From sequence record NC_028881.1: 64,000 nucleotides of DNA; one strand, given 5' to 3'. Origin of the DNA: Escherichia phage vb_EcoM-VR5. Below are positions 1 to 64,000 of the stretch, one piece after another. The notes under the pieces were generated by a model. It did not search any database, was not told where the DNA came from, and saw nothing but the letters and a program-made list of their open reading frames with translations. How positions within the stretch are numbered: the stretch's first letter is position 1; the number at the start of each line of letters is the position of its first letter. The position numbers were made by a program, and so were the translations under genes.

Positions 1-363
1 AAGGTGGCGTTGAGCTTCGGCAACACCTGCACGGTCAAATTCATCAATAACAATTACTTTACGCTTACCTTCGATAGATTTGGAAGATGCAAAACGAGTA
101 AGTTCATTACGAACGAAATCAATACGGCAGTCAGAACCATTAACAAACAGCATGTCTGAATTTGTATCAGCACACAGTGCTTTAGCTACGGTAGTTTTAC
201 CTGTACCCGGTGAAGCAGAGACTAGGATAATGTTAGGGATTAGGCCCTTATTAACAATAGCTTGGAGAGTTTCTTTATCATGGGCGGGTAGAATACATTC
301 AGATAAAGTACCTGGACGATATTTCTGTTCCCACATGAATTCATTATTATTTACTGTAAGCAT
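1..363 (-). CDS. 44: clamp loader large subunit gp44, N-terminal part (gene continues past window start)
   Basis: Minus-strand translation from ATG at 363 gives MLTVNNNEFMWEQKYRPGTLSECILPAHDKE...SASPGTGKTTVAKAL (Walker A), collinear with T4 gp44; SD GAGGAAA upstream; lies just downstream of gene 45 as in T4. The plus-strand track ORF 80..442 is its antisense shadow. Confidence 0.85.
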   Translation of the reverse strand, partial: MLTVNNNEFMWEQKYRPGTLSECILPAHDKETLQAIVNKGLIPNIILVSASPGTGKTTVAKALCADTNSDMLFVNGSDCRIDFVRNELTRFASSKSIEGKRKVIVIDEFDRAGVAEAQRHL

Positions 364-424
364 ATTAATTTCCTCAGGTTTGTTTTTACATTATACTCCA
401 AGGGAGGAATTTCCTCCCTATGCT

Positions 425-1123
425 TTAGAACGAGTGGCTTGAGCCTGCTTCCATGGCTAATACATAAGAAGCCTGTGCGCCTTCAAATTTAGCGGCGAAT
501 CGAGCATCTTGGCCTTCACCGCGCGCCCATAACAACACATGATAATCAGCTGGCATCATTTTCATATTAGTTTTGTTAATGATGAACTTAAAGTCAGGAC
601 CGTCATGATCGGCTACTACCAAAGAATACAGTGGACGAGTTAATTCTTTATCGTCGACTTGTTTATAACCGTTGATAACAATTTTACCGTCGTCTACGGT
701 GATTGCAAATGTATCAATACTCAATCCGGAAGATACTCGCATCAGTTGCTGATAATCTTCAGCTTTCAGATCGAAAATAACTTCAGCTACAGGGAACGGG
801 ATAGCTTTGCTTGGGAATGCGATTGTGCTTGGGTCGGCAATAGGCCACTTAATTGTTGAACGTTGGTCTTTAATAATTAAGGTGGTTTGGTCTTCACTTA
901 CCGAAACTTCAGCACTTTCTGACACCAAAGACAGAATACTTAAGAAGCCATTCAGGTCATAGATTGCAGCTTCGATATCAAAGGTATCACTTACAGTAGC
1001 TTCACCATAACTTGCACCGGTAACAGATCGAGTCAGAATGGTGTTGCCAGGTTTAAGCATAATGCCAGGGTTAATACCGGAGAAGTTTTTAAGAATGTTA
1101 AGAGTATCTTTAGAGAATTTCAT
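425..1123 (-). CDS. 45: sliding clamp gp45 (DNA polymerase processivity factor)
   Basis: 232 aa; MKFSKDT...IYDLNGFLSILSLV...FIINKTNMKM...AMEAGSSHSF is collinear with T4 gp45 (MKLSKDT...THDF); ATG start at 1123. Confidence 0.9.
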   Translation of the reverse strand: MKFSKDTLNILKNFSGINPGIMLKPGNTILTRSVTGASYGEATVSDTFDIEAAIYDLNGFLSILSLVSESAEVSVSEDQTTLIIKDQRSTIKWPIADPSTIAFPSKAIPFPVAEVIFDLKAEDYQQLMRVSSGLSIDTFAITVDDGKIVINGYKQVDDKELTRPLYSLVVADHDGPDFKFIINKTNMKMMPADYHVLLWARGEGQDARFAAKFEGAQASYVLAMEAGSSHSF

Positions 1124-1146
1124 AATGTTTCCTTTTCAAGTCAAAA

Positions 1147-1575
1147 TTAAGCAATAACGATCATTTGTTTGCGAATGGATTCAGGCAGAGATTCAATATA
1201 CTCTGGAATTTGTGAAGCAACAATACCACCGGCTTCAAGCAGTTGTTCGTCAAAATCTACACAATAATCATCTTCGAGACGTTCAGAACCATCACGGTCG
1301 ATAACCAGTTTAGCACCTGCAGCCAGTGAGTCATTATAATGGCGGCGCATAATTTCTACCCACTTATCGGATACGTCGTTATCAATGATGCCGTAGAGCA
1401 TGAACTTAGTTTCTTGTGGAAGAGACTGCAGACGACGTGCAGAGTCGGTATCAATGTTCAGTACCCATGATTTGCGGATACGGTTTTGGTTATGCGGATT
1501 GGAATCGGTACGGATGGTTTTAACTTGGATATCTTTAACAGTAATAGTGTTAGCAAACATAATATTTTCTCTCAT
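1147..1575 (-). CDS. rpbA: RpbA-like protein (position of T4 rpbA between genes 45 and 45.2/46); start uncertain
   Basis: Track ORF begins with TTG at 1602; first in-frame ATGs at 1575 and 1560. Size (~137-142 aa) and position match T4 rpbA (129 aa). Assignment is by synteny only. Confidence 0.4.
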   Translation of the reverse strand: MRENIMFANTITVKDIQVKTIRTDSNPHNQNRIRKSWVLNIDTDSARRLQSLPQETKFMLYGIIDNDVSDKWVEIMRRHYNDSLAAGAKLVIDRDGSERLEDDYCVDFDEQLLEAGGIVASQIPEYIESLPESIRKQMIVIA

Positions 1576-1622
1576 TTGGTTGGTAGATGTATTATAAATC
1601 AATATTTTAAAGCACTTAACGA

Positions 1623-1814
1623 TTAATCAAAGTATTCATAAACGAACCATGCCGGATTTCTATTTGACATGATTTTATCATATTCTGACTTAAAAGCATT
1701 TCGGAGATAATCTTCAGTAACAAGATGTTCGTCTCCAGAGAAGTTGTTAACTAAAACGTATCTCTTTATTTCTGGGACGGCCAACAAATGCTGGCCTGTT
1801 ATAAAATCACTCAT
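1623..1814 (-). CDS. small conserved protein at the position of T4 gene 45.2
   Basis: 63 aa ORF; ATG at 1814 overlaps the gene 46 stop (ATGA); size matches T4 gp45.2 (62 aa). Confidence 0.45.
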   Translation of the reverse strand: MSDFITGQHLLAVPEIKRYVLVNNFSGDEHLVTEDYLRNAFKSEYDKIMSNRNPAWFVYEYFD

Positions 1815-3493
1815 TCCATCACCGTGAATCGTCCAACTTTCTTCATCTGAAGATGTTGGCCGTAAGCTTGTGGGTCATGGTCTCGGTGAGAGATAATGAA
1901 CACGTTCGTATCTTCAAGGCTATTCAAGATGGTTGCAATGCTCTTAACGCCTTCAGAGTCAGTTGCACTATCAAACACCTCATCAAGAATTAGTGTAGAT
2001 ATATTAACACCGGATACCTTAGAAGCAATATCACGCCATGTAAAAAGAAGTGCGATATCAATACGTGCTTTCTCACCCTGTGAAAATGAAGCGTAACTAA
2101 AGTCTTCACGTCCACGTGATTTAATCGTCTCATTGAACTCTTCGTCAAGTGTAAAGACGTAGTCGGCTTCCATAATCTTCAAATAAGAATTTATCTGCTT
2201 ATTAAAGATTGGAATGTATTTCTTAATAATGGAACCTTTAATACCGGTATCCTTCAACATTTCTGTTAGAATTCCACGATGATATTTTTCCATTACTAAG
2301 GATGATTTGGTAGAGACGATTTTATCAAGCTCTGCTTGAAGCGTAGCAATCTCTTCGGTATTACTTACGAACTCAGCTGCCGCTTGGTCAATTAATAGCT
2401 TAACCTTTTTAGCTTTCTCTACAGCAGTAACAGCTTGTTGTTTATGGGTAGCTATCTGGGATTTAATAGCCAACGCTTTATTGCGTTGTTCGGTTACTTG
2501 GTCTTTAATGAGCTTGAGTTCTTGGTATTGCTCATTAATCTTATCTAAAGATTTTTGAAGCTCAAAGTTTTTATCCTTAATTTTAGTAAGGATGTTTCCG
2601 TGCTCTTCTAACCCTTGCATACACGTAGGGCAGTGACCACCTGTTTCATAAAGCTTAACCACCTTTGTAAAGGTAGCCATATCATTTTTGATTGCAAATC
2701 CTTTATTACTCAGGTCACTCATGGAGTCGCTAGGGTCATCATCCACGATGACATTGAGTAATTCATCAGTTAGTTTTTCTATGTTGCTCTTGGCAGTCCT
2801 GGCTTCTTTAACTAGCTCGTCATACATTAACTGTAGCCGTGCTGCATTTTCGCCTGACAATTTACGTTGACGTTCTTCGTTGTCATTATAAATTTTAATT
2901 TGTTGGGTAATAGAATCTTGTTTAACGTCTATTACTTGGATTTGGCTATTGGTCTCGCGAATCAAAGATTTGTTCAACTTATCCATATCCGCTAATACGG
3001 AAACCTCTAAGAGATCTTCGACGAGTTTTCTTCTTGCAGGAGTGGATAGGCCCATAAAAGGGGTATATCCAGCTGTGCCGAGTACGACAATCTGTTTGAA
3101 GCTTGCATAGGACATTCCGATAAGCTGTTCAAATTCTGCTTGGAAGTCTTTACTGCTGGCAGATTCATTAAGACGTTCACCGCCACAAGAGATTTCAAAA
3201 ACATTGGGTTTTTGCCCACGTTTGATATAGTATTCTTTGCCATCGTATTCCATCCACAATTCGACCAAAAGGTCTTTTTTATTACTCGAGTTAATCAACT
3301 GGCCTTTCTTAACGTCACGAAAAGGCTTACCAAACAAAGCAAATGTAACGGCTTCAAGGAATGTTGATTTCCCTGCACCATTTTTACCAGTGACTAAGGT
3401 CTTTTGGACCTTGTCAAGTTCTACAGTAATAGCCTGCTGCCCTACCGACATAATATTTTTATACGTTACTTTCTTTAACTTAAAAGTCTTCAT
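1811..3493 (-). CDS. 46: recombination endonuclease subunit gp46 (SbcC/Rad50-like ATPase)
   Basis: Start trimmed to second ATG (MKTFKLKKVTYKNIMSVGQ...), 560 aa; Walker A GKNGAGKST; CxxC zinc hook CPTCMQ; C-terminal LILDEVF...FIISHRDH; collinear with T4 gp46. Confidence 0.92.
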   Translation of the reverse strand: MKTFKLKKVTYKNIMSVGQQAITVELDKVQKTLVTGKNGAGKSTFLEAVTFALFGKPFRDVKKGQLINSSNKKDLLVELWMEYDGKEYYIKRGQKPNVFEISCGGERLNESASSKDFQAEFEQLIGMSYASFKQIVVLGTAGYTPFMGLSTPARRKLVEDLLEVSVLADMDKLNKSLIRETNSQIQVIDVKQDSITQQIKIYNDNEERQRKLSGENAARLQLMYDELVKEARTAKSNIEKLTDELLNVIVDDDPSDSMSDLSNKGFAIKNDMATFTKVVKLYETGGHCPTCMQGLEEHGNILTKIKDKNFELQKSLDKINEQYQELKLIKDQVTEQRNKALAIKSQIATHKQQAVTAVEKAKKVKLLIDQAAAEFVSNTEEIATLQAELDKIVSTKSSLVMEKYHRGILTEMLKDTGIKGSIIKKYIPIFNKQINSYLKIMEADYVFTLDEEFNETIKSRGREDFSYASFSQGEKARIDIALLFTWRDIASKVSGVNISTLILDEVFDSATDSEGVKSIATILNSLEDTNVFIISHRDHDPQAYGQHLQMKKVGRFTVME

Positions 3494-3743
3494 CGTTATA
3501 AGCATCCTTGATGCATGATTCGGCCATGTGGATTAATGTTTCTGGAGTATCATCTTCCATTACATTAAAACTAAATTCTACAGCCCAATCGGTAGCAACA
3601 TAAACTTTAATAAGCTCGTTGGTATCACGAGTGCTCACAGCTTCAAACCAGAACTTAATAATGTTCGTTTGGTTATCGTCATCGACAACCAGGCAGTCAT
3701 GTTCAAGCTCAAGGCCTGATTTTTTGAATTCATCTAAAGTCAT
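3480..3743 (-). CDS. hypothetical acidic protein (T4 46.1 position)
   Basis: 87 aa ORF between genes 47 and 46; ATG at 3743 overlaps the gene 47 stop. Confidence 0.4.
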   Translation of the reverse strand: MTLDEFKKSGLELEHDCLVVDDDNQTNIIKFWFEAVSTRDTNELIKVYVATDWAVEFSFNVMEDDTPETLIHMAESCIKDAYNDEDF

Positions 3744-4762
3744 CGTGTAACCTCATTATAAAGTTGGGCAGCCATAGTCTTAAGGGCTTTAAGGTCATCT
3801 TCAGTATGGCCATCAGGAAGAGCATCGATATAATCATACATCATATCCAAGAGCGACTTAACTTCGTCTTCCTCTTCAGAATCATCAATATCAACGCTGT
3901 TATCTACCTTAGACACAATACGTAAAGAGTGGACCACCTTTTCAAGTTCAGATTCAAACTTAGTAAGCCCGTCATCGATTTTATCGACTATAACACGAAC
4001 TGCAATATTTGTAAAATCTTTGTAATCGATGGTTGCATTAGGATAATGAATCTTACGATGCCAACAGGTTTCATTGATAACAAAATCCATTTTATGGGTT
4101 TCAGTATCGAAAATCCAGAAACCGCGAGGGTCGTTCTCATCGCCTGCAGTAAGGGTCCATGGAGTACCGATGTACTTAACGTTTGCGGCATCAGAAATAG
4201 TATGGAAGTGGCCAGACCAAACTTGCTTATACTTTTTAAGGAAATCAGGTTCTAAACCGTGAGATTTCATTCCTTTATAGAAATAGAACCCATTTAATTC
4301 CCAGTGACCAATACAGAAATCTGCTGTAGTATTTTTGATATGTTCCATGATATCAGTCGTGTTTTCTTCACACATCCACGGAATCAAATCAATTTCGGTG
4401 CCATCAAAGTTTACTGTTGTAGGTTTCTCGATAACCTTGATATGGTCATATTTACCGAGAACTTCAGAAGCGGCATTCGGCGTTAAGGTATTTTTGTAGT
4501 GCATATCATGATTACCAACAACGGTATACATGGTAATGCCATTAGCTTTAAGCAAATCAGAGATTTCGCGAGCGAATTCCATACACTTATGGGTAATTGC
4601 TTTACGAACGTCAAAGATATCACCGTATTGAATCCATACAGTAATGCCATTTGCTTTAGAATAATCAATAGCGTCTTGGATACCTTGGCGTTGGATATTT
4701 TGTACCCACACATCATCGGCTTTCACTCCAAGGTGCCAGTCACCTGTGTTTAATATTTTCAT
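3740..4762 (-). CDS. 47: recombination endonuclease subunit gp47 (SbcD/Mre11-like phosphoesterase)
   Basis: Track ORF 3740..4960 trimmed to internal ATG (MKILNTGDWHLGVK...), 340 aa; metallophosphoesterase motifs GDWHLG, GNHD, GHWE; T4 gp47 is 339 aa. Confidence 0.92.
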   Translation of the reverse strand: MKILNTGDWHLGVKADDVWVQNIQRQGIQDAIDYSKANGITVWIQYGDIFDVRKAITHKCMEFAREISDLLKANGITMYTVVGNHDMHYKNTLTPNAASEVLGKYDHIKVIEKPTTVNFDGTEIDLIPWMCEENTTDIMEHIKNTTADFCIGHWELNGFYFYKGMKSHGLEPDFLKKYKQVWSGHFHTISDAANVKYIGTPWTLTAGDENDPRGFWIFDTETHKMDFVINETCWHRKIHYPNATIDYKDFTNIAVRVIVDKIDDGLTKFESELEKVVHSLRIVSKVDNSVDIDDSEEEDEVKSLLDMMYDYIDALPDGHTEDDLKALKTMAAQLYNEVTR

Positions 4763-4946
4763 AAGCCAAGCACCGTTATCGCAATGCAAAATAAAATTAT
4801 TGAAATGAACCCGTCTGGAGTGGAAAAGAATCCTATCCAACAAGCTCGTGTGAATGTGTAGAATGCCATGAATAACACGACATATCCTAAAAATAATTCC
4901 ATATGTTCTCCTCAGTTGGTTCATTTTATCATCCCGAATATAAAGC

Positions 4947-4969
4947 AAAAAAGGAAGCACTAGGCTTCC
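4947..4969 (-). terminator. rho-independent terminator-like hairpin upstream of gene 47 (approximate coordinates)
   Basis: RNA sense GGAAGC-CUAG-UGCUUCC followed by UUUUUUGC; closes a 57-codon unlisted minus ORF (about 4960..5133). Confidence 0.5.
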
Positions 4970-5375
4970 TTTCCAATTAATACACCGTACAGAGGTTCAC
5001 GATTAGACGTGAACTTGATGGGTTTATAGGTAATAGTACCTTCATTTTCTGCTTTAATACGAGCGGCTTCAAATTGAAGCATCATCTCATTTTTGTCAGA
5101 TTTAATCTTATCAAAATCCGTCGAACTCGTCATTCATATGACCCCTTAAAAATCTGGATGTTCGTCATTCATTAGCCAGCCGTCCATGTTATCATCGCTG
5201 CCACCACTTCTTAAGTTGATGAGAATCCACCCAAACCTTGGCTACAGGCTCAATCTGAAAAATTCCATCAGATAACCTGCCTACCATTTTGTATTCGGTT
5301 TCAGACTGCTTAATACAGATATTACCGTACGAACGAAGTCTGAAAGCGGCTCCAATAAGAAGCCGTTTAAAGGGT

Positions 5376-5687
5376 TTATTTACTAGCGCCATTGATAATT
5401 TCCCAAATCTGTTTACGTGTAGTTTCCCACATAACTCTAACGATTTCATCGGTAGTCGGTTGTCGGTAAATACCACGCAATTTAATTATAGCATATTTGT
5501 AAGCTTCGAAATTGTTTTCGAGAACAGCACCCTGTGCATGTTTATTAAGACGTGTAATTTCACGAGCATTCTTTTTAAGGATTTTAGCAGCCTGTGAATC
5601 GGCTTCTTTAGCATTGTTCTCTTCTAAACGCTTCTGAGCTTCTTCAATCTGCTTATCAGTCAATTGAGAAATGTCGGTGCTTTGCAT
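5376..5687 (-). CDS. hypothetical protein (charged, helical)
   Basis: 103 aa ORF in the 47-55 interval where T4 carries a-gt/47.1; no recognisable motif. Confidence 0.4.
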   Translation of the reverse strand: MQSTDISQLTDKQIEEAQKRLEENNAKEADSQAAKILKKNAREITRLNKHAQGAVLENNFEAYKYAIIKLRGIYRQPTTDEIVRVMWETTRKQIWEIINGASK

Positions 5688-5688
5688 A

Positions 5689-5916
5689 TTAATCCTTGTA
5701 ATTCAATTTTATATAAAAATCTTCGTCAGTAACGTGATAGTTATAAGTTAATGTTCCTTTTTCAGTTTTAATTTCTACCGAATCGGGGTGTTTTGGGTCT
5801 ATTACAATAGGAAGTTTGGCAATATCCTTAAGATACATTTTAAGAACATAAGGAATTGCCGAATACTCTCCATCTACTTCTTCTAAAAGGCCTACCAGGT
5901 TAATCTTGAGTTCCAT
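5689..5916 (-). CDS. hypothetical protein
   Basis: Track ORF 5689..5952 trimmed to internal ATG ([13 protein letters not shown]...); short overlap with the gene 55 stop. Confidence 0.35.
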
Positions 5917-6457
5917 ATAAAAAATCCAGCTCACCAACTTTAGATTCAGCACTCTTATCAGACCCTGGCGCTTTAACTAAAGAGGTTTCATACTGAGTCA
6001 TTTTGTCGTAAATATCCTGGATAAAAGTTTCATCTGCGATACCTACCATGTCGTCGTCATTAGCGTCATAAACGTTATGGACGAAGTAGCTATATTTCTT
6101 TGCCATTTCTTTACGTTCTTTCTTGATACGCTGAACAAAGGCATTAAAACAAGCCATAGTGATATATGCATGTGGGTTGTCGTATTTTGTTTCGTCGAAG
6201 TTGTGAAGACCTTTAATAGAAGCTTCGATTCCATCAGCAATCATTTCTTGCTTCCAGGATTGGGTATATCCGGAGAAGTTAAAACGTTTACTTAGGCCTT
6301 CAGCAATGAGCATAATAGCCAAGCCGATAACGTCGTTCTGACGAACTATTTTATTAGGGTCGGTATTTTCTCGGAGCTCTGTTTTCCACTGGGTAATGGC
6401 TTTCAGAAGCTCCTTATTATTTACATAGTTATTTTTAGTCAGTTTAATTTCGGTCAT
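5900..6457 (-). CDS. 55: late-transcription sigma factor gp55
   Basis: 185 aa; ...NYVNNKELL...[57 protein letters not shown]... matches my recollection of T4 gp55 (185 aa) almost residue for residue. Confidence 0.95.
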
Positions 6458-6523
6458 TGTTACCTCAGATAACTCAAATCATAGGTCTATTATATCATAG
6501 TATTTGGAGACCCGTTTAAAGCA

Positions 6524-6787
6524 TCAACGGAGTAAGCAATAAGCCTGAAATACTGTTTCAAGGATTTGTGTGAACTCAGAATAAGAAATTGTATCAGTGC
6601 ATCCGTGTTCAGACATGTATCCGCAAAATTCTTTAAAAAGACCCGGATATTCACGATGGTTGTATTTGGAGATGTGAGACTTCCATACTAAAGAAGTCTC
6701 GCCACAAACAAACTCTACATCCATACAGTTATCTATTAAGAAAAATCCGAGACCTTCGTAAGCGAGGGTGCTAGATATAGGTTTCAT
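6524..6787 (-). CDS. hypothetical Cys/His-containing protein
   Basis: 87 aa ORF; stop overlaps the start of the next gene downstream. Confidence 0.4.
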   Translation of the reverse strand: MKPISSTLAYEGLGFFLIDNCMDVEFVCGETSLVWKSHISKYNHREYPGLFKEFCGYMSEHGCTDTISYSEFTQILETVFQAYCLLR

Positions 6788-7056
6788 TGTAGGAATCGGG
6801 CTCCTTCTAGTGCATCATCAAGGTTATCAAACTCATCAACGTAATCAATACCACCAACTTCATCCTTTGCATACAGCCAGTACTGTTTAAATTCATATTC
6901 GATAATAAAGTGGTCGCCTTCGATTTGAAGTACGCCAGCATCATTTTCACATACGGTATAACCAACCAGTCGAATGTCGTTCAAGAGTTCGTTTTTCATA
7001 GTAATTGTTTCCAGGTTCTTCTCGTAATTAGAGAGTTTAATTTTAGGTAAAGTCAT
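6784..7056 (-). CDS. hypothetical acidic protein
   Basis: 90 aa ORF, tightly packed (ATGA-type overlaps on both sides). Confidence 0.4.
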   Translation of the reverse strand: MTLPKIKLSNYEKNLETITMKNELLNDIRLVGYTVCENDAGVLQIEGDHFIIEYEFKQYWLYAKDEVGGIDYVDEFDNLDDALEGARFLQ

Positions 7057-7382
7057 TTCGCAGCCTTAACAATTTTCAGGTCAACGAATTTTTTCTTACG
7101 TTGGTTTTTCATACGTCGAATAGTTTTATCTGTGATTTCACCCGGGTGCCAAGCTTTAGATTCAACACCAAAGGCAGCAACATCAAACTCGTCAAGGATA
7201 TATTGAACCAGGATTTCACGAATACCGTTATGACCGATTTTTTGGTCTTTAGAGCGCATGATTGGTAACAGTTCAGCAACCCATTGGTCAAGAATCTGAG
7301 GAGTTACAAAGCCAGTTTTCATCAGTTCGTTAACTTTATCGAAAGCGAAAGAGTTCAGTACGTTTTTGATTGCTTGTGACAT
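7053..7382 (-). CDS. hypothetical protein
   Basis: 109 aa; preceded by promoter cassette and leader ACTGAGGAAATTATTATGTCACA, nearly identical to the leader and first codons (MSQAI) of the unrelated gene at 13962..14807. Confidence 0.45.
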   Translation of the reverse strand: MSQAIKNVLNSFAFDKVNELMKTGFVTPQILDQWVAELLPIMRSKDQKIGHNGIREILVQYILDEFDVAAFGVESKAWHPGEITDKTIRRMKNQRKKKFVDLKIVKAAK

Positions 7383-7419
7383 AATAATTTCCTCAGTTTA
7401 TTAAAATTTATAATCCGTA

Positions 7420-7454
7420 GGACCATTATACTCTGGTCCCAAGAGTTTGTAAAC
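7420..7454 (-). promoter_or_regulatory. early sigma70-type promoter inside a stem-loop (PeSL-like cassette), approximate coordinates
   Basis: RNA sense GTTTACA-N17-TATAAT; -10 box flanked by inverted repeat GGACCA/TGGTCC; SD GAGGAAA and ATG of 7053..7382 follow. Confidence 0.65.
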
Positions 7455-7654
7455 TATTTTTGTGCTAATGCACCTTTCCAGCCTTCATACATCATTCCGG
7501 CTGAAAGTAACAAAGCGCCTGAACAGCTTGAGTGTTTGTGATTCCAAAACCAATTCAGAAAAACTTCGTCATCAATACCTTGAGCTATCATATTTTCAAA
7601 GAACTGACGACGAGCTTCGGCAATACGTTGTGACAGTAAAGATTGTGGATTCAT
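7454..7654 (-). CDS. hypothetical small protein
   Basis: Track ORF 7454..7747 trimmed to internal ATG (MNPQSLLSQRIAEARRQ...) preceded by SD GAGGAAAA; 66 aa. Confidence 0.35.
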   Translation of the reverse strand: MNPQSLLSQRIAEARRQFFENMIAQGIDDEVFLNWFWNHKHSSCSGALLLSAGMMYEGWKGALAQK

Positions 7655-7661
7655 ATTTTCC

Positions 7662-7955
7662 TCAGCTATAACGATAACATTCGTTTGATTTACGTTTTGC
7701 AACTCGATGAGAAGTATTGTAATCAGGTTCATCGTCGTTGTAAACATCTTTTTTCAGCTTTCTCACTTCTTTACGAAGCTGACGATTCATTTCATTCTTA
7801 ACTTCGGAATCAACACCACCCATACGTTTCCACTTATCAGAACGGAAGATATTCTCTTCAACTTGTTCCTGACTTACACCGTCCGGTGCTTTACGACGTC
7901 CTGAATAACAAAAATCTTTTACAGACAATTCTTTACGACGAATAGTTTTACCCAT
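7662..7955 (-). CDS. hypothetical basic protein
   Basis: 97 aa, Lys/Arg-rich (RKLKKDV, RVAKRKS). Confidence 0.4.
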   Translation of the reverse strand: MGKTIRRKELSVKDFCYSGRRKAPDGVSQEQVEENIFRSDKWKRMGGVDSEVKNEMNRQLRKEVRKLKKDVYNDDEPDYNTSHRVAKRKSNECYRYS

Positions 7956-7957
7956 AG

Positions 7958-8212
7958 TTACCTCAGCAGTTTGTATCCAATAAGATTTTTGATATACTGA
8001 ATATCTTTGATATCCAAATCCAACTTAAGGTCTTTCAGACGTTCAGCCAGAGTAAGAAATGTTACTCGCTTCCAATTTTTAACAGGGCAGCAATAAGTCT
8101 TAGGCCCATTTGCAATTTCAATATTTTTATCTGTGATGGTGAGAAAAATCAGGCGCTCATCATCAAGGTTCAGGGTGATGACATTTTTCATTGCATGTAA
8201 TTTCAGGCTCAT
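7958..8212 (-). CDS. hypothetical protein
   Basis: 84 aa ORF co-oriented with neighbours. Confidence 0.4.
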   Translation of the reverse strand: MSLKLHAMKNVITLNLDDERLIFLTITDKNIEIANGPKTYCCPVKNWKRVTFLTLAERLKDLKLDLDIKDIQYIKNLIGYKLLR

Positions 8213-8391
8213 GATTTAATTTCCTTTGCTACTGAACAAAACACAGAGCGGTCACACACCATCAACGGGGCATCAGGCCAATTCAAAGGTTGATACCAGA
8301 CATCCAGACTTGATACTTTAGTTACTTGAACAGGATAGCCGTTTACTGAAAAATACTGGTCAACTTTAATTTCTTTATCTTGAATAGTCAT
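8209..8391 (-). CDS. hypothetical small protein
   Basis: 60 aa ORF immediately downstream of a promoter cassette. Confidence 0.35.
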   Translation of the reverse strand: MTIQDKEIKVDQYFSVNGYPVQVTKVSSLDVWYQPLNWPDAPLMVCDRSVFCSVAKEIKS

Positions 8392-8404
8392 AATGTTCTC
8401 CTCA

Positions 8405-8450
8405 TGTGTTGATAGGATAGACTATAACACACAAGGAGAGGAAGTAAACA
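8405..8450 (-). promoter_or_regulatory. early promoter cassette, divergent PeSL-like copy (approximate)
   Basis: RNA sense GTTTACT-N16-TATAGT followed by CTATCCTATCAACAC; window shows ttgataggatagactataaca, a variant of the conserved 20-mer. Confidence 0.55.
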
Positions 8451-8768
8451 CTAATCTTCAATTAAATCTCGGTCATAACCAAGTTCAATCAAAAGTGTCT
8501 TAAAAGAAGGAATATTTTCTATTTTCTTATTATCAACAAAGATAACAGGATAACGTATAGCTAAGCTCTTGAAGCCGGCACGTTTGGCCAATGATACTAT
8601 AAGAGGCTTGTCATATACTGCACCTGACGGCGTCTGGTTAATCACAGGATAGAAAGTATATTGAATGGAAAGGGAATTTAGGAGCGATAGAACTGCAATG
8701 CACCCTGGACAGCGCATGACTGTCTCAGGGATACCGTAGATTTCGATTTTAGTTGACTTTTGGTCCAC
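8451..8768 (-). CDS. glutaredoxin/NrdH-like redoxin (CPGC active site); start uncertain
   Basis: C-terminal ~100 aa of track ORF 8451..8993 reads KIEIYGIPETVMRCPGC..., a thioredoxin-fold beta1 strand plus CxxC motif. Upstream gene ends at 8749, so start is probably GTG at 8768 (SD GGAG) or ATG at 8813. Confidence 0.45.
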   Translation of the reverse strand: MDQKSTKIEIYGIPETVMRCPGCIAVLSLLNSLSIQYTFYPVINQTPSGAVYDKPLIVSLAKRAGFKSLAIRYPVIFVDNKKIENIPSFKTLLIELGYDRDLIED

Positions 8769-9048
8769 AGGAAATAACTCCTTGGTAGTCCCAAGTTTTG
8801 ATAACTTCTTCATCATCAATGGTTTTATACGGGACATAAACCTGAATAAGGAAACCGGTGTCATCGAAAGAGAAATAAACCGTTGGTTTGATTCCATGAA
8901 TCTCAGATAGAGCATAGATATCTTTAAGGTCTTCTTCTTTATCAGCAAAGAATTCCGGGTTAAGGTCGCAGTCATGGAAGTACCAGTCATCACCGAACTT
9001 GTCCCATTCGGTCCAATTGGTAGCTACATATTCTTCGAAACGTTTCAT
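8749..9048 (-). CDS. hypothetical acidic Trp-rich protein
   Basis: 99 aa ORF (MKRFEEYVATNWTEWDKFGDDWYFHD...). Confidence 0.4.
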   Translation of the reverse strand: MKRFEEYVATNWTEWDKFGDDWYFHDCDLNPEFFADKEEDLKDIYALSEIHGIKPTVYFSFDDTGFLIQVYVPYKTIDDEEVIKTWDYQGVISCGPKVN

Positions 9049-9260
9049 TCTTTCACCTTCAGCATTTTTGCGATAACACTATGAATAGCCTGGATACGTT
9101 TGTTGAACTCAGACTCTTCAAGACCCTTTTCAGTACTCAGCCATCCGATGATAACAAACAGCAATCCGAACGGAATAGCCAGGATTAAAAGGCACACGAT
9201 AAACAAGACCAGTGTAATGTTAGCCAGAATATCAGAAGCAGCATTACGAAAATTATTCAT
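9045..9260 (-). CDS. small membrane protein
   Basis: 71 aa with one strongly hydrophobic segment (ITLVLFIVCLLILAIPFGLLFVIIGWL). Confidence 0.4.
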   Translation of the reverse strand: MNNFRNAASDILANITLVLFIVCLLILAIPFGLLFVIIGWLSTEKGLEESEFNKRIQAIHSVIAKMLKVKE

Positions 9261-9381
9261 AGGATAACCCAGGTATTATTGACAACAAATAACCATAGAG
9301 CTGGATACTCTACACCCATACGACGGATAATATCATTCATAGCTTCAGTTAGAGCATAGAACGTGTAACCATAAAAATTAA

Positions 9382-9855
9382 TCATTTAAGCGATTTCCTC
9401 AGTTGTTTTTTAAATGAATCAACCATTTGTTTCTTAGTGTCGGATTCATTATAAGTCATTCCATGTGAAAGCATTTCAGCAATCATTTCTTCCTTACCTA
9501 ATCTACTGAACTCTTTGGTTTTATCAGGAACGAAATTCGGGTGGATATTATTTTCAGTGTAATCGGTTTTCAGATAGACTAGCAAATTCTCTAACCATTC
9601 GAGGTAGTCAACGTTTTGACCTTTCAAACCAGAACGGTTGAACTTATGCTTCATTTGTCCCTCTGCAGCATTGCACAGGTTACATAGTAAACCACGAACC
9701 TTACCAGCTTTTGGCCCGTTCAATTCATGGTCGTGGTCAAGGTGGTTACTTTGAACATCAGGGTTTAATTCACGTTTACAAATCAAACACTTACCATCCT
9801 GTGCATCATAAAGTTTTTGTTTTTCTTCTTTGTATAATTTGCCAGTCAACAACAT
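9382..9855 (-). CDS. 49: endonuclease VII (Holliday junction resolvase) gp49
   Basis: 157 aa; MLLTGKLYKEEKQK...CLICKRELNPDVQ..NHLDHDHELNGPKAGKVRGLLCNLCNAAEGQMKHKF... matches T4 gp49 (157 aa) including the zinc-binding Cys and HNH-like core. Confidence 0.95.
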   Translation of the reverse strand: MLLTGKLYKEEKQKLYDAQDGKCLICKRELNPDVQSNHLDHDHELNGPKAGKVRGLLCNLCNAAEGQMKHKFNRSGLKGQNVDYLEWLENLLVYLKTDYTENNIHPNFVPDKTKEFSRLGKEEMIAEMLSHGMTYNESDTKKQMVDSFKKQLRKSLK

Positions 9856-9860
9856 AATAA

Positions 9861-9885
9861 ACCCTTACCTGTATTAGATAAGGGT
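9861..9885 (-). promoter_or_regulatory. leader hairpin sequestering the gene 49 ribosome-binding site (approximate)
   Basis: RNA sense ACCCUUAUCUAAUACAGGUAAGGGU places the SD AGGUAAGGG in the 3' arm of a stem directly before the ATG; a late-promoter-like AATAAATA sits just upstream. T4 gene 49 is known to use RBS sequestration in its long transcript. Confidence 0.45.
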
Positions 9886-10356
9886 ATTTATTAAATATTA
9901 TAAAACGAGCGATGCAACCGTTTAAATTGTCGAATCATCTTTTTAGTAGGATGAGTATATAATCCTACGCAGGTGACCATAAACCGGTCAGTAGGACTTC
10001 CTTTGATAAGAAGTTTCCAGACCTTACCACCATTTAACTTTTCGGTATAGACTAATACAGTTTTCATTAGAACGCCTTATCAGAAAAGCGAAGTTGAGCT
10101 TCAAGCCAATGGATATAATCAGCCGCGGCAAAAATTAAATCAGATTCTTCATCAGATAACTTACGGGAATCCGACAGCTCGTAAAGAGAATGTTCAATCA
10201 GACGACCTTTATGTCGGCCAACTTCAATTTTGGTACTCATACCCAAACTCCGTATCGATTAATTCATTGTTTGAAGGTTCATTATACTCTATTTCGGAAT
10301 CGTTGTAAACCGGTTCCTCTGGCTCGGTAGTTTCCCACCGAGCGACATACCATGGC

Positions 10357-10665
10357 TTAACGGTCACACCACCAACTACTTACTTCAAAATCGGGTTCAC
10401 CGTCTTCCCAGAACCAGGGGCCAACCGGATGCCAATCGCCATGCTTATCTTCTTCATATTCTTCAGATTCAAGTCCAACGTATTGCCATTGGACTTCATA
10501 AGCAATGTCGCCGATTACAACAGTGTTCTCGCCATACGGGTTAGCCACAACAAAGTCAATACCTTCTGCTTTAGCCAACCAAACCATGTATTCATATAGC
10601 TTATATTCTAGGTCATCTTCGGTACCGTCACCTAGAAAAATGGTCTGTTCGTTTAATTCAATCAT
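10357..10665 (-). CDS. hypothetical acidic protein
   Basis: 102 aa ORF, Trp/Glu-rich. Confidence 0.4.
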   Translation of the reverse strand: MIELNEQTIFLGDGTEDDLEYKLYEYMVWLAKAEGIDFVVANPYGENTVVIGDIAYEVQWQYVGLESEEYEEDKHGDWHPVGPWFWEDGEPDFEVSSWWCDR

Positions 10666-10850
10666 AATTCCACCATAAATTCAAATAGCTGGTCACGTAC
10701 ACAAGTATCAGTCCAACCCCATTCGTTGGCTTCTTCTTTTAACCAATCCGGGAGATTTGCCAATACGATTTCTTTACTAGGCGCAGGAGTATCAAACTCT
10801 CTTGCAAACTCTCTTGCGCAGGTTTCATAAGCTGTATCAAATTCGGTCAT
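10662..10850 (-). CDS. hypothetical small protein
   Basis: 62 aa ORF overlapping the downstream gene start. Confidence 0.35.
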   Translation of the reverse strand: MTEFDTAYETCAREFAREFDTPAPSKEIVLANLPDWLKEEANEWGWTDTCVRDQLFEFMVEL

Positions 10851-11010
10851 TTAAAGTTCCAGAATGAAGCACCAACCAGAAATAAAGGCCAACAAATCAT
10901 AGACGTCAGCCACCAACAAAAATCACCTACACCGAAATCATCTAATTTAGCTAGGGTCTTAGCATAACCAATACCGATGATAATATACAAAACACCCAAC
11001 ATTAATTCAA

Positions 11011-11274
11011 TCATTTGAAATATTCTCGCAGTTCAGTGAATCCACCAATATGACTTCCGTCAGGAGCAAACACTTGTGGCATAGTCAAGCCAATTTGGGA
11101 TTCGCGACCAAGTTTAGCCAGGAGTTGAGCAATCTTCTCATCATCAAACACGCCTTTTTCTGGCATAACGTTCACGAACTCGTAAGGTTGTTTCTTAACA
11201 TCCAAAAAACGTTTAGCATTATCACAGAAAACACAACGATGAATATTTGAATCATAACCATAAATTTTAAACAT
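11011..11274 (-). CDS. nrdC: thioredoxin NrdC
   Basis: 87 aa; MFKIYGYDSNIHRCVFCDNAKR...QVFAPDGSHIGGFTELREYFK is collinear with T4 NrdC (87 aa) with a C-x-x-C active site. Confidence 0.92.
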   Translation of the reverse strand: MFKIYGYDSNIHRCVFCDNAKRFLDVKKQPYEFVNVMPEKGVFDDEKIAQLLAKLGRESQIGLTMPQVFAPDGSHIGGFTELREYFK

Positions 11275-11275
11275 T

Positions 11276-11512
11276 TTAAATTCCTAATACTTGTTTGAAG
11301 GTCTCAGTATAATCAGGGTATTGACCGGTTTGTTCTTTATGTTTGTCCATAATATCATAAACTTCTGAACGCACATTATTATACGAGCGAGTTAAAGCGG
11401 ATTTCAATACTGAATAACTATCCGGAAATTTACCGTGTTCTTTATAATAGGCCAGAGTTAATTCACGGACCGCCTTATCAGCAGTCTCAAGATATTCTTT
11501 ACGCTTTGCCAT
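11276..11512 (-). CDS. hypothetical protein
   Basis: Track ORF 11276..11644 trimmed to internal ATG ([15 protein letters not shown]...) because the upstream gene ends at 11499. Confidence 0.4.
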
Positions 11513-11810
11513 TTTCGTCTCGCTCAAATTTGTGTTTACAATGACGGCATTTATAACGAAGATTGCTAGTCTGCCAATGCACCAGTTGGACCTGTTCAGT
11601 TCCGCATTCCGGACAGTTAGGAACATTCTTGGAAGCTTGTTCACGACGACTAACCATAGCCATCACAGCATCCCAATTAACAGGGCTATAATCATCGCAC
11701 CCATGAATTTTTCCAATCAATTCAACTTCATCGTCCTCGGCTTCTTTAATAAATTTCAATAAACCTGTATTAGAGGCTGCAGCAATATCTTCTCTTAAAC
11801 GATTTTTCAT
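11499..11810 (-). CDS. zinc-ribbon protein
   Basis: 103 aa with CPECG...(16 aa)...CRHCKHKF, a 4-Cys zinc ribbon. Confidence 0.45.
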
Positions 11811-12814
11811 TTCAGCAGCTCCAGAGCGTGTTCAAGACGGTCTAAACGATTAGTGGACTCTTCCCAAAGTTTCTTAGCAGCAGTATATTGTCCAGTCAGT
11901 TTTTTGTTAATAGCAAGGGCGTCTTTATATGCTTTTTCCAGAGCAATTATTTCCGGCAACTTGGATTTAGTAATTGGTGTAGGGGCCATGATAGGGCTAT
12001 TCAAGTCATTAATCAAGTCTTCTAATGTAGCAGGCTCTTTATCAGTGTTCACAATTTCCTCACATTTTTCTTGGTAAATTTCGGCGTCAGTTTTTGGAAC
12101 AGCACATTTGATTTCGCGAACTTTTACTAGGACTTCATATCCTTTCCAGCCTAAGGTGCGTTTGATTTCTTGAGTCTCATATTTCTCTACCGTATCCATC
12201 AGGGCTAAAGCCTGTTCGACGGTATTCAGAGTTTCATAAGAAATATCTTGGTACTTTACAACTTCCGCTTCATCTTTAGGTTTCCGGTTTGGTGACCAGA
12301 TAATAGAAATAAGCACCCTTCCTTTATAAGCATTTGTTTTAATCATGCAATTCGCCAATGGGTGGATAGTACGACCGTCACCGGCAACTACAGTTTTAGT
12401 GGCTGCTTTGAGAATTAATGCAGAGTTAGCCTTAAATTCGGCGGCCCAACGTTGTGGAAATAGGGTACTAAGGTCCATACCTTTAATTTTGATATACCCT
12501 TTTAAAACATCACCAAACCATTTGTAGTTAACATGAGCCGGACTACGATATTTCTCTTTGCCAAAGTCGGAAAGGAGGTCCTTATTGACCAAGCGTGAAA
12601 GCAGTCGAGACCCTTTAAAAGTTTCAGTGATATCAGAAATAAACAAACGGCCCGCAATCTTTTCGATTTCAGATTTAAAACACCGTGACAAATCTTCATC
12701 AATTTGGTCAACCCATTTACTGATATTAGAAACTATTACCTCATACGGCGTTAATGGAGGCGTAGTGGTAGTAATATACGCAGTGAAGGCTTTGATATAT
12801 TCGTTACGTGACAT
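11807..12814 (-). CDS. hypothetical protein (335 aa)
   Basis: Track ORF 11807..12853 trimmed to ATG preceded by SD GAGGAGAA (MSRNEYIKAF...); promoter cassette directly upstream. Confidence 0.5.
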   Translation of the reverse strand: MSRNEYIKAFTAYITTTTPPLTPYEVIVSNISKWVDQIDEDLSRCFKSEIEKIAGRLFISDITETFKGSRLLSRLVNKDLLSDFGKEKYRSPAHVNYKWFGDVLKGYIKIKGMDLSTLFPQRWAAEFKANSALILKAATKTVVAGDGRTIHPLANCMIKTNAYKGRVLISIIWSPNRKPKDEAEVVKYQDISYETLNTVEQALALMDTVEKYETQEIKRTLGWKGYEVLVKVREIKCAVPKTDAEIYQEKCEEIVNTDKEPATLEDLINDLNSPIMAPTPITKSKLPEIIALEKAYKDALAINKKLTGQYTAAKKLWEESTNRLDRLEHALELLK

Positions 12815-12841
12815 GATATTCTCCTCAGTAGATTTAGAAAG

Positions 12842-12872
12842 ATTATACTCCATCCGTCCTTGGATGTAAACA
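12842..12872 (-). promoter_or_regulatory. early promoter with adjacent stem-loop (PeSL-like), approximate
   Basis: RNA sense GTTTACA-N17-TATAAT; CATCC/GGATG inverted repeat in the spacer; leader CTGAGGAGAATATCATGTCAC resembles those at 7382 and 14807. Confidence 0.6.
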
Positions 12873-13742
12873 CTATTTTAGAGCTTTTACTGCAGCGCGA
12901 AGCTTGTCACGCTGGATTTCCATATTCTTGATGCGAATCAATACGTCTTGAATACTCTTTTTCTCATCTTCGATCTGACCGTTTAAACGGTGGATTGATT
13001 CCTGGATGTAGTCCTCATGATACTTCTCGATAGGTTTCATCGTAGGGTTAGTAACAACCATAGAATTATCAGGTGTAATTTTCCAATGATACGGTTTGGA
13101 ATTGAATGGACTAGGCACCGCGGTGGTTTTGAATTTGTCATAGGCTGCATACTGGCCTACACTGTCACATGATACTGCAGAGATACGACGTTCCATTTGT
13201 GGTTCCTTTTGTTGGGATTGATAAGGGGCATAAGACAAAAGATATTGTCGAGTTAGTTTAACTCTGATATACACGGCATCGGCTCGCCCGGAACAATCAG
13301 CATATTCATCGGTTGTAACTTTATATGATTCTACTGCCTTAATACGAGTCATTGCCTCTCTGAATAAGGTTTCGAATGCTTCACGAAGGGCCTTATTACC
13401 TTTTGAGGTAGGACGGAAACGAACTTGGATACCGTCAGCCAGAATATTAATGACTAAGTTACGAGGGGTAAAATTAATATTCTTGATATTAACAGGAACC
13501 GTAACAATGCGCCCTGCTGTAGACAAAAGGTCTTTGATATTAGCTCGTAATGTTGCAGCAAATAAATGAGCAGGGCTACGGCAGTAATCATTCAAAGAAG
13601 AGATATAAGTTCCTTTACGACCTACGCCATAAGTATAACTACCATTACAAATATAGCCAAAGTCAGCTAGCCGGTCAATAGCGATACGACGAGTCGTGTC
13701 ATGGTCATATATAGAGTATTCTTTACGTGTTTTAATGTTCAT
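12873..13742 (-). CDS. hypothetical protein (289 aa)
   Basis: Track ORF 12873..13811 trimmed to internal ATG (MNIKTRKEYSIYDHD...) because the upstream gene ends at 13744. Confidence 0.5.
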   Translation of the reverse strand: MNIKTRKEYSIYDHDTTRRIAIDRLADFGYICNGSYTYGVGRKGTYISSLNDYCRSPAHLFAATLRANIKDLLSTAGRIVTVPVNIKNINFTPRNLVINILADGIQVRFRPTSKGNKALREAFETLFREAMTRIKAVESYKVTTDEYADCSGRADAVYIRVKLTRQYLLSYAPYQSQQKEPQMERRISAVSCDSVGQYAAYDKFKTTAVPSPFNSKPYHWKITPDNSMVVTNPTMKPIEKYHEDYIQESIHRLNGQIEDEKKSIQDVLIRIKNMEIQRDKLRAAVKALK

Positions 13743-13743
13743 A

Positions 13744-13959
13744 TTAAAGTCCAAATAATTTTTCATAGAGTTTAGCGAATGGCCACAGCACGACCATAAC
13801 TGCACAAACAAACCAAAGCAAAGGCCATACTAGTGTAATGAATACTGCATCATAACTTGACTCAATTTCGACCGGATTCCAATCACCGGATTTATGAATA
13901 AAGACGGCCGTTATGAATCCTAATACAAAATAAAGGAAAATAAAACCTAAGATTTCCAT
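13744..13959 (-). CDS. small membrane protein
   Basis: 71 aa, two hydrophobic segments (ILGFIFLYFVLGFITAVFI; LVWPLLWFVCAVMVVLW). Confidence 0.4.
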   Translation of the reverse strand: MEILGFIFLYFVLGFITAVFIHKSGDWNPVEIESSYDAVFITLVWPLLWFVCAVMVVLWPFAKLYEKLFGL

Positions 13960-13961
13960 AA

Positions 13962-14807
13962 TTAATCCTTAAGAAGATTTAGAATATCAAGATATTTTTG
14001 ACGTTCGGCCTTGGCTTTAGCATTCAGACCGGAAAGTCGGAAAATCTCATCGTCTTGGCGCTGGATTTCAACATTCAAGCAAGTAATCAAATTAGTAAAA
14101 TACTCAAGCTGGGTTTGGTGTTTCTCATTGCTACGCACTGGTACAGGTTCCGCTTTAGGAGCTTGTTCTGAATGATTCTTAACTTCATTGCCTGGCCTAA
14201 TAAGTTTAATACGCCAACCTGTATTGGTATGAACATTATCGAAGGTAAGAATACCACTACGTTCAAGTTCGGTCAACGCCAATCGGAGATGGAATTTCCA
14301 GTTGTCGTATTGACATCCACTAAAAGTGGAAGTAAGATACTCGTTTTCATTACCTGGTTGGTTAACAATATTAAAGATAATCCAATCACCAGAGCCATTG
14401 GTCTTAAATGGCATTTGCTTATCTTGGCCTGAAGCCATACGAGCACCAAGTGCTAGTAAACGACGTTGGTTGGTACGAAGGTCTTTAACAACTTCATCAA
14501 ATGTCATCGCCGGGATTAAACGACCATAGAGGTCATAGCCTTTGTTATAATTTTTAAGAATAATTTTGGCGTTAGCACGAGACAACATACCTGCCCTGTG
14601 AAGAGATTTCATGACTCGGTCTTCTAACGTAAACAAACCTTTAGTCTTGTCAAAGATTTTAGTGAATTCATCTACAGCAATACAAACTTCAAACTTTTCC
14701 CACATCATGGCCAAAACCTTTTCAACCACTTCTTTATTCAGTGGAATACGACCAAATTTAATAACTTTTTTAACTTCAGAACGAATTTGATTAATTGCCT
14801 GTGACAT
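13962..14807 (-). CDS. hypothetical protein (281 aa)
   Basis: Starts MSQAINQ... behind a leader nearly identical to that of 7053..7382; no assignable domain. Confidence 0.5.
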   Translation of the reverse strand: MSQAINQIRSEVKKVIKFGRIPLNKEVVEKVLAMMWEKFEVCIAVDEFTKIFDKTKGLFTLEDRVMKSLHRAGMLSRANAKIILKNYNKGYDLYGRLIPAMTFDEVVKDLRTNQRRLLALGARMASGQDKQMPFKTNGSGDWIIFNIVNQPGNENEYLTSTFSGCQYDNWKFHLRLALTELERSGILTFDNVHTNTGWRIKLIRPGNEVKNHSEQAPKAEPVPVRSNEKHQTQLEYFTNLITCLNVEIQRQDDEIFRLSGLNAKAKAERQKYLDILNLLKD

Positions 14808-14844
14808 AATAATTTCCTCAGTAAGTAATTAAGAACCTAGAACC

Positions 14845-14870
14845 ATTATACCATCCTTGGTATAAAGCGT
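14845..14870 (-). promoter_or_regulatory. middle (MotA-type) promoter-like element, approximate
   Basis: RNA sense aaaCGCTTTA (MotA-box-like, one mismatch to TGCTTtA) - 12 nt - TATAATGGTTCTAGG; overlaps the stop of the upstream gene. Confidence 0.5.
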
Positions 14871-15395
14871 TTATGCGAGAACCGTCTTTAAACGCTCTTC
14901 AAATTTCTGAAGCAGAGCTTGGCGTTCAGCTCGTTGTGATTTGTACTGCTCGATACGTCCTGAAGTGAGGGCGTACTGTTCGTTTACTGATTCCCGCATA
15001 AATTCAGGAATTTCTTTACAAGCTTTGATTTCGTCAAACTTATCAATAACCGCTTGTTCCTCGGCAATCAGATTATCGAAATAAGCGATATCTGATTTAA
15101 CGTTTGCCAGGTCAGATTCGGTAGGCATTAAACGTTTGTTACGTTCAGATTGATAAGCTTGGTTGGTTTCACGACTCCAGTGAAGAGTACGTTTTTTGTT
15201 AGTATTTTTATAGAGCTCTACAATACCTACTGAATCGATGATAGCAATCCAGTTCCAACGGCTTTTGTAAATCTCTCCTCCAGATACGGTAATCTCATTT
15301 CCACAAGCAACATCGTTAAAGAACTTGCTTTGTTTTTCAGATTTAAAATTACCGTTATTAAAATTAATCAGTGAAAAAATATCTTTAGCGTTCAT
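14871..15395 (-). CDS. hypothetical protein (174 aa)
   Basis: ORF directly downstream of the PeSL at 15402-15450; Asn/Lys-rich N-terminus. Confidence 0.5.
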   Translation of the reverse strand: MNAKDIFSLINFNNGNFKSEKQSKFFNDVACGNEITVSGGEIYKSRWNWIAIIDSVGIVELYKNTNKKRTLHWSRETNQAYQSERNKRLMPTESDLANVKSDIAYFDNLIAEEQAVIDKFDEIKACKEIPEFMRESVNEQYALTSGRIEQYKSQRAERQALLQKFEERLKTVLA

Positions 15396-15401
15396 GTTAA
15401 C

Positions 15402-15450
15402 CTCCAGTAGTTGATAGGTCTATAGTATCATTCCTACTGGAGATGTAAAC
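15402..15450 (-). promoter_or_regulatory. PeSL-like promoter/stem-loop cassette, approximate
   Basis: Conserved 20-mer ttgataggtctatagtatca between perfect 9-bp inverted repeat ctccagtag/ctactggag, then gtaaac; RNA sense GTTTAC-N17-TGaTACTAT (extended -10). Confidence 0.7.
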
Positions 15451-15452
15451 AA

Positions 15453-15794
15453 CTAATAGAAACTTTTTTCGCCGGCTTGTCCACTAAACCAGGCTGATTG
15501 GGTATTAGGTTTCCGTTGTTGCTCAATACGGGTACGATATTCTTTTCTTATGGCACAGAGGTCATCCTGGAAGTCGGCTGCCAACTTTACCTGCTTGCGG
15601 TCTAGATTTATTAAGGCCTGAGTCTTAGCTGCCAAGGCCAGTCTCTTGTAGTCTCCTTCTTCACAATCGGTTTTATAAACTCTACTAGCGTATCCATCGA
15701 TAAATTCTTTATCATAGTCTTTGATAGACTGTTCCATGGCATTAGAGTACTTCAACTCTGCTTTTATAAGGTCATAACTAAATTGTTCAAACAT
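15453..15794 (-). CDS. hypothetical protein
   Basis: 113 aa ORF downstream of the ATPase gene. Confidence 0.45.
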   Translation of the reverse strand: MFEQFSYDLIKAELKYSNAMEQSIKDYDKEFIDGYASRVYKTDCEEGDYKRLALAAKTQALINLDRKQVKLAADFQDDLCAIRKEYRTRIEQQRKPNTQSAWFSGQAGEKSFY

Positions 15795-15803
15795 AATTTA
15801 CCT

Positions 15804-16799
15804 TTATTTCAGAAGTGTAACTTCGGCAATTTCAGACCAATCATTAGAATCAGTAGCAATGAAATCAGCCAAATAGAGGGCGGTACGCAATGAAACATTA
15901 CGCAAACGTAATACATTAGCCTTCATCCATGAGAGTGCCTGGTAAGTCTGAGCGTCAGTCAGACCACGTTTCTGCATCATATCTGTAGACAGAATAACAT
16001 CTTCAACACGAACCATAATCTCTTCGTTAGAGTGAACACCGAGGTCTAAGTAAACTGAACGTGATACTAAAGCCTGAAGGTGTGGAGCAAGTTTAGTACC
16101 ACGTTCCAATTCACGGTCAATATCAACGTTAGTGATGAATACGATGGTGCCTTCAAACTCGAATTCTTTATCGATATTTTTATCATCGAGATAAGAACTT
16201 GAAGTGCTCCAACATACCTTACGTTTCTCACCGGTGTCCAATGCCGCTTTCAGAAGATTCAGAATATCCATATCAGAGAATACATCAACATCATCGATAA
16301 GAAGAACACTATTAGGGCCGCGGTTATTCCAAAGCTGCTCGTAAAGACCGATTCCACTAATCTTTCCGTTGATTGATTTATATTCGATAGTTTCATTTTC
16401 GTGGGCATTCTGTAATGCTTTATCCAATGAATATGTTTTACCAATACCTGCGGCACCAGAGATGATAAGGGAACGAATTTTACCATCGATGATTCCATTA
16501 GTCATCATGTTCATTACTTTAAAACGTTTGTTGATGCGGTGTTTCATTTCGTCCTGGGATTCAGTTACGACTGCAGGGGTTTCAACACCTTCAGTTTCGA
16601 TATCAGATTTGAACACCCATACACCACGCTCTACACCATCAATCTGAACAAAGACCTTACCATCGCCGAGGTGGGCTTCTGATTCATGAATTTTATTAGG
16701 GAACCAGGTTTTACCTGAACTCATGAACGTACCGGAGATTTCGTTACCGCGGTAGATGCCTTTGTTGATTTTGATAGTTAACATTTTATTATCCTTCAC
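15804..16799 (-). CDS. P-loop NTPase, AAA+-like ATPase of unknown function
   Basis: 331 aa; Walker A ISGAAGIGKTYS, Walker B VLLIDDVDVF, sensor-like IVFITNVD; N-terminal ~110 aa extra domain. Confidence 0.6.
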   Translation of the reverse strand: MKDNKMLTIKINKGIYRGNEISGTFMSSGKTWFPNKIHESEAHLGDGKVFVQIDGVERGVWVFKSDIETEGVETPAVVTESQDEMKHRINKRFKVMNMMTNGIIDGKIRSLIISGAAGIGKTYSLDKALQNAHENETIEYKSINGKISGIGLYEQLWNNRGPNSVLLIDDVDVFSDMDILNLLKAALDTGEKRKVCWSTSSSYLDDKNIDKEFEFEGTIVFITNVDIDRELERGTKLAPHLQALVSRSVYLDLGVHSNEEIMVRVEDVILSTDMMQKRGLTDAQTYQALSWMKANVLRLRNVSLRTALYLADFIATDSNDWSEIAEVTLLK

Positions 16800-16808
16800 T
16801 CATTTGTT

Positions 16809-16849
16809 TTGATAGGTCTATCTTAACACGATTAATCAGGTTGTAAACA
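16809..16849 (-). promoter_or_regulatory. promoter cassette, divergent PeSL-like copy (approximate)
   Basis: Window ttgataggtctatcttaaca ... gtaaac; RNA sense GTTTACA-N17-TAAGAT (weaker -10). Confidence 0.5.
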
Positions 16850-16867
16850 TTTTTTTGCACTAAACCC

Positions 16868-16889
16868 AAAAAAGGAACCCGAAGGTTCC
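16868..16889 (-). terminator. rho-independent terminator (approximate)
   Basis: RNA sense GGAACC-UUCG-GGUUCC followed by UUUUUUGGG, directly after the stop of 16896..17906. Confidence 0.65.
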
Positions 16890-16895
16890 TTAATA

Positions 16896-17906
16896 TTATC
16901 GATAATAGGCGTTGTGGTTTTCTAGATAAACCTCTTCAACAAATTTGTCCCAGAACTTCATATCTACCTTATCAGGCATACCGTTCTTGGCCGCCCAGAC
17001 GGCATTGGTTTCGACTTCATCGACGATTGCTTCAAGTTCAGCTTGTACATCTTTAAAAGCGTGTAGGCCTTGTTTGATTTCAAGGATAAATGGAGCCGTA
17101 CGTAAAGGATATTGGAGATCGCCTGTTTGATAGATTTCCTTTAACTGATATCCAGCGCGATAAGCATGACTCAGCGCTTTCCAATCAATACCTTCGTTAG
17201 CTTCAGCCTTACGAGCACGTTCGCCGTATTCAGCATCCAGTTTGTTCAGAGATTGCTTAAGCTCGATTAATGACAAAGTAGTTTGGTATTTACGTCCTAA
17301 GACAGTATAGAACGTTTGTGGGCCGGTTTTCTCATGGTTATGAAATACCCATTCACAGAATTCGTTCTCTGGAAGTCGATGCTTAATATCTTCAACTTTA
17401 GTACGACGATGTTTAGTCGAACCATCTTCTTGGTAGTCAACCCACTGTTCAGGAATCTGGTTAACAATTGACAGTACACCACGTAATGCAGCTAAACGAG
17501 AACCCTTAACACCATACTTAGAAGCTTGCTTACGGACGTACCCTAAATAGGCTTTCATGTTAGTCGTATAGAACCGAGAACGGTTGTCTTGGATAAATTT
17601 CCATACATCAGGTAAATCAGATTTGACCACTAGTTCAGGCGGGGTGTGGATCATATCCAGAGCTACAGTTTCACCTTCAGCAGCCAGTTTAAAGAAATAT
17701 TTCAGGCTGTAAAGCTCATGGTCAACATCGTCTTTAGTGTTTTTAGAAGCTGTGTTATTCGTGTTCAAGTTGGTATGGTTCATTGCCGTACCTAACAGAA
17801 TGTCACGCGCTGCAGGAACAAAGATTTCCTTAAAATCGACATCAGATTCCGGAGTACTTGTTCCATAAAGATGGCTACCGAAGTAGCCCTTCATAACTGT
17901 TCTCAT
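16896..17906 (-). CDS. Pol-beta-superfamily nucleotidyltransferase, substrate unknown
   Basis: 336 aa; N-terminal YFGSHLYGTSTPESDVDF fits the G[SG]x9-13Dh[DE] nucleotidyltransferase signature (KNTase/MNT-like), third acidic candidate in ETVALDMIH; helical C-terminal domain; start overlaps the upstream membrane gene (ATGA). Confidence 0.6.
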   Translation of the reverse strand: MRTVMKGYFGSHLYGTSTPESDVDFKEIFVPAARDILLGTAMNHTNLNTNNTASKNTKDDVDHELYSLKYFFKLAAEGETVALDMIHTPPELVVKSDLPDVWKFIQDNRSRFYTTNMKAYLGYVRKQASKYGVKGSRLAALRGVLSIVNQIPEQWVDYQEDGSTKHRRTKVEDIKHRLPENEFCEWVFHNHEKTGPQTFYTVLGRKYQTTLSLIELKQSLNKLDAEYGERARKAEANEGIDWKALSHAYRAGYQLKEIYQTGDLQYPLRTAPFILEIKQGLHAFKDVQAELEAIVDEVETNAVWAAKNGMPDKVDMKFWDKFVEEVYLENHNAYYR

Positions 17907-18355
17907 TTCTTCGCCTCAAAATGGATTACCGGACACATCTTAGATTTACGAGCTTTGATATATTGAATGAAAACGTTTTCTTTAGTTTCTAGGCCTTCAC
18001 GCTCAGCTTTAATTCGTTCCCATTCCTTTTCTTCTTTATGTGTATCGTACCAGGACCATAAATTCATTAGACCATACATTAAACCAAATGCTACCGCCAG
18101 AATAAGAGATAATGTAGCTAGTCCTAAAATAAACCCTAACCCTAAACCAACAGGAATACTTAATACAAAGAACTGGTCCAATACACCAGCACCTGCAACA
18201 GTTAAGGCGAAGATTGTACTACCAATAAAAACTGCACAAACAAAACAAGCCCATACAATTTTCCAGAAGTAAGCACACAAAGAGTGTGGTCGAGAATGAC
18301 GGTCATAAAAACGGTCGTGGAAACGAGCGTGCCAAGAGTTCGTATTGATAATCAT
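17903..18355 (-). CDS. integral membrane protein
   Basis: 150 aa; His/Arg-rich N-terminus, about three hydrophobic helices, charged C-terminal tail (EEKEWERIKAEREGLETKE). Confidence 0.5.
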   Translation of the reverse strand: MIINTNSWHARFHDRFYDRHSRPHSLCAYFWKIVWACFVCAVFIGSTIFALTVAGAGVLDQFFVLSIPVGLGLGFILGLATLSLILAVAFGLMYGLMNLWSWYDTHKEEKEWERIKAEREGLETKENVFIQYIKARKSKMCPVIHFEAKK

Positions 18356-18365
18356 AATATTTTCC

Positions 18366-18920
18366 TTAAGGGTTCATAGTTGGGATAATAGTGTTCAGGT
18401 ATTTTACCAGAACTTTTAATTCGTCTTTAGTGAATACTACTTCAGCTTCACCATCGTGGGTCTGGATGATAGATAACATATCACGACCCTCGTGTTGATG
18501 GACACTGAATTCAGTATTATAATCGCCTTCTTCATCACCTTCAAAGGTTTCGCTTGAATGTATAATAGCATCACAACCAGGAATTTTCCACTCGAGCTCA
18601 GGTACACACTCTTCTTGGAACAGTTTAAAAATTTTCTCTAAAAATTCTGAACGGTTTTTAATGGATAAACAAGCCCATTCGGTTTCCAGATTAAAGCCAC
18701 TTTCACCTCGATACAACCAAGCCATAACTTCATCGTTAATTTTAAAGACACGATTATGAGTTTGAATATACTGCTCTGCATCAATAACAGACAACTCATA
18801 CAGGTTCTGAATATCTTGAATGGTCAAAACTACTGTATCATCTTCTTGTTTAAGCACGATTGCATTATCAATTACATCGGCAGTCAGGTCACCAAACAAT
18901 TCAGCTGTTTCAATAATCAT
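18366..18920 (-). CDS. hypothetical acidic protein (184 aa)
   Basis: ORF at the head of the membrane-protein/NTase transcription unit. Confidence 0.45.
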   Translation of the reverse strand: MIIETAELFGDLTADVIDNAIVLKQEDDTVVLTIQDIQNLYELSVIDAEQYIQTHNRVFKINDEVMAWLYRGESGFNLETEWACLSIKNRSEFLEKIFKLFQEECVPELEWKIPGCDAIIHSSETFEGDEEGDYNTEFSVHQHEGRDMLSIIQTHDGEAEVVFTKDELKVLVKYLNTIIPTMNP

Positions 18921-18930
18921 TTTCTGTTCC

Positions 18931-19113
18931 TCATTTCACATTTTGTTTAATAAATTTTAATAATTCTTTAAGAGCTTTATCTTCTTCTTTGGAAAGCCTA
19001 GTACAATCATCAACCGAGTAATGGCGGCAAAATGCTGTTTCGAATCTAGCAACTGTATCTGCATAGGCCTCGATAAGCTCTTCAAGCTTTAAGTGCTTTT
19101 CTTTAGTTTTCAT
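18931..19113 (-). CDS. hypothetical small protein
   Basis: 60 aa ORF. Confidence 0.3.
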   Translation of the reverse strand: MKTKEKHLKLEELIEAYADTVARFETAFCRHYSVDDCTRLSKEEDKALKELLKFIKQNVK

Positions 19114-19116
19114 AAA

Positions 19117-19326
19117 TCACCGGTTATGTTTTAAAATACTATAAAGCTCTTCAACTTGGCTCGCATCCAGATAAATGACCTCGTCATCTTGTTCCAGGAC
19201 AATCCCACCCTTAACAATATTCCACTCTACTACTTCAACAGTCATATCATCACCGGAACCTGCTAATGTTTCAGGCTCTAAAGCAATAACGCCATTTTCA
19301 GAATTACCACTTGGATCGTATAACAT
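19117..19326 (-). CDS. hypothetical small acidic protein
   Basis: Track ORF 19117..19401 trimmed to ATG preceded by SD GAGGAA (MLYDPSGNSENG...). Confidence 0.35.
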   Translation of the reverse strand: MLYDPSGNSENGVIALEPETLAGSGDDMTVEVVEWNIVKGGIVLEQDDEVIYLDASQVEELYSILKHNR

Positions 19327-19417
19327 TACAGTTTCCTCGCTAACCATGAAAAGAATAAACCAATTAAAACAGGCCCTACAACCATTGTTAACCAAGCCCA
19401 AGGTTCAAGATAGTAAA

Positions 19418-19675
19418 TCATCTCATGCTCCTATGCCAACAGTTACGTGGCTCACGTTTAAAAATTTCATCATGCATCGCTTGACAACCAACACAATATA
19501 TCACACCCTTTATAGCTTGGCGTCGTGCTTCAGGAATTTTTTCATCGCAGTCAAAACAATATTCAGCGGATTCACGTTCAACAGCTACTTGCTTACGAGC
19601 GTGTACTATAGCGGCCTGGACGACCGCTTCCATTTCGAGCTGTTCGGCTCCGTCCTTAGCAAATCCAACAGCCAT
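19418..19675 (-). CDS. DksA/TraR-type C4 zinc-finger protein
   Basis: 85 aa with CFDCDEKIPEARRQAIKGVIYCVGCQ (C-x2-C-x17-C-x2-C), the TraR/DksA zinc-finger spacing. Confidence 0.5.
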   Translation of the reverse strand: MAVGFAKDGAEQLEMEAVVQAAIVHARKQVAVERESAEYCFDCDEKIPEARRQAIKGVIYCVGCQAMHDEIFKREPRNCWHRSMR

Positions 19676-19857
19676 TATGCTTTCAACTCATTAAGATACT
19701 CAACCAAGGCTGCTTTAGAGTTAGCCAAATCTCGTTTACACTGTTCTATCCCAGAATATGAATAGCCTTCGCAATGTTCTACTGCAATATCATAAGAATC
19801 GCGTTCAATAGCAGTAGCGAGTTTAATAATTTTTTCAATCTGTTCAGCGGTTAACAT
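19675..19857 (-). CDS. hypothetical small protein
   Basis: 60 aa ORF (MLTAEQIEKIIKLA...). Confidence 0.35.
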   Translation of the reverse strand: MLTAEQIEKIIKLATAIERDSYDIAVEHCEGYSYSGIEQCKRDLANSKAALVEYLNELKA

Positions 19858-19861
19858 AATA

Positions 19862-20098
19862 TCACCAGTATTTGTTGATGGTAGAAATTAATTCTTGGGC
19901 CTGAGTAGTCTTCAGCTTGCACCCACATCCATTTAATGTATCTTTAAGGAGCCATGGCTCCTTGAGCTCGTCCTTTTCTAGGCGAATTCTGTATCCTCGG
20001 TAATCAGCAAAGATACTTCGGTCATCAAATATCTTAATCTCAAGGAGACGGTTATTGATTTCGTATTCCAACGAAACCGTAGTACTTGTAAGTTTCAT
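19862..20098 (-). CDS. hypothetical protein
   Basis: 78 aa ORF directly downstream of the PeSL at 20105-20156. Confidence 0.4.
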   Translation of the reverse strand: MKLTSTTVSLEYEINNRLLEIKIFDDRSIFADYRGYRIRLEKDELKEPWLLKDTLNGCGCKLKTTQAQELISTINKYW

Positions 20099-20104
20099 AA
20101 TGTT

Positions 20105-20156
20105 CTCCTCATTAGTTGATAAGTCTATAGTATCATGTTCCTAGAGGATGTAAACA
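20105..20156 (-). promoter_or_regulatory. PeSL-like promoter/stem-loop cassette, approximate
   Basis: ttgataagtctatagtatca (1 mismatch to the 20-mer) flanked by cctc..tag / ctagagg, then gtaaac. Confidence 0.65.
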
Positions 20157-20164
20157 CCTAAACG

Positions 20165-20190
20165 AAAAAAGGTCCCACCGAAGTGAGACC
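20165..20190 (-). terminator. rho-independent terminator (approximate)
   Basis: RNA sense GGUCUCAC-UUCG-GUGGGACC followed by UUUUUUCG, after the stop of 20196..20582. Confidence 0.6.
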
Positions 20191-20195
20191 TTTGA

Positions 20196-20582
20196 TTATT
20201 CTAACGTTAACAAATACTTAGTTTGGTAAAAGACACCAGTGATGTCGTCCAAAGTCGATTGGATGGCCTTAGGAAGATTTTTGTAGATTTTATCAGATGC
20301 TTTAATAAGTTCATCAAGAAAATCTATAGGGTCTTTAGGCAGTTCTGAAGCAGACGGCAGTGATGCTTTATATTCTTTACCACTAAATCCTAGATACTGC
20401 TCACTGAACTGGTCTAGTGGTCCTTGAACTTCCGTATAATAGAAGTCGTATGCTTTGTGTCTTGCATAGCTTTTGGTTTCCAAATGGGCTGACTTAAAAT
20501 AGGCTAAAGAAACCAACAGCCAGCCAATATAAGAATCTACTTCAGTCCCTCGACTAAGTACGAAATCATTGAATTTCATCAT
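20196..20582 (-). CDS. hypothetical protein (128 aa)
   Basis: ORF immediately downstream of rI; short overlap with the rI stop. Confidence 0.45.
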   Translation of the reverse strand: MMKFNDFVLSRGTEVDSYIGWLLVSLAYFKSAHLETKSYARHKAYDFYYTEVQGPLDQFSEQYLGFSGKEYKASLPSASELPKDPIDFLDELIKASDKIYKNLPKAIQSTLDDITGVFYQTKYLLTLE

Positions 20583-20859
20583 CTACCTTCATTAGTTTAG
20601 CGTATCGTTCTCCGACCGCCCGACCTTCAATCGAGCAAGACTCTATTGTATTGCAATTTGAAAGTTTCCAAGAAGCAGTTACATAAGCCCAGTAGTCTTC
20701 AGAGGCCTTTACGCTAGGTTTACTCATTTGCGCATAAACTGGCATCGCACTACTAGCAAAGGCATCCATCAATTTAGGATCAGATTTGTTTGCTAGTGAA
20801 ACTGATGGGCTTAAACATCCGATCATAAGGATACAAGCCACTGTACGGAAAATACCCAT
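20566..20859 (-). CDS. rI: lysis-inhibition regulator RI-like protein
   Basis: 97 aa, same length as T4 RI; N-terminal signal-anchor; SNCNTIESCSIEGRAVGERYAKLM parallels T4 RI ...NDPCSSDFECIERGAEMAQSYARIM; located upstream of tk as in T4. Confidence 0.7.
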   Translation of the reverse strand: MGIFRTVACILMIGCLSPSVSLANKSDPKLMDAFASSAMPVYAQMSKPSVKASEDYWAYVTASWKLSNCNTIESCSIEGRAVGERYAKLMKVDDEIQ

Positions 20860-20951
20860 ACAAAAGTCCTTTGTTATTTTATACGAATTTGCCTTTCGGC
20901 CTTAACCGATAGCGTTTCCAAAAGCAAAAGCTCTATGGTTAGTAATTGTAT

Positions 20952-21230
20952 TTATAGCTTTTTAAGCTTACTACAATAAGCATAAAATACATCGTTAAAA
21001 TTTTCAGAAACCCATCCACGCTGTATAGGCGAAGTAATTGAAAGCAGATAATGTGCTTTAATTAGCTCCATCCCATTTTTATTAGGGCATTCTTTATTAT
21101 TAGCATTATACGTCGCTGCTACAACCTCTATCTCTCTTTTGTAAGCCGTATCATCCATGATAGGCAAAAGAACAATATAAGAAATAGCCACAGCTACCGC
21201 TAGAATTAAAATCTTTGAATTTAGGCCCAT
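20952..21230 (-). CDS. small membrane-anchored protein
   Basis: 92 aa; N-terminal hydrophobic helix (ILILAVAVAISYIVLLPI). Confidence 0.4.
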   Translation of the reverse strand: MGLNSKILILAVAVAISYIVLLPIMDDTAYKREIEVVAATYNANNKECPNKNGMELIKAHYLLSITSPIQRGWVSENFNDVFYAYCSKLKKL

Positions 21231-21237
21231 AGTACCC

Positions 21238-21810
21238 TCAACTCGTTATTTCTATCCAATGCTTCCTGCATAATGACACGTAAGAATCGTTGCCACCTAT
21301 AGAAACTTGGTCGCCATCCTTAATTGCGATACCATTTTGGATACGAGCTGTCATAGTAGCCTTACGTCCACAATGGCACACACCTTTGTACTCAACGAGT
21401 TTATCTGCTGTAGCTAATAATTCAGCAGAGCCAGGAAACAGTTTACCCTGAAAATCAGTTCTTAGACCGTAACACATGACCGGTATATTATAATTATCTA
21501 CTATCTTTGCCAATTGTTTTATTTGCAAAGGTTCTAAGAACTGTGCTTCATCCACAAATACGCAGTGGATATCTTTTTGAGATTCAGCCCAACGATAGAA
21601 CTCGTATAGGTCCATGTCTGGAGTCACTGCATTAGCCTCTTGGCTAATCCCTATACGAGACGAAATTCTATGGCTTGATTCTCTATTATCTATCGCAGGC
21701 TTTAAAAGGAGTACACCCATACCACGTTCTTTATAGTTATGGGCAGCCGTTAGCAATGAAGAGGTCTTCCCAGAATTCATCGCCGCATAGTGAAACATCA
21801 AACTTGCCAT
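21238..21810 (-). CDS. tk: thymidine kinase
   Basis: 190 aa; P-loop MNSGKTSSLL, VFVDEAQF, C-terminal zinc ligands CHCGRKA...SLCRKH; T4 Tk-like size and position. Confidence 0.93.
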   Translation of the reverse strand: MASLMFHYAAMNSGKTSSLLTAAHNYKERGMGVLLLKPAIDNRESSHRISSRIGISQEANAVTPDMDLYEFYRWAESQKDIHCVFVDEAQFLEPLQIKQLAKIVDNYNIPVMCYGLRTDFQGKLFPGSAELLATADKLVEYKGVCHCGRKATMTARIQNGIAIKDGDQVSIGGNDSYVSLCRKHWIEITS

Positions 21811-22535
21811 TTAGATACAATTCCTCTATAAGAACAATCGGGATAACCTTTACTCAAGGCTATCTTTTTAAACATATACGCCGAGGGTTTATTAGATTCT
21901 TCCCATAGTATTTTCAATTCATCATAATATTTCCAAGTCTCATTTCTAATAGGAGAAGGTTTTCCTTTCATTGCGCCCTGTTTACCAAACATAGGATTCT
22001 TTTCACCCTTTTTAGAATCGCTCATGTTTTTAATAGTAGCACATGAATGCTTAAAGCCTTTTAATTTTTTAGAAGCGAGACCTATTTTAGCCTTATGTTC
22101 ATCCGTAAATCCTATTCTATTCGAATAGTGGTTTGCGCCTTTATTAGAAGTGGTATATTTAGAAGCTTCTATTCTCGCAGCACTCCATTTAACTCCTTTT
22201 TTGGACCTGGACATTTTACATTTAGTTAGCAATGATAACTTAGTTCCTTTCTTTTTGCCGCGTCCGCCATCGGCAAAATTTAAAGAATGCTTTCCATATT
22301 TTAATTTAGCTTTTTCTACTAAAGGAACTTCAGCATCGTAAGCTTCATCTTCAGTTTCAAAGAATTTTAATATACGGGTTTTATAAGGGTGCTTTTTGCA
22401 AATATTTTTAACAACAGTGCCACTTCCAAAATACCCATCAGAAAGATTATCAGTAGAATGTTTTCCTACGTAATAATATTTTGCCTTGAGGGTTTTTATT
22501 ACAGTTAAATAATTATAATGGAATTCCTTTACCAT
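21798..22535 (-). CDS. GIY-YIG-type homing endonuclease (Seg-like), free-standing
   Basis: 245 aa; N-terminal NYLTVIKTLKAKYYYVGKHS...GYFGSG resembles the GIY-YIG module; Lys-rich NUMOD-like repeats in the C-terminal half; 3' end overlaps the tk start. Confidence 0.55.
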   Translation of the reverse strand: MVKEFHYNYLTVIKTLKAKYYYVGKHSTDNLSDGYFGSGTVVKNICKKHPYKTRILKFFETEDEAYDAEVPLVEKAKLKYGKHSLNFADGGRGKKKGTKLSLLTKCKMSRSKKGVKWSAARIEASKYTTSNKGANHYSNRIGFTDEHKAKIGLASKKLKGFKHSCATIKNMSDSKKGEKNPMFGKQGAMKGKPSPIRNETWKYYDELKILWEESNKPSAYMFKKIALSKGYPDCSYRGIVSKWQV

Positions 22536-22544
22536 ATTACCTTC

Positions 22545-22727
22545 TTAAAGCGTATTCACGTAAGCAATTAATTCGTTTTCTTTCTCATCAAACTGTTCGG
22601 CGATTTTTTCGTAATCTTCAGCACTCACAGGACCCCATTCATCGTATGATTGCATTCCAGAATTCTCTTCTAGAAGCTCATGGATAAGCTCAAACAATTT
22701 ATCTTTTTGTTCTTTACTTAGGCTCAT
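22545..22727 (-). CDS. hypothetical small acidic protein
   Basis: 60 aa ORF. Confidence 0.35.
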   Translation of the reverse strand: MSLSKEQKDKLFELIHELLEENSGMQSYDEWGPVSAEDYEKIAEQFDEKENELIAYVNTL

Positions 22728-23169
22728 AATCTACCACCACTAAATTAATATCAGGAGTAAACAAATTAATCAATTGATAAACCTTGTCCCAATCACCGCC
22801 AGCAATACCACAGCCAATGCGAGGAATATAAATTCTCGGTTTAAACAAAAGACCCTTTGCAGTACGGTTTAATTCTATCATACAGTTTACTAAAGCACCA
22901 TAATCAAGATTAGGACCTGGTTCATATTGGGTATAAAGATTATAGCAAATTTGCCCATTATTGCCTGTGGCTTGAGTAAATGTTCCAAGTTTTGCAGAAT
23001 CACCCAAATAAGTGGCTTCTCTATCAATGGCAAGAATAGGTGAATAAGCCTTAGCCAATTGACCTGCTACGCCCGAACCCATAGTATGAAAACAGTTACA
23101 CCCATGAGCAACGTTATTACCTTGAAGAAACAGGGCGACGATATCGCCCTTAATATAATCAATAATCAT
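22714..23169 (-). CDS. macro-domain-like protein (putative ADP-ribose binding/processing)
   Basis: 151 aa; GDIVALFLQGNNVAHGCNCFHTMGSGVAGQLAKAY aligns to the macro-domain core (GDIT..VNAAN...GGGGVDGAI) as a divergent variant. Confidence 0.45.
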   Translation of the reverse strand: MIIDYIKGDIVALFLQGNNVAHGCNCFHTMGSGVAGQLAKAYSPILAIDREATYLGDSAKLGTFTQATGNNGQICYNLYTQYEPGPNLDYGALVNCMIELNRTAKGLLFKPRIYIPRIGCGIAGGDWDKVYQLINLFTPDINLVVVDYEPK

Positions 23170-23522
23170 TTAGAGTTTAGTCCTCGGTTGTAAGAGTCAA
23201 CGAGTCTGTCTACCATAGACGCGCACATTTCTTTATACTTTTTATCAGATGGAACACATTCAGTAACGTTTAGACGTTGCTCGTATCTTTTAGAAAGAGT
23301 TTTCTCTTTCATTCGACGATGCTCGACGTCATTCTGCCCATCTTTAAAAGCAGCTGTTATTTTTGAACTGAATTCAATAACACATTCAGTATTACTTGGA
23401 TGACAATAATCTTTTGCTGTACGGGTAGCATACTCGACAATTGAATTATTGGTATCATCAACCTGTGACGCTAATACTCCCGGAGCAATCAACATAAGCG
23501 CTATAGTCATCTGTTTAATCAT
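23166..23522 (-). CDS. exported Cys-containing protein
   Basis: 118 aa; signal peptide MIKQMTIALMLIAPGVLAS; four Cys in the mature part. Confidence 0.45.
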   Translation of the reverse strand: MIKQMTIALMLIAPGVLASQVDDTNNSIVEYATRTAKDYCHPSNTECVIEFSSKITAAFKDGQNDVEHRRMKEKTLSKRYEQRLNVTECVPSDKKYKEMCASMVDRLVDSYNRGLNSK

Positions 23523-24062
23523 TTAATATACCGCCTCAAACATCTTTTTAGATTTTAGGTAATTGGCCTTTTCTAGAACTTCCGAAGCATATTTACTACC
23601 TGCTTTGGCATTCCAGCCCGCATTATAAGAAGCAATCGCTTTTCTCAGGTCACCTTTGTGAACATTAATCCAATACGACAGTTCAATGTAGGCCCAAGAG
23701 GCACTGTTCTGTCGGTTTTGGACCATACGAATTATTTCTTTATCCGACATCTTCCAACCTACCTGTTTAACACGACTTCTTAACGTAGGCAAGTAATTTT
23801 GGAACATGCCATAAGCATGGTGCTTATCTTTATTTAAACCTTGATTAATCCCAGCAGATGATTCCTGCCATAATAATCCGGCCATTATATATCCTAATCC
23901 TTTTTGATTAGGGGTTTCTTTGAACTTTCCCGACTTTTGGTATTGTTCACCGAAAGCATACGCGTAATGTAAATTATCGAGTTGTTCATTACTGAAAGTA
24001 GGCTCTACGCTATAGGCAGACATACTAACTGTCAATAGTAAAGTGGCTAATACTTTTTTCAT
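23523..24062 (-). CDS. exported lytic-transglycosylase-like protein (SLT-type)
   Basis: 179 aa; signal peptide MKKVLATLLLTVSMSAYS; LLWQESSAG...AYGMFQ resembles the SLT catalytic E-S and GLMQ motifs. Confidence 0.45.
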   Translation of the reverse strand: MKKVLATLLLTVSMSAYSVEPTFSNEQLDNLHYAYAFGEQYQKSGKFKETPNQKGLGYIMAGLLWQESSAGINQGLNKDKHHAYGMFQNYLPTLRSRVKQVGWKMSDKEIIRMVQNRQNSASWAYIELSYWINVHKGDLRKAIASYNAGWNAKAGSKYASEVLEKANYLKSKKMFEAVY

Positions 24063-24074
24063 GAGACCTCATTA

Positions 24075-24533
24075 TTAAAGATAGATTACTTTCGTGCTAG
24101 TTTTACCTTCTAAACGTTTAGAGTTAACAAATGCCATACGACATTTTAATGAATATCCTTTATCAGGATGTTTACGATCTACAGTCATACCTAACCATAA
24201 GGTTTTATCGGTAATCTCGAGACGCAGTGGACGATACACTTTACCTGGGACAATTTCAGATTCTACATCAGGCAGAGGTTCCTGGATTAAAAATTCATGG
24301 ATTTCTTTAACATGGTTATGGAGTTGCTTGAATAAAGCAAAAACGTATTTTTCGTCAATTTCACGTTGGATAGCACGGTCCAATAGGTGATTAGAGTACT
24401 TAATAAAGAAAGCTGGGACTCCACTCTTAATGGCGGCTTTTTTGATGGATGTATTCAGTTCACGAAATTCGGTTTCGAACTGACGACGTAATTTGTTGCG
24501 GCGGATGAATACTTCTGAATTAATTTCTGACAT
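24075..24533 (-). CDS. regB: RegB site-specific endoribonuclease
   Basis: 152 aa; EVFIRRNKLRRQFETEFRELN...HLLDRAIQREIDEKYVF... is collinear with T4 RegB (153 aa). Confidence 0.85.
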   Translation of the reverse strand: MSEINSEVFIRRNKLRRQFETEFRELNTSIKKAAIKSGVPAFFIKYSNHLLDRAIQREIDEKYVFALFKQLHNHVKEIHEFLIQEPLPDVESEIVPGKVYRPLRLEITDKTLWLGMTVDRKHPDKGYSLKCRMAFVNSKRLEGKTSTKVIYL

Positions 24534-24540
24534 TTTGTTT

Positions 24541-24590
24541 CTCCTGTAGTTGATAGGTTTATAGTATCATGCCTACAGGAGATGTAAACT
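24541..24590 (-). promoter_or_regulatory. PeSL-like promoter/stem-loop cassette upstream of regB, approximate
   Basis: ttgataggtttatagtatca between perfect inverted repeat ctcctgtag/ctacaggag, then gtaaac. Confidence 0.7.
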
Positions 24591-24593
24591 GCT

Positions 24594-24803
24594 TTATTCT
24601 TGGAATGGTGTGAGTTTTCCAGCTATCGAACAAATTTCTACCATTGCAGGATAAAACTCTTTCACTTGTTCAAGGCGCTGGACAGCGTACCGCATTTCGC
24701 CTTCTTCAAGACAAGCCACTTGGTCATCGAGCAAATATTTGTGGTAACCAGTACAGGCTTCACTAATGATACGTTGGAATTCTTGCAAACTTTCAATTTT
24801 CAC
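24594..24803 (-). CDS. hypothetical small protein (T4 vs.3 position)
   Basis: 69 aa ORF. Confidence 0.35.
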   Translation of the reverse strand: MKIESLQEFQRIISEACTGYHKYLLDDQVACLEEGEMRYAVQRLEQVKEFYPAMVEICSIAGKLTPFQE

Positions 24804-25066
24804 TAGTATTTTTCCTCAGGTCGAAATACTGCACGACATGCCCACATGCTGGCTTCTTTTAGATGTTGCTTAGCATACTTAAGAGCCTGCACTGCATCCA
24901 TATCTTCTTTGGTTTGTTGCTCGGTTTCATTTTCTTTAAAGATATATGCTTCTTCAATCAGAGCATCAAACATCAATCCAAGACGGACTTCTGCATCTTT
25001 AATAGCGTTCACTTTACCGATTTTATCGTCGGTATGTGGCTTGTAACCTTTGATATCTTCAATCAT
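24803..25066 (-). CDS. hypothetical small helical protein (T4 vs.4 / Acb2 position, by synteny only)
   Basis: 87 aa; second gene past regB toward denV, where T4 carries vs.4. Confidence 0.35.
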   Translation of the reverse strand: MIEDIKGYKPHTDDKIGKVNAIKDAEVRLGLMFDALIEEAYIFKENETEQQTKEDMDAVQALKYAKQHLKEASMWACRAVFRPEEKY

Positions 25067-25320
25067 TTCACTTCCTCACCTGTTGCAATATCATATTCAA
25101 CTAAACGAAGACCATCTGTCCACCCTTGAACAGAGATATAGGTGGTCGGGTAAACCAGTTCTTTACCATTCCACTGACCGCCGTCCCAAACTTCTAGAAA
25201 GCTTTGTTCGCCTGGTCCATTAAACCATTCAACGAATCTTTTCAAGGCTGCATCAGAGCCTTCGATCGTCAGTTTAGACATATTTTTTCCAGTCATTAAC
25301 CATACGAACCTCTTGGTCAT
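25063..25320 (-). CDS. hypothetical Trp-rich small protein
   Basis: 85 aa ORF. Confidence 0.35.
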   Translation of the reverse strand: MTKRFVWLMTGKNMSKLTIEGSDAALKRFVEWFNGPGEQSFLEVWDGGQWNGKELVYPTTYISVQGWTDGLRLVEYDIATGEEVK

Positions 25321-25570
25321 ATGTCAGGAGGCTACGAGTTATAATACCCTTACACGGTCCTGAGATGAACTCGAGAGTGAAGTAAGGAACCTGTTTCATT
25401 AATCGGATACTTGGAGCATGGCATCTAAAACGAGAGCCCGTAAAGGGCCCTGACATGAACACGTATTCTAATGGGTAGAAATAAGCATATTCAAAATTTA
25501 TAGTAAGGTCTTCTCTTCGAACCTTACGTGAGAAATAGCAGAACTCAAAAAGCTCTTCATCAGTCATCAT
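25274..25570 (-). CDS. hypothetical protein
   Basis: 98 aa ORF; overlaps neighbours on both sides. Confidence 0.3.
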   Translation of the reverse strand: MMTDEELFEFCYFSRKVRREDLTINFEYAYFYPLEYVFMSGPFTGSRFRCHAPSIRLMKQVPYFTLEFISGPCKGIITRSLLTYDQEVRMVNDWKKYV

Positions 25571-26094
25571 TGCATTCCTATCACAAAGAACAAGGGCAGA
25601 GGTTTATTACCTTGGCACATAAATTTATTCATCATTACCTGGTAAGCTTCATAGAACTTATCCATCGCTGGAAGTCGCATAGGCTCTTCGATAATAATCA
25701 ATAATCGAGTAACAGATAATCCACGATACTTATGGAAGTTATCTTCGTCTAAAAATGAACGAACGGTATCATAGGCGATAAATCCAGGGCGTTCTACTTG
25801 AAGATGTGGTTGTGCCTTAGAAACCTGTTTTATTACATTACAGATTTCTCGTGAGCGATGTGAAGAACTTGACATAACAATAACATCATTACCCTTAGAG
25901 ACCCAATCAGCTGCGAACTGGGCAAGGGCACTTGTTTTACCTGTTTGACGACCGCCATCAAGCCTAAGAGTACCAAACTCTTGCATTCTTGAAGTGGGTT
26001 CATACCAGGTGTATTGGTCTGAGTCTAAACGTTCAATGGCGCGTTCAGCGAAGGCGTGCATTAAGGTTAGATAAATTGGAGTTAAAAATTTCAT
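25567..26094 (-). CDS. small P-loop NTPase
   Basis: 175 aa; Walker A DGGRQTGKTSA and Walker-B-like LLIIIEEP. Confidence 0.5.
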   Translation of the reverse strand: MKFLTPIYLTLMHAFAERAIERLDSDQYTWYEPTSRMQEFGTLRLDGGRQTGKTSALAQFAADWVSKGNDVIVMSSSSHRSREICNVIKQVSKAQPHLQVERPGFIAYDTVRSFLDEDNFHKYRGLSVTRLLIIIEEPMRLPAMDKFYEAYQVMMNKFMCQGNKPLPLFFVIGMQ

Positions 26095-26226
26095 AGTTGT
26101 CTCTTAGTAGGGGCCATTCCTTGGCACATAATTCATCCCTTTCTGCATTTACCCATTACCGCACTTGGGCTCGACCTTATTACAGGTTGGTGGGAGTCCC
26201 TCAGTATTGAGGTCCAGGTTGCTCCC
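26095..26226 (-). other. GC-rich structured intergenic element downstream of denV; likely gene-end remnant (approximate)
   Basis: Hairpins CCUCA-AUAC-UGAGG and GCCA-AGGAA-UGGC; segment ccttggcacataattcatcc repeats the 3' coding end of 25567..26094 (ccttggcacataaatttattcatc); homologous to the element at 27008-27140. Confidence 0.45.
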
Positions 26227-26643
26227 TTATGCATAAATCGCCTTACTGTAATATTTATACCAGGTAGGGCGTTGTGCAATTTTTTCGTCTAAACGGGCCT
26301 GTGATATAACGATAGAAGCTTCATGGGGGATATAATCACCACGGAATTCCTGAGGAATATCACTAATATCCTGGACTGTAGTATCCTTGATATTAAACCC
26401 ACGTTTTAGACATTCGTCTATAAGCTCAATTTGACGTTTACGTAAGAACTCGAGCTTATCGTAAAAGAATGTAACATGACCTGTGCCAAGGATAAAAGTA
26501 GGACTGATTTTAAAATCACGAACCCGTTTACCATTAGCAACATGCTTACGAACTGCACCAAAAACACGTGGTAATTCACGATATTCGGCCATTAAGTGTT
26601 GGTCAGCCAATTCAGATACTAAAGTAAGGTTGATACGAGTCAT
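26227..26643 (-). CDS. denV: endonuclease V (pyrimidine-dimer DNA glycosylase) DenV
   Basis: 138 aa; [53 protein letters not shown]... is essentially identical to my recollection of T4 DenV. Confidence 0.95.
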
Positions 26644-26649
26644 TTTAAT

Positions 26650-26699
26650 CTCCTGTAGTTGATAGGTCTATAGTATCATACCTACAGGAGATGTAAACT
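26650..26699 (-). promoter_or_regulatory. PeSL-like promoter/stem-loop cassette upstream of denV, approximate
   Basis: Consensus 20-mer ttgataggtctatagtatca between perfect inverted repeat ctcctgtag/ctacaggag, then gtaaac. Confidence 0.7.
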
Positions 26700-26707
26700 A
26701 CTATGAA

Positions 26708-27007
26708 CTAGAAAGAACCAGAGCCTTTAATTGTGTTCTGGCGTCCTTTATTTTCTACTTCAGAGTGGTCGATTTCGTAAGCTTGTGCTACACCAAAGGA
26801 TTTTTTAATTTTGGCCAACGACCCTTTAGAAATAACAATGTTAAAGGTATTGCCTTTAGAAAAATCTACCAAATCTACAGTAACGCCGTTATTGGTTAAA
26901 CTATTAACAATAGCATCAACATATTGTTGGTCTAAAGTTCCCTGAACGCCGATTTGAAAAGCTTTAGGTGCTTTAGCTTCAGTGATAAATTCTTGATATG
27001 TTTTCAT
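26708..27007 (-). CDS. ipII: internal protein with capsid-targeting sequence (IPII-like)
   Basis: 99 aa; N-terminal MKTYQEFITEA is the T4 capsid-targeting sequence; size and position (between denV and ipIII) match T4 IPII. Confidence 0.6.
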   Translation of the reverse strand: MKTYQEFITEAKAPKAFQIGVQGTLDQQYVDAIVNSLTNNGVTVDLVDFSKGNTFNIVISKGSLAKIKKSFGVAQAYEIDHSEVENKGRQNTIKGSGSF

Positions 27008-27140
27008 TTCAAATCCTAGCTGGTTTTAATTAAAAGCCATTCCGTGGCTCATTAGTTAAGGTTAATCCCTTCCTGCAGTACCTGTTCGAGTGCTCGGGCC
27101 CTCCTCATAGAGGTTAGACCCTGTTAGACTTTATTAGGAA
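27008..27140 (-). other. GC-rich structured intergenic element between ipIII and ipII (approximate)
   Basis: Hairpins CCUC-UAU-GAGG and GCCA-CGGAA-UGGC plus conserved GCAGGAAGGGAU block; homologous to the element at 26095-26226. Confidence 0.45.
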
Positions 27141-27710
27141 TTAACGGGCTGCATTAGCAACAGCGTAAGCGTACTGAATATTAGCGTCTTTAAACTTACC
27201 TTTAGAGGTATCTATTTCTGCCTTAAAGCCGCCTTTAGTCATAACATCGGCAAATTCTTTACGGAAAGCCATTGCATCAAGACCTTTCCATGATGATTTA
27301 TGCTTGGCAAATTCAAGACCTGCGAAGTTGACAGCTTTAGCCAATTTATTATCAATAGCCCATTTACCGGCTTTAGGCACAAACTTCGGGCCCTTCTGTT
27401 TAGAGAACAGTTTTAAATTCCAGCGGCGAAGGTCCGAATCAGCTTTAACAAATTCGGAGTCTAAATTACTAGCAACAACATCGTCAATATGAGCGAATTT
27501 AAGTCCGTCAACTTCAATATTTAGGTCGTTACGCCAGCGAAGTCCTTCCCAGGCGAAAGCTTTAAAGTCAGAAGCTTTTGTAGCTAAGTACCGTTCAATA
27601 GGAGCTGTTTTAGCGTCAAAACCGTTTCCTCGGTAGGTCCACTCATCTTTGTTAATGCCTTGGGCTTTTCCTACAGAAGCTTCGGCGATAAATTCTTTAT
27701 ATGTTTTCAT
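27141..27710 (-). CDS. ipIII: internal protein with capsid-targeting sequence (IPIII-like)
   Basis: 189 aa; N-terminal MKTYKEFIAEA; size and position (immediately upstream of e) match T4 IPIII (193 aa). Confidence 0.6.
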   Translation of the reverse strand: MKTYKEFIAEASVGKAQGINKDEWTYRGNGFDAKTAPIERYLATKASDFKAFAWEGLRWRNDLNIEVDGLKFAHIDDVVASNLDSEFVKADSDLRRWNLKLFSKQKGPKFVPKAGKWAIDNKLAKAVNFAGLEFAKHKSSWKGLDAMAFRKEFADVMTKGGFKAEIDTSKGKFKDANIQYAYAVANAAR

Positions 27711-27798
27711 GTGTTTCCTTTAAATATTTTAATTAGCGATTTGACTGTTTAAGTAACTGTGAATATAGTATCATGACCACAGATCAAAGTAAACAAAT

Positions 27799-28293
27799 TT
27801 ATAGATTTTTATACGCGTCCCAAGTGCCAGTTCTAAACGTTGCAATGACTCGCTTAGCTCGGTTGGGGGTCTGTTTGTACCAACGAGATTGCGCTAGGTT
27901 AACTGCGGCCTCATCCCAACGTTTTTGTTGGAGCATACGAAGAGAGTTAGTAAATCCTGCTACACCAGCTTCACCCATTTGGAAGACCATATTAATTAGT
28001 GCGCAACGACGAACTTCGTCAAGCACATCATAAACAGGTTTCAATTTAGGATTACGCAAAATAGCCCTACGAGCATTTTCCACTGAACGATTAAAGAGTT
28101 GTTCTGCTTCAGTCATTGTAATACGACCATTACAAACTCGACCCATAAGTTTATCAAGTTCAGCACGAGCAACATCTTTAGAAGGATTCTTGGTTATCAA
28201 TTGGCCGATGCCAATAGTCCAATAACCTTCGGTGTCTTTATAAAGATTTAAATCAAGACCTTCGTCTTGACGTAACATATCAAAAATATCCAT
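27799..28293 (-). CDS. e: endolysin (T4 lysozyme, gene e)
   Basis: 164 aa; [35 protein letters not shown]...[44 protein letters not shown]...[10 protein letters not shown], collinear with T4 lysozyme including catalytic E11/D20/T26. Confidence 0.95.
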
Positions 28294-28294
28294 A

Positions 28295-28318
28295 ATACCT
28301 CCTGAGTATAGGAGGTAT
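28295..28318 (-). promoter_or_regulatory. leader hairpin sequestering the gene e Shine-Dalgarno (approximate)
   Basis: Window palindrome atacctcct-gagtat-aggaggtat; in RNA sense the SD AGGAGG forms the 3' arm of a 9-bp stem directly before the ATG, as described for T4 gene e early transcripts. Confidence 0.5.
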
Positions 28319-28327
28319 TTATTATTC

Positions 28328-28777
28328 TTAGAACATTGAGCTCAGAACCTTATACATCGACTGGCCCATGACATATTCCCATTGTGGACGTTTAATCAAG
28401 GCGAAAGCATCGAACTCAGGAATACTACGACCGTCAGGGAACGTATGATAAGCCGTACATTTGCAATTCTTGAACTGCTCGTGTTCCACAGGCACAGTAT
28501 ATAAGAACAGGTGTAGATTCTTATTGCTGGAATATTTGAACTCACCTAGGTCTTTCAGGAACGCAGGGTCATATGCAGTGAATCCAATCTCTTCTTCGGT
28601 TTCACGCATAGCAGCTTGGATAGGCTCTTCACCTGATTCAACATGACCTTTAGGAATGTCCCATTTATGACGCATATTCTCTGGATTACGAGAACCTGTT
28701 ACACGACCCATGACTAGTTCTTTATCAACGGTCATGAACAAAATACCAGCGGATAATTCTTTAACTTTCTTACTCAT
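28328..28777 (-). CDS. nudE: Nudix hydrolase NudE
   Basis: Track ORF 28328..28906 trimmed to internal ATG ([14 protein letters not shown]...), 149 aa; Nudix box [23 protein letters not shown]; adjacent to e as in T4. Confidence 0.8.
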
Positions 28778-29006
28778 AATCACGTTCCCAAGATTTTTTA
28801 AAGATTTCGGCCATAATAATTTCAATGCGTGTTTCTGTTGAAGGAGATTCACTATCAGAAGTTTGAACTCTGTATTCAGAAATCGGGCGTAACAAGTCCA
28901 GGTCAATTTCTAAATCATCTTTGATTTCAACTTCAGGCGTACCTTTATCATAGGAATACAGGTAAGAATCACATGACTCTGATTTAATATAAATTGCAAT
29001 ACTCAT
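28770..29006 (-). CDS. hypothetical acidic protein
   Basis: 78 aa ORF. Confidence 0.35.
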   Translation of the reverse strand: MSIAIYIKSESCDSYLYSYDKGTPEVEIKDDLEIDLDLLRPISEYRVQTSDSESPSTETRIEIIMAEIFKKSWERDYE

Positions 29007-29596
29007 TTACGACATTCCTCAATAAAATCATTTAAGTTCTTTTTAGTTTTACCTTCGTCATAAAGACGTTGTTGACGACGTAAACGCCATGGCATTTCAA
29101 TAGCCAGACACCAGATACTTAAGGCAACGCCTGCGGTAAAAAGGTTCATTAACCCGGCGCCAATAATGGTTCGTTCTAACGCATCATTCCAGTTTACATC
29201 AATTAAAAACGAGCTCAGCACTAGCATCGGAAGTAAAGTAATAAGATATGCCACTACATATCGTCCAAACGTAAGCCATTCGGTATCAATGAGCTTTGCC
29301 TTTCCATCTTGGAAGCAAATATACTTATCGTCAGTGCGAGTAATTTTCTTTGCAGGTTGCCAGCCATTTACAATATAACCCATTTTATATTCCTCAATTA
29401 AAAGCTCTTTCATATGACGGTTACAATGCGACCAATCTACTGTACTAGCTGCAATTCCTTCATCACCATCATCAAGATTTCGCCAGGACTTTTTAATAAC
29501 CATATTTTCACCGCTTGGTACAATGATTCCGGCGTTTTCAGAACGACGGACGAAGTTCACATCTAGGCCCATACATCCGGGTTCATAAAGAGCCAT
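29003..29596 (-). CDS. membrane protein with C-terminal FIEECRK tail
   Basis: 197 aa; hydrophobic helices in the C-terminal half; ends ...KNLNDFIEECRK, a motif shared with 33817..34353 and 33471..33824. Confidence 0.45.
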   Translation of the reverse strand: MALYEPGCMGLDVNFVRRSENAGIIVPSGENMVIKKSWRNLDDGDEGIAASTVDWSHCNRHMKELLIEEYKMGYIVNGWQPAKKITRTDDKYICFQDGKAKLIDTEWLTFGRYVVAYLITLLPMLVLSSFLIDVNWNDALERTIIGAGLMNLFTAGVALSIWCLAIEMPWRLRRQQRLYDEGKTKKNLNDFIEECRK

Positions 29597-30282
29597 TACC
29601 AGCCCTCCATAGGGAATTCAAGATAAACTTGAGCATTGACACGGATTTCATTGGTAATATTTTTAACACGGTCAGTGTTACGAGATACACGTCCAAACCA
29701 GCGCCATCCATTACTTACCGTACGAGAACCGGTATGCCAGGTTTGCCAATCAAACTGCAAGAGTGTACGGTCTGGAGCTTCCCACTGTTCCAATTCACCT
29801 GATTCAATTTTAGCCAAGACTTCTTTGTGCCATTGGCGATAAATCAATTCACCTTCCGGGATTTCACTAAAGGTAGCTTCACCGGTAGCAAAATGGGTAG
29901 GACACACATCAGCGTTAACAAGACCAAGAATGTGTTCAGACAAATAGCGAGGATTGTCATAATCAGGTTGTCCTGCAGTAATAAAATGTTGGCCTGTTGG
30001 AATAGGTGGACGAGGAACATCGTCATGGTGATAACCTGGGATAGCCGGATACCAGCCTGGCATCAACATATGCACACGCGAATCAAACACTACTTGGTCA
30101 TTGTTCCAATCATCAGGCAAGTTCATAATAAAAGAGCGTGTAATACGGTCACCGTTATTATAAGCAAATTCTAAACTACAGTTGAAGAACATCGGTTCGT
30201 TCTTGATTTTATCATTAGAAATACCGCCAGCAAAACCACCTACTGCACGAGCTTGACTATTAAAAGTTTTAGGACCGTTCAT
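29596..30282 (-). CDS. hypothetical protein (228 aa)
   Basis: Track ORF 29596..30366 trimmed to internal ATG (MNGPKTFNSQARAVGG...); His/Asp-rich stretch GYHHDDVP. Confidence 0.45.
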   Translation of the reverse strand: MNGPKTFNSQARAVGGFAGGISNDKIKNEPMFFNCSLEFAYNNGDRITRSFIMNLPDDWNNDQVVFDSRVHMLMPGWYPAIPGYHHDDVPRPPIPTGQHFITAGQPDYDNPRYLSEHILGLVNADVCPTHFATGEATFSEIPEGELIYRQWHKEVLAKIESGELEQWEAPDRTLLQFDWQTWHTGSRTVSNGWRWFGRVSRNTDRVKNITNEIRVNAQVYLEFPMEGW

Positions 30283-30295
30283 AATATTTTCCTCA

Positions 30296-30508
30296 TTACT
30301 TTTTATTGAAAAAGTACATTTTACCTTTAGGAGATAAAGATACACGAAGCGCGTTACCGATACCAACTGAACATTTAACCAGGTCAGCAGATTTCAATTC
30401 ACCAAACGCTTGACGAAGGTCACCATCACGAGTGTTAACCATCAGGCATTTAGCACCAGCTGCACGAACTTCGTTTAACATGTTGATTGCGTTAGTAGAA
30501 AGTTTCAT
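30296..30508 (-). CDS. hypothetical small protein
   Basis: Track ORF starts with TTG inside the promoter; trimmed to ATG behind SD GGAGAA (MKLSTNAINMLNEVRAAG...), 70 aa. Leader GGAGAATAAAATGAAA is shared with 37449..37634. Confidence 0.4.
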   Translation of the reverse strand: MKLSTNAINMLNEVRAAGAKCLMVNTRDGDLRQAFGELKSADLVKCSVGIGNALRVSLSPKGKMYFFNKK

Positions 30509-30534
30509 TTTATTCTCCATTTCACTCTGTTGTT

Positions 30535-30575
30535 TTGATAGGTCTATAGTATCACACCTATAGACCTTGTACACT
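30535..30575 (-). promoter_or_regulatory. PeSL-like promoter/stem-loop cassette, approximate
   Basis: Consensus 20-mer ttgataggtctatagtatca with perfect inverted repeat ggtctatag/ctatagacc; -35-like GTGTACA in RNA sense. Confidence 0.6.
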
Positions 30576-30586
30576 GTTTTATGCAA

Positions 30587-31546
30587 TTATTTTTCGAAAG
30601 GTCGAATTAAATGATGATTGTCTTGGAATCGCTTGATGTAATCATTTTCACCTAAAGCCTTATACATATTCACTACAGCTTGATAGTTTTCCCACGCGTA
30701 TTCGCGGAACCACCCGGAAGTGATAGAGGTGCACACTTTCTCAAGAGCCATATAGAAACTTGTGGCCGCTGGGATATTGAAGTCATTAGGAACCTGTGAA
30801 CGTTCTAGGGCCAGGACACAAGTTTCTTCGTATACGCCGGCCAGTTTAATAGCTTCAGGCAAAGCTTCAAACTTCTCACGAGAGGTCATGACTTCAGACC
30901 CATCTTTCATATAAAAGGTATACGCTGGACGTCCGGCCAGGGCCACAGCTTCATGGATAGAGTCGTGGTCTAATGTATAAATGATATCATTAAAGAATGA
31001 AGATTTGTTAACGTCTAGTTTAGGGTGAGAATAGCTCAACGTTTCTTTCTGACGTTGCAGCATGATTTCTCGGAGCTCTTCGTTCAGGGTTACACCCTTA
31101 TTACGAAGGTATTTGATATGGGACATCGTCTTCAAAAAGAACGGGTTGTTCTTCAAATAACGGTGGCTCATTTTGATAGCTAGACAGATATCAGGTGTAG
31201 CCCAATAGAAACCTGTCATACGATCTTTCTTAATATGATTTTCAGCATATTTCAGAAGACGATAGCTTGAGGTGAAGTCTTCATCTTGAAGCTCATCAGT
31301 GATTTCTCGTACGTTAGTCAAAGCGCGAACGATATAAGCTTCAAAATAGGTTTCTTTACCGTTGTGCATACATTTGAAAGCCTGAACATCAGGGTTATCT
31401 ACGTGTACATGGGCACCGAACATCTGCGCTTTAAAGTTATTCCATGAACCCTGGTCGGCAATGAAATCCCAATCAGAATTTTCGATATATTTACTTTCAA
31501 TTAATCCGGCATGGTGCAGGGCCCGAGAGCCAATAACTAACATCAT
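30587..31546 (-). CDS. hypothetical protein, possible nucleotidyltransferase-fold N-terminus
   Basis: Track ORF starts with TTG; trimmed to ATG behind SD GAGGAAAA (MMLVIGSRALHHAGLIESKYIENSDWDFIAD...), 319 aa. The GS...DWD pattern is NTase-like but the spacer is long; weak call. Confidence 0.4.
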   Translation of the reverse strand: MMLVIGSRALHHAGLIESKYIENSDWDFIADQGSWNNFKAQMFGAHVHVDNPDVQAFKCMHNGKETYFEAYIVRALTNVREITDELQDEDFTSSYRLLKYAENHIKKDRMTGFYWATPDICLAIKMSHRYLKNNPFFLKTMSHIKYLRNKGVTLNEELREIMLQRQKETLSYSHPKLDVNKSSFFNDIIYTLDHDSIHEAVALAGRPAYTFYMKDGSEVMTSREKFEALPEAIKLAGVYEETCVLALERSQVPNDFNIPAATSFYMALEKVCTSITSGWFREYAWENYQAVVNMYKALGENDYIKRFQDNHHLIRPFEK

Positions 31547-31565
31547 AATATTTTCCTCAGTAAAC

Positions 31566-31805
31566 TTAAATTTCTGCAACGTAATCGTTATGCAATTCCC
31601 ACATATCGTCAGAATTACTCTTCACGATAGGAATTATCTCATTAGAGATTTCTTCTGCATAAGGGTCATTGATACAATGAGCCTCTTCAAAACGAACACC
31701 GTAATCAGACTTCTTATAGGCAAACCCATAAATCTTTTTAAACTTGGTCCGACTAATGCGCGCCGGCTCATCAGATTTATCAGACAACGGAGAGTAATAC
31801 CACAT
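31566..31805 (-). CDS. hypothetical protein
   Basis: 79 aa ORF (MWYYSPLSDKSDEPARISR...). Confidence 0.4.
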   Translation of the reverse strand: MWYYSPLSDKSDEPARISRTKFKKIYGFAYKKSDYGVRFEEAHCINDPYAEEISNEIIPIVKSNSDDMWELHNDYVAEI

Positions 31806-31849
31806 AATGTTCTCCTCATGTTTGTGTATGGTAATAGTACCACAGTTTT

Positions 31850-32179
31850 CTAGAGTTGTACATCACTTCTGCAATATTCTAAAAATAATTTATTGTTGTC
31901 AACTGTATCCCAACGTCGCCAAGATGGATTCCAGACCAAAGCGTTGTCACCACAATCATTGAGCTTAAAATGGTCATAGTACATAGCTATATGTCTAGTC
32001 TCGTCACCAGAGAACCCTAGTATAGGCTCACCATGAGTATGATACATATGATGATGCATTGAGAGGTCGCATTTATAAAACATCTCACGTTTACCACGAA
32101 TGAACAAGAAAGCTTGTCCGTTCATATAGAATTCTTTATCTGTTTTCAAAAGATATTTGAATACTGAATCTTTGTGCAT
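31850..32179 (-). CDS. hypothetical His-rich protein
   Basis: Track ORF starts with GTG; trimmed to ATG behind SD GGAGGA (MHKDSVFKYLL...), 109 aa; HHHMYHTHGEP cluster. Confidence 0.4.
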   Translation of the reverse strand: MHKDSVFKYLLKTDKEFYMNGQAFLFIRGKREMFYKCDLSMHHHMYHTHGEPILGFSGDETRHIAMYYDHFKLNDCGDNALVWNPSWRRWDTVDNNKLFLEYCRSDVQL

Positions 32180-32217
32180 AAGTCCTCCTACCACATCCGT
32201 GTGATTATTATATCCTA

Positions 32218-32442
32218 TTAACAGCTACTTGGATACCAGATTTTACCATCAGCTTGGGCAACGAAGGTGCGGCCAGCTTCTTCACCATAACAAGAGCTAT
32301 TCAGCCAATCTTCAAGACGAACTTCGCCGTCATAATCGTCGAGCTCGACACCGAAATTTTGGGCAGAAGCCATATCTTTAACTTTCTTATACAATGCGGC
32401 CAGTTCAAGAGCAGCTTTTTCCAATTCATTAATATCAGACAT
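32218..32442 (-). CDS. small acidic protein, paralog family with C-terminal SSC tail (copy 5, most divergent)
   Basis: 74 aa; ends ...GKIWYPSSC; last of five tandem genes. Confidence 0.5.
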   Translation of the reverse strand: MSDINELEKAALELAALYKKVKDMASAQNFGVELDDYDGEVRLEDWLNSSCYGEEAGRTFVAQADGKIWYPSSC

Positions 32443-32451
32443 TTTTATTCC

Positions 32452-32673
32452 TTAGCAAGACATAGAGGAGGTAAACCAAAAACCTTCACCATCATTAATA
32501 CCATAATCACTGCGAACCCAGTCGTAATCTTCGTACTCAGGATTCTTCGGTGAAATATATTGTCCACGACCAGAAACATGGAAATCTTCACCAGTTTCAT
32601 CAGCCACGCTCTGACCTTCACGAACTAAAGCTCGGATTTGGTCTTCAATTTCTCTAACAGTTTTAGTAGTCAT
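32452..32673 (-). CDS. small acidic protein, C-terminal W-x-S-S-x-x-C paralog (copy 4)
   Basis: 73 aa; ends ...GEGFWFTSSMSC. Confidence 0.5.
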   Translation of the reverse strand: MTTKTVREIEDQIRALVREGQSVADETGEDFHVSGRGQYISPKNPEYEDYDWVRSDYGINDGEGFWFTSSMSC

Positions 32674-32682
32674 TTTATTACC

Positions 32683-32880
32683 TTAACATTCGTAAGAGGA
32701 GGACACCCAAGAGGTACCGCTAATAGTAATGCATCCATTATAAAGCTCAATATGCCTGTCTAAGTCACGAACACCATCGATATAGATATCAGCTTCTTCA
32801 CGTTCTTCTTTACAAATCTGGATAACATTTTCAATAGCCGCTTTAGCAGTACGGATTGCACAATCTAATTCACGAGACAT
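32683..32880 (-). CDS. small protein, C-terminal W-V-S-S-S-x-x-C paralog (copy 3)
   Basis: 65 aa; ends ...GTSWVSSSYEC; 3' coding sequence ttaacattcgtaagaggaggacaccca is near-identical at DNA level to copies 1 and 2. Confidence 0.55.
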   Translation of the reverse strand: MSRELDCAIRTAKAAIENVIQICKEEREEADIYIDGVRDLDRHIELYNGCITISGTSWVSSSYEC

Positions 32881-32889
32881 AATATTTCC

Positions 32890-33171
32890 TTAACATTCAG
32901 AAGAAGAGGACACCCAACCACCTTTTTCAAGGTCGGTGGTGTAGTCGTGGGTGTTAACGATAGCGTATTGAGGCTCACCATAGTTTTCCCAATGAGCAAG
33001 GTCGGCTTTCAGGGCGCCAGGAGAATAATAGTCACCGCCCATACCGCGAGCAGGGTATATATTAAAATGAGTCTCATATTTGTCTGCAATTTCCTCAGCT
33101 CGGCGAATAGCTTTATGGATTTCATTTACTGCGTTAGCCAGTTCTTTATTTTTACTGTAATCGTTCATCAT
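32890..33171 (-). CDS. small protein, C-terminal W-V-S-S-S-x-x-C paralog (copy 2)
   Basis: 93 aa; ends ...KGGWVSSSSEC. Confidence 0.55.
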   Translation of the reverse strand: MMNDYSKNKELANAVNEIHKAIRRAEEIADKYETHFNIYPARGMGGDYYSPGALKADLAHWENYGEPQYAIVNTHDYTTDLEKGGWVSSSSEC

Positions 33172-33180
33172 AATAAACCC

Positions 33181-33474
33181 TTAACACATTTGAGAAGAGG
33201 ACACCCATGCACCAGAAGTAACGATACCGTTTTCATCGACTTCGCCACCATTGTTTTCAATTTCATCACGCATCCAGCGAGAGCATTCATAACCAACCGG
33301 ATAATAGGTGCGTCCAGAACCATATTCACCTACATCAAACGAGACACCATACTTATCTGCAATAATAGTAGCTTCATTCTCGATATGGTCTTGGGCCCGA
33401 AGAAGTTTGCTGATAGCGTCCGTTGCGGTTTGAACGTCATTGTATTCAGGGATAGCGATTTCAATTTTATTCAT
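33181..33474 (-). CDS. small protein, C-terminal W-V-S-S-S-x-x-C paralog (copy 1)
   Basis: 97 aa; ends ...SGAWVSSSQMC. Confidence 0.55.
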   Translation of the reverse strand: MNKIEIAIPEYNDVQTATDAISKLLRAQDHIENEATIIADKYGVSFDVGEYGSGRTYYPVGYECSRWMRDEIENNGGEVDENGIVTSGAWVSSSQMC

Positions 33475-33824
33475 GATTTACATTCCTTAATAAAGGTTTC
33501 AAGTTCATTACATTTGGTTTGTTTTACATACTCATTATAATTAGCCATAGCTAAAGCATATCTCTTACGGGCCGGGGCATTCAAGGCGTTTGTGTAACAG
33601 ATATCATACACAACCGGGATAAAATAGGCCACAACAGCCGGAGCAATTATCATAAAGAAGCCCATCTCAATAGGCATGACTCCCTCGATTGCCGCCATAA
33701 CCGTGGTCATTACCAGACCAACTAGACCGCCGAGCATACCGGTAGCAAGGCCTGCAAATAAAGTAATGGCTATATCGTAATCGGCTAATGCGTAACTAGG
33801 GTCGGTTTTACTAGGCTTATGCAT
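33471..33824 (-). CDS. polytopic membrane protein with C-terminal FIKECKS tail
   Basis: Track ORF 33471..33842 trimmed to second ATG; three or more hydrophobic helices; ends ...ELETFIKECKS. Confidence 0.45.
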   Translation of the reverse strand: MHKPSKTDPSYALADYDIAITLFAGLATGMLGGLVGLVMTTVMAAIEGVMPIEMGFFMIIAPAVVAYFIPVVYDICYTNALNAPARKRYALAMANYNEYVKQTKCNELETFIKECKS

Positions 33825-34353
33825 TTTGGGCCTCTTTAGCATATTCGCGGCATTCTTTAATAAAACGATTAAGCTTACGTTGCTGTTTACGACTTTCTAA
33901 TGTATACTCGTCGGCCAAAATAATAAGCTCACCTTTATCGTAATTTTTAATATCAGAGTAAGATGGCCGCCGGTCAACCATTCCAAATAAATCACCGTTT
34001 TCTAGCGCCGCATAGCATACTAAATGATAATCGTCATCAGCATTAATAAGCTGCTTATAATCGCTAGGTTCGTTTAAAGCGTACACCGAATATCTTACTC
34101 CGGCGAATTCAACTCGCTTTATATCTAATCCAAGGTCAATAATTTCTAAAGCTTCTGCAAAAGAAAGGTCTTCTGCTAAAGCAAAAATAAAAGGTAATTT
34201 AGTAGTATAGCTACGGTTATTTGTTCTGCTTAAGAAATCATTAGAATAACCTAGGTCCTGGCGAATTCTATAAAGAACTGCATTAGTTTCATGGGCAAGA
34301 CCGCTATGTTTAAACCAATCAATATTTGATATAAGGTCATCATATAAGCTCAT
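33817..34353 (-). CDS. hypothetical protein with C-terminal FIKECRE motif
   Basis: 178 aa; ends ...KLNRFIKECREYAKEAQNA; SD GGAGAGGAG upstream. Confidence 0.45.
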   Translation of the reverse strand: MSLYDDLISNIDWFKHSGLAHETNAVLYRIRQDLGYSNDFLSRTNNRSYTTKLPFIFALAEDLSFAEALEIIDLGLDIKRVEFAGVRYSVYALNEPSDYKQLINADDDYHLVCYAALENGDLFGMVDRRPSYSDIKNYDKGELIILADEYTLESRKQQRKLNRFIKECREYAKEAQNA

Positions 34354-34376
34354 AATATTCTCCTCTCCTCCAAAGA

Positions 34377-34394
34377 GGGAGACCGAAGTCTCCC
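34377..34394 (-). other. UUCG-tetraloop hairpin between co-directional genes (approximate)
   Basis: RNA sense GGGAGAC-UUCG-GUCUCCC without a strong U tract; probably a stability or processing hairpin rather than a full terminator. Confidence 0.45.
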
Positions 34395-34401
34395 AGTAAC
34401 A

Positions 34402-34995
34402 TTACTTAAGTGAATTGATGTAGTCTTCGATATCAGCTGAAGTCGTATCCATTCCAACTTGAGGGCCTTTAAACGTTTCTACACGCATCAGGGTATCTTC
34501 AATATCAATCTTAGTCAGTGCAGCGATTTCAACAACATCGTCAGCAGTAGCAATACCTAATGCAGCCATATTACGAGTTTCACGGATGTATTCAAGCTTA
34601 ACTGCTAGTTCTTGTCGAGAGTCATCAAGTTCCTTAACCTTAAGCTTGATTTCATTACGCATTTCGATATAATCGTCGGCTTTCTTACGAAGTTGAGTAG
34701 CTGTACGACGATAAAGGAGGCCGAGTTTAGCATGTACCTGGACATCGGCACCTTCAGCAATCAATTTACGGATTTCACGTTCTTTAGAACTAGCCAGTTG
34801 GTCCTTTTCGTTAGCGAGTTCACGAATACGTTTTTCTTCACTTACAGACTTAACGTGAGCAGTCTGGAGCTCGGTAATTTTATCAATTAGAGTAGAAGCA
34901 GCTTTAGTGTATTGGTCTTCAATTGACAGGTTCTGGGCCATTGCGGTACCAAGTTTAGAGCGGATGAATTCAACGATTTTCTTTAAAGTGTTCAT
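34402..34995 (-). CDS. coiled-coil protein, possibly PspA/IM30-like
   Basis: 197 aa, charged heptad-like sequence throughout; N-terminus loosely resembles PspA. Weak call. Confidence 0.35.
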
Positions 34996-35022
34996 AGTAT
35001 TTCCTTCAGTGGTTGTTTCGTT

Positions 35023-35063
35023 TTGATAGGTCTATAGTATCACGTTTAAAGGTGATGTAAACT
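35023..35063 (-). promoter_or_regulatory. PeSL-like promoter/stem-loop cassette, approximate
   Basis: Consensus 20-mer ttgataggtctatagtatca, atcac/gtgat inverted repeat, then gtaaac. Confidence 0.65.
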
Positions 35064-35105
35064 GCTTTGTGAAATTATTTTTGGTCTAACCCCCTAAAAG
35101 GAGAC

Positions 35106-35126
35106 CGAAGTCTCCTTTCATTATTT
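35106..35126 (-). terminator. rho-independent terminator (approximate)
   Basis: RNA sense AGGAGAC-UUCG-GUCUCCU followed by UUUUAGGGGG, after the stop of 35154..35708. Confidence 0.55.
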
Positions 35127-35153
35127 ACAGGTCTTTTCGAACTGGGCAGTGAA

Positions 35154-35708
35154 TCAGTTCTTGTAGAACCGGAATGGGTTTATGTGGAAGGCTAACATGG
35201 CTTTATGGATTTTACGAGACAAAAGACTCTTAAGCTTCCAGCCACAGTACACGCGAAGGTAAAATGTGATTCCACCAACCTTAAGATAAGGAACTGAAGC
35301 AAATACACCCCAGGCATCATCATTCCACATCCATAACCAACCATGGTGAGCTTTATCAGGAGAACCAGATTCTACATCAGGATTACCGCGATAATGGAAT
35401 TCTGAACTACAATCACGTCCTAGTTTATGGTAAGCAAAGTTATAAGCTTTATTTCGCCATAGCCAAGCTACTCTCTGGAGATAAACACCACCAGGCATTT
35501 TCCTGATTTTAGCCCAACGTTTAATATGACCTTTGTCGCCGTCAATTGGATTATCGTATGTCATCATCCAATCAAAGCCATAAGGCAATTTACCGGTCTT
35601 TTTATTGTAGAAAGGAACTACAAAAGGCGCAAGGATAACGGCTAGAACCATAGAGATAAAATCTAGTGGGACCAACAGAATCCAACTCAAATATTTTAAA
35701 AGTTTCAT
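35154..35708 (-). CDS. membrane-anchored Trp-rich protein, apparently late-expressed
   Basis: 184 aa; N-terminal hydrophobic helix; preceded by TATAAATA late-promoter motif and SD AGGAAAT. Confidence 0.45.
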   Translation of the reverse strand: MKLLKYLSWILLVPLDFISMVLAVILAPFVVPFYNKKTGKLPYGFDWMMTYDNPIDGDKGHIKRWAKIRKMPGGVYLQRVAWLWRNKAYNFAYHKLGRDCSSEFHYRGNPDVESGSPDKAHHGWLWMWNDDAWGVFASVPYLKVGGITFYLRVYCGWKLKSLLSRKIHKAMLAFHINPFRFYKN

Positions 35709-35734
35709 ATTATTTCCTAAGTTAGTTTACTACA

Positions 35735-35742
35735 TATTTATA
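35735..35742 (-). promoter_or_regulatory. late promoter motif TATAAATA (minus strand), approximate
   Basis: Window tatttata = TATAAATA in RNA sense, about 25 nt upstream of the ATG at 35708. Confidence 0.5.
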
Positions 35743-35743
35743 C

Positions 35744-35771
35744 AAAAAAGGCCCAACCTTTCGGAAGGGCC
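35744..35771 (-). terminator. terminator-like hairpin downstream of the tRNA cluster (approximate)
   Basis: RNA sense GGCCCUUCC-GAAA-GGUUGGGCC (GNRA loop, internal UU mismatches) followed by UUUUUUG. Confidence 0.45.
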
Positions 35772-35941
35772 TTTAACCTAGGGTAACCTTGTCGGGGTTC
35801 CACCTGCTAGGCAAGTGTTCGGTGCGCCGTTTCAGCTGTGATATAAGGGGGCATTAACAAAACATAAAGATTTATTAATGCCAGTCCTTAAACAGAGAAC
35901 TTCAGTCCGACGACTTACCGGTAGCGACCCGGTTTCTTGTT

Positions 35942-36017
35942 TGGTCGAGACAGTAGGGATCGAACCTACGACCTAGGACTTAGAAGGTCCTTGCTCTTCC
36001 TTCTGAGCTATGCCTCG
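35942..36017 (-). tRNA. tRNA-Arg (anticodon TCT, reads AGA); approximate coordinates
   Basis: Hand-folded: acceptor CGAGGCA/TGTCTCG, D arm GCTC/GAGC, anticodon stem AGGAC/GTCCT with loop CTTCTAA, T arm GTAGG-TTCGATC-CCTAC, encoded ACCA end. Confidence 0.75.
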
Positions 36018-36023
36018 TGTTTG

Positions 36024-36150
36024 TTCATAGCGGGGTGGACTCGAACCACCAATATTAAGTCACTCATGCTCCAAGCATGCTAGGGCACTTACCCCGGACG
36101 GAATCGAACCGCATCTACAATACCTATCGCCATGATAATTTAAAATAAGT
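36024..36150 (-). other. tRNA-like fragments / possible small stable RNA between the two tRNAs (approximate)
   Basis: Two T-arm-like motifs (RNA GGUGG-UUCGAGU-CCACC and GCGG-UUCGAUU-CCGU) only about 62-66 nt apart, plus hairpin CAUGCU-UGG-AGCAUG; no full cloverleaf could be folded by hand. Confidence 0.3.
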
Positions 36151-36151
36151 T

Positions 36152-36225
36152 TGGTGGCCCTGGGTGGAATCGAACCACCATCCAGCGATTATGAGTCGCT
36201 CGCTTGACCGTCCAGCTACAGGGCC
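36152..36225 (-). tRNA. tRNA with CAT anticodon (Met, or Ile2-type reading AUA as in T4); approximate coordinates
   Basis: Hand-folded: acceptor GGCCCTG/CAGGGCC, anticodon stem AGCGA/TCGCT with loop CTCATAA, T arm GGTGG-TTCGATT-CCACC, encoded ACCA end. Confidence 0.7.
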
Positions 36226-36303
36226 TTAATTCTATTATGAAAGGCTCTTTGAGGGAAGAACCTTTGGTAATAGAGGGTACTTATTAATAATAACACATAA
36301 CTC

Positions 36304-36774
36304 TTAAAGCATATTAAGTGCTTTAACTTTCGGGATTTGGATTTCTTCTTCGATGATGTATAATTTTACCCACGAAACTACGCGCATAAAATCACTATCA
36401 TATTCCACTGGCTCACCCAGCAATTCCTGGAGAGAACACATTAATTCAAATTCCTGGCCATTGTCACCATCAACCAGATTTTCAATACAAAGTGTTTTGT
36501 TAATGAAGTCAGGAGTTAATTGACCGGATTTTACACCAGATTCAATGTGTGCGATAATCAAGTGCTTAACCACATCCCATTCTGAATTACCACATTTATT
36601 GCGGTTATTACAATGAGAGCCTTGAAAAAGTTCCAGGATATATTTGTACTGTTGGATTTCTTGTTCTTCTACACCAAATATTGTCTGGGTTTTGTAGTTG
36701 TCACCGTCATTTTCCCAGGTTTCAATTTCAATCACATAACCTTTAGGGATGGTTTGTCCGAATTTAATTTCCAT
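36304..36774 (-). CDS. hypothetical acidic protein (156 aa)
   Basis: ORF upstream of the tRNA cluster; Cys/His pairs in HCNNRNKCGNSEWD. Confidence 0.45.
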   Translation of the reverse strand: MEIKFGQTIPKGYVIEIETWENDGDNYKTQTIFGVEEQEIQQYKYILELFQGSHCNNRNKCGNSEWDVVKHLIIAHIESGVKSGQLTPDFINKTLCIENLVDGDNGQEFELMCSLQELLGEPVEYDSDFMRVVSWVKLYIIEEEIQIPKVKALNML

Positions 36775-37064
36775 TAAAATATACTCGCATATTGATGTTT
36801 GATTATATCAAGACCTAAAGGATTTTTAAAAATATCATAATCCTCTGGACCTGTTTCAGTTTCAATAAAGAAATTAAAATTCACAGTATTGAATTTACGG
36901 TCTTCCTTAACCAGTTTAACATTAGAATGACTACGACCTATTTCCAAACGTTCAACTTCAAAACAAGTTAAGATGCCATAATCATCAATCAACTGCTTTG
37001 CGGCATCTTGGTCTGATTTATACCCGTTATTAGCCTTGTCACCTATCGTAGCATAAAGAATCAT
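36774..37064 (-). CDS. hypothetical protein
   Basis: 96 aa ORF with stop/start overlap with neighbours. Confidence 0.4.
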   Translation of the reverse strand: MILYATIGDKANNGYKSDQDAAKQLIDDYGILTCFEVERLEIGRSHSNVKLVKEDRKFNTVNFNFFIETETGPEDYDIFKNPLGLDIIKHQYASIF

Positions 37065-37066
37065 AA

Positions 37067-37447
37067 TTAACCTTCATCAACAATAGTATGGGTATTAGCA
37101 TTAACAATCTGCCACCAGTCAAAACGGTTAGAACCATATTGAGGCTTATTCTCGTTTTCTTTAATGATATCACGCAGTTCATCTTCGGTAGCGGCTTTTG
37201 CGATTAGGTCTGCATAACCGCCACGGGGATAATAGCTATCGCCAGCAAAGAGTAAAAAGTTTGTTTTGATATTCTTGAATTCTTCAAGAGTAATAACCGT
37301 TCCAGATGGTTGAACAATATCTACGTAACTATATCCTAATTTCTGGGCTTCATTTACTGCTTCAAGCAGGGTGTCATGGGCCCATCCGATTTGACAATCC
37401 GGTTTTTCAGATGGATTTGCTTGATAATCTGCGTACACTTTATACAT
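37067..37447 (-). CDS. hypothetical protein
   Basis: Track ORF 37067..37495 trimmed to internal ATG (MYKVYADYQANPSEKPD...), 126 aa. Confidence 0.4.
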   Translation of the reverse strand: MYKVYADYQANPSEKPDCQIGWAHDTLLEAVNEAQKLGYSYVDIVQPSGTVITLEEFKNIKTNFLLFAGDSYYPRGGYADLIAKAATEDELRDIIKENENKPQYGSNRFDWWQIVNANTHTIVDEG

Positions 37448-37448
37448 T

Positions 37449-37634
37449 TTACTCACCTTTAGAGATTTTATCCATAACGAAAGAGATTGAACCAATTAAA
37501 AATGCCACTACTAAAGAGATTGTATTCTCGGAAGTTGTAAGCAAATCCAACATGAATCCTGCAAACATGCTAAAACCAAAAGCAGTAATAGCAACAAGCG
37601 CAGTAACATTTCTAATTAATTCACAACGTTTCAT
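37449..37634 (-). CDS. small membrane protein
   Basis: Trimmed to ATG behind leader GGAGAATAAAATGAAA (MKRCELIRNVTALVAITAFGF...); two hydrophobic segments. Confidence 0.4.
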   Translation of the reverse strand: MKRCELIRNVTALVAITAFGFSMFAGFMLDLLTTSENTISLVVAFLIGSISFVMDKISKGE

Positions 37635-37659
37635 TTTATTCTCCAATCACTCATTTGTT

Positions 37660-37701
37660 TTGATAGGGCTATAGTATCACCACTAGAGCCCATTGTAAAC
37701 A
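37660..37701 (-). promoter_or_regulatory. PeSL-like promoter/stem-loop cassette, approximate
   Basis: ttgatagggctatagtatca (1 mismatch) with inverted repeat gggctatagt/actagagccc, then gtaaac. Confidence 0.6.
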
Positions 37702-37702
37702 A

Positions 37703-37975
37703 TTATTTTAGATAAATTGCATATTTTTTATAGCCAGCTGTCTCGTGGCGCAACCCTTTGTCATTAGCAAAGCGTTCAATATTATTAATTTGATTTTGGT
37801 CGAGTTCTGAAATATCAAATACAAAAAAGTTTCGCTTATTGCCTAAAGTTACATGATTAGTCAAATCGATGTTATAGAGATGATTTATATTATCAATCAT
37901 GGCCTTAACAGATTTGCTAATTTTTACTTCTTCATTAAGAATAGATTCAGCGATAAATTCTTGATAGGTTTTCAT
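37703..37975 (-). CDS. internal-protein-like protein with capsid-targeting sequence
   Basis: Trimmed to MKTYQEFIAESILNEE...; N-terminal capsid-targeting sequence; about 90 aa. Confidence 0.5.
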   Translation of the reverse strand: MKTYQEFIAESILNEEVKISKSVKAMIDNINHLYNIDLTNHVTLGNKRNFFVFDISELDQNQINNIERFANDKGLRHETAGYKKYAIYLK

Positions 37976-37976
37976 T

Positions 37977-38201
37977 TTATTCTGCACCAGCAGCTTTCAA
38001 AAGTTTTTTAAGATTGGCTGTGCCCTGAGCAGAAAATGTGACCTTGCCACCTTTTTCACTGATAGAACCAACCAATTTAGCAAGTTTATCATTAGGAATT
38101 TTTTTAAAATCAGCCAATGTTCCATCAAAGGTTTTTGAAACAAAAGGCAGTTCGTCTTCGTGTCTTTTAGCTTCGGTAATAAATTCTTGATAAGTTTTCA
38201 T
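37977..38201 (-). CDS. internal protein with capsid-targeting sequence (IPI-like position)
   Basis: 74 aa; MKTYQEFITEAKRHEDELPF...; lies just upstream of 57B where T4 carries ipI. Confidence 0.5.
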   Translation of the reverse strand: MKTYQEFITEAKRHEDELPFVSKTFDGTLADFKKIPNDKLAKLVGSISEKGGKVTFSAQGTANLKKLLKAAGAE

Positions 38202-38223
38202 TTTAAATCCTTAAGTAGTTGTT

Positions 38224-38264
38224 TTGATAGGTCTATAGTATCATATTTATAAATGCTGTAAACA
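38224..38264 (-). promoter_or_regulatory. PeSL-like promoter cassette with overlapping late-promoter-like TATAAATA, approximate
   Basis: Consensus 20-mer ttgataggtctatagtatca followed by atatttataaat (TATAAATA in RNA sense), then gtaaac. Confidence 0.6.
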
Positions 38265-38275
38265 ACTTTTTGAAA

Positions 38276-38953
<678 letters not shown>

Positions 38954-38961
<8 letters not shown>

Positions 38962-39715
38962 TTTTATTTCCTAATAATTTATCAATAGTAGTGTATAGTT
39001 CAGAAAGGGTTCCGTTATTTTCAACAACAACGTCACCAGGTAAAATTGGTAGACCCGCTTCAGTAATGTGCGAGTCTTGTACTTGACCGGTATCAGCGCG
39101 AACTACGTGAATAATCGTAGCACCCATCGCCCTGAGCGAATCAATTTCATGTGTTTGACGAACATCAGGTACGACATAGTATTTCGCATCAGAATATATT
39201 TTATCAAAATAGTCTAAAGCGAATAACTTAACCCAATACATTTTATCAAATTGGTTAACAATAATATCGGTCCCAAGGGTCTGCATGAGACGACGTACTG
39301 ACCAATTGTTAATACTATTTATTACTTCAAACAGATGGTCTTTTGTTTCTTCAGACAAATACTGGACTGGGGTAAGACCATAATGATATGCAGTACGGAC
39401 ATCAATTCCGGGAATAGGAAGCATATTATTCAGTTTAACGATAGCATGTTCAAAGATGTCAATAACATCATATGGTTTTAAAGGAAGGATTTCTTCGCGG
39501 TTGTATCCAATACCTTCAAAACAGTTAAAATCTAGTTTAGGCATATAACTACGATCGAATACAGGGTCATCAGATATATATTCGTAGGCTTCTGCTAGAT
39601 ACTTTTTAATAGGCCCAGCGAGCTGGAATTTAACAGAATCCATATTCTCAATTACATAGTTAGCAACGGTGTCCTTACCGCTACGTTTGAGTCCTACAAT
39701 TGATATTAGTTTCAT
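38954..39715 (-). CDS. 1: deoxynucleoside monophosphate kinase gp1
   Basis: 253 aa; P-loop GLKRSGKDT; WSVRRLMQTLGTDIIVNQFDKMYWVKLFALDYFDK...MGATIIHVVR is collinear with T4 gp1. Confidence 0.9.
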
Positions 39716-40305
39716 TATTTTCTCATAGATGGATGCATAGACATACGTGCCACACGTTGTTCGGCATACGAATCAATTTGTGGACGACCTGTAACTATTG
39801 TACCATCTATTTCTACAGCAAATGACTTAAAGTTGAATGTTGCCGTAGCGATTATCGCAGGGTCAGAATCTTCTTTATAAGAGTACTGAATCTCGGAAAG
39901 GTCTGACGGCCACCCACCATAGTAATGGATGCTCATTACGATTTTCTGTTTGTTGTTATCAAGGATATGAAGCGTAATCGCTTCAGGCAGGCCTTTAGGA
40001 TGCCAGGCTTCGGATTCATGTGTTACATAGTTGTTTAATGATAGCATCCATTTATAAATGTCCAGCCATGATTTCAGTTCTTTGTCTACAAGAAAGTTTA
40101 CAATCAAGGGATCGAATTCTACAGTAGAACCTGGCAGCTTAGCACGATGTATGCCCTGGGTCGATCCTGGGACATCTGAAATCGGAATATGGATACCTGG
40201 TAGTGTTACATCTTGCACGTTTAATTTGAATGCCTGCGTCATTCCTGCGTCACTAACCTCTAAGATAAAGTTAGTAGTGTTAGTTTGGTTAAATAAACCG
40301 TTCAT
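39715..40305 (-). CDS. 3: tail completion / sheath stabiliser gp3
   Basis: 196 aa at the gene 3 position (between 1 and 2); T4 gp3 is 176 aa. Confidence 0.7.
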   Translation of the reverse strand: MNGLFNQTNTTNFILEVSDAGMTQAFKLNVQDVTLPGIHIPISDVPGSTQGIHRAKLPGSTVEFDPLIVNFLVDKELKSWLDIYKWMLSLNNYVTHESEAWHPKGLPEAITLHILDNNKQKIVMSIHYYGGWPSDLSEIQYSYKEDSDPAIIATATFNFKSFAVEIDGTIVTGRPQIDSYAEQRVARMSMHPSMRK

Positions 40306-40316
40306 AGTATTCCTAT

Positions 40317-40380
40317 ATTGCTTAAACCCTAGCCAGTGTATAATGGTCCTAGGTCTGTTCCATTCAATAACTGGCTGGGA
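40317..40380 (+). promoter_or_regulatory. promoter-like cassette in inverted (plus-strand) orientation between genes 3 and 2, approximate
   Basis: Plus strand reads aTTGCTTaa-N13-TATAATGGTCCTAGG; the same TATAATGGTCCTA core occurs in minus-strand promoters at 7420 and 14845; flanked by inverted repeat ccctagccagt/actggctggg. Would drive transcription antisense to gene 2. Confidence 0.4.
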
Positions 40381-40393
40381 TAATAGATTAAGA

Positions 40394-41230
40394 TTATGCG
40401 TTCTTCCAAACTTTCTGAGCTGAGTAACGCTTGCCTTTAGACATGAACTGCTGGAGAGGCATCATTACTACATTAGCCCAATCAGATGGTTTTATCTCTA
40501 CCAAAGGACCTTTTATATTTCCTGGGATATAAGCTTTAATCATCATGTCGGCACCAGAGAATCCTTTAACTTTACTCCAATCTATTTTTAATTTCGTCGA
40601 GTTAGTAATGGTCGGCGTGCTCGCGTATTGCTTCAGCAATTCTTCTAGAAATTGTTGGCGTGCTTTAGGTGGAATATAGTGTAAGTTCAACCCGTACATA
40701 AGATTATGCTTACCAAGCCCTAGATAAATGATTAAAGGATATTTGTCCCAATACGGTAATGTATCCTTGTGTTTGGCATCATAGATATAAGCATAAAGCT
40801 TACCAGGAGATGGTTTAGACACCTGGTGTCCACGAATTCCTTTCTTTAATGTTTCTGTAAACCATTTAGCCGATTTATTGTTTACAGCAGCACCTTCGTT
40901 TGCAATCTTATCACGAATACTCTTTCTAAAACTATTTACCAAAATTAATTGTCGTTCAGCTTTGGTTAATTTATTGCCAGGTTTCTTCTGAAGTTTTTCG
41001 ACTTGTACAGCGGTTTTAATTCGACTCGAGTATCGAGACATCGCAGATGTAAAGCTAGAATACTTGATGCCTTTATCTTCAGCGAATTTCTTAGCCGAGA
41101 CACCTTTAGCCTTAGCTTTGGCATATTCAACACCCAAAGCTATCCATTGTTGTTCTGAACGAGTAGGCTTAGAACCTTTTGTGGTTTCAGTAGCCTCATT
41201 GATGTAGGAAAATATACTCATCCTTTCCAT
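40394..41230 (-). CDS. 2: DNA end protector gp2
   Basis: 278 aa basic protein at the gene 2 position; T4 gp2 is 274 aa; ATG at 41230 overlaps the gene 4 stop. Confidence 0.75.
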
Positions 41231-41667
41231 CCTAATTTTTTCAGTGAGTTTTCAGTTATCAATCTAAAATTGATTCCCATTTTATCTGCTGTGGCTTTAG
41301 CAGCTTTCCATTTATCTTTATTTACACTCCATGTATAATGTTCGTTGATATATCTCTTTTTAGCGGCTGTAGTCATTTTAACAGGCGCCGCTGGAGGATG
41401 GGTTTCTTTAAAAGGTTTGACTTCAAAAAAGAATTGTTGGCCGTTATCAAACTTAACCCAGAAGTCCATAAAATAACGACGTTTCTTTCCATCCGCATTA
41501 CTAAAATATGGGATTATCACTTCCTCCGAATTCCACTGGACCACGTTAGGATGATTATCAAGCCATCGCATGAGCCATGCTTCCCATGAGGAACGATATT
41601 GGATTTTCTTCCAGTCACCTTTATATTTTTGTAAGTTAGTAGGTTTAAATTTCCCTGAGTAAGCCAT
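41218..41667 (-). CDS. 4: head completion protein gp4
   Basis: 149 aa (T4 gp4 150 aa), divergent from gene 53 as in T4. Confidence 0.8.
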
Positions 41668-41678
41668 AGTCGCCTCCT

Positions 41679-41701
41679 TATAAATATTAATATTATTTAT
41701 A
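41679..41701. promoter_or_regulatory. divergent late promoter region (TATAAATA on both strands) between genes 4 and 53, approximate
   Basis: Plus strand TATAAATA about 28 nt before the gene 53 ATG; minus strand TATAAATA about 27 nt before the gene 4 ATG; SDs GGAGG on both sides. Confidence 0.6.
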
Positions 41702-41713
41702 CTCGGAGGCTCT

Positions 41714-42316
41714 ATGCTCTTCTCATTTTTCGATCCTATCGATTACGAATCAAAAACAGTCAAGCCGGATTCAGGCTCATTAACTAATGCCGATGTATTG
41801 AGCGTGCCGATGACTGATATATTTAGAAATTATAAAGAATATTTTGATAAAGTGGCTAAAAATTATACACTAAAAACTCATTACATCAACGGAGCACCTC
41901 GCCCGGAAGAATTGGCCCATATTCTTTATGGTAATGTCCAATTATATTGGGTTCTACTGATGTGTAATAATATATACGACCCTTATTATGGGTGGATTAC
42001 CGGACAAGAAGCAGCATATCAAGCGGCTATCCAAAGATATTCTACCGCTGGCGGAAACCAGGTCCTTTATCATGTTAATGAAAAGGGTGAGAAATTCTGG
42101 AATCTTGTTAACACACCAGAAAATCCATATACTTGGTATGACAAAGGTGATACAGAAAAACGGTATCCTCAGTACGAAGGCCCATTGGCCGCAGTAGATA
42201 TTTACGAGGATGCTATTCGTAAAAATGAATATAAGCGTGAAATAAAAATTATAGACCCTAACGATATCGAGTCTTTTGTTTCTGCTCTTATTCGCGAAAT
42301 GGAGAAAGCCCTCTAA
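41714..42316 (+). CDS. 53: baseplate wedge protein gp53
   Basis: 200 aa (T4 gp53 196 aa), first gene of the plus-strand baseplate block. Confidence 0.85.
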   Translation: MLFSFFDPIDYESKTVKPDSGSLTNADVLSVPMTDIFRNYKEYFDKVAKNYTLKTHYINGAPRPEELAHILYGNVQLYWVLLMCNNIYDPYYGWITGQEAAYQAAIQRYSTAGGNQVLYHVNEKGEKFWNLVNTPENPYTWYDKGDTEKRYPQYEGPLAAVDIYEDAIRKNEYKREIKIIDPNDIESFVSALIREMEKAL

Positions 42317-44058
42317 TGATTAACATGTCTGATAACGTAAGTTGGTTCGTCGGTGTAGTTGAAGACCGAATGGACCCTCTGCAACAAGGTCGAGTACGTG
42401 TACGTGTATGGGGTATGCATCCTTATGAAAAGGTACAGGGTCCTGTAAAGGGCCTTCGTACTGAAGATTTACCCTGGATGTCTGTATTGATGCCTACATC
42501 TTCAGCTTCTGTTTCTGGCATCCAGACAGCAATGACTGGCATGGTTCCTGGTACACAGGTTTATGGCCACTTTCTTGATAAGTGGAAATTAAATGGATTA
42601 GTAATTGGTACTTACGGCTCTGCTTCAAGACAAAAGGCAAATACAAACGAAGGTTTCGCCGATCCTACAGGACAATATCCACTTTATTTAGGTAATGACG
42701 CCGCTGCACTAAACAGAGGTGGTGAAGTTGGATACGACGCCACATCTAATATAATACAAGATGCAAACACCGATGTAGGTATTAATCCTGATGGATTAGA
42801 CTTAAGCCAAGTCAAGCCTGATGATAATCCTAATTTCACAATAGAAAACATGCTTCATCGTGATGAGGGACTTCGACTTAAGGTATATTGGGACACAGAA
42901 GGATATCCTACTATAGGTATAGGCCATCTTATTACTCCACAACCTATTAGAGATATGAATCAGATAAACAAAATATTATCTAATCAAATAGGCCGTGAAG
43001 TTAAAGGTAACCCTGGCGCAATATCAATGGACGAAGCTTCTAAGTTATTCCAAGAAGACCTTAAAAAAGTCCAAAACGATATAGGCAAACATAGTGTCGT
43101 AGGCCCTGTTTACAATAAAGAAAACCGCTCTAGACAAATGGCTCTTGAAAACATGGCTTTCCAAATGGGCCTAGGCGGACTCGCCAAATTCCGTGGTATG
43201 CTCGGTGCAATGCTAATAGGCGATTATAAAAAGGCATTTGAGGAAGCTCGAAATTCGGTATGGTTTAACCAAACTAAGGGCCGCGCATCAAGGGTATCAA
43301 TGATTATCCTTACAGGTAATATGGAATCATATGGTATTATGGCCCCTAAAGAAAGAGAATTTAACGGGCGTTCATATAGAATGATTCAAACCTTTGCCGC
43401 CCCTACAAATTCCGATCCAGCCGATCCATGGACTCCAGAAGATTCAAGGATTCTTTTTAAAGAACCTGATTCTAGCTATAAAGGCGAATATCCTTATGTC
43501 CAAACTATGCAAACTGAAGGCGGGCATATTCAAGAATTCGATAACACCCCTGGACAAGAACGTTATCGTTTAATCCACCCTACAGGTAGTTATGAAGAAG
43601 TTGCTCCTGATGGACGTAAAACAGTTAAGACCGTAGCCGATGGTTATTATATGACCCAAGGAGATTCTAGTACTTACGTGGGCGGTAATAATAAAGTCAA
43701 CGTGGGCGGTGACGAAACCTATTACAATATGGCTAACGTGCGACGTCAAACTGACGGTTCTGAAAGCATTCATATTCGTGGTAATGAAACCAAAACAGTA
43801 GAAGGCGATGGGACCCTTATTGTTAAAGGAAATGTTACGGTTATTGTTGAAGGCAATGCTGATATAACTGTTAAAGGTGATGCAAAAACTTTAGTTGAAG
43901 GCAACCATGATTATACTGTTAATGGAAACGTTACTTGGTCGGTAAATGGAAATGTTGATATGACCGTCGCTGGTAATTGGTCTGAAACTATGTCGACTAT
44001 GAGTTCTATTGCATCCGGTCAATATACTATTGATGGTTCGAGGATTGACATTGGCTAA
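42316..44058 (+). CDS. 5: baseplate hub / cell-puncturing device with lysozyme domain gp5
   Basis: 580 aa; N-terminal OB region, central lysozyme domain (ENMLHRDEGLRLKVYWDTEGYPTIGIGHLI...), C-terminal beta-helix repeats (VEGNADITVKGDAKTLVEGN...) ending GQYTIDGSRIDIG, as in T4 gp5. Confidence 0.95.
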   Translation: MINMSDNVSWFVGVVEDRMDPLQQGRVRVRVWGMHPYEKVQGPVKGLRTEDLPWMSVLMPTSSASVSGIQTAMTGMVPGTQVYGHFLDKWKLNGLVIGTYGSASRQKANTNEGFADPTGQYPLYLGNDAAALNRGGEVGYDATSNIIQDANTDVGINPDGLDLSQVKPDDNPNFTIENMLHRDEGLRLKVYWDTEGYPTIGIGHLITPQPIRDMNQINKILSNQIGREVKGNPGAISMDEASKLFQEDLKKVQNDIGKHSVVGPVYNKENRSRQMALENMAFQMGLGGLAKFRGMLGAMLIGDYKKAFEEARNSVWFNQTKGRASRVSMIILTGNMESYGIMAPKEREFNGRSYRMIQTFAAPTNSDPADPWTPEDSRILFKEPDSSYKGEYPYVQTMQTEGGHIQEFDNTPGQERYRLIHPTGSYEEVAPDGRKTVKTVADGYYMTQGDSSTYVGGNNKVNVGGDETYYNMANVRRQTDGSESIHIRGNETKTVEGDGTLIVKGNVTVIVEGNADITVKGDAKTLVEGNHDYTVNGNVTWSVNGNVDMTVAGNWSETMSTMSSIASGQYTIDGSRIDIG

Positions 44059-44092
44059 TATCCTACCAATGAGCACTGATTTAGGAGACTCC

Positions 44093-44590
44093 ATGGAAGG
44101 GGCCTCAATCGATGTTACGTTTACCGCTCAATTAGAAACAAACGAAACATTAGTCGAAATAAATATAACTGAATATGAGCCAACAGAAGGCATTATTGTC
44201 GATGGGGCTCGATTATACGGAACCTATGAATCGGTATTTGGATTCTCTGAAGATGCGTTAAAATATCGATTAGGTGATGAATTTAAAACTGCAGGTTCAT
44301 GGAAAGACCTACCGACCGATAGTAATGCCCAATTATACCTCTGGAAAGCTCCTGGTAATCTTCAGAAGACATTTTCTTACACAGTCACATTAACCTATGA
44401 CTTTCAAGAAGAGACGTCAGGAGGCGATACAGGGAACTCAGGCGGCAGTAACTCTAGGGCTGGCACTGAAACCGATCCACCTCCTGCTCCTGTAAGAAAA
44501 ACTCTTACCAAGGTTTATACCAAGGTTATAGTCGGAAATTGGAGCAAGTGGGCTAACCAATTAAGAGAATATGTATATGCGAGGGATTAA
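44093..44590 (+). CDS. 5.1: gp5.1-like protein
   Basis: Track ORF 44009..44590 trimmed to ATG behind SD AGGAG (MEGASIDVTFTAQLE...), about 165 aa. Confidence 0.5.
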   Translation: MEGASIDVTFTAQLETNETLVEINITEYEPTEGIIVDGARLYGTYESVFGFSEDALKYRLGDEFKTAGSWKDLPTDSNAQLYLWKAPGNLQKTFSYTVTLTYDFQEETSGGDTGNSGGSNSRAGTETDPPPAPVRKTLTKVYTKVIVGNWSKWANQLREYVYARD

Positions 44591-44884
44591 ATGGCTGGGT
44601 TAAGTTATAACCAATGTGTGACAGCGGGTCATGAAGCGTGGCCTCCTACCATAATTAACGCCACCCAAGGTAAAGTATTTACCGGTGGAATTCCTGTATT
44701 AGTTGATGGTGACCCTATTACAGAACATACTGAAATTAAAAAGCCATATGAAACTCATGGTGGAGTTACTCAACCTCGTACGTCTAAGGTATACGTAACC
44801 GGAAAGAAAGCTGTTCAAATGGCAGACCCGATTTCATGTGGTGATACAGTCGCCCAAGCCTCAGCAAAAGTGTTTATAAAATAG
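44591..44884 (+). CDS. 5.4: PAAR-repeat spike-tip protein gp5.4
   Basis: 97 aa, same length and position as T4 gp5.4. Confidence 0.75.
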
Positions 44885-44892
44885 GAAAACTA

Positions 44893-46851
44893 ATGGCTAC
44901 TCCTACGAATTACCAATTAACAAGAACCGTTAACGCTATCCCAAAAGTATTTGTGGGAGCTACGTTTGAAGAAATTAAAAAGAACATCATTGACTGGCTT
45001 TCTAGCCAGGAAGAATTTAAGGATTACGATTTCGTTGGTTCTCGAATGAATATCCTTATTGATATGCTTGCTTATAATACATTGTATATGCAGCAGTTTG
45101 CTAACACAGCTTTATACGAATCTTTTATAGGAACGGCCAACCTTCGTTCTTCGGTTGTCCAGGCAGCACAAGATAACGGATATCTCCCTAGTTCTAAATC
45201 CGCAGCCAAAACTACCGTAATGCTTACTTGTACTCAGGCCCTTAATGAAAAGAATATTCGTATCCCTAGAGGTACTAAATTCTTGGCTTATGCTCGTGAT
45301 ACATCAGCAGACCCGTATGCTTTTGTTACCATGGAAAACGTTATTGCCGTACGTGATGTTAATAACCAATATCTCCCTATTGTATCTTTAGCACAAGGTC
45401 GTATTATTCGTACTGAACTTAAATATGACCCTAAAACCCCTATTCTTATTCGGGACCCGGACATTGATAGACAAGAAGTTAAACTTTATGTCGATGGTGC
45501 AGAATGGACCAACTGGACTAATAAATCCATGGTTCATGCTGGTAGTACATCAACCATTTACTATATGCGTGAAACCGTAGATGGTAATACCGAATTCTTC
45601 TTTGGTGAAGGAGTTGCCGAAAAATCAGTTGCAGGTGGTGTATTAGAAGCTAATTATATTGGTGGTTTAAAACCTGTTAAAGATGCTACCGTTGTTATAG
45701 AATATCTTCGCACCGATGGTGAAGTTGCTAACGGTGCAGTGGATTTCAGTTATGCAGACTCATTGGCTTATATAACCGTAGAAAAAATTACAGAAAACTA
45801 TAATGACGACCCAGATTATGTGGGTGCTGACGGTGGTGGTGACCCTGAAGATATTGAACGTATTCGTGAACTGGCTGTAGTTAAACGCGAAGCCCAGATG
45901 CGTGCCGTAACCGGTACAGATTATGATACATTCGTTTCAGAGCGATTTGGTTCTATTGTACAGGCAGTACAAACCTTTACAGACCCAAATAAACCAGGTT
46001 ACGCCTTTGTTACCATTAAACCTAAATCAGGATTGTATTTGACAGCGGTTCAACGCGAAGATATCCAAAATTATCTTTCAGAATTTAACCTGGCGCCTAT
46101 TACTCCTTCGGTTATTTCTCCTGACTACTTGTTCTTAAAGCATAAAATTAAGGTTTCATATGCACTGAACAAATTACAGGAATCCGAACAATGGCTAACG
46201 GCTCAAATCCTTTCCCAAATAGACCGTTATTATATTAACGAAGTTGAAATATTCAACCATGGATTTGCCAAGTCTAAAATGTTGACTTATATTGATAATG
46301 CGGACCACAGTATCCTTGGCTCTTCGGCTACGGTAACAATGGTTCGCGAAGTATTAAACTTCTTCAAAACACCTGAAGCGGGTATTAAATACTATAATCA
46401 ATATACCAACCGTTCTGTAACTTCTAGTGAATTTGAGTTCGTCCCGACAAACGTATCGGATGATATTAAATCTTATAACGTACGTATTGTTGCCACAGAT
46501 AAAGACGAAAGAGGCGATGGTAAAATGGTTATAGGTCCTTTCCGACCAGGTGATGTAATTGAAAACCAGTACATCCAACCTTACACCGGAGATGACTTCG
46601 ATAAAATGGCAGCTCCTGCAGACCAATCAGTCTACTATGTTATTGGCGAAATTGATTATTACTCAGACTTTATTTTCTGGGATATCGCCGCAATAGGCCT
46701 TACTTCTGACCGTTTTGAAGTCCAGTCTATTGAACTTTATGCAGGACCAGACCAAGACAACATCTTTACCAAAGACGGTTCTTTAATCGTATTTGAAGAT
46801 GACCTTCGTCCTCAGTACACAACTATAGAGTTGGAACCAATTACAATATAA
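44893..46851 (+). CDS. 6: baseplate wedge protein gp6
   Basis: 652 aa (T4 gp6 660 aa) in conserved order. Confidence 0.9.
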   Translation: MATPTNYQLTRTVNAIPKVFVGATFEEIKKNIIDWLSSQEEFKDYDFVGSRMNILIDMLAYNTLYMQQFANTALYESFIGTANLRSSVVQAAQDNGYLPSSKSAAKTTVMLTCTQALNEKNIRIPRGTKFLAYARDTSADPYAFVTMENVIAVRDVNNQYLPIVSLAQGRIIRTELKYDPKTPILIRDPDIDRQEVKLYVDGAEWTNWTNKSMVHAGSTSTIYYMRETVDGNTEFFFGEGVAEKSVAGGVLEANYIGGLKPVKDATVVIEYLRTDGEVANGAVDFSYADSLAYITVEKITENYNDDPDYVGADGGGDPEDIERIRELAVVKREAQMRAVTGTDYDTFVSERFGSIVQAVQTFTDPNKPGYAFVTIKPKSGLYLTAVQREDIQNYLSEFNLAPITPSVISPDYLFLKHKIKVSYALNKLQESEQWLTAQILSQIDRYYINEVEIFNHGFAKSKMLTYIDNADHSILGSSATVTMVREVLNFFKTPEAGIKYYNQYTNRSVTSSEFEFVPTNVSDDIKSYNVRIVATDKDERGDGKMVIGPFRPGDVIENQYIQPYTGDDFDKMAAPADQSVYYVIGEIDYYSDFIFWDIAAIGLTSDRFEVQSIELYAGPDQDNIFTKDGSLIVFEDDLRPQYTTIELEPITI

Positions 46852-46878
46852 GCCTCTTCGGAGGTTTAAGGAGATTTA

Positions 46879-49800
46879 ATGTCTGTACAAGCGCCTTATG
46901 TTACTAGTCTGAGAATTGATAAACTCTCGGCTAACCATGTGAGCATTCTTTGGGATGACGTAGGCGCCAACTTCTATTATTTTGTAGAACTGGCCCAAAC
47001 GAAGGATGCGGGTGTAGAAATTCCCGATGAAAATTTATTTTGGAGAAATTTAGGTTACACCCCTAACAACGAATGGTTTGAAGAGACATTCATTTCTCCT
47101 AATTCGTTCTATAAGATGCGGGTGGCTGTTGCAGCCCAAGGCTTTGAACAGTCTGAATGGGTTTATACCGAAGAATTTGAAACCTTTGCCACGAACGCGT
47201 ATACGTTTGAACATATGCGCGAATTCACTTTATCTAATAAGTTTATTGAAGAAAAATTCACAAACAATAACCAGAATTATGTGAACTTTAATACTGATGC
47301 CATTATGGCTTCCTTAATGACGGAAGATTTTAACTTTACACCGGCTTATTCTCATTTATCGTCTATATCCAATTATGTTTTAAAAGCTGAACGTTTCCAT
47401 GAAATCCAAGGAAGTATTCAAGCGGTATGTAAAGACCCTAAAAGGTCCATACTTATGGAATTAGGTGGAGTTCTGTATCTTTTAGAAAGATTCCAAAGCA
47501 CCGCTAAAGTTTCTAATGATAAAGGACAGAACTGGCATTATATTAGATTGTTTAACGATAGAGTAGGTAATCCGGTATCTAGAACGGTGCATTACCAAAC
47601 AGAAACTACTACATATGTACTAGGTTATGACCAAATATTTTATGGGCGTAAATCAAGTGATATCCGTTGGTCTGCTGACGACGTCCGCTTTAGTTCCCAG
47701 GATGTAACATTTGCTAAAATCGGTAGTGATATTGACCTCCCGTTTGAAATAGAAATATTTGGGTCATACGCAAAACTTCCTTTGCCTATTTCTACTATTG
47801 CTGAAGCCATATGTGCTTCAGATGATTTCATTTATGTTGCAGGTAGAGACAGAGTTTATAAAGCAAAAACATCTGAGGCCCCTATAGATACCGACCCTAG
47901 CTCACCAACTTATGGCGAGAAGATATTTGAAAGCGGATATTCTACTATTACCGGGAATCCAAAAGCTGTTTGTTATAAATTAGATTCTATCCAAGGACAC
48001 ACGTTTGCTTTAATTACAGGCGAAGTTAAAGAAGAAAAAATGGACCCTACAGTAGAGGCCAACGTAATTGATTCTGAATCTAAAGGTGTCTATTGGTTAG
48101 ATGTAGAAACAGATACTTGGACTCGAGTATTCGGTAATACTGAAGAAGAACGTCGTAGAATAGAACATGGATATACTAGCATGTCTACAGATGGCGAAGA
48201 GTTATTTTTTAGTTCTAGCAACTTTAGATATGAGGTAGAGGTTGATTCTGAACTTCCTTTGGAATATCCTGAAATTGTTACTTCGGCCGTTAAATACGTT
48301 AAAGACGAACAGTGGATTCATGATAAGCATTATTTGATGATGAGTTTTAGGTCTAACTCTAAATCGGATTTTAAAGAATTCAAACCAGGCCGTATGGCTT
48401 ATTACGCTGAACCATTCTTTAGTTGGTCTCGCCGTGATGGGACCCGTTCTTGGATTACTACAGGTGACCATGCAATGGTCGTTTATAATGATGCTTTGTA
48501 TCAGAAAATAATCGACCTTAATAGTGGTTCATCGCCGGAGCGTATTGTTCATGAGATTTGGAATAAAGGTTTTTGTAAAGTTACATCGCCTAATATAGAG
48601 TTCAATGGCTTTAAGAAATATTCTTCCGGAATGATGATTCATAAATCAACAGGTGAATTGGTTGGGTATTTTGAATTCGACTACCGGGTACGCGATGAAG
48701 TTCGTGTTATTTGGAAGCCAAAAGAAATTATGTTTACGGCCGAACTTCAAAACCAAGAACATGAAATCCCATGGAAACCTAAAGAAGAAGTTGGTGAACA
48801 AGACCCAGACCTCCAACCGTTATTAGTTAAAATGATTCCAGATAGTTATTTGCTTCAAGATTCTAACTTTGAGAAATTCTGTGAATATTACTTACAGTTT
48901 ATTAGTGATGGCTCCGGTACGCATTATAACAATTTGTTGAATCTTATTCGTAACCAATATCCACGTGAAGAAGATTCATGGGAATATCTGTGGTCAGAAA
49001 TCTATAAGCGAAATATCTATTTGTCGAAGGAAAAACGTGATGAAGTGGTTCGTTTCTTCCAGGCTCGTCAATCAGATTTTTGGTCAACTAAAGGCACTGA
49101 AGCTTCATATAAATTCCTGTTTAAATTGCTTTATAATGAAGATGTTGAAATCGATATTGAGTCTAAAAACTCTATCGAATATGATATTATAGTTGAATCT
49201 GATAACATCAGTGAAGATATCGTTGGGCAAACCATTTATACCCCTACAGGTCGCAGTAATGTTACATACATTGAACGTAACTATAAACAAGGTAAATTGC
49301 AATGGCGTTTAACCATTCATAACCTTTTAGGTCGTTTTATAGTTGGCCAGGAAATCAAATCCGAACGTACTTCATTTAAGGGTATGATTGTACAGGGTGT
49401 GCGTGGTAAAGAGCTTTTGAGTAACAACATCGACTATATCAACCGTAACCGTTCTTATTATGTGATGACTATTAAGTCTAATCTCCCTACCTCTCGTTAT
49501 CGCAACGATGTTTTGAGATTTGTACACCCTGTCGGCTTCGGATTTGTAGGTATAACTTTGCTTTCTATGTTTGTTAACGTCGGATTGACACTAAAACATA
49601 CAGAAACTATTATTAATATCCTTAAGAACTATAAATGGGACGCCGGGTTGCCATCTGAATGGTATGATAGAGTTGCTGTAATAGGTTTTGATGGTAATAT
49701 AGAAAGAGACCCTCGTACAGGTGCTCCTGTGTATAATGTTGGGCCTAAAGCAGGAGAACCATTTGATATTCCCGCAGATTATGATGCAGAAAATGATTTC

Positions 49801-49974
49801 TCTATATTCCAAGGTCAATTACCACACGAACGTGTTAAAAAGCACAGTCCTCTATTCGACCAAAGTGCGGTGACTTTTGCTAATTGGCGAGAACTGGTTG
49901 ACAAACGCCTTAAAGACGATATTGGAAACCCTAGAGACCCTAAAGTTCCAACTCAGGTAAAACTTAATGATTAA
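46879..49974 (+). CDS. 7: baseplate wedge initiator gp7
   Basis: 1031 aa (T4 gp7 1032 aa); SD AAGGAG; preceded by a CCUC-UUCG-GAGG hairpin. Confidence 0.9.
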   Translation: MSVQAPYVTSLRIDKLSANHVSILWDDVGANFYYFVELAQTKDAGVEIPDENLFWRNLGYTPNNEWFEETFISPNSFYKMRVAVAAQGFEQSEWVYTEEFETFATNAYTFEHMREFTLSNKFIEEKFTNNNQNYVNFNTDAIMASLMTEDFNFTPAYSHLSSISNYVLKAERFHEIQGSIQAVCKDPKRSILMELGGVLYLLERFQSTAKVSNDKGQNWHYIRLFNDRVGNPVSRTVHYQTETTTYVLGYDQIFYGRKSSDIRWSADDVRFSSQDVTFAKIGSDIDLPFEIEIFGSYAKLPLPISTIAEAICASDDFIYVAGRDRVYKAKTSEAPIDTDPSSPTYGEKIFESGYSTITGNPKAVCYKLDSIQGHTFALITGEVKEEKMDPTVEANVIDSESKGVYWLDVETDTWTRVFGNTEEERRRIEHGYTSMSTDGEELFFSSSNFRYEVEVDSELPLEYPEIVTSAVKYVKDEQWIHDKHYLMMSFRSNSKSDFKEFKPGRMAYYAEPFFSWSRRDGTRSWITTGDHAMVVYNDALYQKIIDLNSGSSPERIVHEIWNKGFCKVTSPNIEFNGFKKYSSGMMIHKSTGELVGYFEFDYRVRDEVRVIWKPKEIMFTAELQNQEHEIPWKPKEEVGEQDPDLQPLLVKMIPDSYLLQDSNFEKFCEYYLQFISDGSGTHYNNLLNLIRNQYPREEDSWEYLWSEIYKRNIYLSKEKRDEVVRFFQARQSDFWSTKGTEASYKFLFKLLYNEDVEIDIESKNSIEYDIIVESDNISEDIVGQTIYTPTGRSNVTYIERNYKQGKLQWRLTIHNLLGRFIVGQEIKSERTSFKGMIVQGVRGKELLSNNIDYINRNRSYYVMTIKSNLPTSRYRNDVLRFVHPVGFGFVGITLLSMFVNVGLTLKHTETIINILKNYKWDAGLPSEWYDRVAVIGFDGNIERDPRTGAPVYNVGPKAGEPFDIPADYDAENDFSIFQGQLPHERVKKHSPLFDQSAVTFANWRELVDKRLKDDIGNPRDPKVPTQVKLND

Positions 49975-50971
49975 TTCTACAGTAGTTTATCGTTCTATTG
50001 TGACTTCTAAATTTAGAACGGAAAAAATGTATAACTTTTACAGAACCATAGGTGATGGCGAAGACCAGAATACGATGTATGTATCTTTCGGAAGGGCCCG
50101 TCCATGGGCCGATAACGAAAACGACCCCGGGTTTGCACCACCATATCCTGTAGATGATTCTGAAGGCGTAGAAGACGTCTGGACCAACATGATGGGTTGT
50201 GTTAAGGTTTATAAGAGTATGTTAGATTGTGTTGTTCCTCGTAAAGACTGGGGCGATACCTCTTATCCTAACCCATTTACTTTCCAAATCGGTGAAATTG
50301 TGGTGGCTAATAGTCAACCACAAAACCGTACTGATGTTGGTGCTGGCTGGATGGTTTACCGTTGTGTAGACGTGCCTGAATCAGGAACTTGTTCTATTTT
50401 ATCTCTTGATAATAAGACCGAATGTATTAAACTAGGCGGAAAATGGACTTCCAATGTCCAATCTGTAAAAGCTCCTGCGGGACAAGGCGATACTGAAGGT
50501 ATGGTTGATACAGGCGATGGATATCTCTGGGAATATTTGTATGAGATTCCACCTGATGTAAGTATTAACCGTTGTACCAATGAATATATTGTGGTTCCAT
50601 GGCCGGAAGAAATTGCTGAAGACCCGGAACGTTGGGGATACGAGAATAATCTCACTTGGCAACAAGATGATTATGGATTAATTTACCGTATTAAAGGCAA
50701 TACTATTCGCTTTAAAGCATTCTTGGATTCAGTTTATTTCCCTGAATTTAGTCTCCCGGGAAACAAAGGTTTTAGACAGCTTTCGATAATTTCTAACCCG
50801 TTAGAAGCTAAAGCCCACCCATCCGATCCAATCATTAAAGCCGAAAAAGAGTACTATGATGTTATAGACCTCTCCCGCCACTCCGGTGAAATGATTTATA
50901 TGGAAAACCGTCCTCCGGTTATTCGTTCTATGGACCAAACCGAAGAAATTAACATTGTCTTCGAATTCTAA
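49967..50971 (+). CDS. 8: baseplate wedge protein gp8
   Basis: 334 aa (T4 gp8 334 aa); start overlaps the gene 7 stop. Confidence 0.9.
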   Translation: MINSTVVYRSIVTSKFRTEKMYNFYRTIGDGEDQNTMYVSFGRARPWADNENDPGFAPPYPVDDSEGVEDVWTNMMGCVKVYKSMLDCVVPRKDWGDTSYPNPFTFQIGEIVVANSQPQNRTDVGAGWMVYRCVDVPESGTCSILSLDNKTECIKLGGKWTSNVQSVKAPAGQGDTEGMVDTGDGYLWEYLYEIPPDVSINRCTNEYIVVPWPEEIAEDPERWGYENNLTWQQDDYGLIYRIKGNTIRFKAFLDSVYFPEFSLPGNKGFRQLSIISNPLEAKAHPSDPIIKAEKEYYDVIDLSRHSGEMIYMENRPPVIRSMDQTEEINIVFEF

Positions 50972-50974
50972 TAA

Positions 50975-51005
50975 GGGCCGCAAGGCCCTTTCGGGCTTAT
51001 AAATA
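50975..51005 (+). terminator. GNRA-loop hairpin followed by late promoter TATAAATA before gene 9 (approximate)
   Basis: GGGCC-GCAA-GGCCC then TTTCGGGCTTATAAATA; ATG of gene 9 about 27 nt downstream. Confidence 0.55.
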
Positions 51006-51031
51006 CATTATATCAATAATGAGGCATACCT

Positions 51032-51892
51032 ATGATTAAGCAAACTGGTAAAGAACTAATTGACGTCGGCGAAATTGGTAATGCCAGCACCGGCGACATC
51101 CTTTATGATGGTGGTGTTAAACTGAACACCGACTTAAATAACATCTATAACACTTTTGGCGACCAACGTAAAACTGCTTTAACCGGTGAATTGACCGGCC
51201 AGAAATTACATGCTACAGGATATTATCAAAAATTCGGAGATACTGACCAGGCAAGTTCTGTTGATTTAGGCTCTTTAGTTGACATTGACGCCTCTACTGG
51301 TTCTATTGTACTGACTACTGTAAAAGGTGCAGTCGGTGAAGGGATAGAAATTATTAACTCTAATGGAAGTATTTCACCTACCAACTATCTTGAAATCCGT
51401 ATATTAGATACTTTTGCAGGCCATCCTACTTCGACTCTACGTATTGTAACACCATATACAAGGGTTCTTTTATGGTGTGTATCGGATACAAACGGTATCG
51501 CGGTATGGGATTATTCTATAGAAAGTATGTTCGGTGACAAACGGGTTCCATTAAATAAGACATACAACATATCTTCTGTTGCCCGCGATATCCCGGTTGT
51601 TTACTCAGGCCAATATTCGCTTGTTAAACTTTTGGTAACAGCAGTTAATGCAAACGAGACTATATACAAAGCTTCGGAGTATCTAGTGTTTATAGATAAC
51701 CAAGCTAAAAAGATTTATTCTACTGAATACGCCGTTATTAAACGTGGGCAGACTTCAGACGAAGATGAAATTTATGCGTTAGATTTTAAATTTGACACAT
51801 CAAACTATATTATCGCAACCGTTTCTTCTGTTAATCCTATGAGATTGGCAATTAAGGTTGTAGAAACTCAAACTATCGGAGTTCCAGTATAA
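51032..51892 (+). CDS. 9: baseplate wedge / long-tail-fibre socket protein gp9
   Basis: 286 aa (T4 gp9 288 aa). Confidence 0.9.
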   Translation: MIKQTGKELIDVGEIGNASTGDILYDGGVKLNTDLNNIYNTFGDQRKTALTGELTGQKLHATGYYQKFGDTDQASSVDLGSLVDIDASTGSIVLTTVKGAVGEGIEIINSNGSISPTNYLEIRILDTFAGHPTSTLRIVTPYTRVLLWCVSDTNGIAVWDYSIESMFGDKRVPLNKTYNISSVARDIPVVYSGQYSLVKLLVTAVNANETIYKASEYLVFIDNQAKKIYSTEYAVIKRGQTSDEDEIYALDFKFDTSNYIIATVSSVNPMRLAIKVVETQTIGVPV

Positions 51893-53703
51893 TGAAACAA
51901 GACTTAAAAGTAGGTTCCGCTGTTGATGACGGGTCCGGTGATTACCTGCGCGCAGGCGGTCTTAAAATTAATAATAACTTCAATGAACTTTATTACCAAT
52001 TAGGTGACGGGAATAATCCGCATGCCGCCGGCGCATGGAAACAACATTCTACTGAAGACGGTGCTTTGTTGAATGCTGTAATGGGTCATAGTTATACATT
52101 GAATACCCAAGGTGGACGTATCAACGTTCAACTTCCTAAAGGTTCTCCAGAAGAATATAACTTTGTTATTCGTGTACGTGACGTTTATTCTTCATGGCAA
52201 GCGAATCCTGTAACCTTAATCCCTGCTACAGGCGATACTATTAAGGGTTCGGCTACACAAGTAGAAATTGCTCGTAACTTCTCTGACCTTGAATTGGTTT
52301 ATTGTGCTCCTGGTCGTTGGGAATATGTTGAAAACAAGCAAGTAAACCGCATTCCAAATAACGACCTCGCTACTGTAGCAACTAAGCAGTTTATTGCTAC
52401 TGAAGGCCAAACAGATTTTTTAGATATTTTCCCAGGTCTTTCTTATAATGTAGCGAGTTTAAGTGTTTCACAACGTGGTAACAACCTGTTTTATGGTATT
52501 GACGATATTTTCGATGAAGCTACCGCAGAATTTGGTTCTCCTGGTGCTAATCCGGGTGAGTTGGTTCCGTTGAACGGTAAAGATATTAGATTAAAGTATC
52601 CTTGCGAAGCCGGTGACACTGTTATAATTAAATCATATAATGATGGGCTGGCACAGTGGCGTAGTTCTTATAACCGTCGTGATATAACAATAAAAAGTTC
52701 TGAATTAACAAAAGATGCTTCTATTCCTGGGTCTTCTTTCGTAGCGGATTTGAATACTTCACATGTAATATCTGCTGCTGATTTGAATATTTCTGTTAAT
52801 AGTCCTATCAACCCTAATGCTTGTCAAGTTATGTTGAATAGTACATTACTTCATCAAGCTGGGACTGCAGGTCTTCCTTCGTTTTATTGTGAAGGCGCAG
52901 ATGGTCGTACTGCTACAGAATGTTTTAACGCAGGTGGACAATGGACCCAATCTAAATCAGATTATATTTTTAATTTGACTCCTGAAGATAAAATTGAAGC
53001 TATTGAATTTGGACGTGACTTTGAACATGGCGATATCCTTACGGTAATTTGGTATAATAATGATATCGGCACTACTATGGAAATAGATGAAATTTTGGAT
53101 TACACCAACAACATCTATATTTCTAAGGGTCCTTCTATCGATATAACAGGACAAGTCCGTATTACTGATGTAGACAATCCTTTTGCACCAAACGTTGAAC
53201 CGGTAGCCTCATCTAATATTACAATAGATACTGCAGCGACATTTTTTGATTTAATCTATCCTGTAGGAACCATCTACGAGAACACGGTGAACCCTAATAA
53301 CCCTAAAACTTATATGGGCTTTGGTTCATGGAAGCGTTTATCTGATGTGTTCTTAGTTGGTTGGTCACCGGACGCTGGTTCTTTGTTTAATGCAAACAAC
53401 AACGATTTGGATTCTGCAGGTATTCCGCAGTCATCTGCTGGAGGTACCGGTGGTAATCATGTTGCTAACTTGAAATATGAGAATATCCCAGAACTTAATA
53501 CAGATGATAAAGTCCTTATTGCTGATAACGACGGCCCTATTTTTGTAGGTGGATGTTTAGTTGACCCTGATTCACAAGGACCTGCTTATACAAAATATCG
53601 TGAAGATAAAGCCAGTATTAATAAGGCTCAAGGAACCAGTCCTATTCCTGTTAATACATTACCACCATATTTAACCGTTCATCGTTGGATGAGGATTGCA
53701 TAA
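51892..53703 (+). CDS. 10: baseplate wedge / tail pin protein gp10
   Basis: 603 aa (T4 gp10 602 aa); TAATG overlap with gene 9. Confidence 0.9.
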   Translation: MKQDLKVGSAVDDGSGDYLRAGGLKINNNFNELYYQLGDGNNPHAAGAWKQHSTEDGALLNAVMGHSYTLNTQGGRINVQLPKGSPEEYNFVIRVRDVYSSWQANPVTLIPATGDTIKGSATQVEIARNFSDLELVYCAPGRWEYVENKQVNRIPNNDLATVATKQFIATEGQTDFLDIFPGLSYNVASLSVSQRGNNLFYGIDDIFDEATAEFGSPGANPGELVPLNGKDIRLKYPCEAGDTVIIKSYNDGLAQWRSSYNRRDITIKSSELTKDASIPGSSFVADLNTSHVISAADLNISVNSPINPNACQVMLNSTLLHQAGTAGLPSFYCEGADGRTATECFNAGGQWTQSKSDYIFNLTPEDKIEAIEFGRDFEHGDILTVIWYNNDIGTTMEIDEILDYTNNIYISKGPSIDITGQVRITDVDNPFAPNVEPVASSNITIDTAATFFDLIYPVGTIYENTVNPNNPKTYMGFGSWKRLSDVFLVGWSPDAGSLFNANNNDLDSAGIPQSSAGGTGGNHVANLKYENIPELNTDDKVLIADNDGPIFVGGCLVDPDSQGPAYTKYREDKASINKAQGTSPIPVNTLPPYLTVHRWMRIA

Positions 53704-54368
53704 TGACTTTAACTGAAATGAAAAGCGGGTTAAAATCCCGCTTAGCCGATTATTTAGAATTATCTTATACCAGTGATAAGCCTACTGCTGTCGCTGACCA
53801 ACGTCCTATTGGTGGTCCTTCTGCAAACCAAACACAGAAGGGTGTTTATTTTCCTACCGTTCAGAGTGCAATAGATGATATTGCATTCCGAGCAGAACTT
53901 CCTGTGAACTCTGTTATTATTACTACAGAAAACAGAGCACCTGGTTTTATCCAACAATCAGATAAAATTACCTTTACTGGTTCCATTTCTTCCGGTGGTG
54001 AACTTGGCGACCCGGTTATTATTAAAGTGTTTGGGCTTCCTGTAGAGGTCATTGTTGGCGATTCATCTGTGCTAGTCGCATCTAAAGTAAATGATGTGTT
54101 TTTAGATGCAATTGCTAATAGCTATATTTTGGCTGAAACTGCTATTGATGCCTTAGACCAATCTACCTTGAATATTAAATACAATGACTATCAGAACCAT
54201 ATTTTTTCACCATATAAACAATCGGGTTGTACAATTTCCCATACTATAGTCCAGCAGCCAAGGTCTGGATACGGTAAGTGGGAATACTTAGGTAACTCTA
54301 CCCAATCGTTAGCAGGTGGTACAGTTAACGGCACGATTCCTTTATATTACTATAAGAGATTATATTAA
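53703..54368 (+). CDS. 11: baseplate wedge / short-tail-fibre attachment protein gp11
   Basis: Track ORF 53685..54368 trimmed to ATG overlapping the gene 10 stop (MTLTEMKSGLKSRLADYL...), 221 aa; T4 gp11 starts MSLLNNKAGVISRLADFL. Confidence 0.88.
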   Translation: MTLTEMKSGLKSRLADYLELSYTSDKPTAVADQRPIGGPSANQTQKGVYFPTVQSAIDDIAFRAELPVNSVIITTENRAPGFIQQSDKITFTGSISSGGELGDPVIIKVFGLPVEVIVGDSSVLVASKVNDVFLDAIANSYILAETAIDALDQSTLNIKYNDYQNHIFSPYKQSGCTISHTIVQQPRSGYGKWEYLGNSTQSLAGGTVNGTIPLYYYKRLY

Positions 54369-55894
54369 TGTCAACAAACACACTAAAACACATTAGTGAT
54401 AAATCGGAATTCAAATCATTCGACCCTACTGGGTCGAATTTCCCGCCTGATATTACTAATGTTCAAGAAGCATTGGCAACTATTTCATTAATCGGCGTCA
54501 CAGGTAATGTCCCTTCAGCCACAGAAACATCCCAAGGTATTATTCGTCTTGCCACAACACAAGAAGTAATGGATGGGTTGGATGCTTATAGTGCAGTGAC
54601 TCCGGCAACTTTAAAAGCACGTTTAGATATTCCTACTCAGGCAACAGAAACTTATGTAGGTATCACCCGTTATGCTACTAACGCTGAAGCTATAGCAGGC
54701 ACAGAGCCCCAGGCTGCAATCGTAGCAACCTCTTTGAAAGCGGTAATGGATTATACATTTGAGAACCGGTTATCAACAGAGAATGCTACAGGCGTTATCA
54801 AGATTTCAACTACACCTGCCGCATTAGCTGGTACAGATGATACCACAGCAATGTCCCCACTTAAAGTATCTCAAGCAATTGGTGCGGCCACAGCAGCGTT
54901 ACCGGTTTATTCTACGGCAACGACCACAAATGAAGGTTTAGTTCGTTTAGCAACAAACGGTGAAGTAGGTAATGGAAATCTTTCTGTCGGTATTGCTATT
55001 TCTCCTGCTGGCTTGGCCACATTAACTTCTACCGAATCACGAAGTGGGATTATTAAACTTGCCGGTTGGGATTTAGTGTCAAATGGTACTGACCATACTG
55101 CCGCTGTTACTCCGGCATCTTTGCTAGCTCGTACAGGTAATACAGGACGAATTGGGTTGGTGCGTTTAACTACTACAGTAGGTCAAGGTGACGGTAATAC
55201 TGCCTTAGCTTATAACGCTAACGTTATTTCTACTTCAGGTGGTGATATTTGGGGAACATTAAACGTTAACGGAGCCTTACGTCGTAATGGTGTTGATGTT
55301 GTTACACATGACCAATTATCAGATAGTGTTCCTGTTGGTACTATTTGTATGTGGGGTGGAAATGAAGGTAATATCCCAGGTAAATGGCGAGCTTGTGTAG
55401 GTGGGACTTATACTGGTGGTGCATATTTAAATGCTGTTGGTGGGCGTTGGGGATGGTGGGGTGCTATTCCGGATTTCCGTGGATTATATCCTCGCGGCGC
55501 TAACATGGTTGGTGGATATTCTGAAGGTGAAGTAAACCCACATATTGCAGGCAATCGTGGTGAAGACGGTAAAGGCAAAGCCCGTTTAGGTAACGGTGTA
55601 GGTTCGTTCCCACAATCTTCAGTCCAGGCACAAGCATTAAGATATCATAAACACGCAGGTGGATTTGGCGAACACGATAACGCAGGCGCTTTTGGTAATA
55701 CTGCAAACCAAGGTTATGCAGGTACTCGTAAAGGCCTTGATTGGGACAACCGCAGTTATTATACCAACGAAGGTTTTGAGACAGTTGATGCATGGCAACG
55801 TGACGGTTATACCACACTGAACAGTGAAGGTCTTATTGCCAATGAAACACGTCCATGGACAATGTCCGTTCTTTTTATTATTAAAGTAGAATAA
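54368..55894 (+). CDS. 12: short tail fibre gp12
   Basis: 508 aa; MSTNTLKHISDKSEFKSFDPTG...FPPDITNVQEA...; C-terminal ...YHKHAGGFGEHDNAGAFGNT..RKGLDWDNRSY.TNEG...GNETRPW... is collinear with T4 gp12. Confidence 0.93.
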   Translation: MSTNTLKHISDKSEFKSFDPTGSNFPPDITNVQEALATISLIGVTGNVPSATETSQGIIRLATTQEVMDGLDAYSAVTPATLKARLDIPTQATETYVGITRYATNAEAIAGTEPQAAIVATSLKAVMDYTFENRLSTENATGVIKISTTPAALAGTDDTTAMSPLKVSQAIGAATAALPVYSTATTTNEGLVRLATNGEVGNGNLSVGIAISPAGLATLTSTESRSGIIKLAGWDLVSNGTDHTAAVTPASLLARTGNTGRIGLVRLTTTVGQGDGNTALAYNANVISTSGGDIWGTLNVNGALRRNGVDVVTHDQLSDSVPVGTICMWGGNEGNIPGKWRACVGGTYTGGAYLNAVGGRWGWWGAIPDFRGLYPRGANMVGGYSEGEVNPHIAGNRGEDGKGKARLGNGVGSFPQSSVQAQALRYHKHAGGFGEHDNAGAFGNTANQGYAGTRKGLDWDNRSYYTNEGFETVDAWQRDGYTTLNSEGLIANETRPWTMSVLFIIKVE

Positions 55895-55903
55895 GGGTAA
55901 AAA

Positions 55904-58210
55904 ATGATTAACAAATTGGAACTTAGTGAGTTACCATTTGTTGACGGCGTACCTGAAGCTCCTCAAAAGCGTATCCAATGGATACGCGAGGGTGATTGTA
56001 TGTCTGCAGCAAAAACAAAATACGGCAATGAAGGTAATTTGAACGCTGCTGCTTTAGGAGTTCAGAAAAACGTAGAAGCTCTTGATGCCAACGATTTAAA
56101 AACTGCTGATAAAGTTAATGAGCTTATAGAAAACGTTAATATTATCAATGATGCTTTAGAAGTGTCTACAGATATTTCGGTTATCCAACAAATTGAGAAA
56201 AACCGTGTTGATATTGTAAACCTTAAAAAAGTCACTGAAGATACAACAGAAAAATTGGACACTTTAACAACCAATTTTGATTTCTTGCGTGAAGATGTTG
56301 GATATCATGACCCTTTACAAGATGGTCCATATTTAACCGTACGTGAAAATATCGTTCTTCTTAAAAATGAAATTGGCCACTATGAAAACCAGGATATAAA
56401 CGGTAATCCTTTACCCCCTGGTGAAACTAATGAAGCCACTGGTATTAAACGCCGCATCATGGATAATACCACTGAATTGGTCGACCATCGCCTTCGTATT
56501 GATACTCTTGAAAGGAATTATGAAGATTCTGATGTAGGGCAATTAGGTATTAAACTAAATGAAATTCGTTCGGAACTAGGCCCTCATTCCGATACGGTAG
56601 GTAAACAACCTGCTTATACCCGAATTTCAGTATTAGAAACGGCTGCAGTTAATTTTAATACGGCTATTGACGAAATTAAGGATAATATTGATTTCTCCGG
56701 CATGCCTATAAAGGACCGAGTAACTACTTTAGAAAGCAAAACTCTTACCTTAGAAAATTCGGTTAACGTTGATTTAAAACCTAGAGTAACTTCTATAGAA
56801 ACTCAAATCGGGTCCGAGGCCACACCTGCATCTATTAACGGACGTTTAAGCGGACTTCGTACTGATGTAAATGATTTAAAAACCATTGTAGGTAATAGTT
56901 CTAGTGAAGGGCTTCGTTTCCAGGTTTCCGATATTAATCGACGCCTTGGTAGTGAAGTGTCTCCTGCTGCCGGGACGCTTAATAAGCGTTTGAATGATGT
57001 TATTATTCAAGCAAACCAATCCACCTCGTCTATCCAGGATATTCAGGTAGAAATTGGTAACAACCAATCCGGTATAAAAGGTACTTTGCTTAAGCTCACA
57101 AATAAGGTTGACGGGACGAACCCTAACGGAGCTACTGTAGAAGAACGTGGTCTTATTAATGCGGTTACTTCTTTAGAAACTCAAATGCAAGGTAAATTAG
57201 GGGACGCACCTTCTGATGGTAAACTCTATGCACGTCGAAATGCGGCATGGGCTGAAGTTGTTAATAACTCCATGGAAATAGAATCTGTTAAGGCCGATTT
57301 AGTTGTTACCAATGGTAAAGTGACCACTTTAACTTCTAGAGTCGATGGTAATGATACCTCAATTTCTTCTCTTGATACTCGCACCGGTGCTTTAAACACC
57401 TCGGTAGGAGAAATTAAAGCCGATATTGTTTTGTTAAAATCTAAAGATACAGATCAGGATAATCGTATTACTGCTTTGGAAGAAAGTGACGTAACAATTA
57501 ATGGCAAAATAACGGCATTAGAAACCAAGACAGATACCACAGATTCTGACGTTACTGCTTTGGCTTTAGATGTGAGTTCTATAGAATCGCAATTAATTCC
57601 TATTAAAGCTGATATAACCAAGAATAAAGGTGATATCGTTACTTTAACCGGGCGAGTAGCAGCCAACGAAGGTGAAATTACTGATATTAAATTAGATACC
57701 GCTAAAATAGCTCCTTTGACTACTAGAGTTACTACCGCTGAAGGTAAAATTTCTACTCTTGAAACAGGTTTAGCCGCAGTTAAAGTTGAATCGGATAAAG
57801 TTGCAGGAATTGATACTCGCCTTGGCACTGCAGAAGGTGACATCGGAACACTTAAAACAGGTTTAGCTGCTGTTAAAGTCGAATCAGATAAAGTAGCGGC
57901 TATAGATACCCGTTTGGGTGTTGTTGAAGTTGAATCAGGTAAAGTAGCAGGAATCGATACCCGTTTAGCCACTGTTGAAGGTGAAGTTAGTACTCTTGAA
58001 ACAGGTTTAGCTGCTGTTAAAGTCGAATCAGATAAAGTTTCAGGAATTGATACTCGTTTATCTGCAGCCGAAGCTAAAATCACTGCACTAGAAACTGAAC
58101 TAGGTAAACGTCCACCGGTGGCTCCTGCTGCAGACGGACTTCCGTATGTTCTGGTTGATAATGCATGGGTGCTATTGTCAGATTTTGTGACTTTAAACCC
58201 GGCACCATAA
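55904..58210 (+). CDS. wac: fibritin (whisker antigen control, wac), expanded coiled coil
   Basis: 768 aa versus about 487 aa in T4; long coiled coil with tandem repeats; C-terminal foldon-like ...GLPYVLVDNAWVLLSDFV. Confidence 0.88.
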   Translation: MINKLELSELPFVDGVPEAPQKRIQWIREGDCMSAAKTKYGNEGNLNAAALGVQKNVEALDANDLKTADKVNELIENVNIINDALEVSTDISVIQQIEKNRVDIVNLKKVTEDTTEKLDTLTTNFDFLREDVGYHDPLQDGPYLTVRENIVLLKNEIGHYENQDINGNPLPPGETNEATGIKRRIMDNTTELVDHRLRIDTLERNYEDSDVGQLGIKLNEIRSELGPHSDTVGKQPAYTRISVLETAAVNFNTAIDEIKDNIDFSGMPIKDRVTTLESKTLTLENSVNVDLKPRVTSIETQIGSEATPASINGRLSGLRTDVNDLKTIVGNSSSEGLRFQVSDINRRLGSEVSPAAGTLNKRLNDVIIQANQSTSSIQDIQVEIGNNQSGIKGTLLKLTNKVDGTNPNGATVEERGLINAVTSLETQMQGKLGDAPSDGKLYARRNAAWAEVVNNSMEIESVKADLVVTNGKVTTLTSRVDGNDTSISSLDTRTGALNTSVGEIKADIVLLKSKDTDQDNRITALEESDVTINGKITALETKTDTTDSDVTALALDVSSIESQLIPIKADITKNKGDIVTLTGRVAANEGEITDIKLDTAKIAPLTTRVTTAEGKISTLETGLAAVKVESDKVAGIDTRLGTAEGDIGTLKTGLAAVKVESDKVAAIDTRLGVVEVESGKVAGIDTRLATVEGEVSTLETGLAAVKVESDKVSGIDTRLSAAEAKITALETELGKRPPVAPAADGLPYVLVDNAWVLLSDFVTLNPAP
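57750..58075 (+). repeat. tandem ~93-nt (31-aa) repeats inside the fibritin gene (approximate)
   Basis: About 3.5 copies of gaaacaggtttagc.gc.gttaaagt.gaatc.gataaagt.gc.g.aat.gatac.cg, encoding TLETGLAAVKVESDKVAGIDTRLG.AEG.I. Confidence 0.7.
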
Positions 58211-58211
58211 T

Positions 58212-58233
58212 AAAAGGGCTTCGGCCCTTTTTT
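58212..58233 (+). terminator. rho-independent terminator after wac (approximate)
   Basis: AAAAGGGC-TTCG-GCCCTTTTTT (UUCG tetraloop plus U tract). Confidence 0.75.
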
Positions 58234-58235
58234 GC

Positions 58236-58243
58236 TATAAATA
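58236..58243 (+). promoter_or_regulatory. late promoter TATAAATA for gene 13 (approximate)
   Basis: CTATAAATACGG about 22 nt upstream of the gene 13 ATG. Confidence 0.65.
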
Positions 58244-58264
58244 CGGTTATTAGAGGAATAAAAC

Positions 58265-59200
58265 ATGGCAAGTGAATCGTATAACCCTAAACAACTCAAG
58301 GACGCAATCTTACGTCGCCTGGGTGCGCCAATAACAAATATTGAAGTAACTACTGACCAAGTATATGATTGTATCCAGAGGGCTCTAGAGCTCTACGGTG
58401 AGTATCATTACAATGGCTACAATAAAGGCTATCAGGCTTTTTATATTGGCCATGATGACGAAGAAAAATTTCGAAACGGGGTATTTGACCTTAAAGGACG
58501 TAATATATTTGCGGTGACACAAATTTTAAGAACTAATGTCGGTTCTTTAACATCTATGGACGGGCAAGCAACTTATCCATGGTTTACCGACTTTGTATTA
58601 GGTTTGGCAGGTATTAATGGAGGTCTCGGGTCTTCATGTAATAGTTTCGGCCCTAATGCCTTTGGTGCAGACCTTGGATATTTTACCCAATTGATGCAGT
58701 ATCGTTCTATGATGCAAGACCTTTTAGTTCCACTACCAGATTATTGGTATAACGATGCCACAGAACAATTAAAAGTAATGGGTAACTTTGTTAAAGGCGA
58801 TTTTATCGTAATTGAAGTTTATACTCGCTCTTTTAACGGAGTTGATTCCATGGTAGGAAATACCGCAGGGTACGGCTATGCTTCCGGTGGCTGTGATGAA
58901 AACGAATGGAGTCCAGGGGCTATTTGGGACAATCCTGCACGTCGAATTTCAGGCATGAGAGCTGGCGAGGACCTTGGTCTACAAGACGGTGCATATAACA
59001 ACCGTTGGGTTAAAGATTACGCTACTGCATTAGTTAAAGAAGTCAATGGCAATATTCTAGCCAAACACCAGGGTATGCAATTGGCAGGTGGAACCACTGT
59101 AGATGGTATCCGATTAATTGAAGAAGCTCGTTTAGAAAAAGAACGTCTTCGCGAAGAATTAGATTTGCTCGACCCACCAACACCTATTTTAATTGGATAA
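58265..59200 (+). CDS. 13: neck protein gp13
   Basis: 311 aa (T4 gp13 309 aa). Confidence 0.9.
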
Positions 59201-59202
59201 TT

Positions 59203-59976
59203 ATGGCTACTTTCGATTCGAGTTTATTCGCTAAGCTAGAAAATAATACTGGCTATGCCACTACGAACGAAACTGAAATAATGAACCCTTTCGTCAACTT
59301 TTATCGCCATGAGAACACCCAAACATTGGCTGATGCTTTAGTTGCTGAGTCTATTCAAATGCGTGGTATCGAGCTTTATTATATACCACGTGAATATGTT
59401 AAACCCGACCAGCTATTTGGCGAAGACCTTCAGAATAAATTTACTAAGGCCTGGAAGTTTGCGGGTTATTTGGATTCCTTTGAAGGTTATTCTGGTGACA
59501 ATACTTATTTCAGTAAGTTTGGTATGATGGTTAATGATGAAGTAACAATCACAATTAACCCTAACCTTTTTAAACATCAATGCAATGGTACTGAACCAGC
59601 TTCAGGCGATTTGATTTATTTCCCTATGGATAATAGTCTATTCGAAATTAACTGGGTTCAACCTTACGACCCGTTCTATCAAGTTGGTACAAACGTCCAG
59701 CGTCGTATTACTGCTACCAAGTTCATTTATAATGGCGAAGAACTTCGTCCTGAATTACAGAGAAATGAAGGTATTAATATTCCTGAATTCAGTGAGCTTG
59801 ATTTAATGCCTGTTAAGAATATTGATGGGTTGGCTGATATCTCAGATATCCAATATGAAGAGGTTAATGAGATTAATGCTGAAGCGGCGGAATTCGTACA
59901 CCCTTATGTGGTGATTAATGGTAGAGGAGCATCTTCTCCTCCTACAGCATTTGATGATGCTTTTTTAGATGATTAA
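59203..59976 (+). CDS. 14: neck protein gp14
   Basis: 257 aa (T4 gp14 256 aa). Confidence 0.9.
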
Positions 59977-59985
59977 ATAATACAT

Positions 59986-60005
59986 GGCGCGTGGTGCGCC
60001 ATTTT
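59986..60005 (+). terminator. terminator-like hairpin between genes 14 and 15 (approximate)
   Basis: GGCGC-GTGGT-GCGCC followed by ATTTT, then SD AGGAGG of gene 15. Confidence 0.5.
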
Positions 60006-60015
60006 AGGAGGTTTG

Positions 60016-60878
60016 ATGTTTGGACATTGGTATAATAGTTCGCTACGTCGCTATATTGTTTTGATGGGTGATTTATTTTCCCATGTTCAAGTAGCGCGTC
60101 AAAGAGAAGACACAGGGCTTAAATTTATTAAAGTTCCTATTACTTATGCTTCTAAAGAAAGATTTATGGCTAATTTAGGTAAGTGGACGGCAGTTCAAAA
60201 TATCCCAAACCCTAATATGTCTCCTAAAGAAAGGGCTGAACAAAAAGCTAAAGTGGAAACTGTTCTTCCACGTATGAACCTTCAAATGGTTGACATGCTT
60301 TATAACTCACAATACAAAACAGCCCTTCAAAATAGAACACAAATACAATTTGAGAATGGGGACCCGCGAAAACGAGTCAGCCAATATTCTCCTACTCCAG
60401 TAAAAATGATTTTTGAATTAGGCATTTACACTAGAACTCAAGATGATATGTTCCAAATTGTGGAACAAATTATGCCGTATTTCCAACCTCACTTTAATAC
60501 AACAATTACCGAACTCTATACAAACGAAATTAAATTTGACCGTGATATTCGTATTGTATTTCAATCTATAGCAATGGATGAGCAATTAGAAGGTGATACC
60601 AGTTCGCGTCGTCGCTTGGAATGGTCTATGATGTTTGAGGTTAACGGATGGCTGTATCCTCCTGTTAAAGAAATGGAAGGCGAAATCAAAACCATTTATC
60701 TTGATTTCTTTGCCAACTCTAAAGAACTCGCTCCTGAAGGTAATTTTGAATCTGTTGATAGTGAAGTGGTTCCTAGAGGCGTAGAAGAAAAAGAATGGGA
60801 TGGTAAATCCATTCAAACATATTCACAAGATATTCCGGTGCCTGTTGAACCAGAACCTCCAGCACCAAGGAGAAACTC

Positions 60879-60882
<4 letters not shown>
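60016..60882 (+). CDS. 15: tail sheath stabiliser / tail completion protein gp15
   Basis: Track ORF starts with TTG at 60013; ATG at 60016 gives [24 protein letters not shown]... matching T4 gp15 MFGYFYNSSFRRY... Confidence 0.92.
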
Positions 60883-63192
<2,310 letters not shown>

Positions 63193-63221
63193 ACAATAAA
63201 GCATAACCAAGAGGATTCAAA

Positions 63222-64000
63222 ATGGCTTTATTATCACCGGGCATTGAGCTCAAAGAAACGTCCGTACAGAGTACTGTCGTTCGTAACGCAACGGGTCGTG
63301 CAGCGCTGGTTGGTAAATTCCAGTGGGGCCCTGCTTTCCAGGTAACTCAGATTACTAATGAAGTTGAACTGGTCGACTTATTTGGTGGCCCTAATAACGA
63401 AGTAGCAGATTACTTTATGTCTGGTATGAACTTCCTCCAGTATGGTAATGACCTTCGTACGGTTCGTGTTGTTAGTCGCGACCACGCTAAAAACGCATCA
63501 CCAGTTGCAGGTAACATTGAGACCACTATTACTACGGCAGGTTCCAACTATGCAGTAGGCGATAAAATCAATATTAAATATAACCAAACTGTTGTCGAAT
63601 CTGAAGGTCGTGTGACTTCCGTAGATACAGATGGTAAAATTCTTTCTGTGTTTATTCCATCAGCAAAAATTATTGCTTATGCCCGTTCTTTAAACCAGTA
63701 TCCTACCCTAGGCCCGGCATGGACCGCTGAAGTTACTTCTGCTTCTTCTGGTGTGTCTGGTACTATTACTGTTGGTAAAATCGTAACCGATTCCGGTATT
63801 CTTTTGACCGAAGCCGAGAATAGTGAAGAAGCTATTACTTCTCTTGAATTCCAAGCGGCCCTTAAGAAATTTGCTATGCCAGGCGTCGTGGCTCTTTATC
63901 CGGGTGAAATTGGTTCTACTCTGGAAGTTGAAATTGTTTCTAAAGCAGCTTATGATGCTGGTTCTTCTAAAATGTTGGATATTTATCCAAATGGCGGCAC
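63222..64000 (+). CDS. 18: tail sheath protein gp18, N-terminal part (continues past window end)
   Basis: MALLSPGIELKETSVQSTVVRNATGRAALVGKFQWGPAFQVTQITNEVELVDLFG... is collinear with the T4 gp18 N-terminus. Confidence 0.92.
   Translation, partial: MALLSPGIELKETSVQSTVVRNATGRAALVGKFQWGPAFQVTQITNEVELVDLFGGPNNEVADYFMSGMNFLQYGNDLRTVRVVSRDHAKNASPVAGNIETTITTAGSNYAVGDKINIKYNQTVVESEGRVTSVDTDGKILSVFIPSAKIIAYARSLNQYPTLGPAWTAEVTSASSGVSGTITVGKIVTDSGILLTEAENSEEAITSLEFQAALKKFAMPGVVALYPGEIGSTLEVEIVSKAAYDAGSSKMLDIYPNGG

Follow-up and report, generated by a model that had tools for sequence, protein, structure and literature searches.

Origin of the shared gene start

This locus raises the question of whether two unrelated genes that begin almost identically owe their likeness to an exchange of 5' ends. 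Escherichia phage vb_EcoM-VR5 is a T4-like, JS98-type coliphage, a Dhakavirus, and the 64,000-nucleotide stretch analysed here (record NC_028881.1; hereafter the window) contains two such early genes on its minus strand. An earlier note on this DNA described near-identical leaders and first codons joined to unrelated bodies, and interpreted them as promoter-leader-start-codon modules recombined onto different coding sequences. All the sequences that it quoted are found on the minus strand where it placed them, and the description of the pair is accurate. The elements involved are the following:

7053..7382, minus strand: 55.2 homologue, 109 aa, DUF7570
13962..14807, minus strand: nrdC.6 homologue, 281 aa, phrog_2257
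7366..7397, minus strand: shared translation-initiation block, copy A (55.2), with SD GAGGA at 7390-7394 followed by an AU-rich spacer
7380-7382, minus strand: ATG start codon of copy A; codons 2-5 (S-Q-A-I) at 7368-7379
14791..14822, minus strand: shared translation-initiation block, copy B (nrdC.6), with the same SD and spacer as copy A
14805-14807, minus strand: ATG start codon of copy B; codons 2-5 (S-Q-A-I) at 14793-14804

The two copies are identical at 30 of 32 bases (repeat family D12) and include an exact run of 23 nt, ACTGAGGAAATTATTATGTCACA. The extended form ACTGAGGAAATTATTATGTCACA(A/G)GCAAT is present in exactly two copies in the window, where shuffles expect none, and in IMG/VR the exact 23-mer is confined to the 55.2 and nrdC.6 loci. 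Both proteins begin MSQAI; no relationship between them is detected beyond the start (BLASTP E = 8.6; Pfam and PHROG families differ), and the similarity drops sharply past codon 5. T4 gp55.2 is an inhibitor of host topoisomerase I (PMC4396842).

The pair is the closest of 2,850 start-site pairs and lies above position-specific shuffles. Among 76 gene starts compared from -25 to +18 it comes top, with 33/43 positions identical and at most one mismatch in a run of 29 nt; its score is matched in 0/1000 column shuffles (P <0.001) and in 0.5-1.1% of shuffles preserving each 15-nt leader and each codon. A match over the first five residues alone is no rarity, with an expectation of about 0.13 pairs in the window set and about 1.8 by chance in a 270-gene genome. 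Seven Dhakavirus genomes agree completely from about -22 to +6 of the block but diverge in the adjoining coding sequence.

Promoters of the two genes

Upstream of the blocks, the following elements are recognised:

7425..7453, minus strand: sigma-70 early-type promoter of 55.2, TTTACA at 7448-7453, 17-nt spacer, TATAAT at 7425-7430
7418..7441, minus strand: PeSL-type stem-loop of 55.2, UGGGACCA / UGGUCCUA, with the -10 hexamer in the loop
14838..14872, minus strand: predicted MotA-type middle promoter of nrdC.6, MotA-box-like AAACGCTTTA at 14863-14872, 12-nt spacer, TATAAT at 14845-14850
14866..14896, minus strand: 8-bp PmSL-like stem-loop, AGCGTTTA / TAAACGCT, which runs across the end of nrdC.8 and overlaps the MotA box

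The 55.2 promoter scores an 11/12 match in the promoter scan, and its -35 overlaps the stop codon of the upstream gene, 55.3; by analogy with T4 PnrdC.7, the A at 7418 is the predicted transcription start. The hairpin shows clear covariation, with six pairs that are 100% paired in eight distinct sequences, four of them with compensatory changes (0/500 shuffles). The GGTCCTA singled out in the earlier note is the 3' arm of this hairpin. GGTCCT is specific to 55.2, as part of an arm that co-varies across genera.

For nrdC.6, no sigma-70 -35 element is found by the scan, and CGCTTTA-12-TATAAT stands directly 3' of the nrdC.8 stop. The MotA box is described as (a/t)(a/t)(a/t)TGCTTtA, centred at -30 and 12±1 bp from an excellent -10 (PMC2988021); AAACGCTTTA-12-TATAAT follows this rule with one deviation, C for T before GCTT. 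A sequence matching this promoter follows nrdC.8 in T4, RB14, Mosigvirus and Gaprivervirus, and the mapped start of T4 PnrdC.7 (53325) is the A of GGTTCTA inside the T4 sequence after nrdC.8; GGTTCT at nrdC.6 predates the Tequatrovirus/Dhakavirus split. The VR5 promoter resembles PnrdC.7 (Hinton 2010, PMC2988021; MotA/AsiA sigma appropriation) in its location directly after the nrdC.8 stop, in its near-identical sequence (CGCTTTATACCAAGGATGGTATAATGGTTCTA) and in the MotA-box-like motif 12 nt from TATAAT. By position and sequence it is the orthologue of that mapped T4 middle promoter, with predicted MotA dependence in VR5, and a Dhakavirus counterpart of PnrdC.7 is now provided. Unlike PnrdC.7, which drives nrdC.7 and then nrdC.6, the Dhakavirus promoter has nrdC.6 directly next, nrdC.7 being missing. 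The predicted start is the A at 14838. T4 and RB14 carry a compensatory change at one pair of the stem-loop at 14866..14896 (ACGGTTA / TAACCG).

The promoters also share TATAATGGTYCTA, which is found at 7418-7430 and 14838-14850, with a third copy at 40339-40351 on the plus strand (0.18 expected). The -10, discriminator and +1 (TATAAT-GGTYCT-A) would be alike because both transcripts appear to start at an A seven bases after TATAAT.

Comparison with related phages

From the promoter to -16, the 55.2 and nrdC.6 loci are 62% identical with gaps, which ranks 48th among 120 promoter pairs and equals background, as against 73-95% for genuine cassette pairs. Their similarity is limited to two islands, the -10/start site and the translation-initiation region of 55.2 and nrdC.6. 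Flanking homology is limited to 13 nt, about 30 nt away, and the spacer lengths differ. The Dhakavirus alignment is approximately 100% identical from nrdC.8 through the promoter and leader into the first 40-60 nt of nrdC.6. Orthologous alignments of six Dhakavirus genomes contain no homology break at 7380-7453 or 14790-14900; the junctions in related phages that an exchange of modules implied are found neither at the block nor just past it. The N-termini are conserved on their own lines of descent: MSQAIKNVLNS is kept in 55.2 orthologues of only 56-65% identity, and MS(Q/V)(A/V)IN is kept in nrdC.6 in three genera (MSVVINNV in T4, MSVAINNV in GRNsp7, MSQAINEI in Gaprivervirus, whose own 55.2 begins MTASITNI).

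A recent swap, in which a mobile promoter-leader-start cassette was set before the two coding bodies, would account for the 30/32 identity, for its sharp loss past codon 5 and for the similar -10 regions, but it conflicts with the evidence from related phages. The two promoters differ in class and are each syntenic across genera, the similarity between the islands is background, the N-termini are ancestral, and the block occupies only two sites per genome. Such a swap is considered extremely improbable: no module moved onto a new coding body at 55.2 or nrdC.6, and the same interpretation is not supported for nrdC.4, which had been included in it.

The loci can be set against the PeSL and PmSL elements of T4-like phages (Arbiol et al. 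2010, PMC2839356; Comeau et al. 2014, PMC4122927), in which an early (TTTACW-N17-TAYWAT) or Mot-box promoter carries a stem-loop between -35 and -10 or over the -10, with the SD and start codon forming the 3' end of the element; such elements occupy hyperplastic regions. The 55.2 and nrdC.6 loci likewise possess a promoter, an adjoining or overlapping stem-loop and a 3' SD with start codon. Unlike PeSL and PmSL, they are not mutual copies, agreeing only at the -10/+1 and the ribosome site; their overall identity falls short of the similarity along the length that a recombination substrate has; and they are positionally conserved across genera, with no associated indel or replacement in the six Dhakavirus genomes.

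Given the anatomy and promoter classes observed, the synteny, the conserved N-termini, the lack of breakpoints and the reappearance of the leader elsewhere, it is likely that the resemblance reflects convergence on the phage consensus translation-start signal together with a small coincidence, each gene having its own vertically inherited promoter. In this scheme, 55.2 would be transcribed from the sigma-70 early promoter with its -10 in the loop of the conserved hairpin, and nrdC.6 from the MotA-type orthologue of PnrdC.7. Both leaders would be short, AU-rich and, by fold prediction, mostly unpaired, ending in the consensus strong ribosome-binding site of the phage: ACUGAGGA, an 8-nt A/U spacer, AUG and UCA as second codon. 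The leaders would be identical through selection favouring an optimal initiation signal, which a repressor may also recognise, and the S-Q-A-I codons through the coincidence of N-termini that are ancestral to their respective protein families, with QAI presumably alike by chance. The features described here are all of known kinds, and the resemblance of 55.2 and nrdC.6 is ordinary. In T4-like genomes, promoters, ribosome sites and RNA-protein target motifs are very strong and stereotyped, and near-identical leaders before unrelated genes are to be expected from them; such leaders alone do not indicate module swapping, and comparison of synteny and orthologues is needed.

Recurrence of the leader and a possible operator

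The leader recurs well beyond the pair. As the earlier note had observed, nrdC.4 has a related one:

12812..12870, minus strand: nrdC.4 early promoter (TTTACA-17-TATAAT) and leader ACTGAGGAGAATATCATG, gene 11807-12814

Here ACTGAGGAGAATATCATGTCAC (12812-12829) matches at 15/18 positions over the leader. Six copies with at most three mismatches are present in the window, gene 44 among them, and the third D12 member is the gene 44 initiation region of VR5, 347-378. The exact 18-nt leader also precedes a third Dhakavirus gene, as well as unrelated ORFs in distant phages of 230-245 kb and about 60 kb.

One particular way for convergence, rather than exchange, to have come about would be a common translational operator: a RegA-like repressor would bind the AU-rich, unstructured, AUG-overlapping sequence in both mRNAs, and selection for that binding would keep the two alike. 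The block may share with the RegA operators and consensus ribosome-binding site described in the parts of the review by Uzan & Miller (2010, PMC3014915) drawn on here its AU-rich, unstructured character, the 5' A-tract and the AUG overlap. GGAAAUUAUUAUGUCA agrees with the T4 RegA SELEX consensus aaAAUUGUUAUGUAA at 12/15 positions and resembles the operators of rIIB (AAAAUUAUGUAC) and gene 44 (AAAUUAUGAUU) given there; gene 44, a classical RegA target, belongs to the same repeat family. The invariance of the block beside diverging coding sequence is also consistent with an operator, as is an SD of GAGG rather than GGAG, hence with no RegB site. However, RegA specificity is loose, and the same parts of the review state no clear consensus; the motif is too loose for assignment from sequence alone, and any AU-rich strong ribosome site would score like GGAAAUUAUUAUGUCA. 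The RegA targets that those parts name include neither 55.2 nor nrdC.6, regA lies outside the window, and RegA binding leaves the codons CAA-GCA-AU unexplained. Collectively, an operator of this kind is judged unlikely.

A possible conversion or ancient exchange

A difficulty for convergence on a consensus start signal is that the joint match of leader and four codons is rare (P about 0.005-0.011 with leaders and codons intact; <0.001 in column shuffles). This statistical excess would favour short-patch gene conversion or an ancient 5'-end exchange in the manner of PeSL recombination, placing a 55.2-type leader and first codons on nrdC.6, either in the Dhakavirus ancestor, nucleated by existing microhomology, or before the Tequatrovirus/Dhakavirus split. 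The Dhakavirus and Gaprivervirus nrdC.6 leaders differ at three positions, and the derived Dhakavirus state equals 55.2 at all three, which may reflect conversion of a short tract in the ancestor of Dhakavirus; ACTGAGGAAATT is the widespread and probably ancestral state of the 55.2 leader. Furthermore, even T4-type nrdC.6 (MSVAINNV) agrees with 55.2 (MSQAIKNV) at 6/8 residues, an MS.AI.NV-like resemblance that could hint at an older common 5' end, and cassette-to-cassette recombination is demonstrable in the Dhakavirus lineage. On the other hand, the coding part was not imported in Dhakavirus, because Gaprivervirus nrdC.6 already reads MSQAIN while its 55.2 reads MTASIT. The short, distant flanking homology with unequal spacers and the lack of orthologous breakpoints also speak against conversion. 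No concerted evolution is seen between the copies, whose synonymous sites vary independently among genomes, and unrelated phages acquired the identical 18-mer independently. Conversion or exchange is consequently regarded as rather improbable.

Equally doubtful is the proposal that the whole 30-nt block (SD, AU spacer, AUG and first four codons) is one selected control element, or the relic of an old 55.2/nrdC.6 5'-end exchange kept by selection; either would account for a joint match rarer than the nulls predict. As a single element, the block might act as an operator that extends into the coding region, serving a RegA-like repressor or initiation efficiency, and might define a small co-regulated gene set.

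Early-promoter cassettes elsewhere in the window

The idea of recombining promoter-leader-start modules, which is not supported at 55.2, nrdC.6 and nrdC.4, does apply to a tighter family of early-promoter cassettes, GTTTACA-N16-TACTAT-AGACCTATCAA...SD-ATG, of which the window holds at least 10 copies (73-95% identical). Those discussed here are:

30499..30573, minus strand: cassette before gene 30296-30508; its SD region GGAGAATAAAA fits the RegB strong-site consensus
37625..37699, minus strand: cassette before gene 37449-37634, with 84% identity to the 30573 cassette across 75 nt
26643-26697 and 27710-27793 (span 26643..27793), minus strand: two cassettes flanking a 1.1-kb two-gene segment

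The stretch that the earlier note reported as common to genes 30296-30508 and 37449-37634 is indeed 20/21 identical (30499-30519 and 37625-37645; family D11). These cassettes coincide with edges of indels and replacements in relatives, namely at 24588, 26697, 27793, 35061 and 37699 (enrichment in ESCO10, P = 5e-4); at 37699, ESCO10 and JS10 have the indel edge 5-10 nt upstream of the -35. The 1.1-kb segment is missing from phage ESCO10, with the crossover at the GTTTAC -35 common to the 26697 and 27793 cassettes, a PeSL-type indel signature. PeSL cassette recombination has been published (PMC2839356, PMC4122927) and was shown by experiment in RB49 and phi1 (PMC2839356). The family is PeSL-like in its copy number and in having one pair that delimits an indel whose crossover falls on the -35. 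With this clean cassette-to-cassette indel, the recombination already described for RB49/phi1, T4/PST and KVP40/nt-1 is confirmed for the JS98-like Dhakavirus lineage as well.

The consensus of strong RegB sites, which are intergenic and lie in the SD of an early gene, is GG*AGRAYARAA (PMC3014915). GGAGAATAAAA in the 30508 and 37634 leaders agrees with it at every position, which makes both candidate sites; the consensus is absent from the 55.2 and nrdC.6 leaders, with their GAGG.

In the cassettes 26697, 24588, 15449 and 8448, a hairpin has its 5' arm upstream of the promoter start site and the SD as its 3' arm, so that only transcripts from the internal promoter would carry a free SD. This arrangement recalls the SD-sequestering hairpins with an internal promoter of T4 e, soc, 49 and I-TevI, as described in that source (PMC3014915). 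The SDs of the 55.2 and nrdC.6 leaders, unlike those in the T4 hairpins, are unpaired, and for 55.2 both SD and AUG are unpaired in the fold prediction. The internal promoter is late in the T4 examples, whereas in the four cassettes it is an early sigma-70 promoter.

The shared translation-initiation block

The sequences quoted in the earlier note were all found in the window, and the near-identical leader and first codons reported there for gene 55.2 and nrdC.6 are borne out: the two initiation stretches agree at 30 of 32 positions (7366-7397 vs 14791-14822, repeat family D12), and both proteins begin MSQAI and then diverge, with no homology between them beyond these residues. The 29-mer ACTGAGGAAATTATTATGTCACARGCAAT occurs exactly twice in the window and not at all in shuffled sequences, and TATAATGGTYCTA lies upstream of both genes. 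When 76 called gene starts were compared pairwise over positions -25 to +18 (2,850 pairs), 55.2/nrdC.6 ranked first, with 33 of 43 identities and a 29-nt run containing at most one mismatch. This value was reached in 0 of 1000 independent column shuffles and in 0.5-1.1% of trials under a stricter null, in which whole 15-nt leaders and whole codons were shuffled; the match thus exceeds position-specific composition. The MSQAI peptide match alone is unremarkable, the expected number of pairs sharing five N-terminal residues being ~0.13 in the called gene set and ~1.8 in a 270-gene genome.

The window derives from a JS98-like T4-type coliphage of the genus Dhakavirus, closest to ESCO10 (94% identity), with JS98, IME08 and others at 88-89%. 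Gene names follow the curated JS98 annotation:

7053-7382, minus strand: gene 55.2 (Pfam family DUF7570)
13962-14807, minus strand: nrdC.6
11807-12814, minus strand: nrdC.4

In T4, gp55.2 inhibits host topoisomerase I (PMC4396842); a search of that gene 55.2 paper for the regulatory region of the gene yielded nothing. The product names in the ESCO10 record (L001 / OM386655) appear shifted relative to gene content, the 55.2 homologue being labelled "receptor-recognition protein assembly protein" and nrdC.6 "inhibitor of host transcription", with an annotated nrdC.6 start codon that falls within the -10 box; the annotation of JS98, RB14 and T4 was therefore used instead. The start of nrdC.4 was set by hand, the automatic call (12853) having fallen within the promoter. 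Its codon 2 (12809-12811) is TCA (Ser) in the window phage only and ACC/ACT (Thr) in all relatives examined, so that two substitutions give the start ATGTCAC, the same as in 55.2 and nrdC.6. Gene 55.4 (132 nt), present between 55.5 and 55.3 in JS98, ESCO10 and T4, is missing from the window at 7654-7662.

Promoters of 55.2 and nrdC.6

The similarity between the two regions is confined to two islands, of 13 nt at -10/+1 and of 32 nt at the ribosome site. A contiguous module running from -35 to codon 5 was rejected: the gapped alignment gives 71% identity overall, but once the ribosome site is set aside this falls to 62%, no higher than background. With gaps allowed, the stretch from the promoter to -16 is 62% identical in the two genes and ranks 48th among the 120 pairings of 16 window promoter regions; genuine cassette copies score 73-95% in the same comparison. 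The spacers between -10 and SD differ in both length and sequence. The upstream regions of 55.2 and nrdC.6 are not one module.

The predicted promoters are, moreover, of different kinds. That of 55.2, TTTACA-17-TATAAT, matches at 11 of 12 positions and is among the best in the 5-17 kb part of the window; its -35 overlaps the 55.3 stop codon, its -10 sits in the loop of the hairpin UGGGACCA/UGGUCCUA, and GGTCCT forms the 3' arm of that hairpin. All six stem pairs are 100% paired in eight distinct sequences from several genera, with compensatory changes in four pairs and a covariation score reached by 0 of 500 shuffles, while slid controls give ~50% pairing. A hairpin of varying sequence lies upstream of 55.2 in every orthologue examined; in T4 it is a plain terminator-like GGGCTTCGGCC(C). 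For nrdC.6, no -35 was found in the promoter, and a MotA-box-like CGCTTTA, overlapped by an 8-bp stem-loop, stands 12 nt from TATAAT and immediately 3' of the nrdC.8 stop codon, an arrangement in keeping with the rule for middle promoters, in which MotA box and -10 are 12±1 bp apart (PMC2988021). The same promoter sequence follows nrdC.8 in T4, RB14, one Mosigvirus and one Gaprivervirus; in T4 and RB14 it precedes nrdC.7 and then nrdC.6. The mapped start of the T4 middle promoter PnrdC.7, base 53325, is the A of TATAAT-GGTTCT-A, which identifies TATAATGGTYCTA as -10 hexamer, discriminator and start base. By analogy with this promoter, the 55.2 and nrdC.6 transcripts are predicted to start at A7418 and A14838, respectively.

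Origin of the match

The 55.2 start MSQAIKNVLNS belongs to Dhakavirus, together with orthologues only 56-65% identical (IMG/VR loci L018-L041; tblastn matches at this identity come from Klebsiella, Enterobacter and Serratia phages), the corresponding start being MSTKIKNV in RB69-like phages and MTIQIKNA in T4. For nrdC.6 it is MSQAINQI in Dhakavirus, MSQAINEI in Gaprivervirus, MSVVINNV in T4 and RB14, and MSVAINNV in GRNsp7. The Gaprivervirus TH40 has MSQAIN in nrdC.6 but MTASITNI, behind a different leader, in 55.2. Each N-terminus consequently belongs to its own family and is older than the genus. Seven Dhakavirus genomes are essentially identical over a stretch that starts at the end of nrdC.8, takes in the promoter and leader, and reaches 40-60 nt into nrdC.6; divergence in nrdC.6 starts well past codon 5. 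Junctions of homology in related genomes were sought at both leaders and found at neither, the Dhakavirus alignment displaying no homology break around the 55.2 leader.

The earlier note had read such starts as promoter-leader-start-codon modules recombined onto different coding bodies. For 55.2 and nrdC.6 this reading fails on the different promoters, the background-level 62% identity and the ancestral N-termini; it stands in kind for another family of cassettes. A short conversion or an old exchange between the two genes appears distinctly improbable; it retains some slight weight because the joint match is rare (~1% under the stricter null) and because the three positions separating the Dhakavirus from the Gaprivervirus nrdC.6 leader all match 55.2, two points that also count against the convergence explanation given below. 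The few variable synonymous sites (CAA/CAG, GCA/GCT, TCA/TCT) change independently in the two copies, so that concerted evolution within genomes was rejected. Mobility of the block was likewise rejected: exact-match scans of IMG/VR gave the two expected sites in each Dhakavirus genome and no others.

The only IMG/VR matches to a 23-mer that includes the first codons were the 55.2 and nrdC.6 loci of five Dhakavirus genomes. By itself, the 18-nt leader has a wider distribution: it also lies 5' of a third Dhakavirus gene without a promoter of its own, 5' of unrelated ORFs in 230-245 kb and ~60 kb phages, and at six places in the window with up to three mismatches, gene 44 included. This recurrence marks the leader as a convergent consensus, composed of the SD GAGGA, an 8-nt A/U spacer and AUG. 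The probable explanation of the match is thus that of two regions inherited separately, each with its own promoter, leader and ribosome site, whose leaders would have converged on one optimal signal for initiation; that the S-Q-A-I codons of the two old N-termini agree as well is presumably coincidence. Convergence could also have a functional basis, both sites being a shared RegA-type operator, but this variant is rather unlikely. The RNA GGAAAUUAUUAUGUCA agrees at 12 of 15 positions with the SELEX consensus for RegA and groups with the gene 44 site of the same phage, the classical RegA target, but RegA specificity is too loose for an assignment from sequence.

Four ~60 kb IMG/VR phages (L066, L068, L070, L071), which belong to an unrelated group, show a gene replacement joined at the start codon: they share an identical upstream region and the 18-nt leader ACTGAGGAAATTATTATG, but the ORF that comes next is either MQAIHVKT... 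(81-82 aa) or the unrelated MSTVLNQS... (85 aa).

Early-promoter cassettes

As the earlier note had indicated, the leaders of 30296-30508 and 37449-37634 share TGGAGAATAAAATGAAAC (family D11). They belong to a tight family, GTTTACA-N16-TACTAT-AGACCTATCAA...SD-ATG, present in at least 10 minus-strand copies in the window, and are 84% identical to each other over 75 nt. In both, GGAGAATAAAA agrees at every position with the strong RegB cleavage consensus, GGAGRAYARAA (PMC3014915), which would make it a candidate RegB site. The family matches the published PeSL cassettes, in which an early promoter is combined with a stem-loop, placed either over the -10 or between it and the -35, and with an SD and start codon at the 3' end (PMC2839356; PMC4122927), in layout and also in behaviour. 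ESCO10 lacks 26702-27789, a 1.1-kb segment with two MKTYQEFI-type genes, and its junction (L078 ~3748-3757), where the upstream flank of the 27793 cassette meets the body of the 26697 cassette, falls precisely on the GTTTAC (-35) common to both. The 24-40 kb comparison used a colinear DP chain of blastn blocks because cassette copies cross-match. Of 18 ESCO10 breakpoint edges, 5 lie within 10 nt of a cassette, against 4% expected (P = 5e-4); the enrichment is weaker in UP19 and JS10. The junction and the enrichment together show that module-mediated shuffling does occur in this lineage, though 7382 and 14807 are not among its sites; the mechanism itself is already published. At the place of the 26702-27789 segment, UP19 carries a 252-nt replacement.

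In four cassettes, the -35/-10 spacer is complementary to the SD region, as in CTCCTGTAG...CTACAGGAG and the compensated variant CTCCAGTAG...CTACTGGAG:

26641-26697, minus strand: cassette with spacer/SD pairing
24531-24588, minus strand: cassette with spacer/SD pairing
15393-15449, minus strand: cassette with spacer/SD pairing
8389-8448, minus strand: cassette with spacer/SD pairing

The hairpins have an MFE of -18 to -22 kcal/mol (z = -4 to -6), and the nrdC.8 version is kept in T4-type phages with different arms. The folded hairpin encloses the -10; it would hide the SD in read-through RNA and not in RNA from the internal promoter. This is the logic of T4 genes e, soc, 49 and I-TevI, although the internal promoter of the window cassettes is early. 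In the PeSL papers the stems are regarded as terminators, and translation is not discussed (PMC2839356).

Other features of the window

Within 40325-40380, a third TATAATGGTCCTA, on the plus strand, lies between two minus-strand genes and in the loop of a long hairpin (CCCAGCCAGT...ACTGGCTAGGG on the minus strand); it may represent an antisense promoter or have arisen by chance. At the start of gene 44 (347-420; MLTVNNNEF...EQKYRP), the leader CCTGAGGAAATTAATATG stands behind the GGGAGGAAATTCCTCCC hairpin, which is directly upstream of TATAAT, another promoter-with-stem-loop arrangement, and also holds the TAG stop codon of gene 45, ending just upstream at 425.

Four small genes begin MKTY(Q/K)EFI(A/T)E, with 5' ends 72-91% identical (D5):

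26972-27017: 5' end of first gene
27675-27720: 5' end of second gene
37940-37985: 5' end of third gene
38166-38211: 5' end of fourth gene

They form a paralogous family, internal-protein-like according to the JS10 and UP19 annotation, and are involved in indels. At 32437-33208, four tandem small ORFs with 43-nt leader/start regions 67-100% similar and a spacing of 207-291 nt (D6) are probably a tandem paralogue array. Inside a large plus-strand late gene (56000-58210), 57742-58122 holds three 144-nt repeats in tandem, with 69-76% identity between them (D2).

Follow-up and report, generated by a model that had tools for sequence, protein, structure and literature searches.

The same short sequence recurs 5' of one minus-strand gene after another in Escherichia phage vb_EcoM-VR5, which raises the question of what kind of element is being repeated. 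The window analyzed, a 64,000-nucleotide stretch of record NC_028881.1, belongs to a T4-type phage of the genus Dhakavirus (JS98-like), with nucleotide identities of 88% to JS98 and 96% to ESCO10. An earlier note on this DNA proposed at least 13 copies of a mobile cassette resembling the promoter-early stem-loop (PeSL) cassettes of T4-type phages. This reading is supported, as the elements show all sequence-level features that define PeSLs: with a probability of roughly 80%, the repeats are genus-typical early promoters of a JS98-like phage that fall within the published PeSL class. Read in this way, the set is another example of PeSLs and no new element type.

A repeated element, probably an early promoter

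The 20-mer TTGATAGGTCTATAGTATCA is found exactly, as had been claimed, five times in the window (15411, 26659, 30535, 35023, 38224), and four more times with 1-3 mismatches (16809, 20116, 24550, 37660), compared with 0.02 matches expected from shuffled sequences for all nine. Every copy is intergenic, on the minus strand and 5' of early genes (regB, denV, nrdC.8, nrdC.10, e.6, trna.4), and no cassette copies were found in the plus-strand late region. The early genes 3' of the elements are orthologues of regB, denV, nrdC.x, e.6 or 55.x, or internal-protein genes, and in the JS98 annotation the cassettes also precede known early genes. The AGACCTATCAA block has six copies in the window, all six within cassettes, and CCTATCAA has ten minus-strand copies, nine of them in cassettes and one in coding sequence. 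Far from being absent in relatives, the exact 20-mer has 8-12 copies per related Dhakavirus genome, and a GCCC variant of the block has about three per CC31-like genome. Paralogous cassettes have unrelated flanks and share 41-70% identity over ~94 nt; they match exactly over 20-26 bp, a short stretch for homologous recombination to work efficiently.

The claimed layout, GTTTAC-N17/18-TGaTACTAT-AGACCTATCAA 5' of a Shine-Dalgarno (SD) sequence and ATG, was found as described. In full, the unit consists of an A/T-rich upstream region, a GTTTAC -35, N17, TGa-TACTAT, an AGACCT discriminator, a predicted ATCAA start, a leader, GGAG, and ATG, so that an SD sequence and start codon lie at its 3' end (Table 1). 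In most copies, the UP-like region is made of AAAATAATT- or AAAAA-type tracts at -40 to -55. The T4-type early promoter pattern (GTTTAC-like -35, 17+/-1 nt spacer, TAnnnT -10) fits 12 of the 13 listed sites and an overlooked one at 27794, and TGn precedes the -10 in ten of the sites that fit. The count of 13 copies stands in part: nine carry the full core and one (8449) a partial core, but 12871 and 7454 are plain early promoters and 14845 is a MotA middle promoter. When six 20-kb regB regions were scanned for an early promoter followed by SD and ATG, 57 matches were in gene sense and one was on the opposite strand. Host sigma70 RNA polymerase would bind the UP-like region, the GTTTAC -35, the 17-nt spacer, and the TGa-TACTAT extended -10, and transcription would start ~7 nt 3' of the -10, at the A of ATCAA. 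Judging from this spacing, the near-invariant block, AGACCT followed by ATCAA, probably represents the discriminator and first transcribed bases; promoter activity and the predicted +1 are deduced from sequence.

Table 1. Promoter elements of the window, all on the minus strand (SD, Shine-Dalgarno; z, z-score of the hairpin).
Element	Span	Promoter and block	Embedded hairpin or upstream terminator	Gene 3' of element
P38263	38199..38290	UP-like AAAATAATTTCAAAAAG; -35 38263-38258; TGa-TACTAT -10 38240-35; AGACCT; predicted +1 ~38228; A/C-rich leader	neither embedded hairpin nor upstream terminator	ATG 38201, 74-aa internal-protein-like ORF (MKTYQEF...)
P37700	37632..37730	-35 37700-37695; -10 37676-71; GCCC block variant	spacer GGGCTCTAG paired with CTATAGCCC; weaker class	ATG 37634, trna.4-like, 61 aa
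P35062	34993..35118	-35 35062-57; -10 35039-34	UUCG terminator 35118-35097	ATG 34995, e.6
P30574	30506..30600	-35 GTGTAC; -10 30551-46	spacer GGTCTATAG paired with CTATAGACC, z -3.4	ATG 30508
P27794	27708..27824	GTTTAC-N18-TGATACTAT; without AGACCTATCAA block	stem CTGTGG/CACAG around -10	ATG 27710, ipIII-like
P26698	26641..26728	at gene-order breakpoint	9-bp stem CTCCTGTAG/CTACAGGAG, promoter spacer to SD, z -5.5	denV
P24589	24531..24619		spacer-SD stem as at denV, z -5.55	regB
P20155	20096..20190	block AGACTTATCAA	UUCG terminator 20190-20171 and T-run upstream; weak CCTC/GAGG stem only	ATG 20098, 78-aa ORF
P16848	16782..16889	-10 TAAGAT; block intact	UUCG terminator 16889-16874 and T-run upstream	ATG 16784, nrdC.10
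P15450	15393..15480		9-bp stem CTCCAGTAG/CTACTGGAG, spacer to SD, z -4.6	nrdC.8
Site 14845	14805..14872	MotA box GCTTTA 14868-63; N12; TATAAT 14850-45		nrdC.6
P12871	12812..12901	ordinary T4-type early promoter, GTTTAC-N18-TATAAT; no block	no significant hairpin, no upstream terminator	ATG 12814, nrdC.4
P8449	8389..8479	partial core TGTTATAGTCTATCCTATCAA (TGTTATAGT CTATCCTATCAA)	long spacer-SD stem with G-U pairs, z -6.0	55.6
P7454	7380..7484	ordinary T4-type early promoter, GTTTAC-N18-TATAAT; no block	stem GGGACC/GGTCC around -10; weaker class	ATG 7382, 55.2

Hairpins embedded in the promoters

According to the note, the variable spacer mostly belongs to a perfect inverted repeat of 5-9 bp; this is correct only in part, with a hairpin embedded in about half of the copies. 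With z < -3 as the cut-off, folding of the window copies gave clear hairpins at 26698, 24589, 15450, 8449, and 30574, weaker ones at 37700, 7454, and 20155, and no embedded hairpin at 38263, 35062, 16848, and 12871. Over 124 promoter clusters, 24% have z < -3; because distant orthologues are among these clusters, the effective sample is smaller than this number. The 3' arm pairs from the GGAG SD region in the regB, denV, nrdC.8, and 55.6 cassettes and from the -10/discriminator in P30574 and P37700. The 5' arm is in the spacer and so precedes the predicted start, which means that the hairpin can form in read-through RNA only. In the denV cassette, the probability that the SD is unpaired is 0.58 in the cassette's own transcript vs 0.07 in read-through RNA, and given the predicted +1 on which these values depend, drops from 0.48-0.84 to 0.07-0.37 are obtained at 26698, 24589, 15450, 8449, and, weakly, 20155.

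The arms covary across five genus-level groups: in a spacer-swap test, spacers folded with their own downstream segment at -11.6 kcal/mol vs -7.7 kcal/mol when swapped (z = -13.6), and the own segment was the best partner in 21/71 cases. In the regB and denV promoters, the hairpin is retained with different arms in JS98-, Marfa-, CC31-, STML-198-, and KPV15-like phages. Embedded hairpins almost never coexist with an upstream terminator (1/14 vs 33/57, Fisher p = 7e-4), and cassettes without a hairpin tend to carry an upstream UUCG-loop intrinsic terminator instead, as at 16848 and 35062; 20155 has such a terminator as well. This exclusivity points to a role of the embedded hairpin equivalent to that of a terminator and, together with the covariation, indicates that the hairpins are under selection. 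They are not canonical intrinsic terminators, because no U-tract was found after the embedded stems, the 3' arms being followed by TATCAAC or ATTAAAATG; loops reach 23 nt. G-U pairs (58/679 on the sense strand vs 42/656 on the antisense strand) lend weak support to the hairpin acting as an RNA rather than a DNA structure. At the RNA level, the hairpin may insulate each cassette against read-through transcription. Hairpins of the SD type would hide the ribosome-binding site and the RegB target in read-through RNA, and it is proposed that translation would consequently be confined to transcripts of the gene's own early promoter, which is active briefly. Attenuation or RNA processing could be the outcome where the -10/discriminator is paired.

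Junctions with relatives and competing explanations

Comparison with the close relatives ESCO10 and JS98 places rearrangement junctions inside four cassettes: P27794 (-35), P26698 (-35), P35062 (leader), and P37700 (UP/-35). At P37700, the ESCO10 junction falls between AATT and GTTTAC; an ~800-bp deletion compared with JS98 has its junction in the leader of P35062; and at P27794, homology with the ESCO10 denV promoter stops at the -35. Promoters are swapped at the same gene for e.6 (window vs JS98) and for denV, which in ESCO10 has a promoter with a different -10/discriminator. Just upstream of P16848 lies an insertion of 538 bp in ESCO10 and of ~260 bp in JS98, which has two tandem cassettes at this position. 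Many indels are not near a cassette, among them the 55.4 deletion, insertion of a NUMOD3 endonuclease, and those at 10665-10840 and 22724. Of ~15 indel events, five touch a cassette-bearing junction, compared with an estimated ~2-4 if gene junctions were chosen at random, so that breakpoint enrichment is modest under this strict null. The cassettes appear to be short-homology crossover points, through which genes may have been inserted, deleted, or reordered.

Recurrence of identical 20-26-mers inside 25 kb could be put down to recent duplication within the region or to misassembly, in either case without function. This is hardly conceivable and is refuted by cassettes occupying orthologous sites in JS98, ESCO10, IME341, and further genomes that were sequenced independently, by related versions in CC31-like phages (RegB identity 69%), and by the unrelated flanks of paralogous copies. 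Another explanation is that conservation reflects optimization of promoter and leader only, comprising a strong 'uber' promoter, efficient start-site selection and promoter escape, and an unstructured A/C-rich leader for S1/ribosome loading, with hairpins that are incidental and no role in recombination. In T4 early promoters, the consensus is known to extend past the sigma70 elements; in all genera, the discriminator is rich in pyrimidines, with TA and a CAAAC-like leader after it; and breakpoint enrichment over the intergenic null is weak. However, spacer/downstream covariation, exclusivity with terminators, and four junctions exactly on cassette edges, including the promoter swaps at e.6 and denV, argue against this explanation, which is considered improbable.

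The 20-mer, spanning -15 to +5, might also, in line with the note's second suggestion of a regulator site, be the operator of a phage-encoded or injected DNA-binding factor that stimulates early promoters or shuts them off minutes after infection. The literature describes the shut-off of T4 early promoters as incompletely understood, the block contains a 5-bp dyad (TGATA-N9-TATCA), and AGACCTATCAA is present in 8 of ~9 JS98 promoters in one region, making it more uniform than the equivalent in other genera. However, the block never leaves promoter register, lying over the discriminator and start site and hence within the RNA polymerase footprint, and its conservation among orthologues (92%) is not above that of the -35 and -10 (95-97%). 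The dyad does not covary, since TATCAA is kept where TGATA becomes GAGTA or TGTTA; its half-site centres are separated by 14 bp, atypical for a dimer; and ESCO10 denV is driven by a promoter with another -10/discriminator. Such an operator is judged very unlikely, and early promoters of the PeSL class remain the preferred reading.

Relation to known systems

For PeSLs of T4-type phages, promoter, attenuator, and mini-circle activity have been demonstrated, as have circles or deletions joined within cassettes in RB49/phi1, and JS98 received a passing mention only, for the g43 locus (Arbiol et al. 2010, PMC2839356; Comeau et al. 2014, PMC4122927). The likeness of the VR5 cassettes is one of sequence. 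Both are composite intergenic units of an A/T-rich region, early -35/-10, stem-loop, SD, and ATG, concentrated in variable early regions; the stem-loop is in many cases placed between the -35 and -10 or over the -10 (as in RB49/phi1), elsewhere a terminator lies just upstream (as in PST/T4), and insertion, deletion, and swap junctions between close relatives fall inside the units. Unlike in the published PeSLs, the -35 is GTTTAC (T4 type) instead of TTGACA, stems of polyG/polyC are absent, one subset uses the SD sequence itself as 3' arm, and the Dhakavirus copies share the near-invariant discriminator/start block.

T4 early promoters have a consensus beyond the sigma70 elements, including a C-rich -3..-1 (Nolan et al. 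2006, PMC1524935; Hinton 2010, PMC2988021). The cassettes resemble these 'uber' (UP/-35/TGn/-10) promoters in the A-rich upstream region, GTTTAC -35, an extended -10 (TGn) in which positions -12, -11, and -7 are T, A, and T, C-rich -3..-1 within an extra consensus outside the sigma70 elements, and position 5' of T4 early-gene orthologues and novel ORFs. However, the -15..+5 segment is genus-specific and much more uniform, and the -10 is mostly TACTAT, not TATAAT.

In T4 genes e, soc, 49, and I-TevI, an SD-sequestering hairpin contains a promoter inside its 5' arm (Uzan and Miller 2010, PMC3014915). There, and by prediction in the VR5 cassettes, long transcripts keep the SD paired, relatives share the structure, and the gene's own promoter in or after the 5' arm gives transcripts without this arm that are translatable. 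The cassette hairpins are analogues only and not members of the gene e type, as their internal promoter is an early sigma70 one and not a late gp55 one (TATAAATA). The predicted effect would therefore be to limit translation to the immediate-early window, not to delay it to late times. RNA structure is reported in the literature to protect against RegB. One rather unlikely combination links the two features: the -15..+5 block would be read by a dedicated phage factor, and the spacer-SD hairpins would impose an 'own-promoter-only' translation rule. If true, this factor, injected or made very early, would set early-promoter strength or execute the early shut-off; the translation rule would confine genes such as regB and denV to the immediate-early window and extend own-promoter-only logic beyond the late promoters of e, soc, 49, and I-TevI, the only cases documented so far.

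The site at 14845 corresponds to another known system. The consensus of MotA middle promoters is (a/t)(a/t)(a/t)TGCTTtA centred near -30, N11-13, and TAtaAT, with no -35. The site reads AAACGCTTTA-N12-TATAAT (aaCGCTTTA box), with one mismatch (T to C) to the MotA consensus; because this box is present and a -35 is absent, it is a middle promoter and is ruled out as a member of the cassette family.

The cassette promoters and their shared block

By megablast of 14-22 kb, the window matches T4-like phages, with vB_EcoM_ESCO10 (95.8%), vB_EcoM_FB (93.7%) and JS98 (88%), all of them Dhakavirus, as the top hits. The T4-style annotation of JS98 places the minus-strand early/middle region at 1-41.6 kb, in the order gp45 ... 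gp55, nrdH, 49, nrdC cluster, tk, vs, regB and denV, then internal proteins, e, tRNAs, 57B/57A, 1 and 3, with plus-strand late genes after it. GenBank product names of ESCO10 (OM386655) are mis-registered relative to the genes across the whole locus ('DNA topoisomerase II medium subunit' names an ORF of 63 aa, and the regB orthologue is called 'putative baseplate hub') and were therefore not used for context.

The 20-mer TTGATAGGTCTATAGTATCA is present in five exact copies, as the earlier note had reported, and in four with 1-3 mismatches, compared with 0.02 expected, all on a single strand of the window. In RNA sense, the copies read GTTTAC, 17 nt, TGaTACTAT and AGACCTATCAA, followed by leader, SD and ATG. 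A generic sigma70 consensus scan showed no enrichment (52 found, 45.8 expected from shuffles) and so cannot pick out the cassettes; the family-specific pattern took its place. An unbiased scan of the window, for which a GTTTAC-like -35 with no more than one mismatch, 16-18 nt of spacer and TAnnnT sufficed, gave 13 minus-strand intergenic promoters (see table). The repeat is thus real and well above chance, but the earlier count of at least 13 copies falls to nine promoters with the block, the near-invariant discriminator/start segment (AGACCT then ATCAA), and one with part of it. Site 14845, previously listed as a copy, lacks a -35 and has AAACGCTTTA-N12-TATAAT, a fit to the MotA-box middle-promoter consensus. 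AGACCTATCAA and TGATACTAT are essentially limited to cassette promoters. An Rfam search of 7-39 kb returned two tRNAs only and no family over the cassettes, and no phage paper with the literal motif strings (GACCTATCAA, TGATACTATAG and others) was found in the searchable literature.

Features of the window (promoters named by the position of the -35)
Feature	Position	Strand	Description
P38263	38263	-	block; type B
P37700	37700	-	block; type B
P35062	35062	-	block; type B
P30574	30574	-	block; type B
P27794	27794	-	TGATACTAT without block; overlooked earlier
P26698	26698	-	block; type A
P24589	24589	-	block; type A
P20155	20155	-	block; type A, looser
P16848	16848	-	block; type B
P15450	15450	-	block; type A
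P12871	12871	-	plain GTTTAC-N18-TATAAT
P8449	8449	-	partial block; type A, looser
P7454	7454	-	plain GTTTAC-N18-TATAAT
Terminator	16874-16889		UUCG loop
Terminator	20171-20190		UUCG loop
Terminator	35097-35118		UUCG loop
Internal-protein-motif ORF	37703-37975	-	window-specific
Internal-protein-motif ORF	37977-38201	-	
Internal-protein-motif ORF	26708-27007	-	
Internal-protein-motif ORF	27141-27710	-	
NUMOD3 ORF	21798-22535	-	245 aa, homing-endonuclease type
Missing 55.4 segment	7649-7661		
Type B leader	37654-37631	-	short upstream ATG
Type B leader	16803-16789	-	short upstream ATG
55.2-like SD/start block	7382-7400	-	
nrdC.6-like SD/start block	14807-14825	-	

Two leader types can be distinguished. 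Type A reads ...TATCAA-CTAC(A/T)GGAG-..., with the SD no more than ~15 nt from the predicted start, whereas in type B the A/C-rich leader is longer, TATCAAAACAA...GAGTGA..GGAGAATAAAATG, and a common AAAATAATTTCA(A/C)AAAG lies upstream. Paralogous copies are exactly identical over 20-26 bp and 41-70% identical across 94 nt. Two type B leaders contain mini-ORFs with no SD ahead of them, one of 7 codons at 37654-37631 (ATGAGTGATTGGAGAATAAAATGA), its stop overlapping the main start codon, and one of 4 codons at 16803-16789 (ATGAGTGAAGGATAA). The 55.2-like and nrdC.6-like genes have a near-identical SD/start block, ACTGAGGAAATTATTATGTCACA(A/G)GCAAT, so that both proteins start MSQAI, despite an early promoter before the former and a MotA-type middle promoter before the latter.

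Among IMG/VR contigs, the exact 20-mer is found in 8-12 copies in each contig of Dhakavirus size (12 in JS98) and is rare elsewhere, and a GCCC variant occurs about three times per CC31-like genome and once or twice in Dhakavirus. Absence from relatives had been named as the mark of a local duplication artefact; the recurrence of both forms in related genomes rules such an artefact out. In other genera the equivalent positions are rich in pyrimidines, with TA and an A/C-rich leader after them (Marfa-like phages have CTTACAC, CC31-like phages CTATCAAC or CTCATACC), in agreement with the C at -3..-1 and the 'additional regions of consensus' published for T4 early promoters (PMC2988021; PMC1524935). 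The Dhakavirus block is unusual solely for its uniformity. It had also been suggested that the 20-mer could be bound by a phage regulator. Between orthologous promoters of the window and JS98, however, the -35 and TGn/-10 are 95-97% identical, the block 92% and the spacer 86%, so constraint on the block does not exceed that on the core promoter elements. A TGATA/TATCA dyad acting as a required dimer operator was rejected, as TATCAA is kept where TGATA has become GAGTA or TGTTA, and TGATA-N9-TATCA is therefore no covarying unit. A regulator site is at present an unsupported possibility.

Hairpins embedded in the promoters

When the segment from -35 to ATG was folded, 15450, 24589, 26698 and 8449 gave z of -4.6 to -6.0, 30574 gave -3.4 and 37700 gave -2.2, and no significant fold was obtained for 38263, 35062, 16848 and 12871. 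The suggestion that the promoter usually sits in a hairpin consequently holds for the first five, more weakly for 37700, and fails for the last four. Two geometries are seen: the spacer directly 3' of the -35 pairs either with the SD region (e.g. CTCCTGTAG/CTACAGGAG) or with the -10/discriminator (e.g. GGTCTATAG/CTATAGACC). In the P37700 stem (GGGCTCTAG/CTATAGCCC), A has become C in the block and, correspondingly, T has become G in the spacer. Since the 5' arm lies between -35 and -10, RNA from the cassette's own promoter is without it. In the first geometry, SD..AUG is predicted to be unpaired with a probability of 0.48-0.84 in the cassette's own transcript but of only 0.07-0.37 in RNA read through from an upstream promoter. 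In T4, leaders of genes e, soc, 49 and I-TevI carry a late promoter inside the 5' arm (PMC3014915); the spacer-SD geometry parallels that design, with an early promoter in place of the late one.

The pairing is kept across lineages with differing arms. Seventeen contigs with regB loci were assigned by megablast to JS98-, Marfa-, CC31-, STML-198- and KPV15-like phages, the five lineages that the RegB-based search returned; T4 itself (Tequatrovirus) is not among them. In all five groups, GTTTAC-N17/18-TAnnnT containing a hairpin lies ahead of regB (z of -3.8 or below in all), and arm sequences are unrelated between groups: TTTCTCCTCTTTATG/CATAAAGAGGAGAAA in STML-198-like, GTGTAGGAGTA/TACTTCTACAC in Marfa-like, GGGCTAT/ATAGCCC plus TCTCC/GGAGA in CC31-like and GGGCCAT/ATGGCCC in KPV15-like phages. 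denV repeats this pattern: the window and JS98 share CTCCTGTAG/CTACAGGAG, ESCO10 has CTCCTGT/ACAGGAG, and CC31-like phages have TCTCCGTTTG/CAAACGGAGA. De-replication of all fetched DNA left 124 promoter clusters, 24% of them with z < -3. In the 40 with z < -2, the pairing is spacer-SD in 9, spacer-(-10/discriminator) in 18, of both kinds in 7 and of another kind in 6. When spacers were re-paired with other downstream segments at constant composition, the mean was -11.6 kcal/mol with the own partner vs -7.7 with swapped ones (z = -13.6), and the own segment was the best partner in 21 of 71 cases, bearing out the covariation expected for the stems.

Canonical intrinsic terminators are ruled out as an identity for the embedded hairpins by the lack of a U-tract after the stems. 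An embedded hairpin accompanies 1 of 14 promoters that have a terminator with a UUCG loop in the 80 nt upstream and 33 of 57 that have none (Fisher p = 7e-4), although here, as in the other cluster statistics, the effective sample is smaller than the stated n because distant orthologues are included. In the window, all three terminator-preceded cassettes (16848, 20155, 35062) are without a strong hairpin. The direction is clear: the hairpin is under selection and seems to stand in for a terminator, which would tie its function to transcripts coming from upstream. The share of G-U pairs (8.5% sense vs 6.4% antisense) and the fold of the sense strand, better by 2.3 kcal/mol, are weak evidence for RNA rather than DNA structure and do not decide between the two. 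The GGAG of early SDs is the RegB cut site, structure shields it, and regB has to be kept within narrow bounds; it is therefore plausible that regB would be translated solely from its own early promoter, with the SD hidden in read-through RNA. All intrinsic terminators of the region have a UUCG tetraloop (GGAACCTTCGGGTTCC, GGTCTCACTTCGGTGGGACC, GGAGACTTCGGTCTCC), a design also seen upstream of promoters in other T4-like lineages.

Rearrangement junctions and relation to PeSLs

PeSLs, promoter-early stem-loop cassettes of T4-type phages, consist of an A/T-rich region, early promoter, stem-loop, SD and ATG; promoter activity, attenuator activity and mini-circle formation have been shown, and PeSL-like sequences in JS98 were already pointed out (Arbiol et al., PMC2839356). 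They were extended to KVP40/nt-1 and to T4/PST, with the consensus TTTACW-N17-TAYWAT (Comeau et al., PMC4122927), which the TACTAT of the cassettes fits. Judged by sequence, the repeat represents T4-type early promoters and PeSL cassettes in the form they take in Dhakavirus, and no new type of element is revealed.

Junctions were called from chained blastn HSPs of 1-41.8 kb against ESCO10 and JS98. P27794 is identical to the ESCO10 denV promoter upstream through GTTTAC and unrelated beyond, and homology of the window denV promoter to that of JS98 begins exactly at GTTTAC, at a junction where the order of denV and the adjacent internal-protein gene differs. P35062 corresponds to a JS98 promoter (42255 in locus L001) from the terminator to TATCAAAAC and continues from ACTGAAGGAAATACTATG as the JS98 e.6 leader, a deletion of ~800 bp (orf133 + e.8) between two leaders relative to JS98. 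An extra internal-protein-like ORF (MKTYQEFIAE...) is inserted directly upstream of AATT|GTTTAC of P37700. At nrdC.10, ESCO10 has a 538-bp insertion directly upstream of the cassette, and JS98 has two tandem cassettes. The ESCO10 denV promoter (L002:33479 vs L103:6962) has the -10/discriminator TATGAT ACTCTCATACC, typical of CC31-like phages, in place of the Dhakavirus TACTAT AGACCTATCAA, and retains the Dhakavirus -35 and SD stem, making it a mosaic.

In all, about 15 indel/replacement events were found in 1-41.8 kb; five touch a cassette, with four junctions within one, and the others lie elsewhere, so that breakpoints coincide with cassettes in part. Had events picked gene junctions at random, an estimated 2-4 of the 15 would have landed on one with a cassette. 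The enrichment is thus suggestive without being decisive; the exact placement of the junctions carries more weight and suggests a role in recombination. Together with the promoter/hairpin/SD layout, the junctions inside cassettes support the mobile PeSL-like cassette proposed from the sequence. Promoter swaps and gene insertions or deletions whose joins fall exactly on the -35 or within the leader give independent comparative support to the PeSL idea. Spacer covariation with SD or discriminator in five T4-like lineages, and the near-exclusivity of hairpins and upstream terminators, make the function of PeSL stem-loops directly testable. The cassettes also provide a precise, easily searched early-promoter signature for annotating genomes of Dhakavirus phages, which are common phage-therapy candidates.

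Events away from cassettes include the loss of a ~115-bp segment at JS98 gene 55.4, present in ESCO10 and JS98, and a window-specific NUMOD3 ORF, inserted as 736 bp between tk and tk.2-like genes, which is absent from both relatives and has no associated promoter cassette. Four ORFs start with the T4 internal-protein capsid-targeting motif (MKTYQEF... / MKTYKE...). Its coding sequence AAA ACC TAT CAA holds the 8-mer CCTATCAA (37968) of the promoter block, probably a coincidence and possibly microhomology.

Follow-up and report, generated by a model that had tools for sequence, protein, structure and literature searches.

An NrdC.11 orthologue of the RlaP nucleotidyltransferase family, and its neighbouring genes, in Escherichia phage vb_EcoM-VR5

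[quoted passage not shown] RlaP proteins have been predicted to replace lost nucleotides ahead of ligation in phages (PMC7824862). A 2025 preprint shows that two Pseudomonas enzymes, PfRlaP and PaRlaP, add one or two NMPs to RNA 3'-OH ends, with Mn2+ as the preferred metal, and are inactive on DNA or protein, leaving E. coli proteins unlabelled (PMC12776372). RNAs the size of rRNAs, tRNAs and fragments are labeled by RlaPs, which use all four NTPs with little specificity, and the Pseudomonas enzymes partly recover aminoacylation in a tRNA with one nucleotide missing from its anticodon loop (PMC12776372). The 3'-OH end of the product chemically fits a 5'-phosphate ligase such as Rnl1, and T4 NrdC.11 was placed in RlaP, in SSN cluster 5, by the same preprint (PMC12776372). 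Another gene pair to be considered here is Hailong, a host defense system formed by a two-gene operon for a transmembrane protein and a nucleotidyltransferase (NTase) (PMC13434031). Its NTase HalB (217 aa) self-primes oligo-dA, and its channel protein HalA is a tetramer bearing a cytoplasmic crown.

We analyzed a window of 64,000 nucleotides from phage VR5 (NC_028881.1). Sequence comparison identifies the region described below as the mobD.1/membrane-gene/nrdC.11/nrdC.10 block of a Dhakavirus-like T4-type coliphage, in which each of four ORFs (184, 150, 336 and 326 aa) has a known T4-type orthologue. Identity of the NTase to NrdC.11 is 96% for the close relative JS98 and 83% for T4; the corresponding values for the ATPase NrdC.10 are 96% and 78%, and the 184-aa protein shares 32% identity with T4 MobD.1. 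The four ORFs, an ATGA overlap, a UUCG terminator and a separate promoter, as reported in a first-pass annotation, were all found on the minus strand, whereas its statement that no T4 gene could be assigned has been superseded by the identification of the mobD.1, nrdC.11 and nrdC.10 orthologues. Gene order and strand are the same as in the T4 nrdC-mobD region, and in both phages the junction of nrdC.11 and nrdC.10 contains a UUCG terminator and, after it, an early promoter. The T4 region differs in its small-ORF content upstream and in carrying the HNH homing endonuclease gene mobD in the slot of the 150-aa membrane gene, which is present at this position in VR5, JS98 and many other T-even-like phages. 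The features are as follows.

20168..20193, minus strand: intrinsic terminator with a UUCG loop (stem of 11 bp, TTCG loop, T-run), at the end of the rI.-1 unit upstream
20127..20154, minus strand: early-type promoter GTTTACA-N16-TACTAT with TG (by consensus only), probable start of the eight-ORF unit
19862..20098, minus strand: 78-aa ORF without a family match, first gene of the unit
19675..19857, minus strand: 60-aa DUF7438 protein, MobD.3-like (PF24219, E 1.7e-16); mobD.3 of JS98 occupies the equivalent place
19418..19675, minus strand: 85-aa DksA/TraR-type C4 zinc-finger protein (PF01258, E 5e-9)
19117..19326, minus strand: DUF7189 protein, probably 69 aa from an internal ATG (PF23819, E 2e-28)
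18931..19113, minus strand: second DUF7438 paralogue, 60 aa (E 8e-5)
18366..18920, minus strand: MobD.1 orthologue, 184 aa (T4_y05I_N and T4_y05I_C, phrog_1502)
17903..18355, minus strand: membrane protein, 150 aa (phrog_944, RB69 ORF104c-like)
16896..17906, minus strand: NrdC.11 orthologue, 336-aa long-form RlaP-family Pol-beta nucleotidyltransferase (by Pfam, PHROG and alignment)
16872..16891, minus strand: intrinsic terminator with a UUCG loop, closing the unit (AAGGAACC-TTCG-GGTTCCTT, then a T-run)
16820..16847, minus strand: early-type promoter for nrdC.10, GTTTACA-N16-TAAGAT with TG upstream (by consensus)
15804..16784, minus strand: NrdC.10 orthologue, 326 aa (AAA+ core, Walker A/B)
15453..15794, minus strand: DUF7203 protein, 113 aa, starting 9 nt after nrdC.10

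The unit had been described as containing three genes and closed by a UUCG terminator. The closure was borne out by the stem-loop and T-run at 16891..16872, whereas the gene count was not, as eight ORFs follow the promoter at 20154..20127. Since the 10 nt preceding the 184-aa gene are too short for a promoter, the unit most probably begins at 20154..20127, directly after the terminator at 20193..20168. The DUF7189 ORF was mechanically called as 94 aa from TTG 19401; the PF23819 alignment begins at residue 26, and the ESCO10 annotation gives 69 aa. The order of terminator and promoter recurs at the nrdC.11/nrdC.10 junction in T4 and JS98, where compensatory changes keep the stem pairing and the UUCG loop beyond chance, and the nrdC.10 promoter is also kept in Acinetobacter phage Lazarus. 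The DUF7203 gene is probably co-transcribed with nrdC.10. Another UUCG hairpin, in the 5' coding region of the NTase gene, was rejected as an element; it is absent in T4 and other phages using different codons, and probably just follows from the codons that encode GYFGSH.

The nucleotidyltransferase signature noticed earlier, GSHLYGTSTPESDVDF, lies at residues 10-25 of NrdC.11. The protein matched the Pfam family RlaP (PF10127) with 38.9 bits against a gathering threshold of 23 (E 1e-9), its residues 8-133 aligning with positions 25-141 of the 249-position profile, and phrog_388 'nucleotidyltransferase' with E 2e-131; PF10127 is also precomputed on all listed homologues having any Pfam entry. 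Across 106 diverse sequences, G10, S21, D22 and D24 never vary, and S11, D60, D62 and D84 are nearly invariant. In the alignment with canonical RlaPs, D62 falls on an Asp that is invariant in them; NrdC.11 possesses the Pol-beta NTase catalytic set (G10 S11, D22xD24, D62). The AF2 model (pLDDT 94.8) shows an N-terminal alpha/beta domain, a beta-rich insert at approximately residues 150-210, and a C-terminal helical domain (helices at 213-335). NrdC.11 resembles the characterized RlaPs, which belong to RtcB-RlaP-RtcA operons, in its above-threshold Pfam match, its G-S...D-x-D...D core and, judging from the AF2 model, apparently the succession of an NTase and a helical domain; in the PfRlaP crystal structure the final helix packs back on the NTase domain. 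It differs in belonging to SSN cluster 5 rather than 1a, in being approximately 70-80 residues longer with the beta-rich insert, and in that the phage gene adjoins no ligase gene. The alignment with canonical RlaPs is limited to residues 1-130, the C-terminal half, presumed to bind the substrate, being different, and no short canonical RlaP was found in the window. A profile search against the sequences of a PDB copy lacking PfRlaP found no relative of NrdC.11, and its best structural match was HalB.

Several other NTase families had been proposed as candidates. PADLOC gave no CD-NTase or other defense match. The MNT/HEPN assignment was not sustained, as MntA scored 13 bits against an NCBIfam cut-off of 60 and the neighboring genes encode a membrane protein and an AAA+ ATPase; the likeness to ANT/KNTase is at the fold level only, without sequence-family membership. 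Cid1 was rejected on sub-threshold NCBIfam/Pfam scores and merely generic fold similarity. NTP_transf_2 of Pfam gave E 0.16, and no CCA-adding or poly(A) polymerase model of Pfam or NCBIfam was matched. RlaP, a family that the first-pass annotation had not considered, points to RNA 3'-end repair instead of the signaling, antibiotic or protein modification, or exclusion roles suggested there. The family has already been described, and the locus is real but mostly ordinary: with nrdC.11 present in approximately 1500 sequenced phages and its role in nucleotide restoration already proposed in print, the VR5 window adds an orthologue, not a discovery.

We examined 80 cellular loci encoding full-length NrdC.11 relatives (34-51% identity), 46 of them with full flanks. 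The commonest neighboring families were Pnkp (8 loci), Hen1 (6), RtcB (5), Ro60 (4) and RtcA (2), together with short RlaPs of the canonical type, which neighbor the long form at 17 of the 80 loci, often in tandem with it. At least one repair neighbor (Pnkp, Hen1, RtcB, RtcA, Ro60 or short RlaP) was found at 28 of the 80 loci, and at 21 when only the 46 fully flanked loci are counted; the other 52 of the 80 have none within 5 kb. The three phage partner genes are absent from the surroundings of the cellular relatives. Association with RNA-repair genes is a property of the cellular clade; in the phage it is not in cis, as JS98 encodes pseT and rnlA approximately 85 kb from nrdC.11. NrdC.11 represents a distinct "long" RlaP subfamily, newly recognized here, whose pairing with canonical RlaP in bacterial repair operons is a modestly useful addition to what is known. 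Since long and short forms stand in tandem in bacteria, they should not be redundant, and the long form may act differently.

The 150-aa protein had been described as a three-helix membrane protein. Hydropathy supports its membrane nature; the hydrophobic block, at residues ~27-100, has room for three helices, and the helix number is two or three. The phrog_944 alignment shows conserved N-terminal SWHxR..LCxY and C-terminal YxKA..KxC motifs around a variable hydrophobic core of ~74 residues. The family matched in 1095 phage records, its distant members being found by tblastn and an IMG/VR scan; a word-index protein search gave only Dhakavirus-level relatives. As previously noted, the membrane gene overlaps the NTase gene, the stop codon of the former and the start codon of the latter sharing ATGA at 17903-17906. 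This -4 overlap recurs in nine related phage loci, and the two genes are translationally coupled. In the unrelated Pakpunaviruses (Pseudomonas phages), the family lies between an HTH gene and a pair of Rnl1 ligase and AAA_33 kinase genes, with a Metallophos phosphoesterase gene upstream. The association of this membrane protein with RNA-repair genes in two phage lineages is also a modestly useful addition. At another locus (L034), the 343-aa gene downstream of the membrane gene belongs to phrog_24943 'DNA polymerase' and contains an FGDIDVLV motif by eye; Pfam and PDB searches of its product did not confirm it as a Pol-beta NTase.

We consider it moderately probable that NrdC.11 is an RlaP-type enzyme restoring nucleotides to trimmed, cleaved tRNAs before their healing by Pnk and sealing by Rnl1. 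With its two-metal site G-S...D-x-D...D, the enzyme would extend the 3'-OH end of damaged RNA by a single NMP or a few. We infer that the substrate would be a tRNA 5' half, cut in the anticodon loop and then trimmed by an RloC-type host nuclease, and that Pnk and Rnl1, encoded elsewhere in the phage, would then rebuild the full-length tRNA. The proposed logic is that of the T4 pathway, to which NrdC.11 would add nucleotide restoration, a step outside the classical scheme. Against this, enzymology exists only for short-form RlaPs of cluster 1a, and the activity of the long form is a prediction. The divergent C-terminal half, the tandem occurrence of long and short forms, the distance of nrdC.11 from pseT and rnlA, and the 52 cellular loci lacking a repair neighbor within 5 kb also count against it. 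Genome-reduced T4 mutants include losses of an nrdC.11-mobD.3 fragment (PMC9825161), suggesting that nrdC.11 is probably dispensable on laboratory hosts. If the hypothesis is true, T4-like phages own a third tRNA-repair step answering RloC-type defenses, which bears on whether such defenses can be countered, an open question since 2008.

One possible alternative, which we regard as unlikely, is that NrdC.11 acts on RNA 3' ends in another way, by repairing or extending the tRNA 3'-CCA or by tailing transcripts and altering their stability. The labeling of many RNA sizes by RlaPs with little NTP specificity (PMC12776372), the different C-terminal half of the long form, its co-occurrence in bacteria with canonical RlaP, which suggests a distinct substrate, and the lack of linkage of phage nrdC.11 to pseT or rnlA are consistent with this. 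However, the cellular context consists specifically of Pnkp/Hen1, Rtc and Ro60 repair operons, and the models of CCA-adding and poly(A) polymerases were not matched. Modification of a protein or small molecule, as by ANT antibiotic transferases, MNT antitoxins or AMPylators, is very unlikely: the MntA and NTP_transf_2 matches that hint at it are weak and lie far under the family cut-offs (13 versus 60 bits; E 0.16), a HEPN partner gene is absent, the cellular gene context is that of RNA repair, and characterized RlaPs left E. coli proteins unlabelled (PMC12776372). We also considered a Hailong-like arrangement, in which an oligonucleotide made by the NTase gates the membrane protein or mimics a host signal that keeps the host HalA shut. 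Here, too, a membrane protein gene is paired with, and translationally coupled to, a Pol-beta NTase gene, and HalB is the best structural match. Yet HalB and NrdC.11 share 11% identity, with profile searches of PDB sequences finding neither HalB nor HalA; the VR5 membrane protein has 150 aa, the pair is phage-borne, and no sequence relationship to a HalB-type NTase or HalA-type channel was found. Since the NTase belongs to RlaP with its RNA-repair context, the partner of the membrane protein in other phages is an RNA ligase, and PADLOC (a 2023 library that may lack Hailong) found no match, we judge such a mechanism very improbable.

The idea that the membrane protein, NTase and AAA+ ATPase form one module, as an exclusion or anti-defense device or a membrane-tethered repair machine, was examined by co-occurrence across phages and was weakened by its patchiness. 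In its favor, 21 of the 25 T4-like loci having the first two genes keep the order membrane, NTase, ATPase on one strand, these two genes overlap or lie within 20 nt at 11 of the 25, and the Pakpunavirus family members sit inside an RNA ligase/kinase/phosphoesterase cassette. However, T4 carries mobD in the slot of the membrane gene; Aeromonas, Citrobacter, Vibrio and Agrobacterium phages carry the NTase without the ATPase or a detectable membrane match within 6 kb; the membrane gene occurs without NTase or ligase within 5 kb at 13 IMG/VR loci and in Aeromonas phage avDM6; in no case does nrdC.10 overlap the NTase gene or lack a promoter of its own; and the partner genes are absent beside the cellular NTase relatives. 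A single module is thus quite improbable. The four genes do not form an obligate module, many phages carrying the NTase alone; NrdC.10 and the small membrane protein often accompany nrdC.11 but are dispensable. Returning to tRNA repair by NrdC.11, we offer only tentatively, and with some doubt, the joint proposal that phrog_944 is a dedicated partner of phage RNA-end-repair enzymes and that long RlaP is functionally distinct from the canonical form. The phrog_944 protein might anchor tRNA repair to the inner membrane or regulate it there, and long and canonical RlaP may together carry out a two-enzyme step in the Pnkp/Hen1 and Rtc repair operons of bacteria, of which phages would have kept the long half.

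The 184-aa protein is acidic, as had been noted (pI 4.26; 38 D+E versus 13 K+R), and belongs to T4 y05I/MobD.1, scoring 109 bits against a threshold of 24.9 for PF24449 and 74.5 against 27 for PF24448; Pfam describes T4_y05I as a 'putative transcription factor'. For the "separately promoted 331-aa P-loop ATPase", the promoter and Walker A were confirmed and the length was revised. The mechanical call (15804..16799) gave 331 aa; a GAAGGA Shine-Dalgarno sequence, the 326 aa annotated for the JS98 orthologue and a PHROG alignment from residue 6 indicate that ATG 16784, giving 326 aa, is the most likely start. NrdC.10 comprises an N-terminal beta domain (1-65), an alpha/beta AAA+ core with Walker A GAAGIGKT (110-117, invariant in 60 homologues) and Walker B D164 D165, and a helical lid (253-324). 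It is a generic AAA+ ATPase: all matches to Pfam AAA and STAND models were under gathering scores, and it fits none of the clades compared (MoxR NorQ/CbbQ, NtrC-type, DnaA/Hda, ORC/Cdc6 and RFC) specifically; its N-terminal beta domain is unique. Many database records mislabel NrdC.10 and NrdC.11 as 'thioredoxin', a name spread from 'nrdC' that we rejected. The ESCO10 labels ('polynucleotide kinase' for the membrane gene, 'spanin' and others for its neighbors) were likewise set aside, as the product names in that record are visibly out of register with the genes, tk, for instance, carrying the label 'lysis inhibition accessory protein'.

The minus strand of the window carries four ORFs in head-to-tail order, within the span proposed in the first-pass annotation. 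The source is a Dhakavirus-like T4-type coliphage, and the nucleotide identity of the region is 94.8% to ESCO10 and approximately 87% to JS98 and JS10. The four proteins were assigned by annotation and local tblastn. Three of them proved to be orthologues of named T4 genes (mobD.1, nrdC.11 and nrdC.10), contrary to the earlier impression that no known T4 gene could be assigned.

Features of the locus, with identities of the proteins to their JS98 and T4 counterparts
18366..18920, minus strand: 184-aa ORF, MobD.1 (JS98 67%, T4 32%)
17903..18355, minus strand: 150-aa ORF, RB69 ORF104c-like membrane protein (JS98 73%, absent from T4)
16896..17906, minus strand: 336-aa ORF, nucleotidyltransferase (NTase), NrdC.11 (JS98 96%, T4 83%)
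16891..16872: terminator after the NTase gene, 8-bp UUCG hairpin and T-run
16847..16820: promoter of nrdC.10, GTTTACA-N16-TAAGAT with TG upstream
15804..16799, minus strand: ATPase ORF, 331 aa by mechanical ORF call; as a 326-aa protein, NrdC.10 (JS98 96%, T4 78%)

The NTase and ATPase are thus far better conserved between the window and JS98 than the membrane protein and MobD.1. The described overlap of the membrane protein and NTase genes was confirmed as an ATGA at 17903-17906, common to the stop of the former and the start of the latter, as was the UUCG terminator closing the unit. T4 and JS98 have a terminator-then-promoter junction at the equivalent place, in which the UUCG loop is retained and the stems differ yet still pair, indicating that the junction is conserved and is not a chance consensus match. 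The promoter at this junction is also retained in Acinetobacter phage Lazarus, and nrdC.10 always has its own promoter. The separately promoted ATPase therefore stands, but its length is very probably 326 aa rather than the 331 aa first given, with ATG 16784 as the start, because this codon is preceded by a GAAGGA Shine-Dalgarno sequence, NrdC.10 of JS98 is annotated at 326 aa, and the PHROG alignment of the window ATPase begins at residue 6. The transcription unit proposed for the 184-aa, membrane protein and NTase genes is probably also larger. With a gap of just 10 nt between the 184-aa gene and its upstream ORF, the unit most likely begins at the promoter 20154..20127, directly past a terminator at 20193..20168, and would then comprise eight ORFs, including one for a DksA/TraR zinc-finger protein and one for a DUF7189 protein.

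The junction of nrdC.11 and nrdC.10 is a hot spot for insertions, and from phage to phage the NTase and ATPase genes lie 21 to 1440 nt apart. In JS98 (4786-5204 of locus L001, equivalent to window 16785-16895), an extra small ORF lies between two copies of the promoter-like GTGTACATCTGCTTTAAACATGTTATTATAGACCTATCA, which includes a MotA-box-like TGCTT element. A perfect GGCUAC-UUCG-GUAGCC hairpin on the minus strand at 17873-17888, spanning NTase codons 7-12 (GYFGSH), is probably a codon by-product; it was found in the window, ESCO10, JS98 and loci L028 and L022 (with a UUUG loop in L022), and not in T4 or locus L032. The eight-ORF unit also holds two 60-aa DUF7438 paralogues (18931-19113 and 19675-19857). 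The 184-aa protein is acidic, as had been noted (pI 4.26; 38 D+E versus 13 K+R), and matched Pfam T4_y05I_N and T4_y05I_C in a profile search. MobD.1 also matched DUF7189 at E 0.017, and a weak motif is common to its N-terminus and the DUF7189 ORF (19117-19326). The sole PDB sequence matches of MobD.1, to Nematostella STING chains (residues 86-163, 14 bits, E ~0.3), were not significant.

The NTase signature reported for the 336-aa protein, GSHLYGTSTPESDVDF, is present at residues 10-25. The protein matched Pfam RlaP (PF10127; 38.9 bits, with the gathering score set at 23) as well as phrog_388, and an exhaustive search with it retrieved 3088 cluster representatives at E<=1e-3 with full-length alignments. 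In an alignment of 106 sequences, G10, S21, D22, D24, N56, Y131, H247, R250 and P267 were invariant, and S11, D60, D62 and D84 nearly so. A confident AF2 model (mean pLDDT 94.8) has its alpha/beta NTase domain at the N-terminus and a helical domain at the C-terminus, with a beta-rich insert at approximately residues 150-210. The homologue in Krischvirus MIZ5 (L002 5001-5699) has 232 aa, matches window residues 1-130 and 241-328, and naturally does without the middle region including the beta-rich insert.

None of the families that had been listed earlier for the NTase was borne out: a PADLOC search gave no defence-system match, MntA scored 13 bits where 60 are required, and the best NTP_transf_2 match had an E value of 0.16. 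The pairing with a membrane protein also recalls Hailong, in which a membrane channel (HalA) and an NTase (HalB) together defend the host (PMC13434031), and HalB was the best structural match of the window NTase. No sequence relationship of the window proteins to HalA or HalB was found, and membership in Hailong was therefore rejected. That NrdC.11 is an NTase of the RlaP family with a probable role in RNA repair is already in the literature: in 2006, nrdC.11 was listed among the COG3541 nucleotidyltransferases and nrdC.10 among the AAA ATPases (PMC1524935), and a December 2025 preprint includes T4 NrdC.11 in the RlaP family, within SSN cluster 5 (PMC12776372). The residual value of the present analysis lies in the distinction between long and short RlaPs and in the link of the membrane protein to RNA-repair genes.

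The context of NrdC.11 relatives in cellular genomes is new in the present analysis. A scan of GTDB genomes yielded 80 loci with full-length NTase relatives of 34-51% identity, whose neighbour genes were clustered, with recurrent clusters named by Pfam. We found that the commonest neighbour families were all RNA-repair proteins: a short canonical RlaP paralogue, usually directly downstream (17 loci; ~255-275 aa, PF10127 175-246 bits), the kinase-phosphatase-ligase Pnkp (8 loci), Hen1 (6), RtcB (5), Ro60/TROVE (4) and RtcA (2). At least one such neighbour was present at 28 of the 80 loci, and at 21 of the 46 with full flanks. Operon examples are RtcA-[long]-[short RlaP]-Hen1 in L087 and Pnkp-[long]-[short RlaP] in L111; these two, together with L098, L065 and L055, exemplify a long NrdC.11-type gene (~310-330 aa) with the short canonical one directly after it, a tandem that is frequent in bacterial RNA-repair operons and present at 17 of the 80 loci. 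In a profile-profile comparison of the two forms, residues 1-130 alone aligned (probability 94%, E 1e-7), with D62 of the long form matching an invariant Asp of short RlaP. NrdC.11 therefore represents a distinct long RlaP subfamily, which has its catalytic half in common with canonical RlaP and a C-terminal half of its own. Short RlaP was not found in the window.

Characterized RlaPs extend RNA 3'-OH ends by one or two NMPs with a preference for Mn2+, do not use DNA or protein as substrates, favour the 5' half of a cleaved-tRNA mimic, and partly rescue aminoacylation of a tRNA lacking one anticodon-loop nucleotide (PMC12776372). Anticodon nucleases of the RloC type cut out the wobble nucleotide, which has been proposed to defeat T4 Pnk/Rnl1 repair (PMC2610378); for phages, RlaP was predicted to put back nucleotides lost in this way (PMC7824862). 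The RlaP product has a 3'-OH end suited to a 5'-phosphate ligase such as Rnl1 (PMC12776372), and the relative JS98 encodes pseT and rnlA, albeit approximately 85 kb from nrdC.11. Taken together, these data favour a restoration role: NrdC.11 would most likely restore nucleotides on trimmed tRNA, after which Pnk would heal and Rnl1 would seal the ends. Weighing against this inference are the distinct C-terminal half of the long form and the long/short tandems, which speak against simple redundancy. Some genome-reduced T4 mutants have lost the nrdC.11-mobD.3 fragment (PMC9825161), suggesting that phages growing on laboratory hosts can probably do without nrdC.11.

The AAA+-like ATPase call of the first-pass annotation is correct for NrdC.10. 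The protein matched phrog_1250, with every AAA and STAND Pfam score below threshold; both of its Walker motifs, A and B, are invariant, and its AF2 model has a pLDDT of 90.4. Linkage of the membrane protein, NTase and ATPase genes is not obligate. Order and strand were conserved at the 25 T4-like loci with both membrane protein and NTase genes, which overlap or lie no more than 20 nt apart in 11 of them. In T4, the HNH homing endonuclease gene mobD (L004 10430-11209) fills the slot of the membrane protein gene. The NTase was found alone in phages of Aeromonas, Citrobacter, Vibrio and Agrobacterium; 13 IMG/VR loci and Aeromonas phage avDM6 had the membrane protein gene with no NTase within 5 kb, and none of the partner genes was found beside the cellular NTase relatives. 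All three families are common across the phage collection, with 1538 records for the NTase, 1310 for the ATPase and 1095 for the membrane protein.

The 150-aa protein, a phrog_944 match, is a membrane protein as described; its unbroken hydrophobic block (residues ~27-100, flanked by charged termini) has room for the three helices claimed, although their number may be two. Its family has a conserved N-terminal SWHxR..LCxY, a conserved C-terminal YxKA..KxC and a variable hydrophobic core; the conserved tail of the protein reads YIKARKSKxCP. In phage TadeuszReichstein, the match was limited to residues 1-64. In the Pakpunaviruses, which are unrelated (Pseudomonas phage PAK_P1, L010 3923-6767, and IMG/VR contigs L035 and L041), we found the family inside a compact cassette with a putative RNA-repair function:

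Genes of the Pakpunavirus cassette, in order
gene 1: Metallophos phosphoesterase
gene 2: small ORF, no Pfam match
gene 3: HTH protein
gene 4: phrog_944 membrane protein
gene 5: Rnl1-type ligase (PF09511, 37.9 bits versus 28.3; phrog_562)
gene 6: AAA_33 kinase

Genes for PRPP synthase and NAMPT come after the cassette. The membrane protein may thus be tied to RNA-end enzymes in two independent lineages. Such neighbours were not found at other loci of the membrane protein gene, and we therefore offer this link only as a hypothesis.

Several public annotations of these genes were at variance with the assignments. Many NrdC.11 and NrdC.10 orthologue records read 'thioredoxin', a name that appears to have been carried over from the nrdC.x symbols; thioredoxin matches were found for neither of the two proteins. 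One record labels an orthologue of this pair (window 15804-17906) 'HNH homing endonuclease'. Product names in ESCO10 (OM386655.1) are shifted relative to the genes, the membrane protein gene being called 'polynucleotide kinase' and tk 'lysis inhibition accessory protein'. A 245-aa ORF at 21798-22535 (minus strand) overlaps the tk start; by eye, the N-terminus of its product (YYYVGKH...YFGSG) resembles GIY-YIG/Seg proteins. The window also carries two phage tRNA genes on the minus strand, tRNA-Arg(TCT) and tRNA-Met(CAT), at 35942-36017 and 36152-36225.
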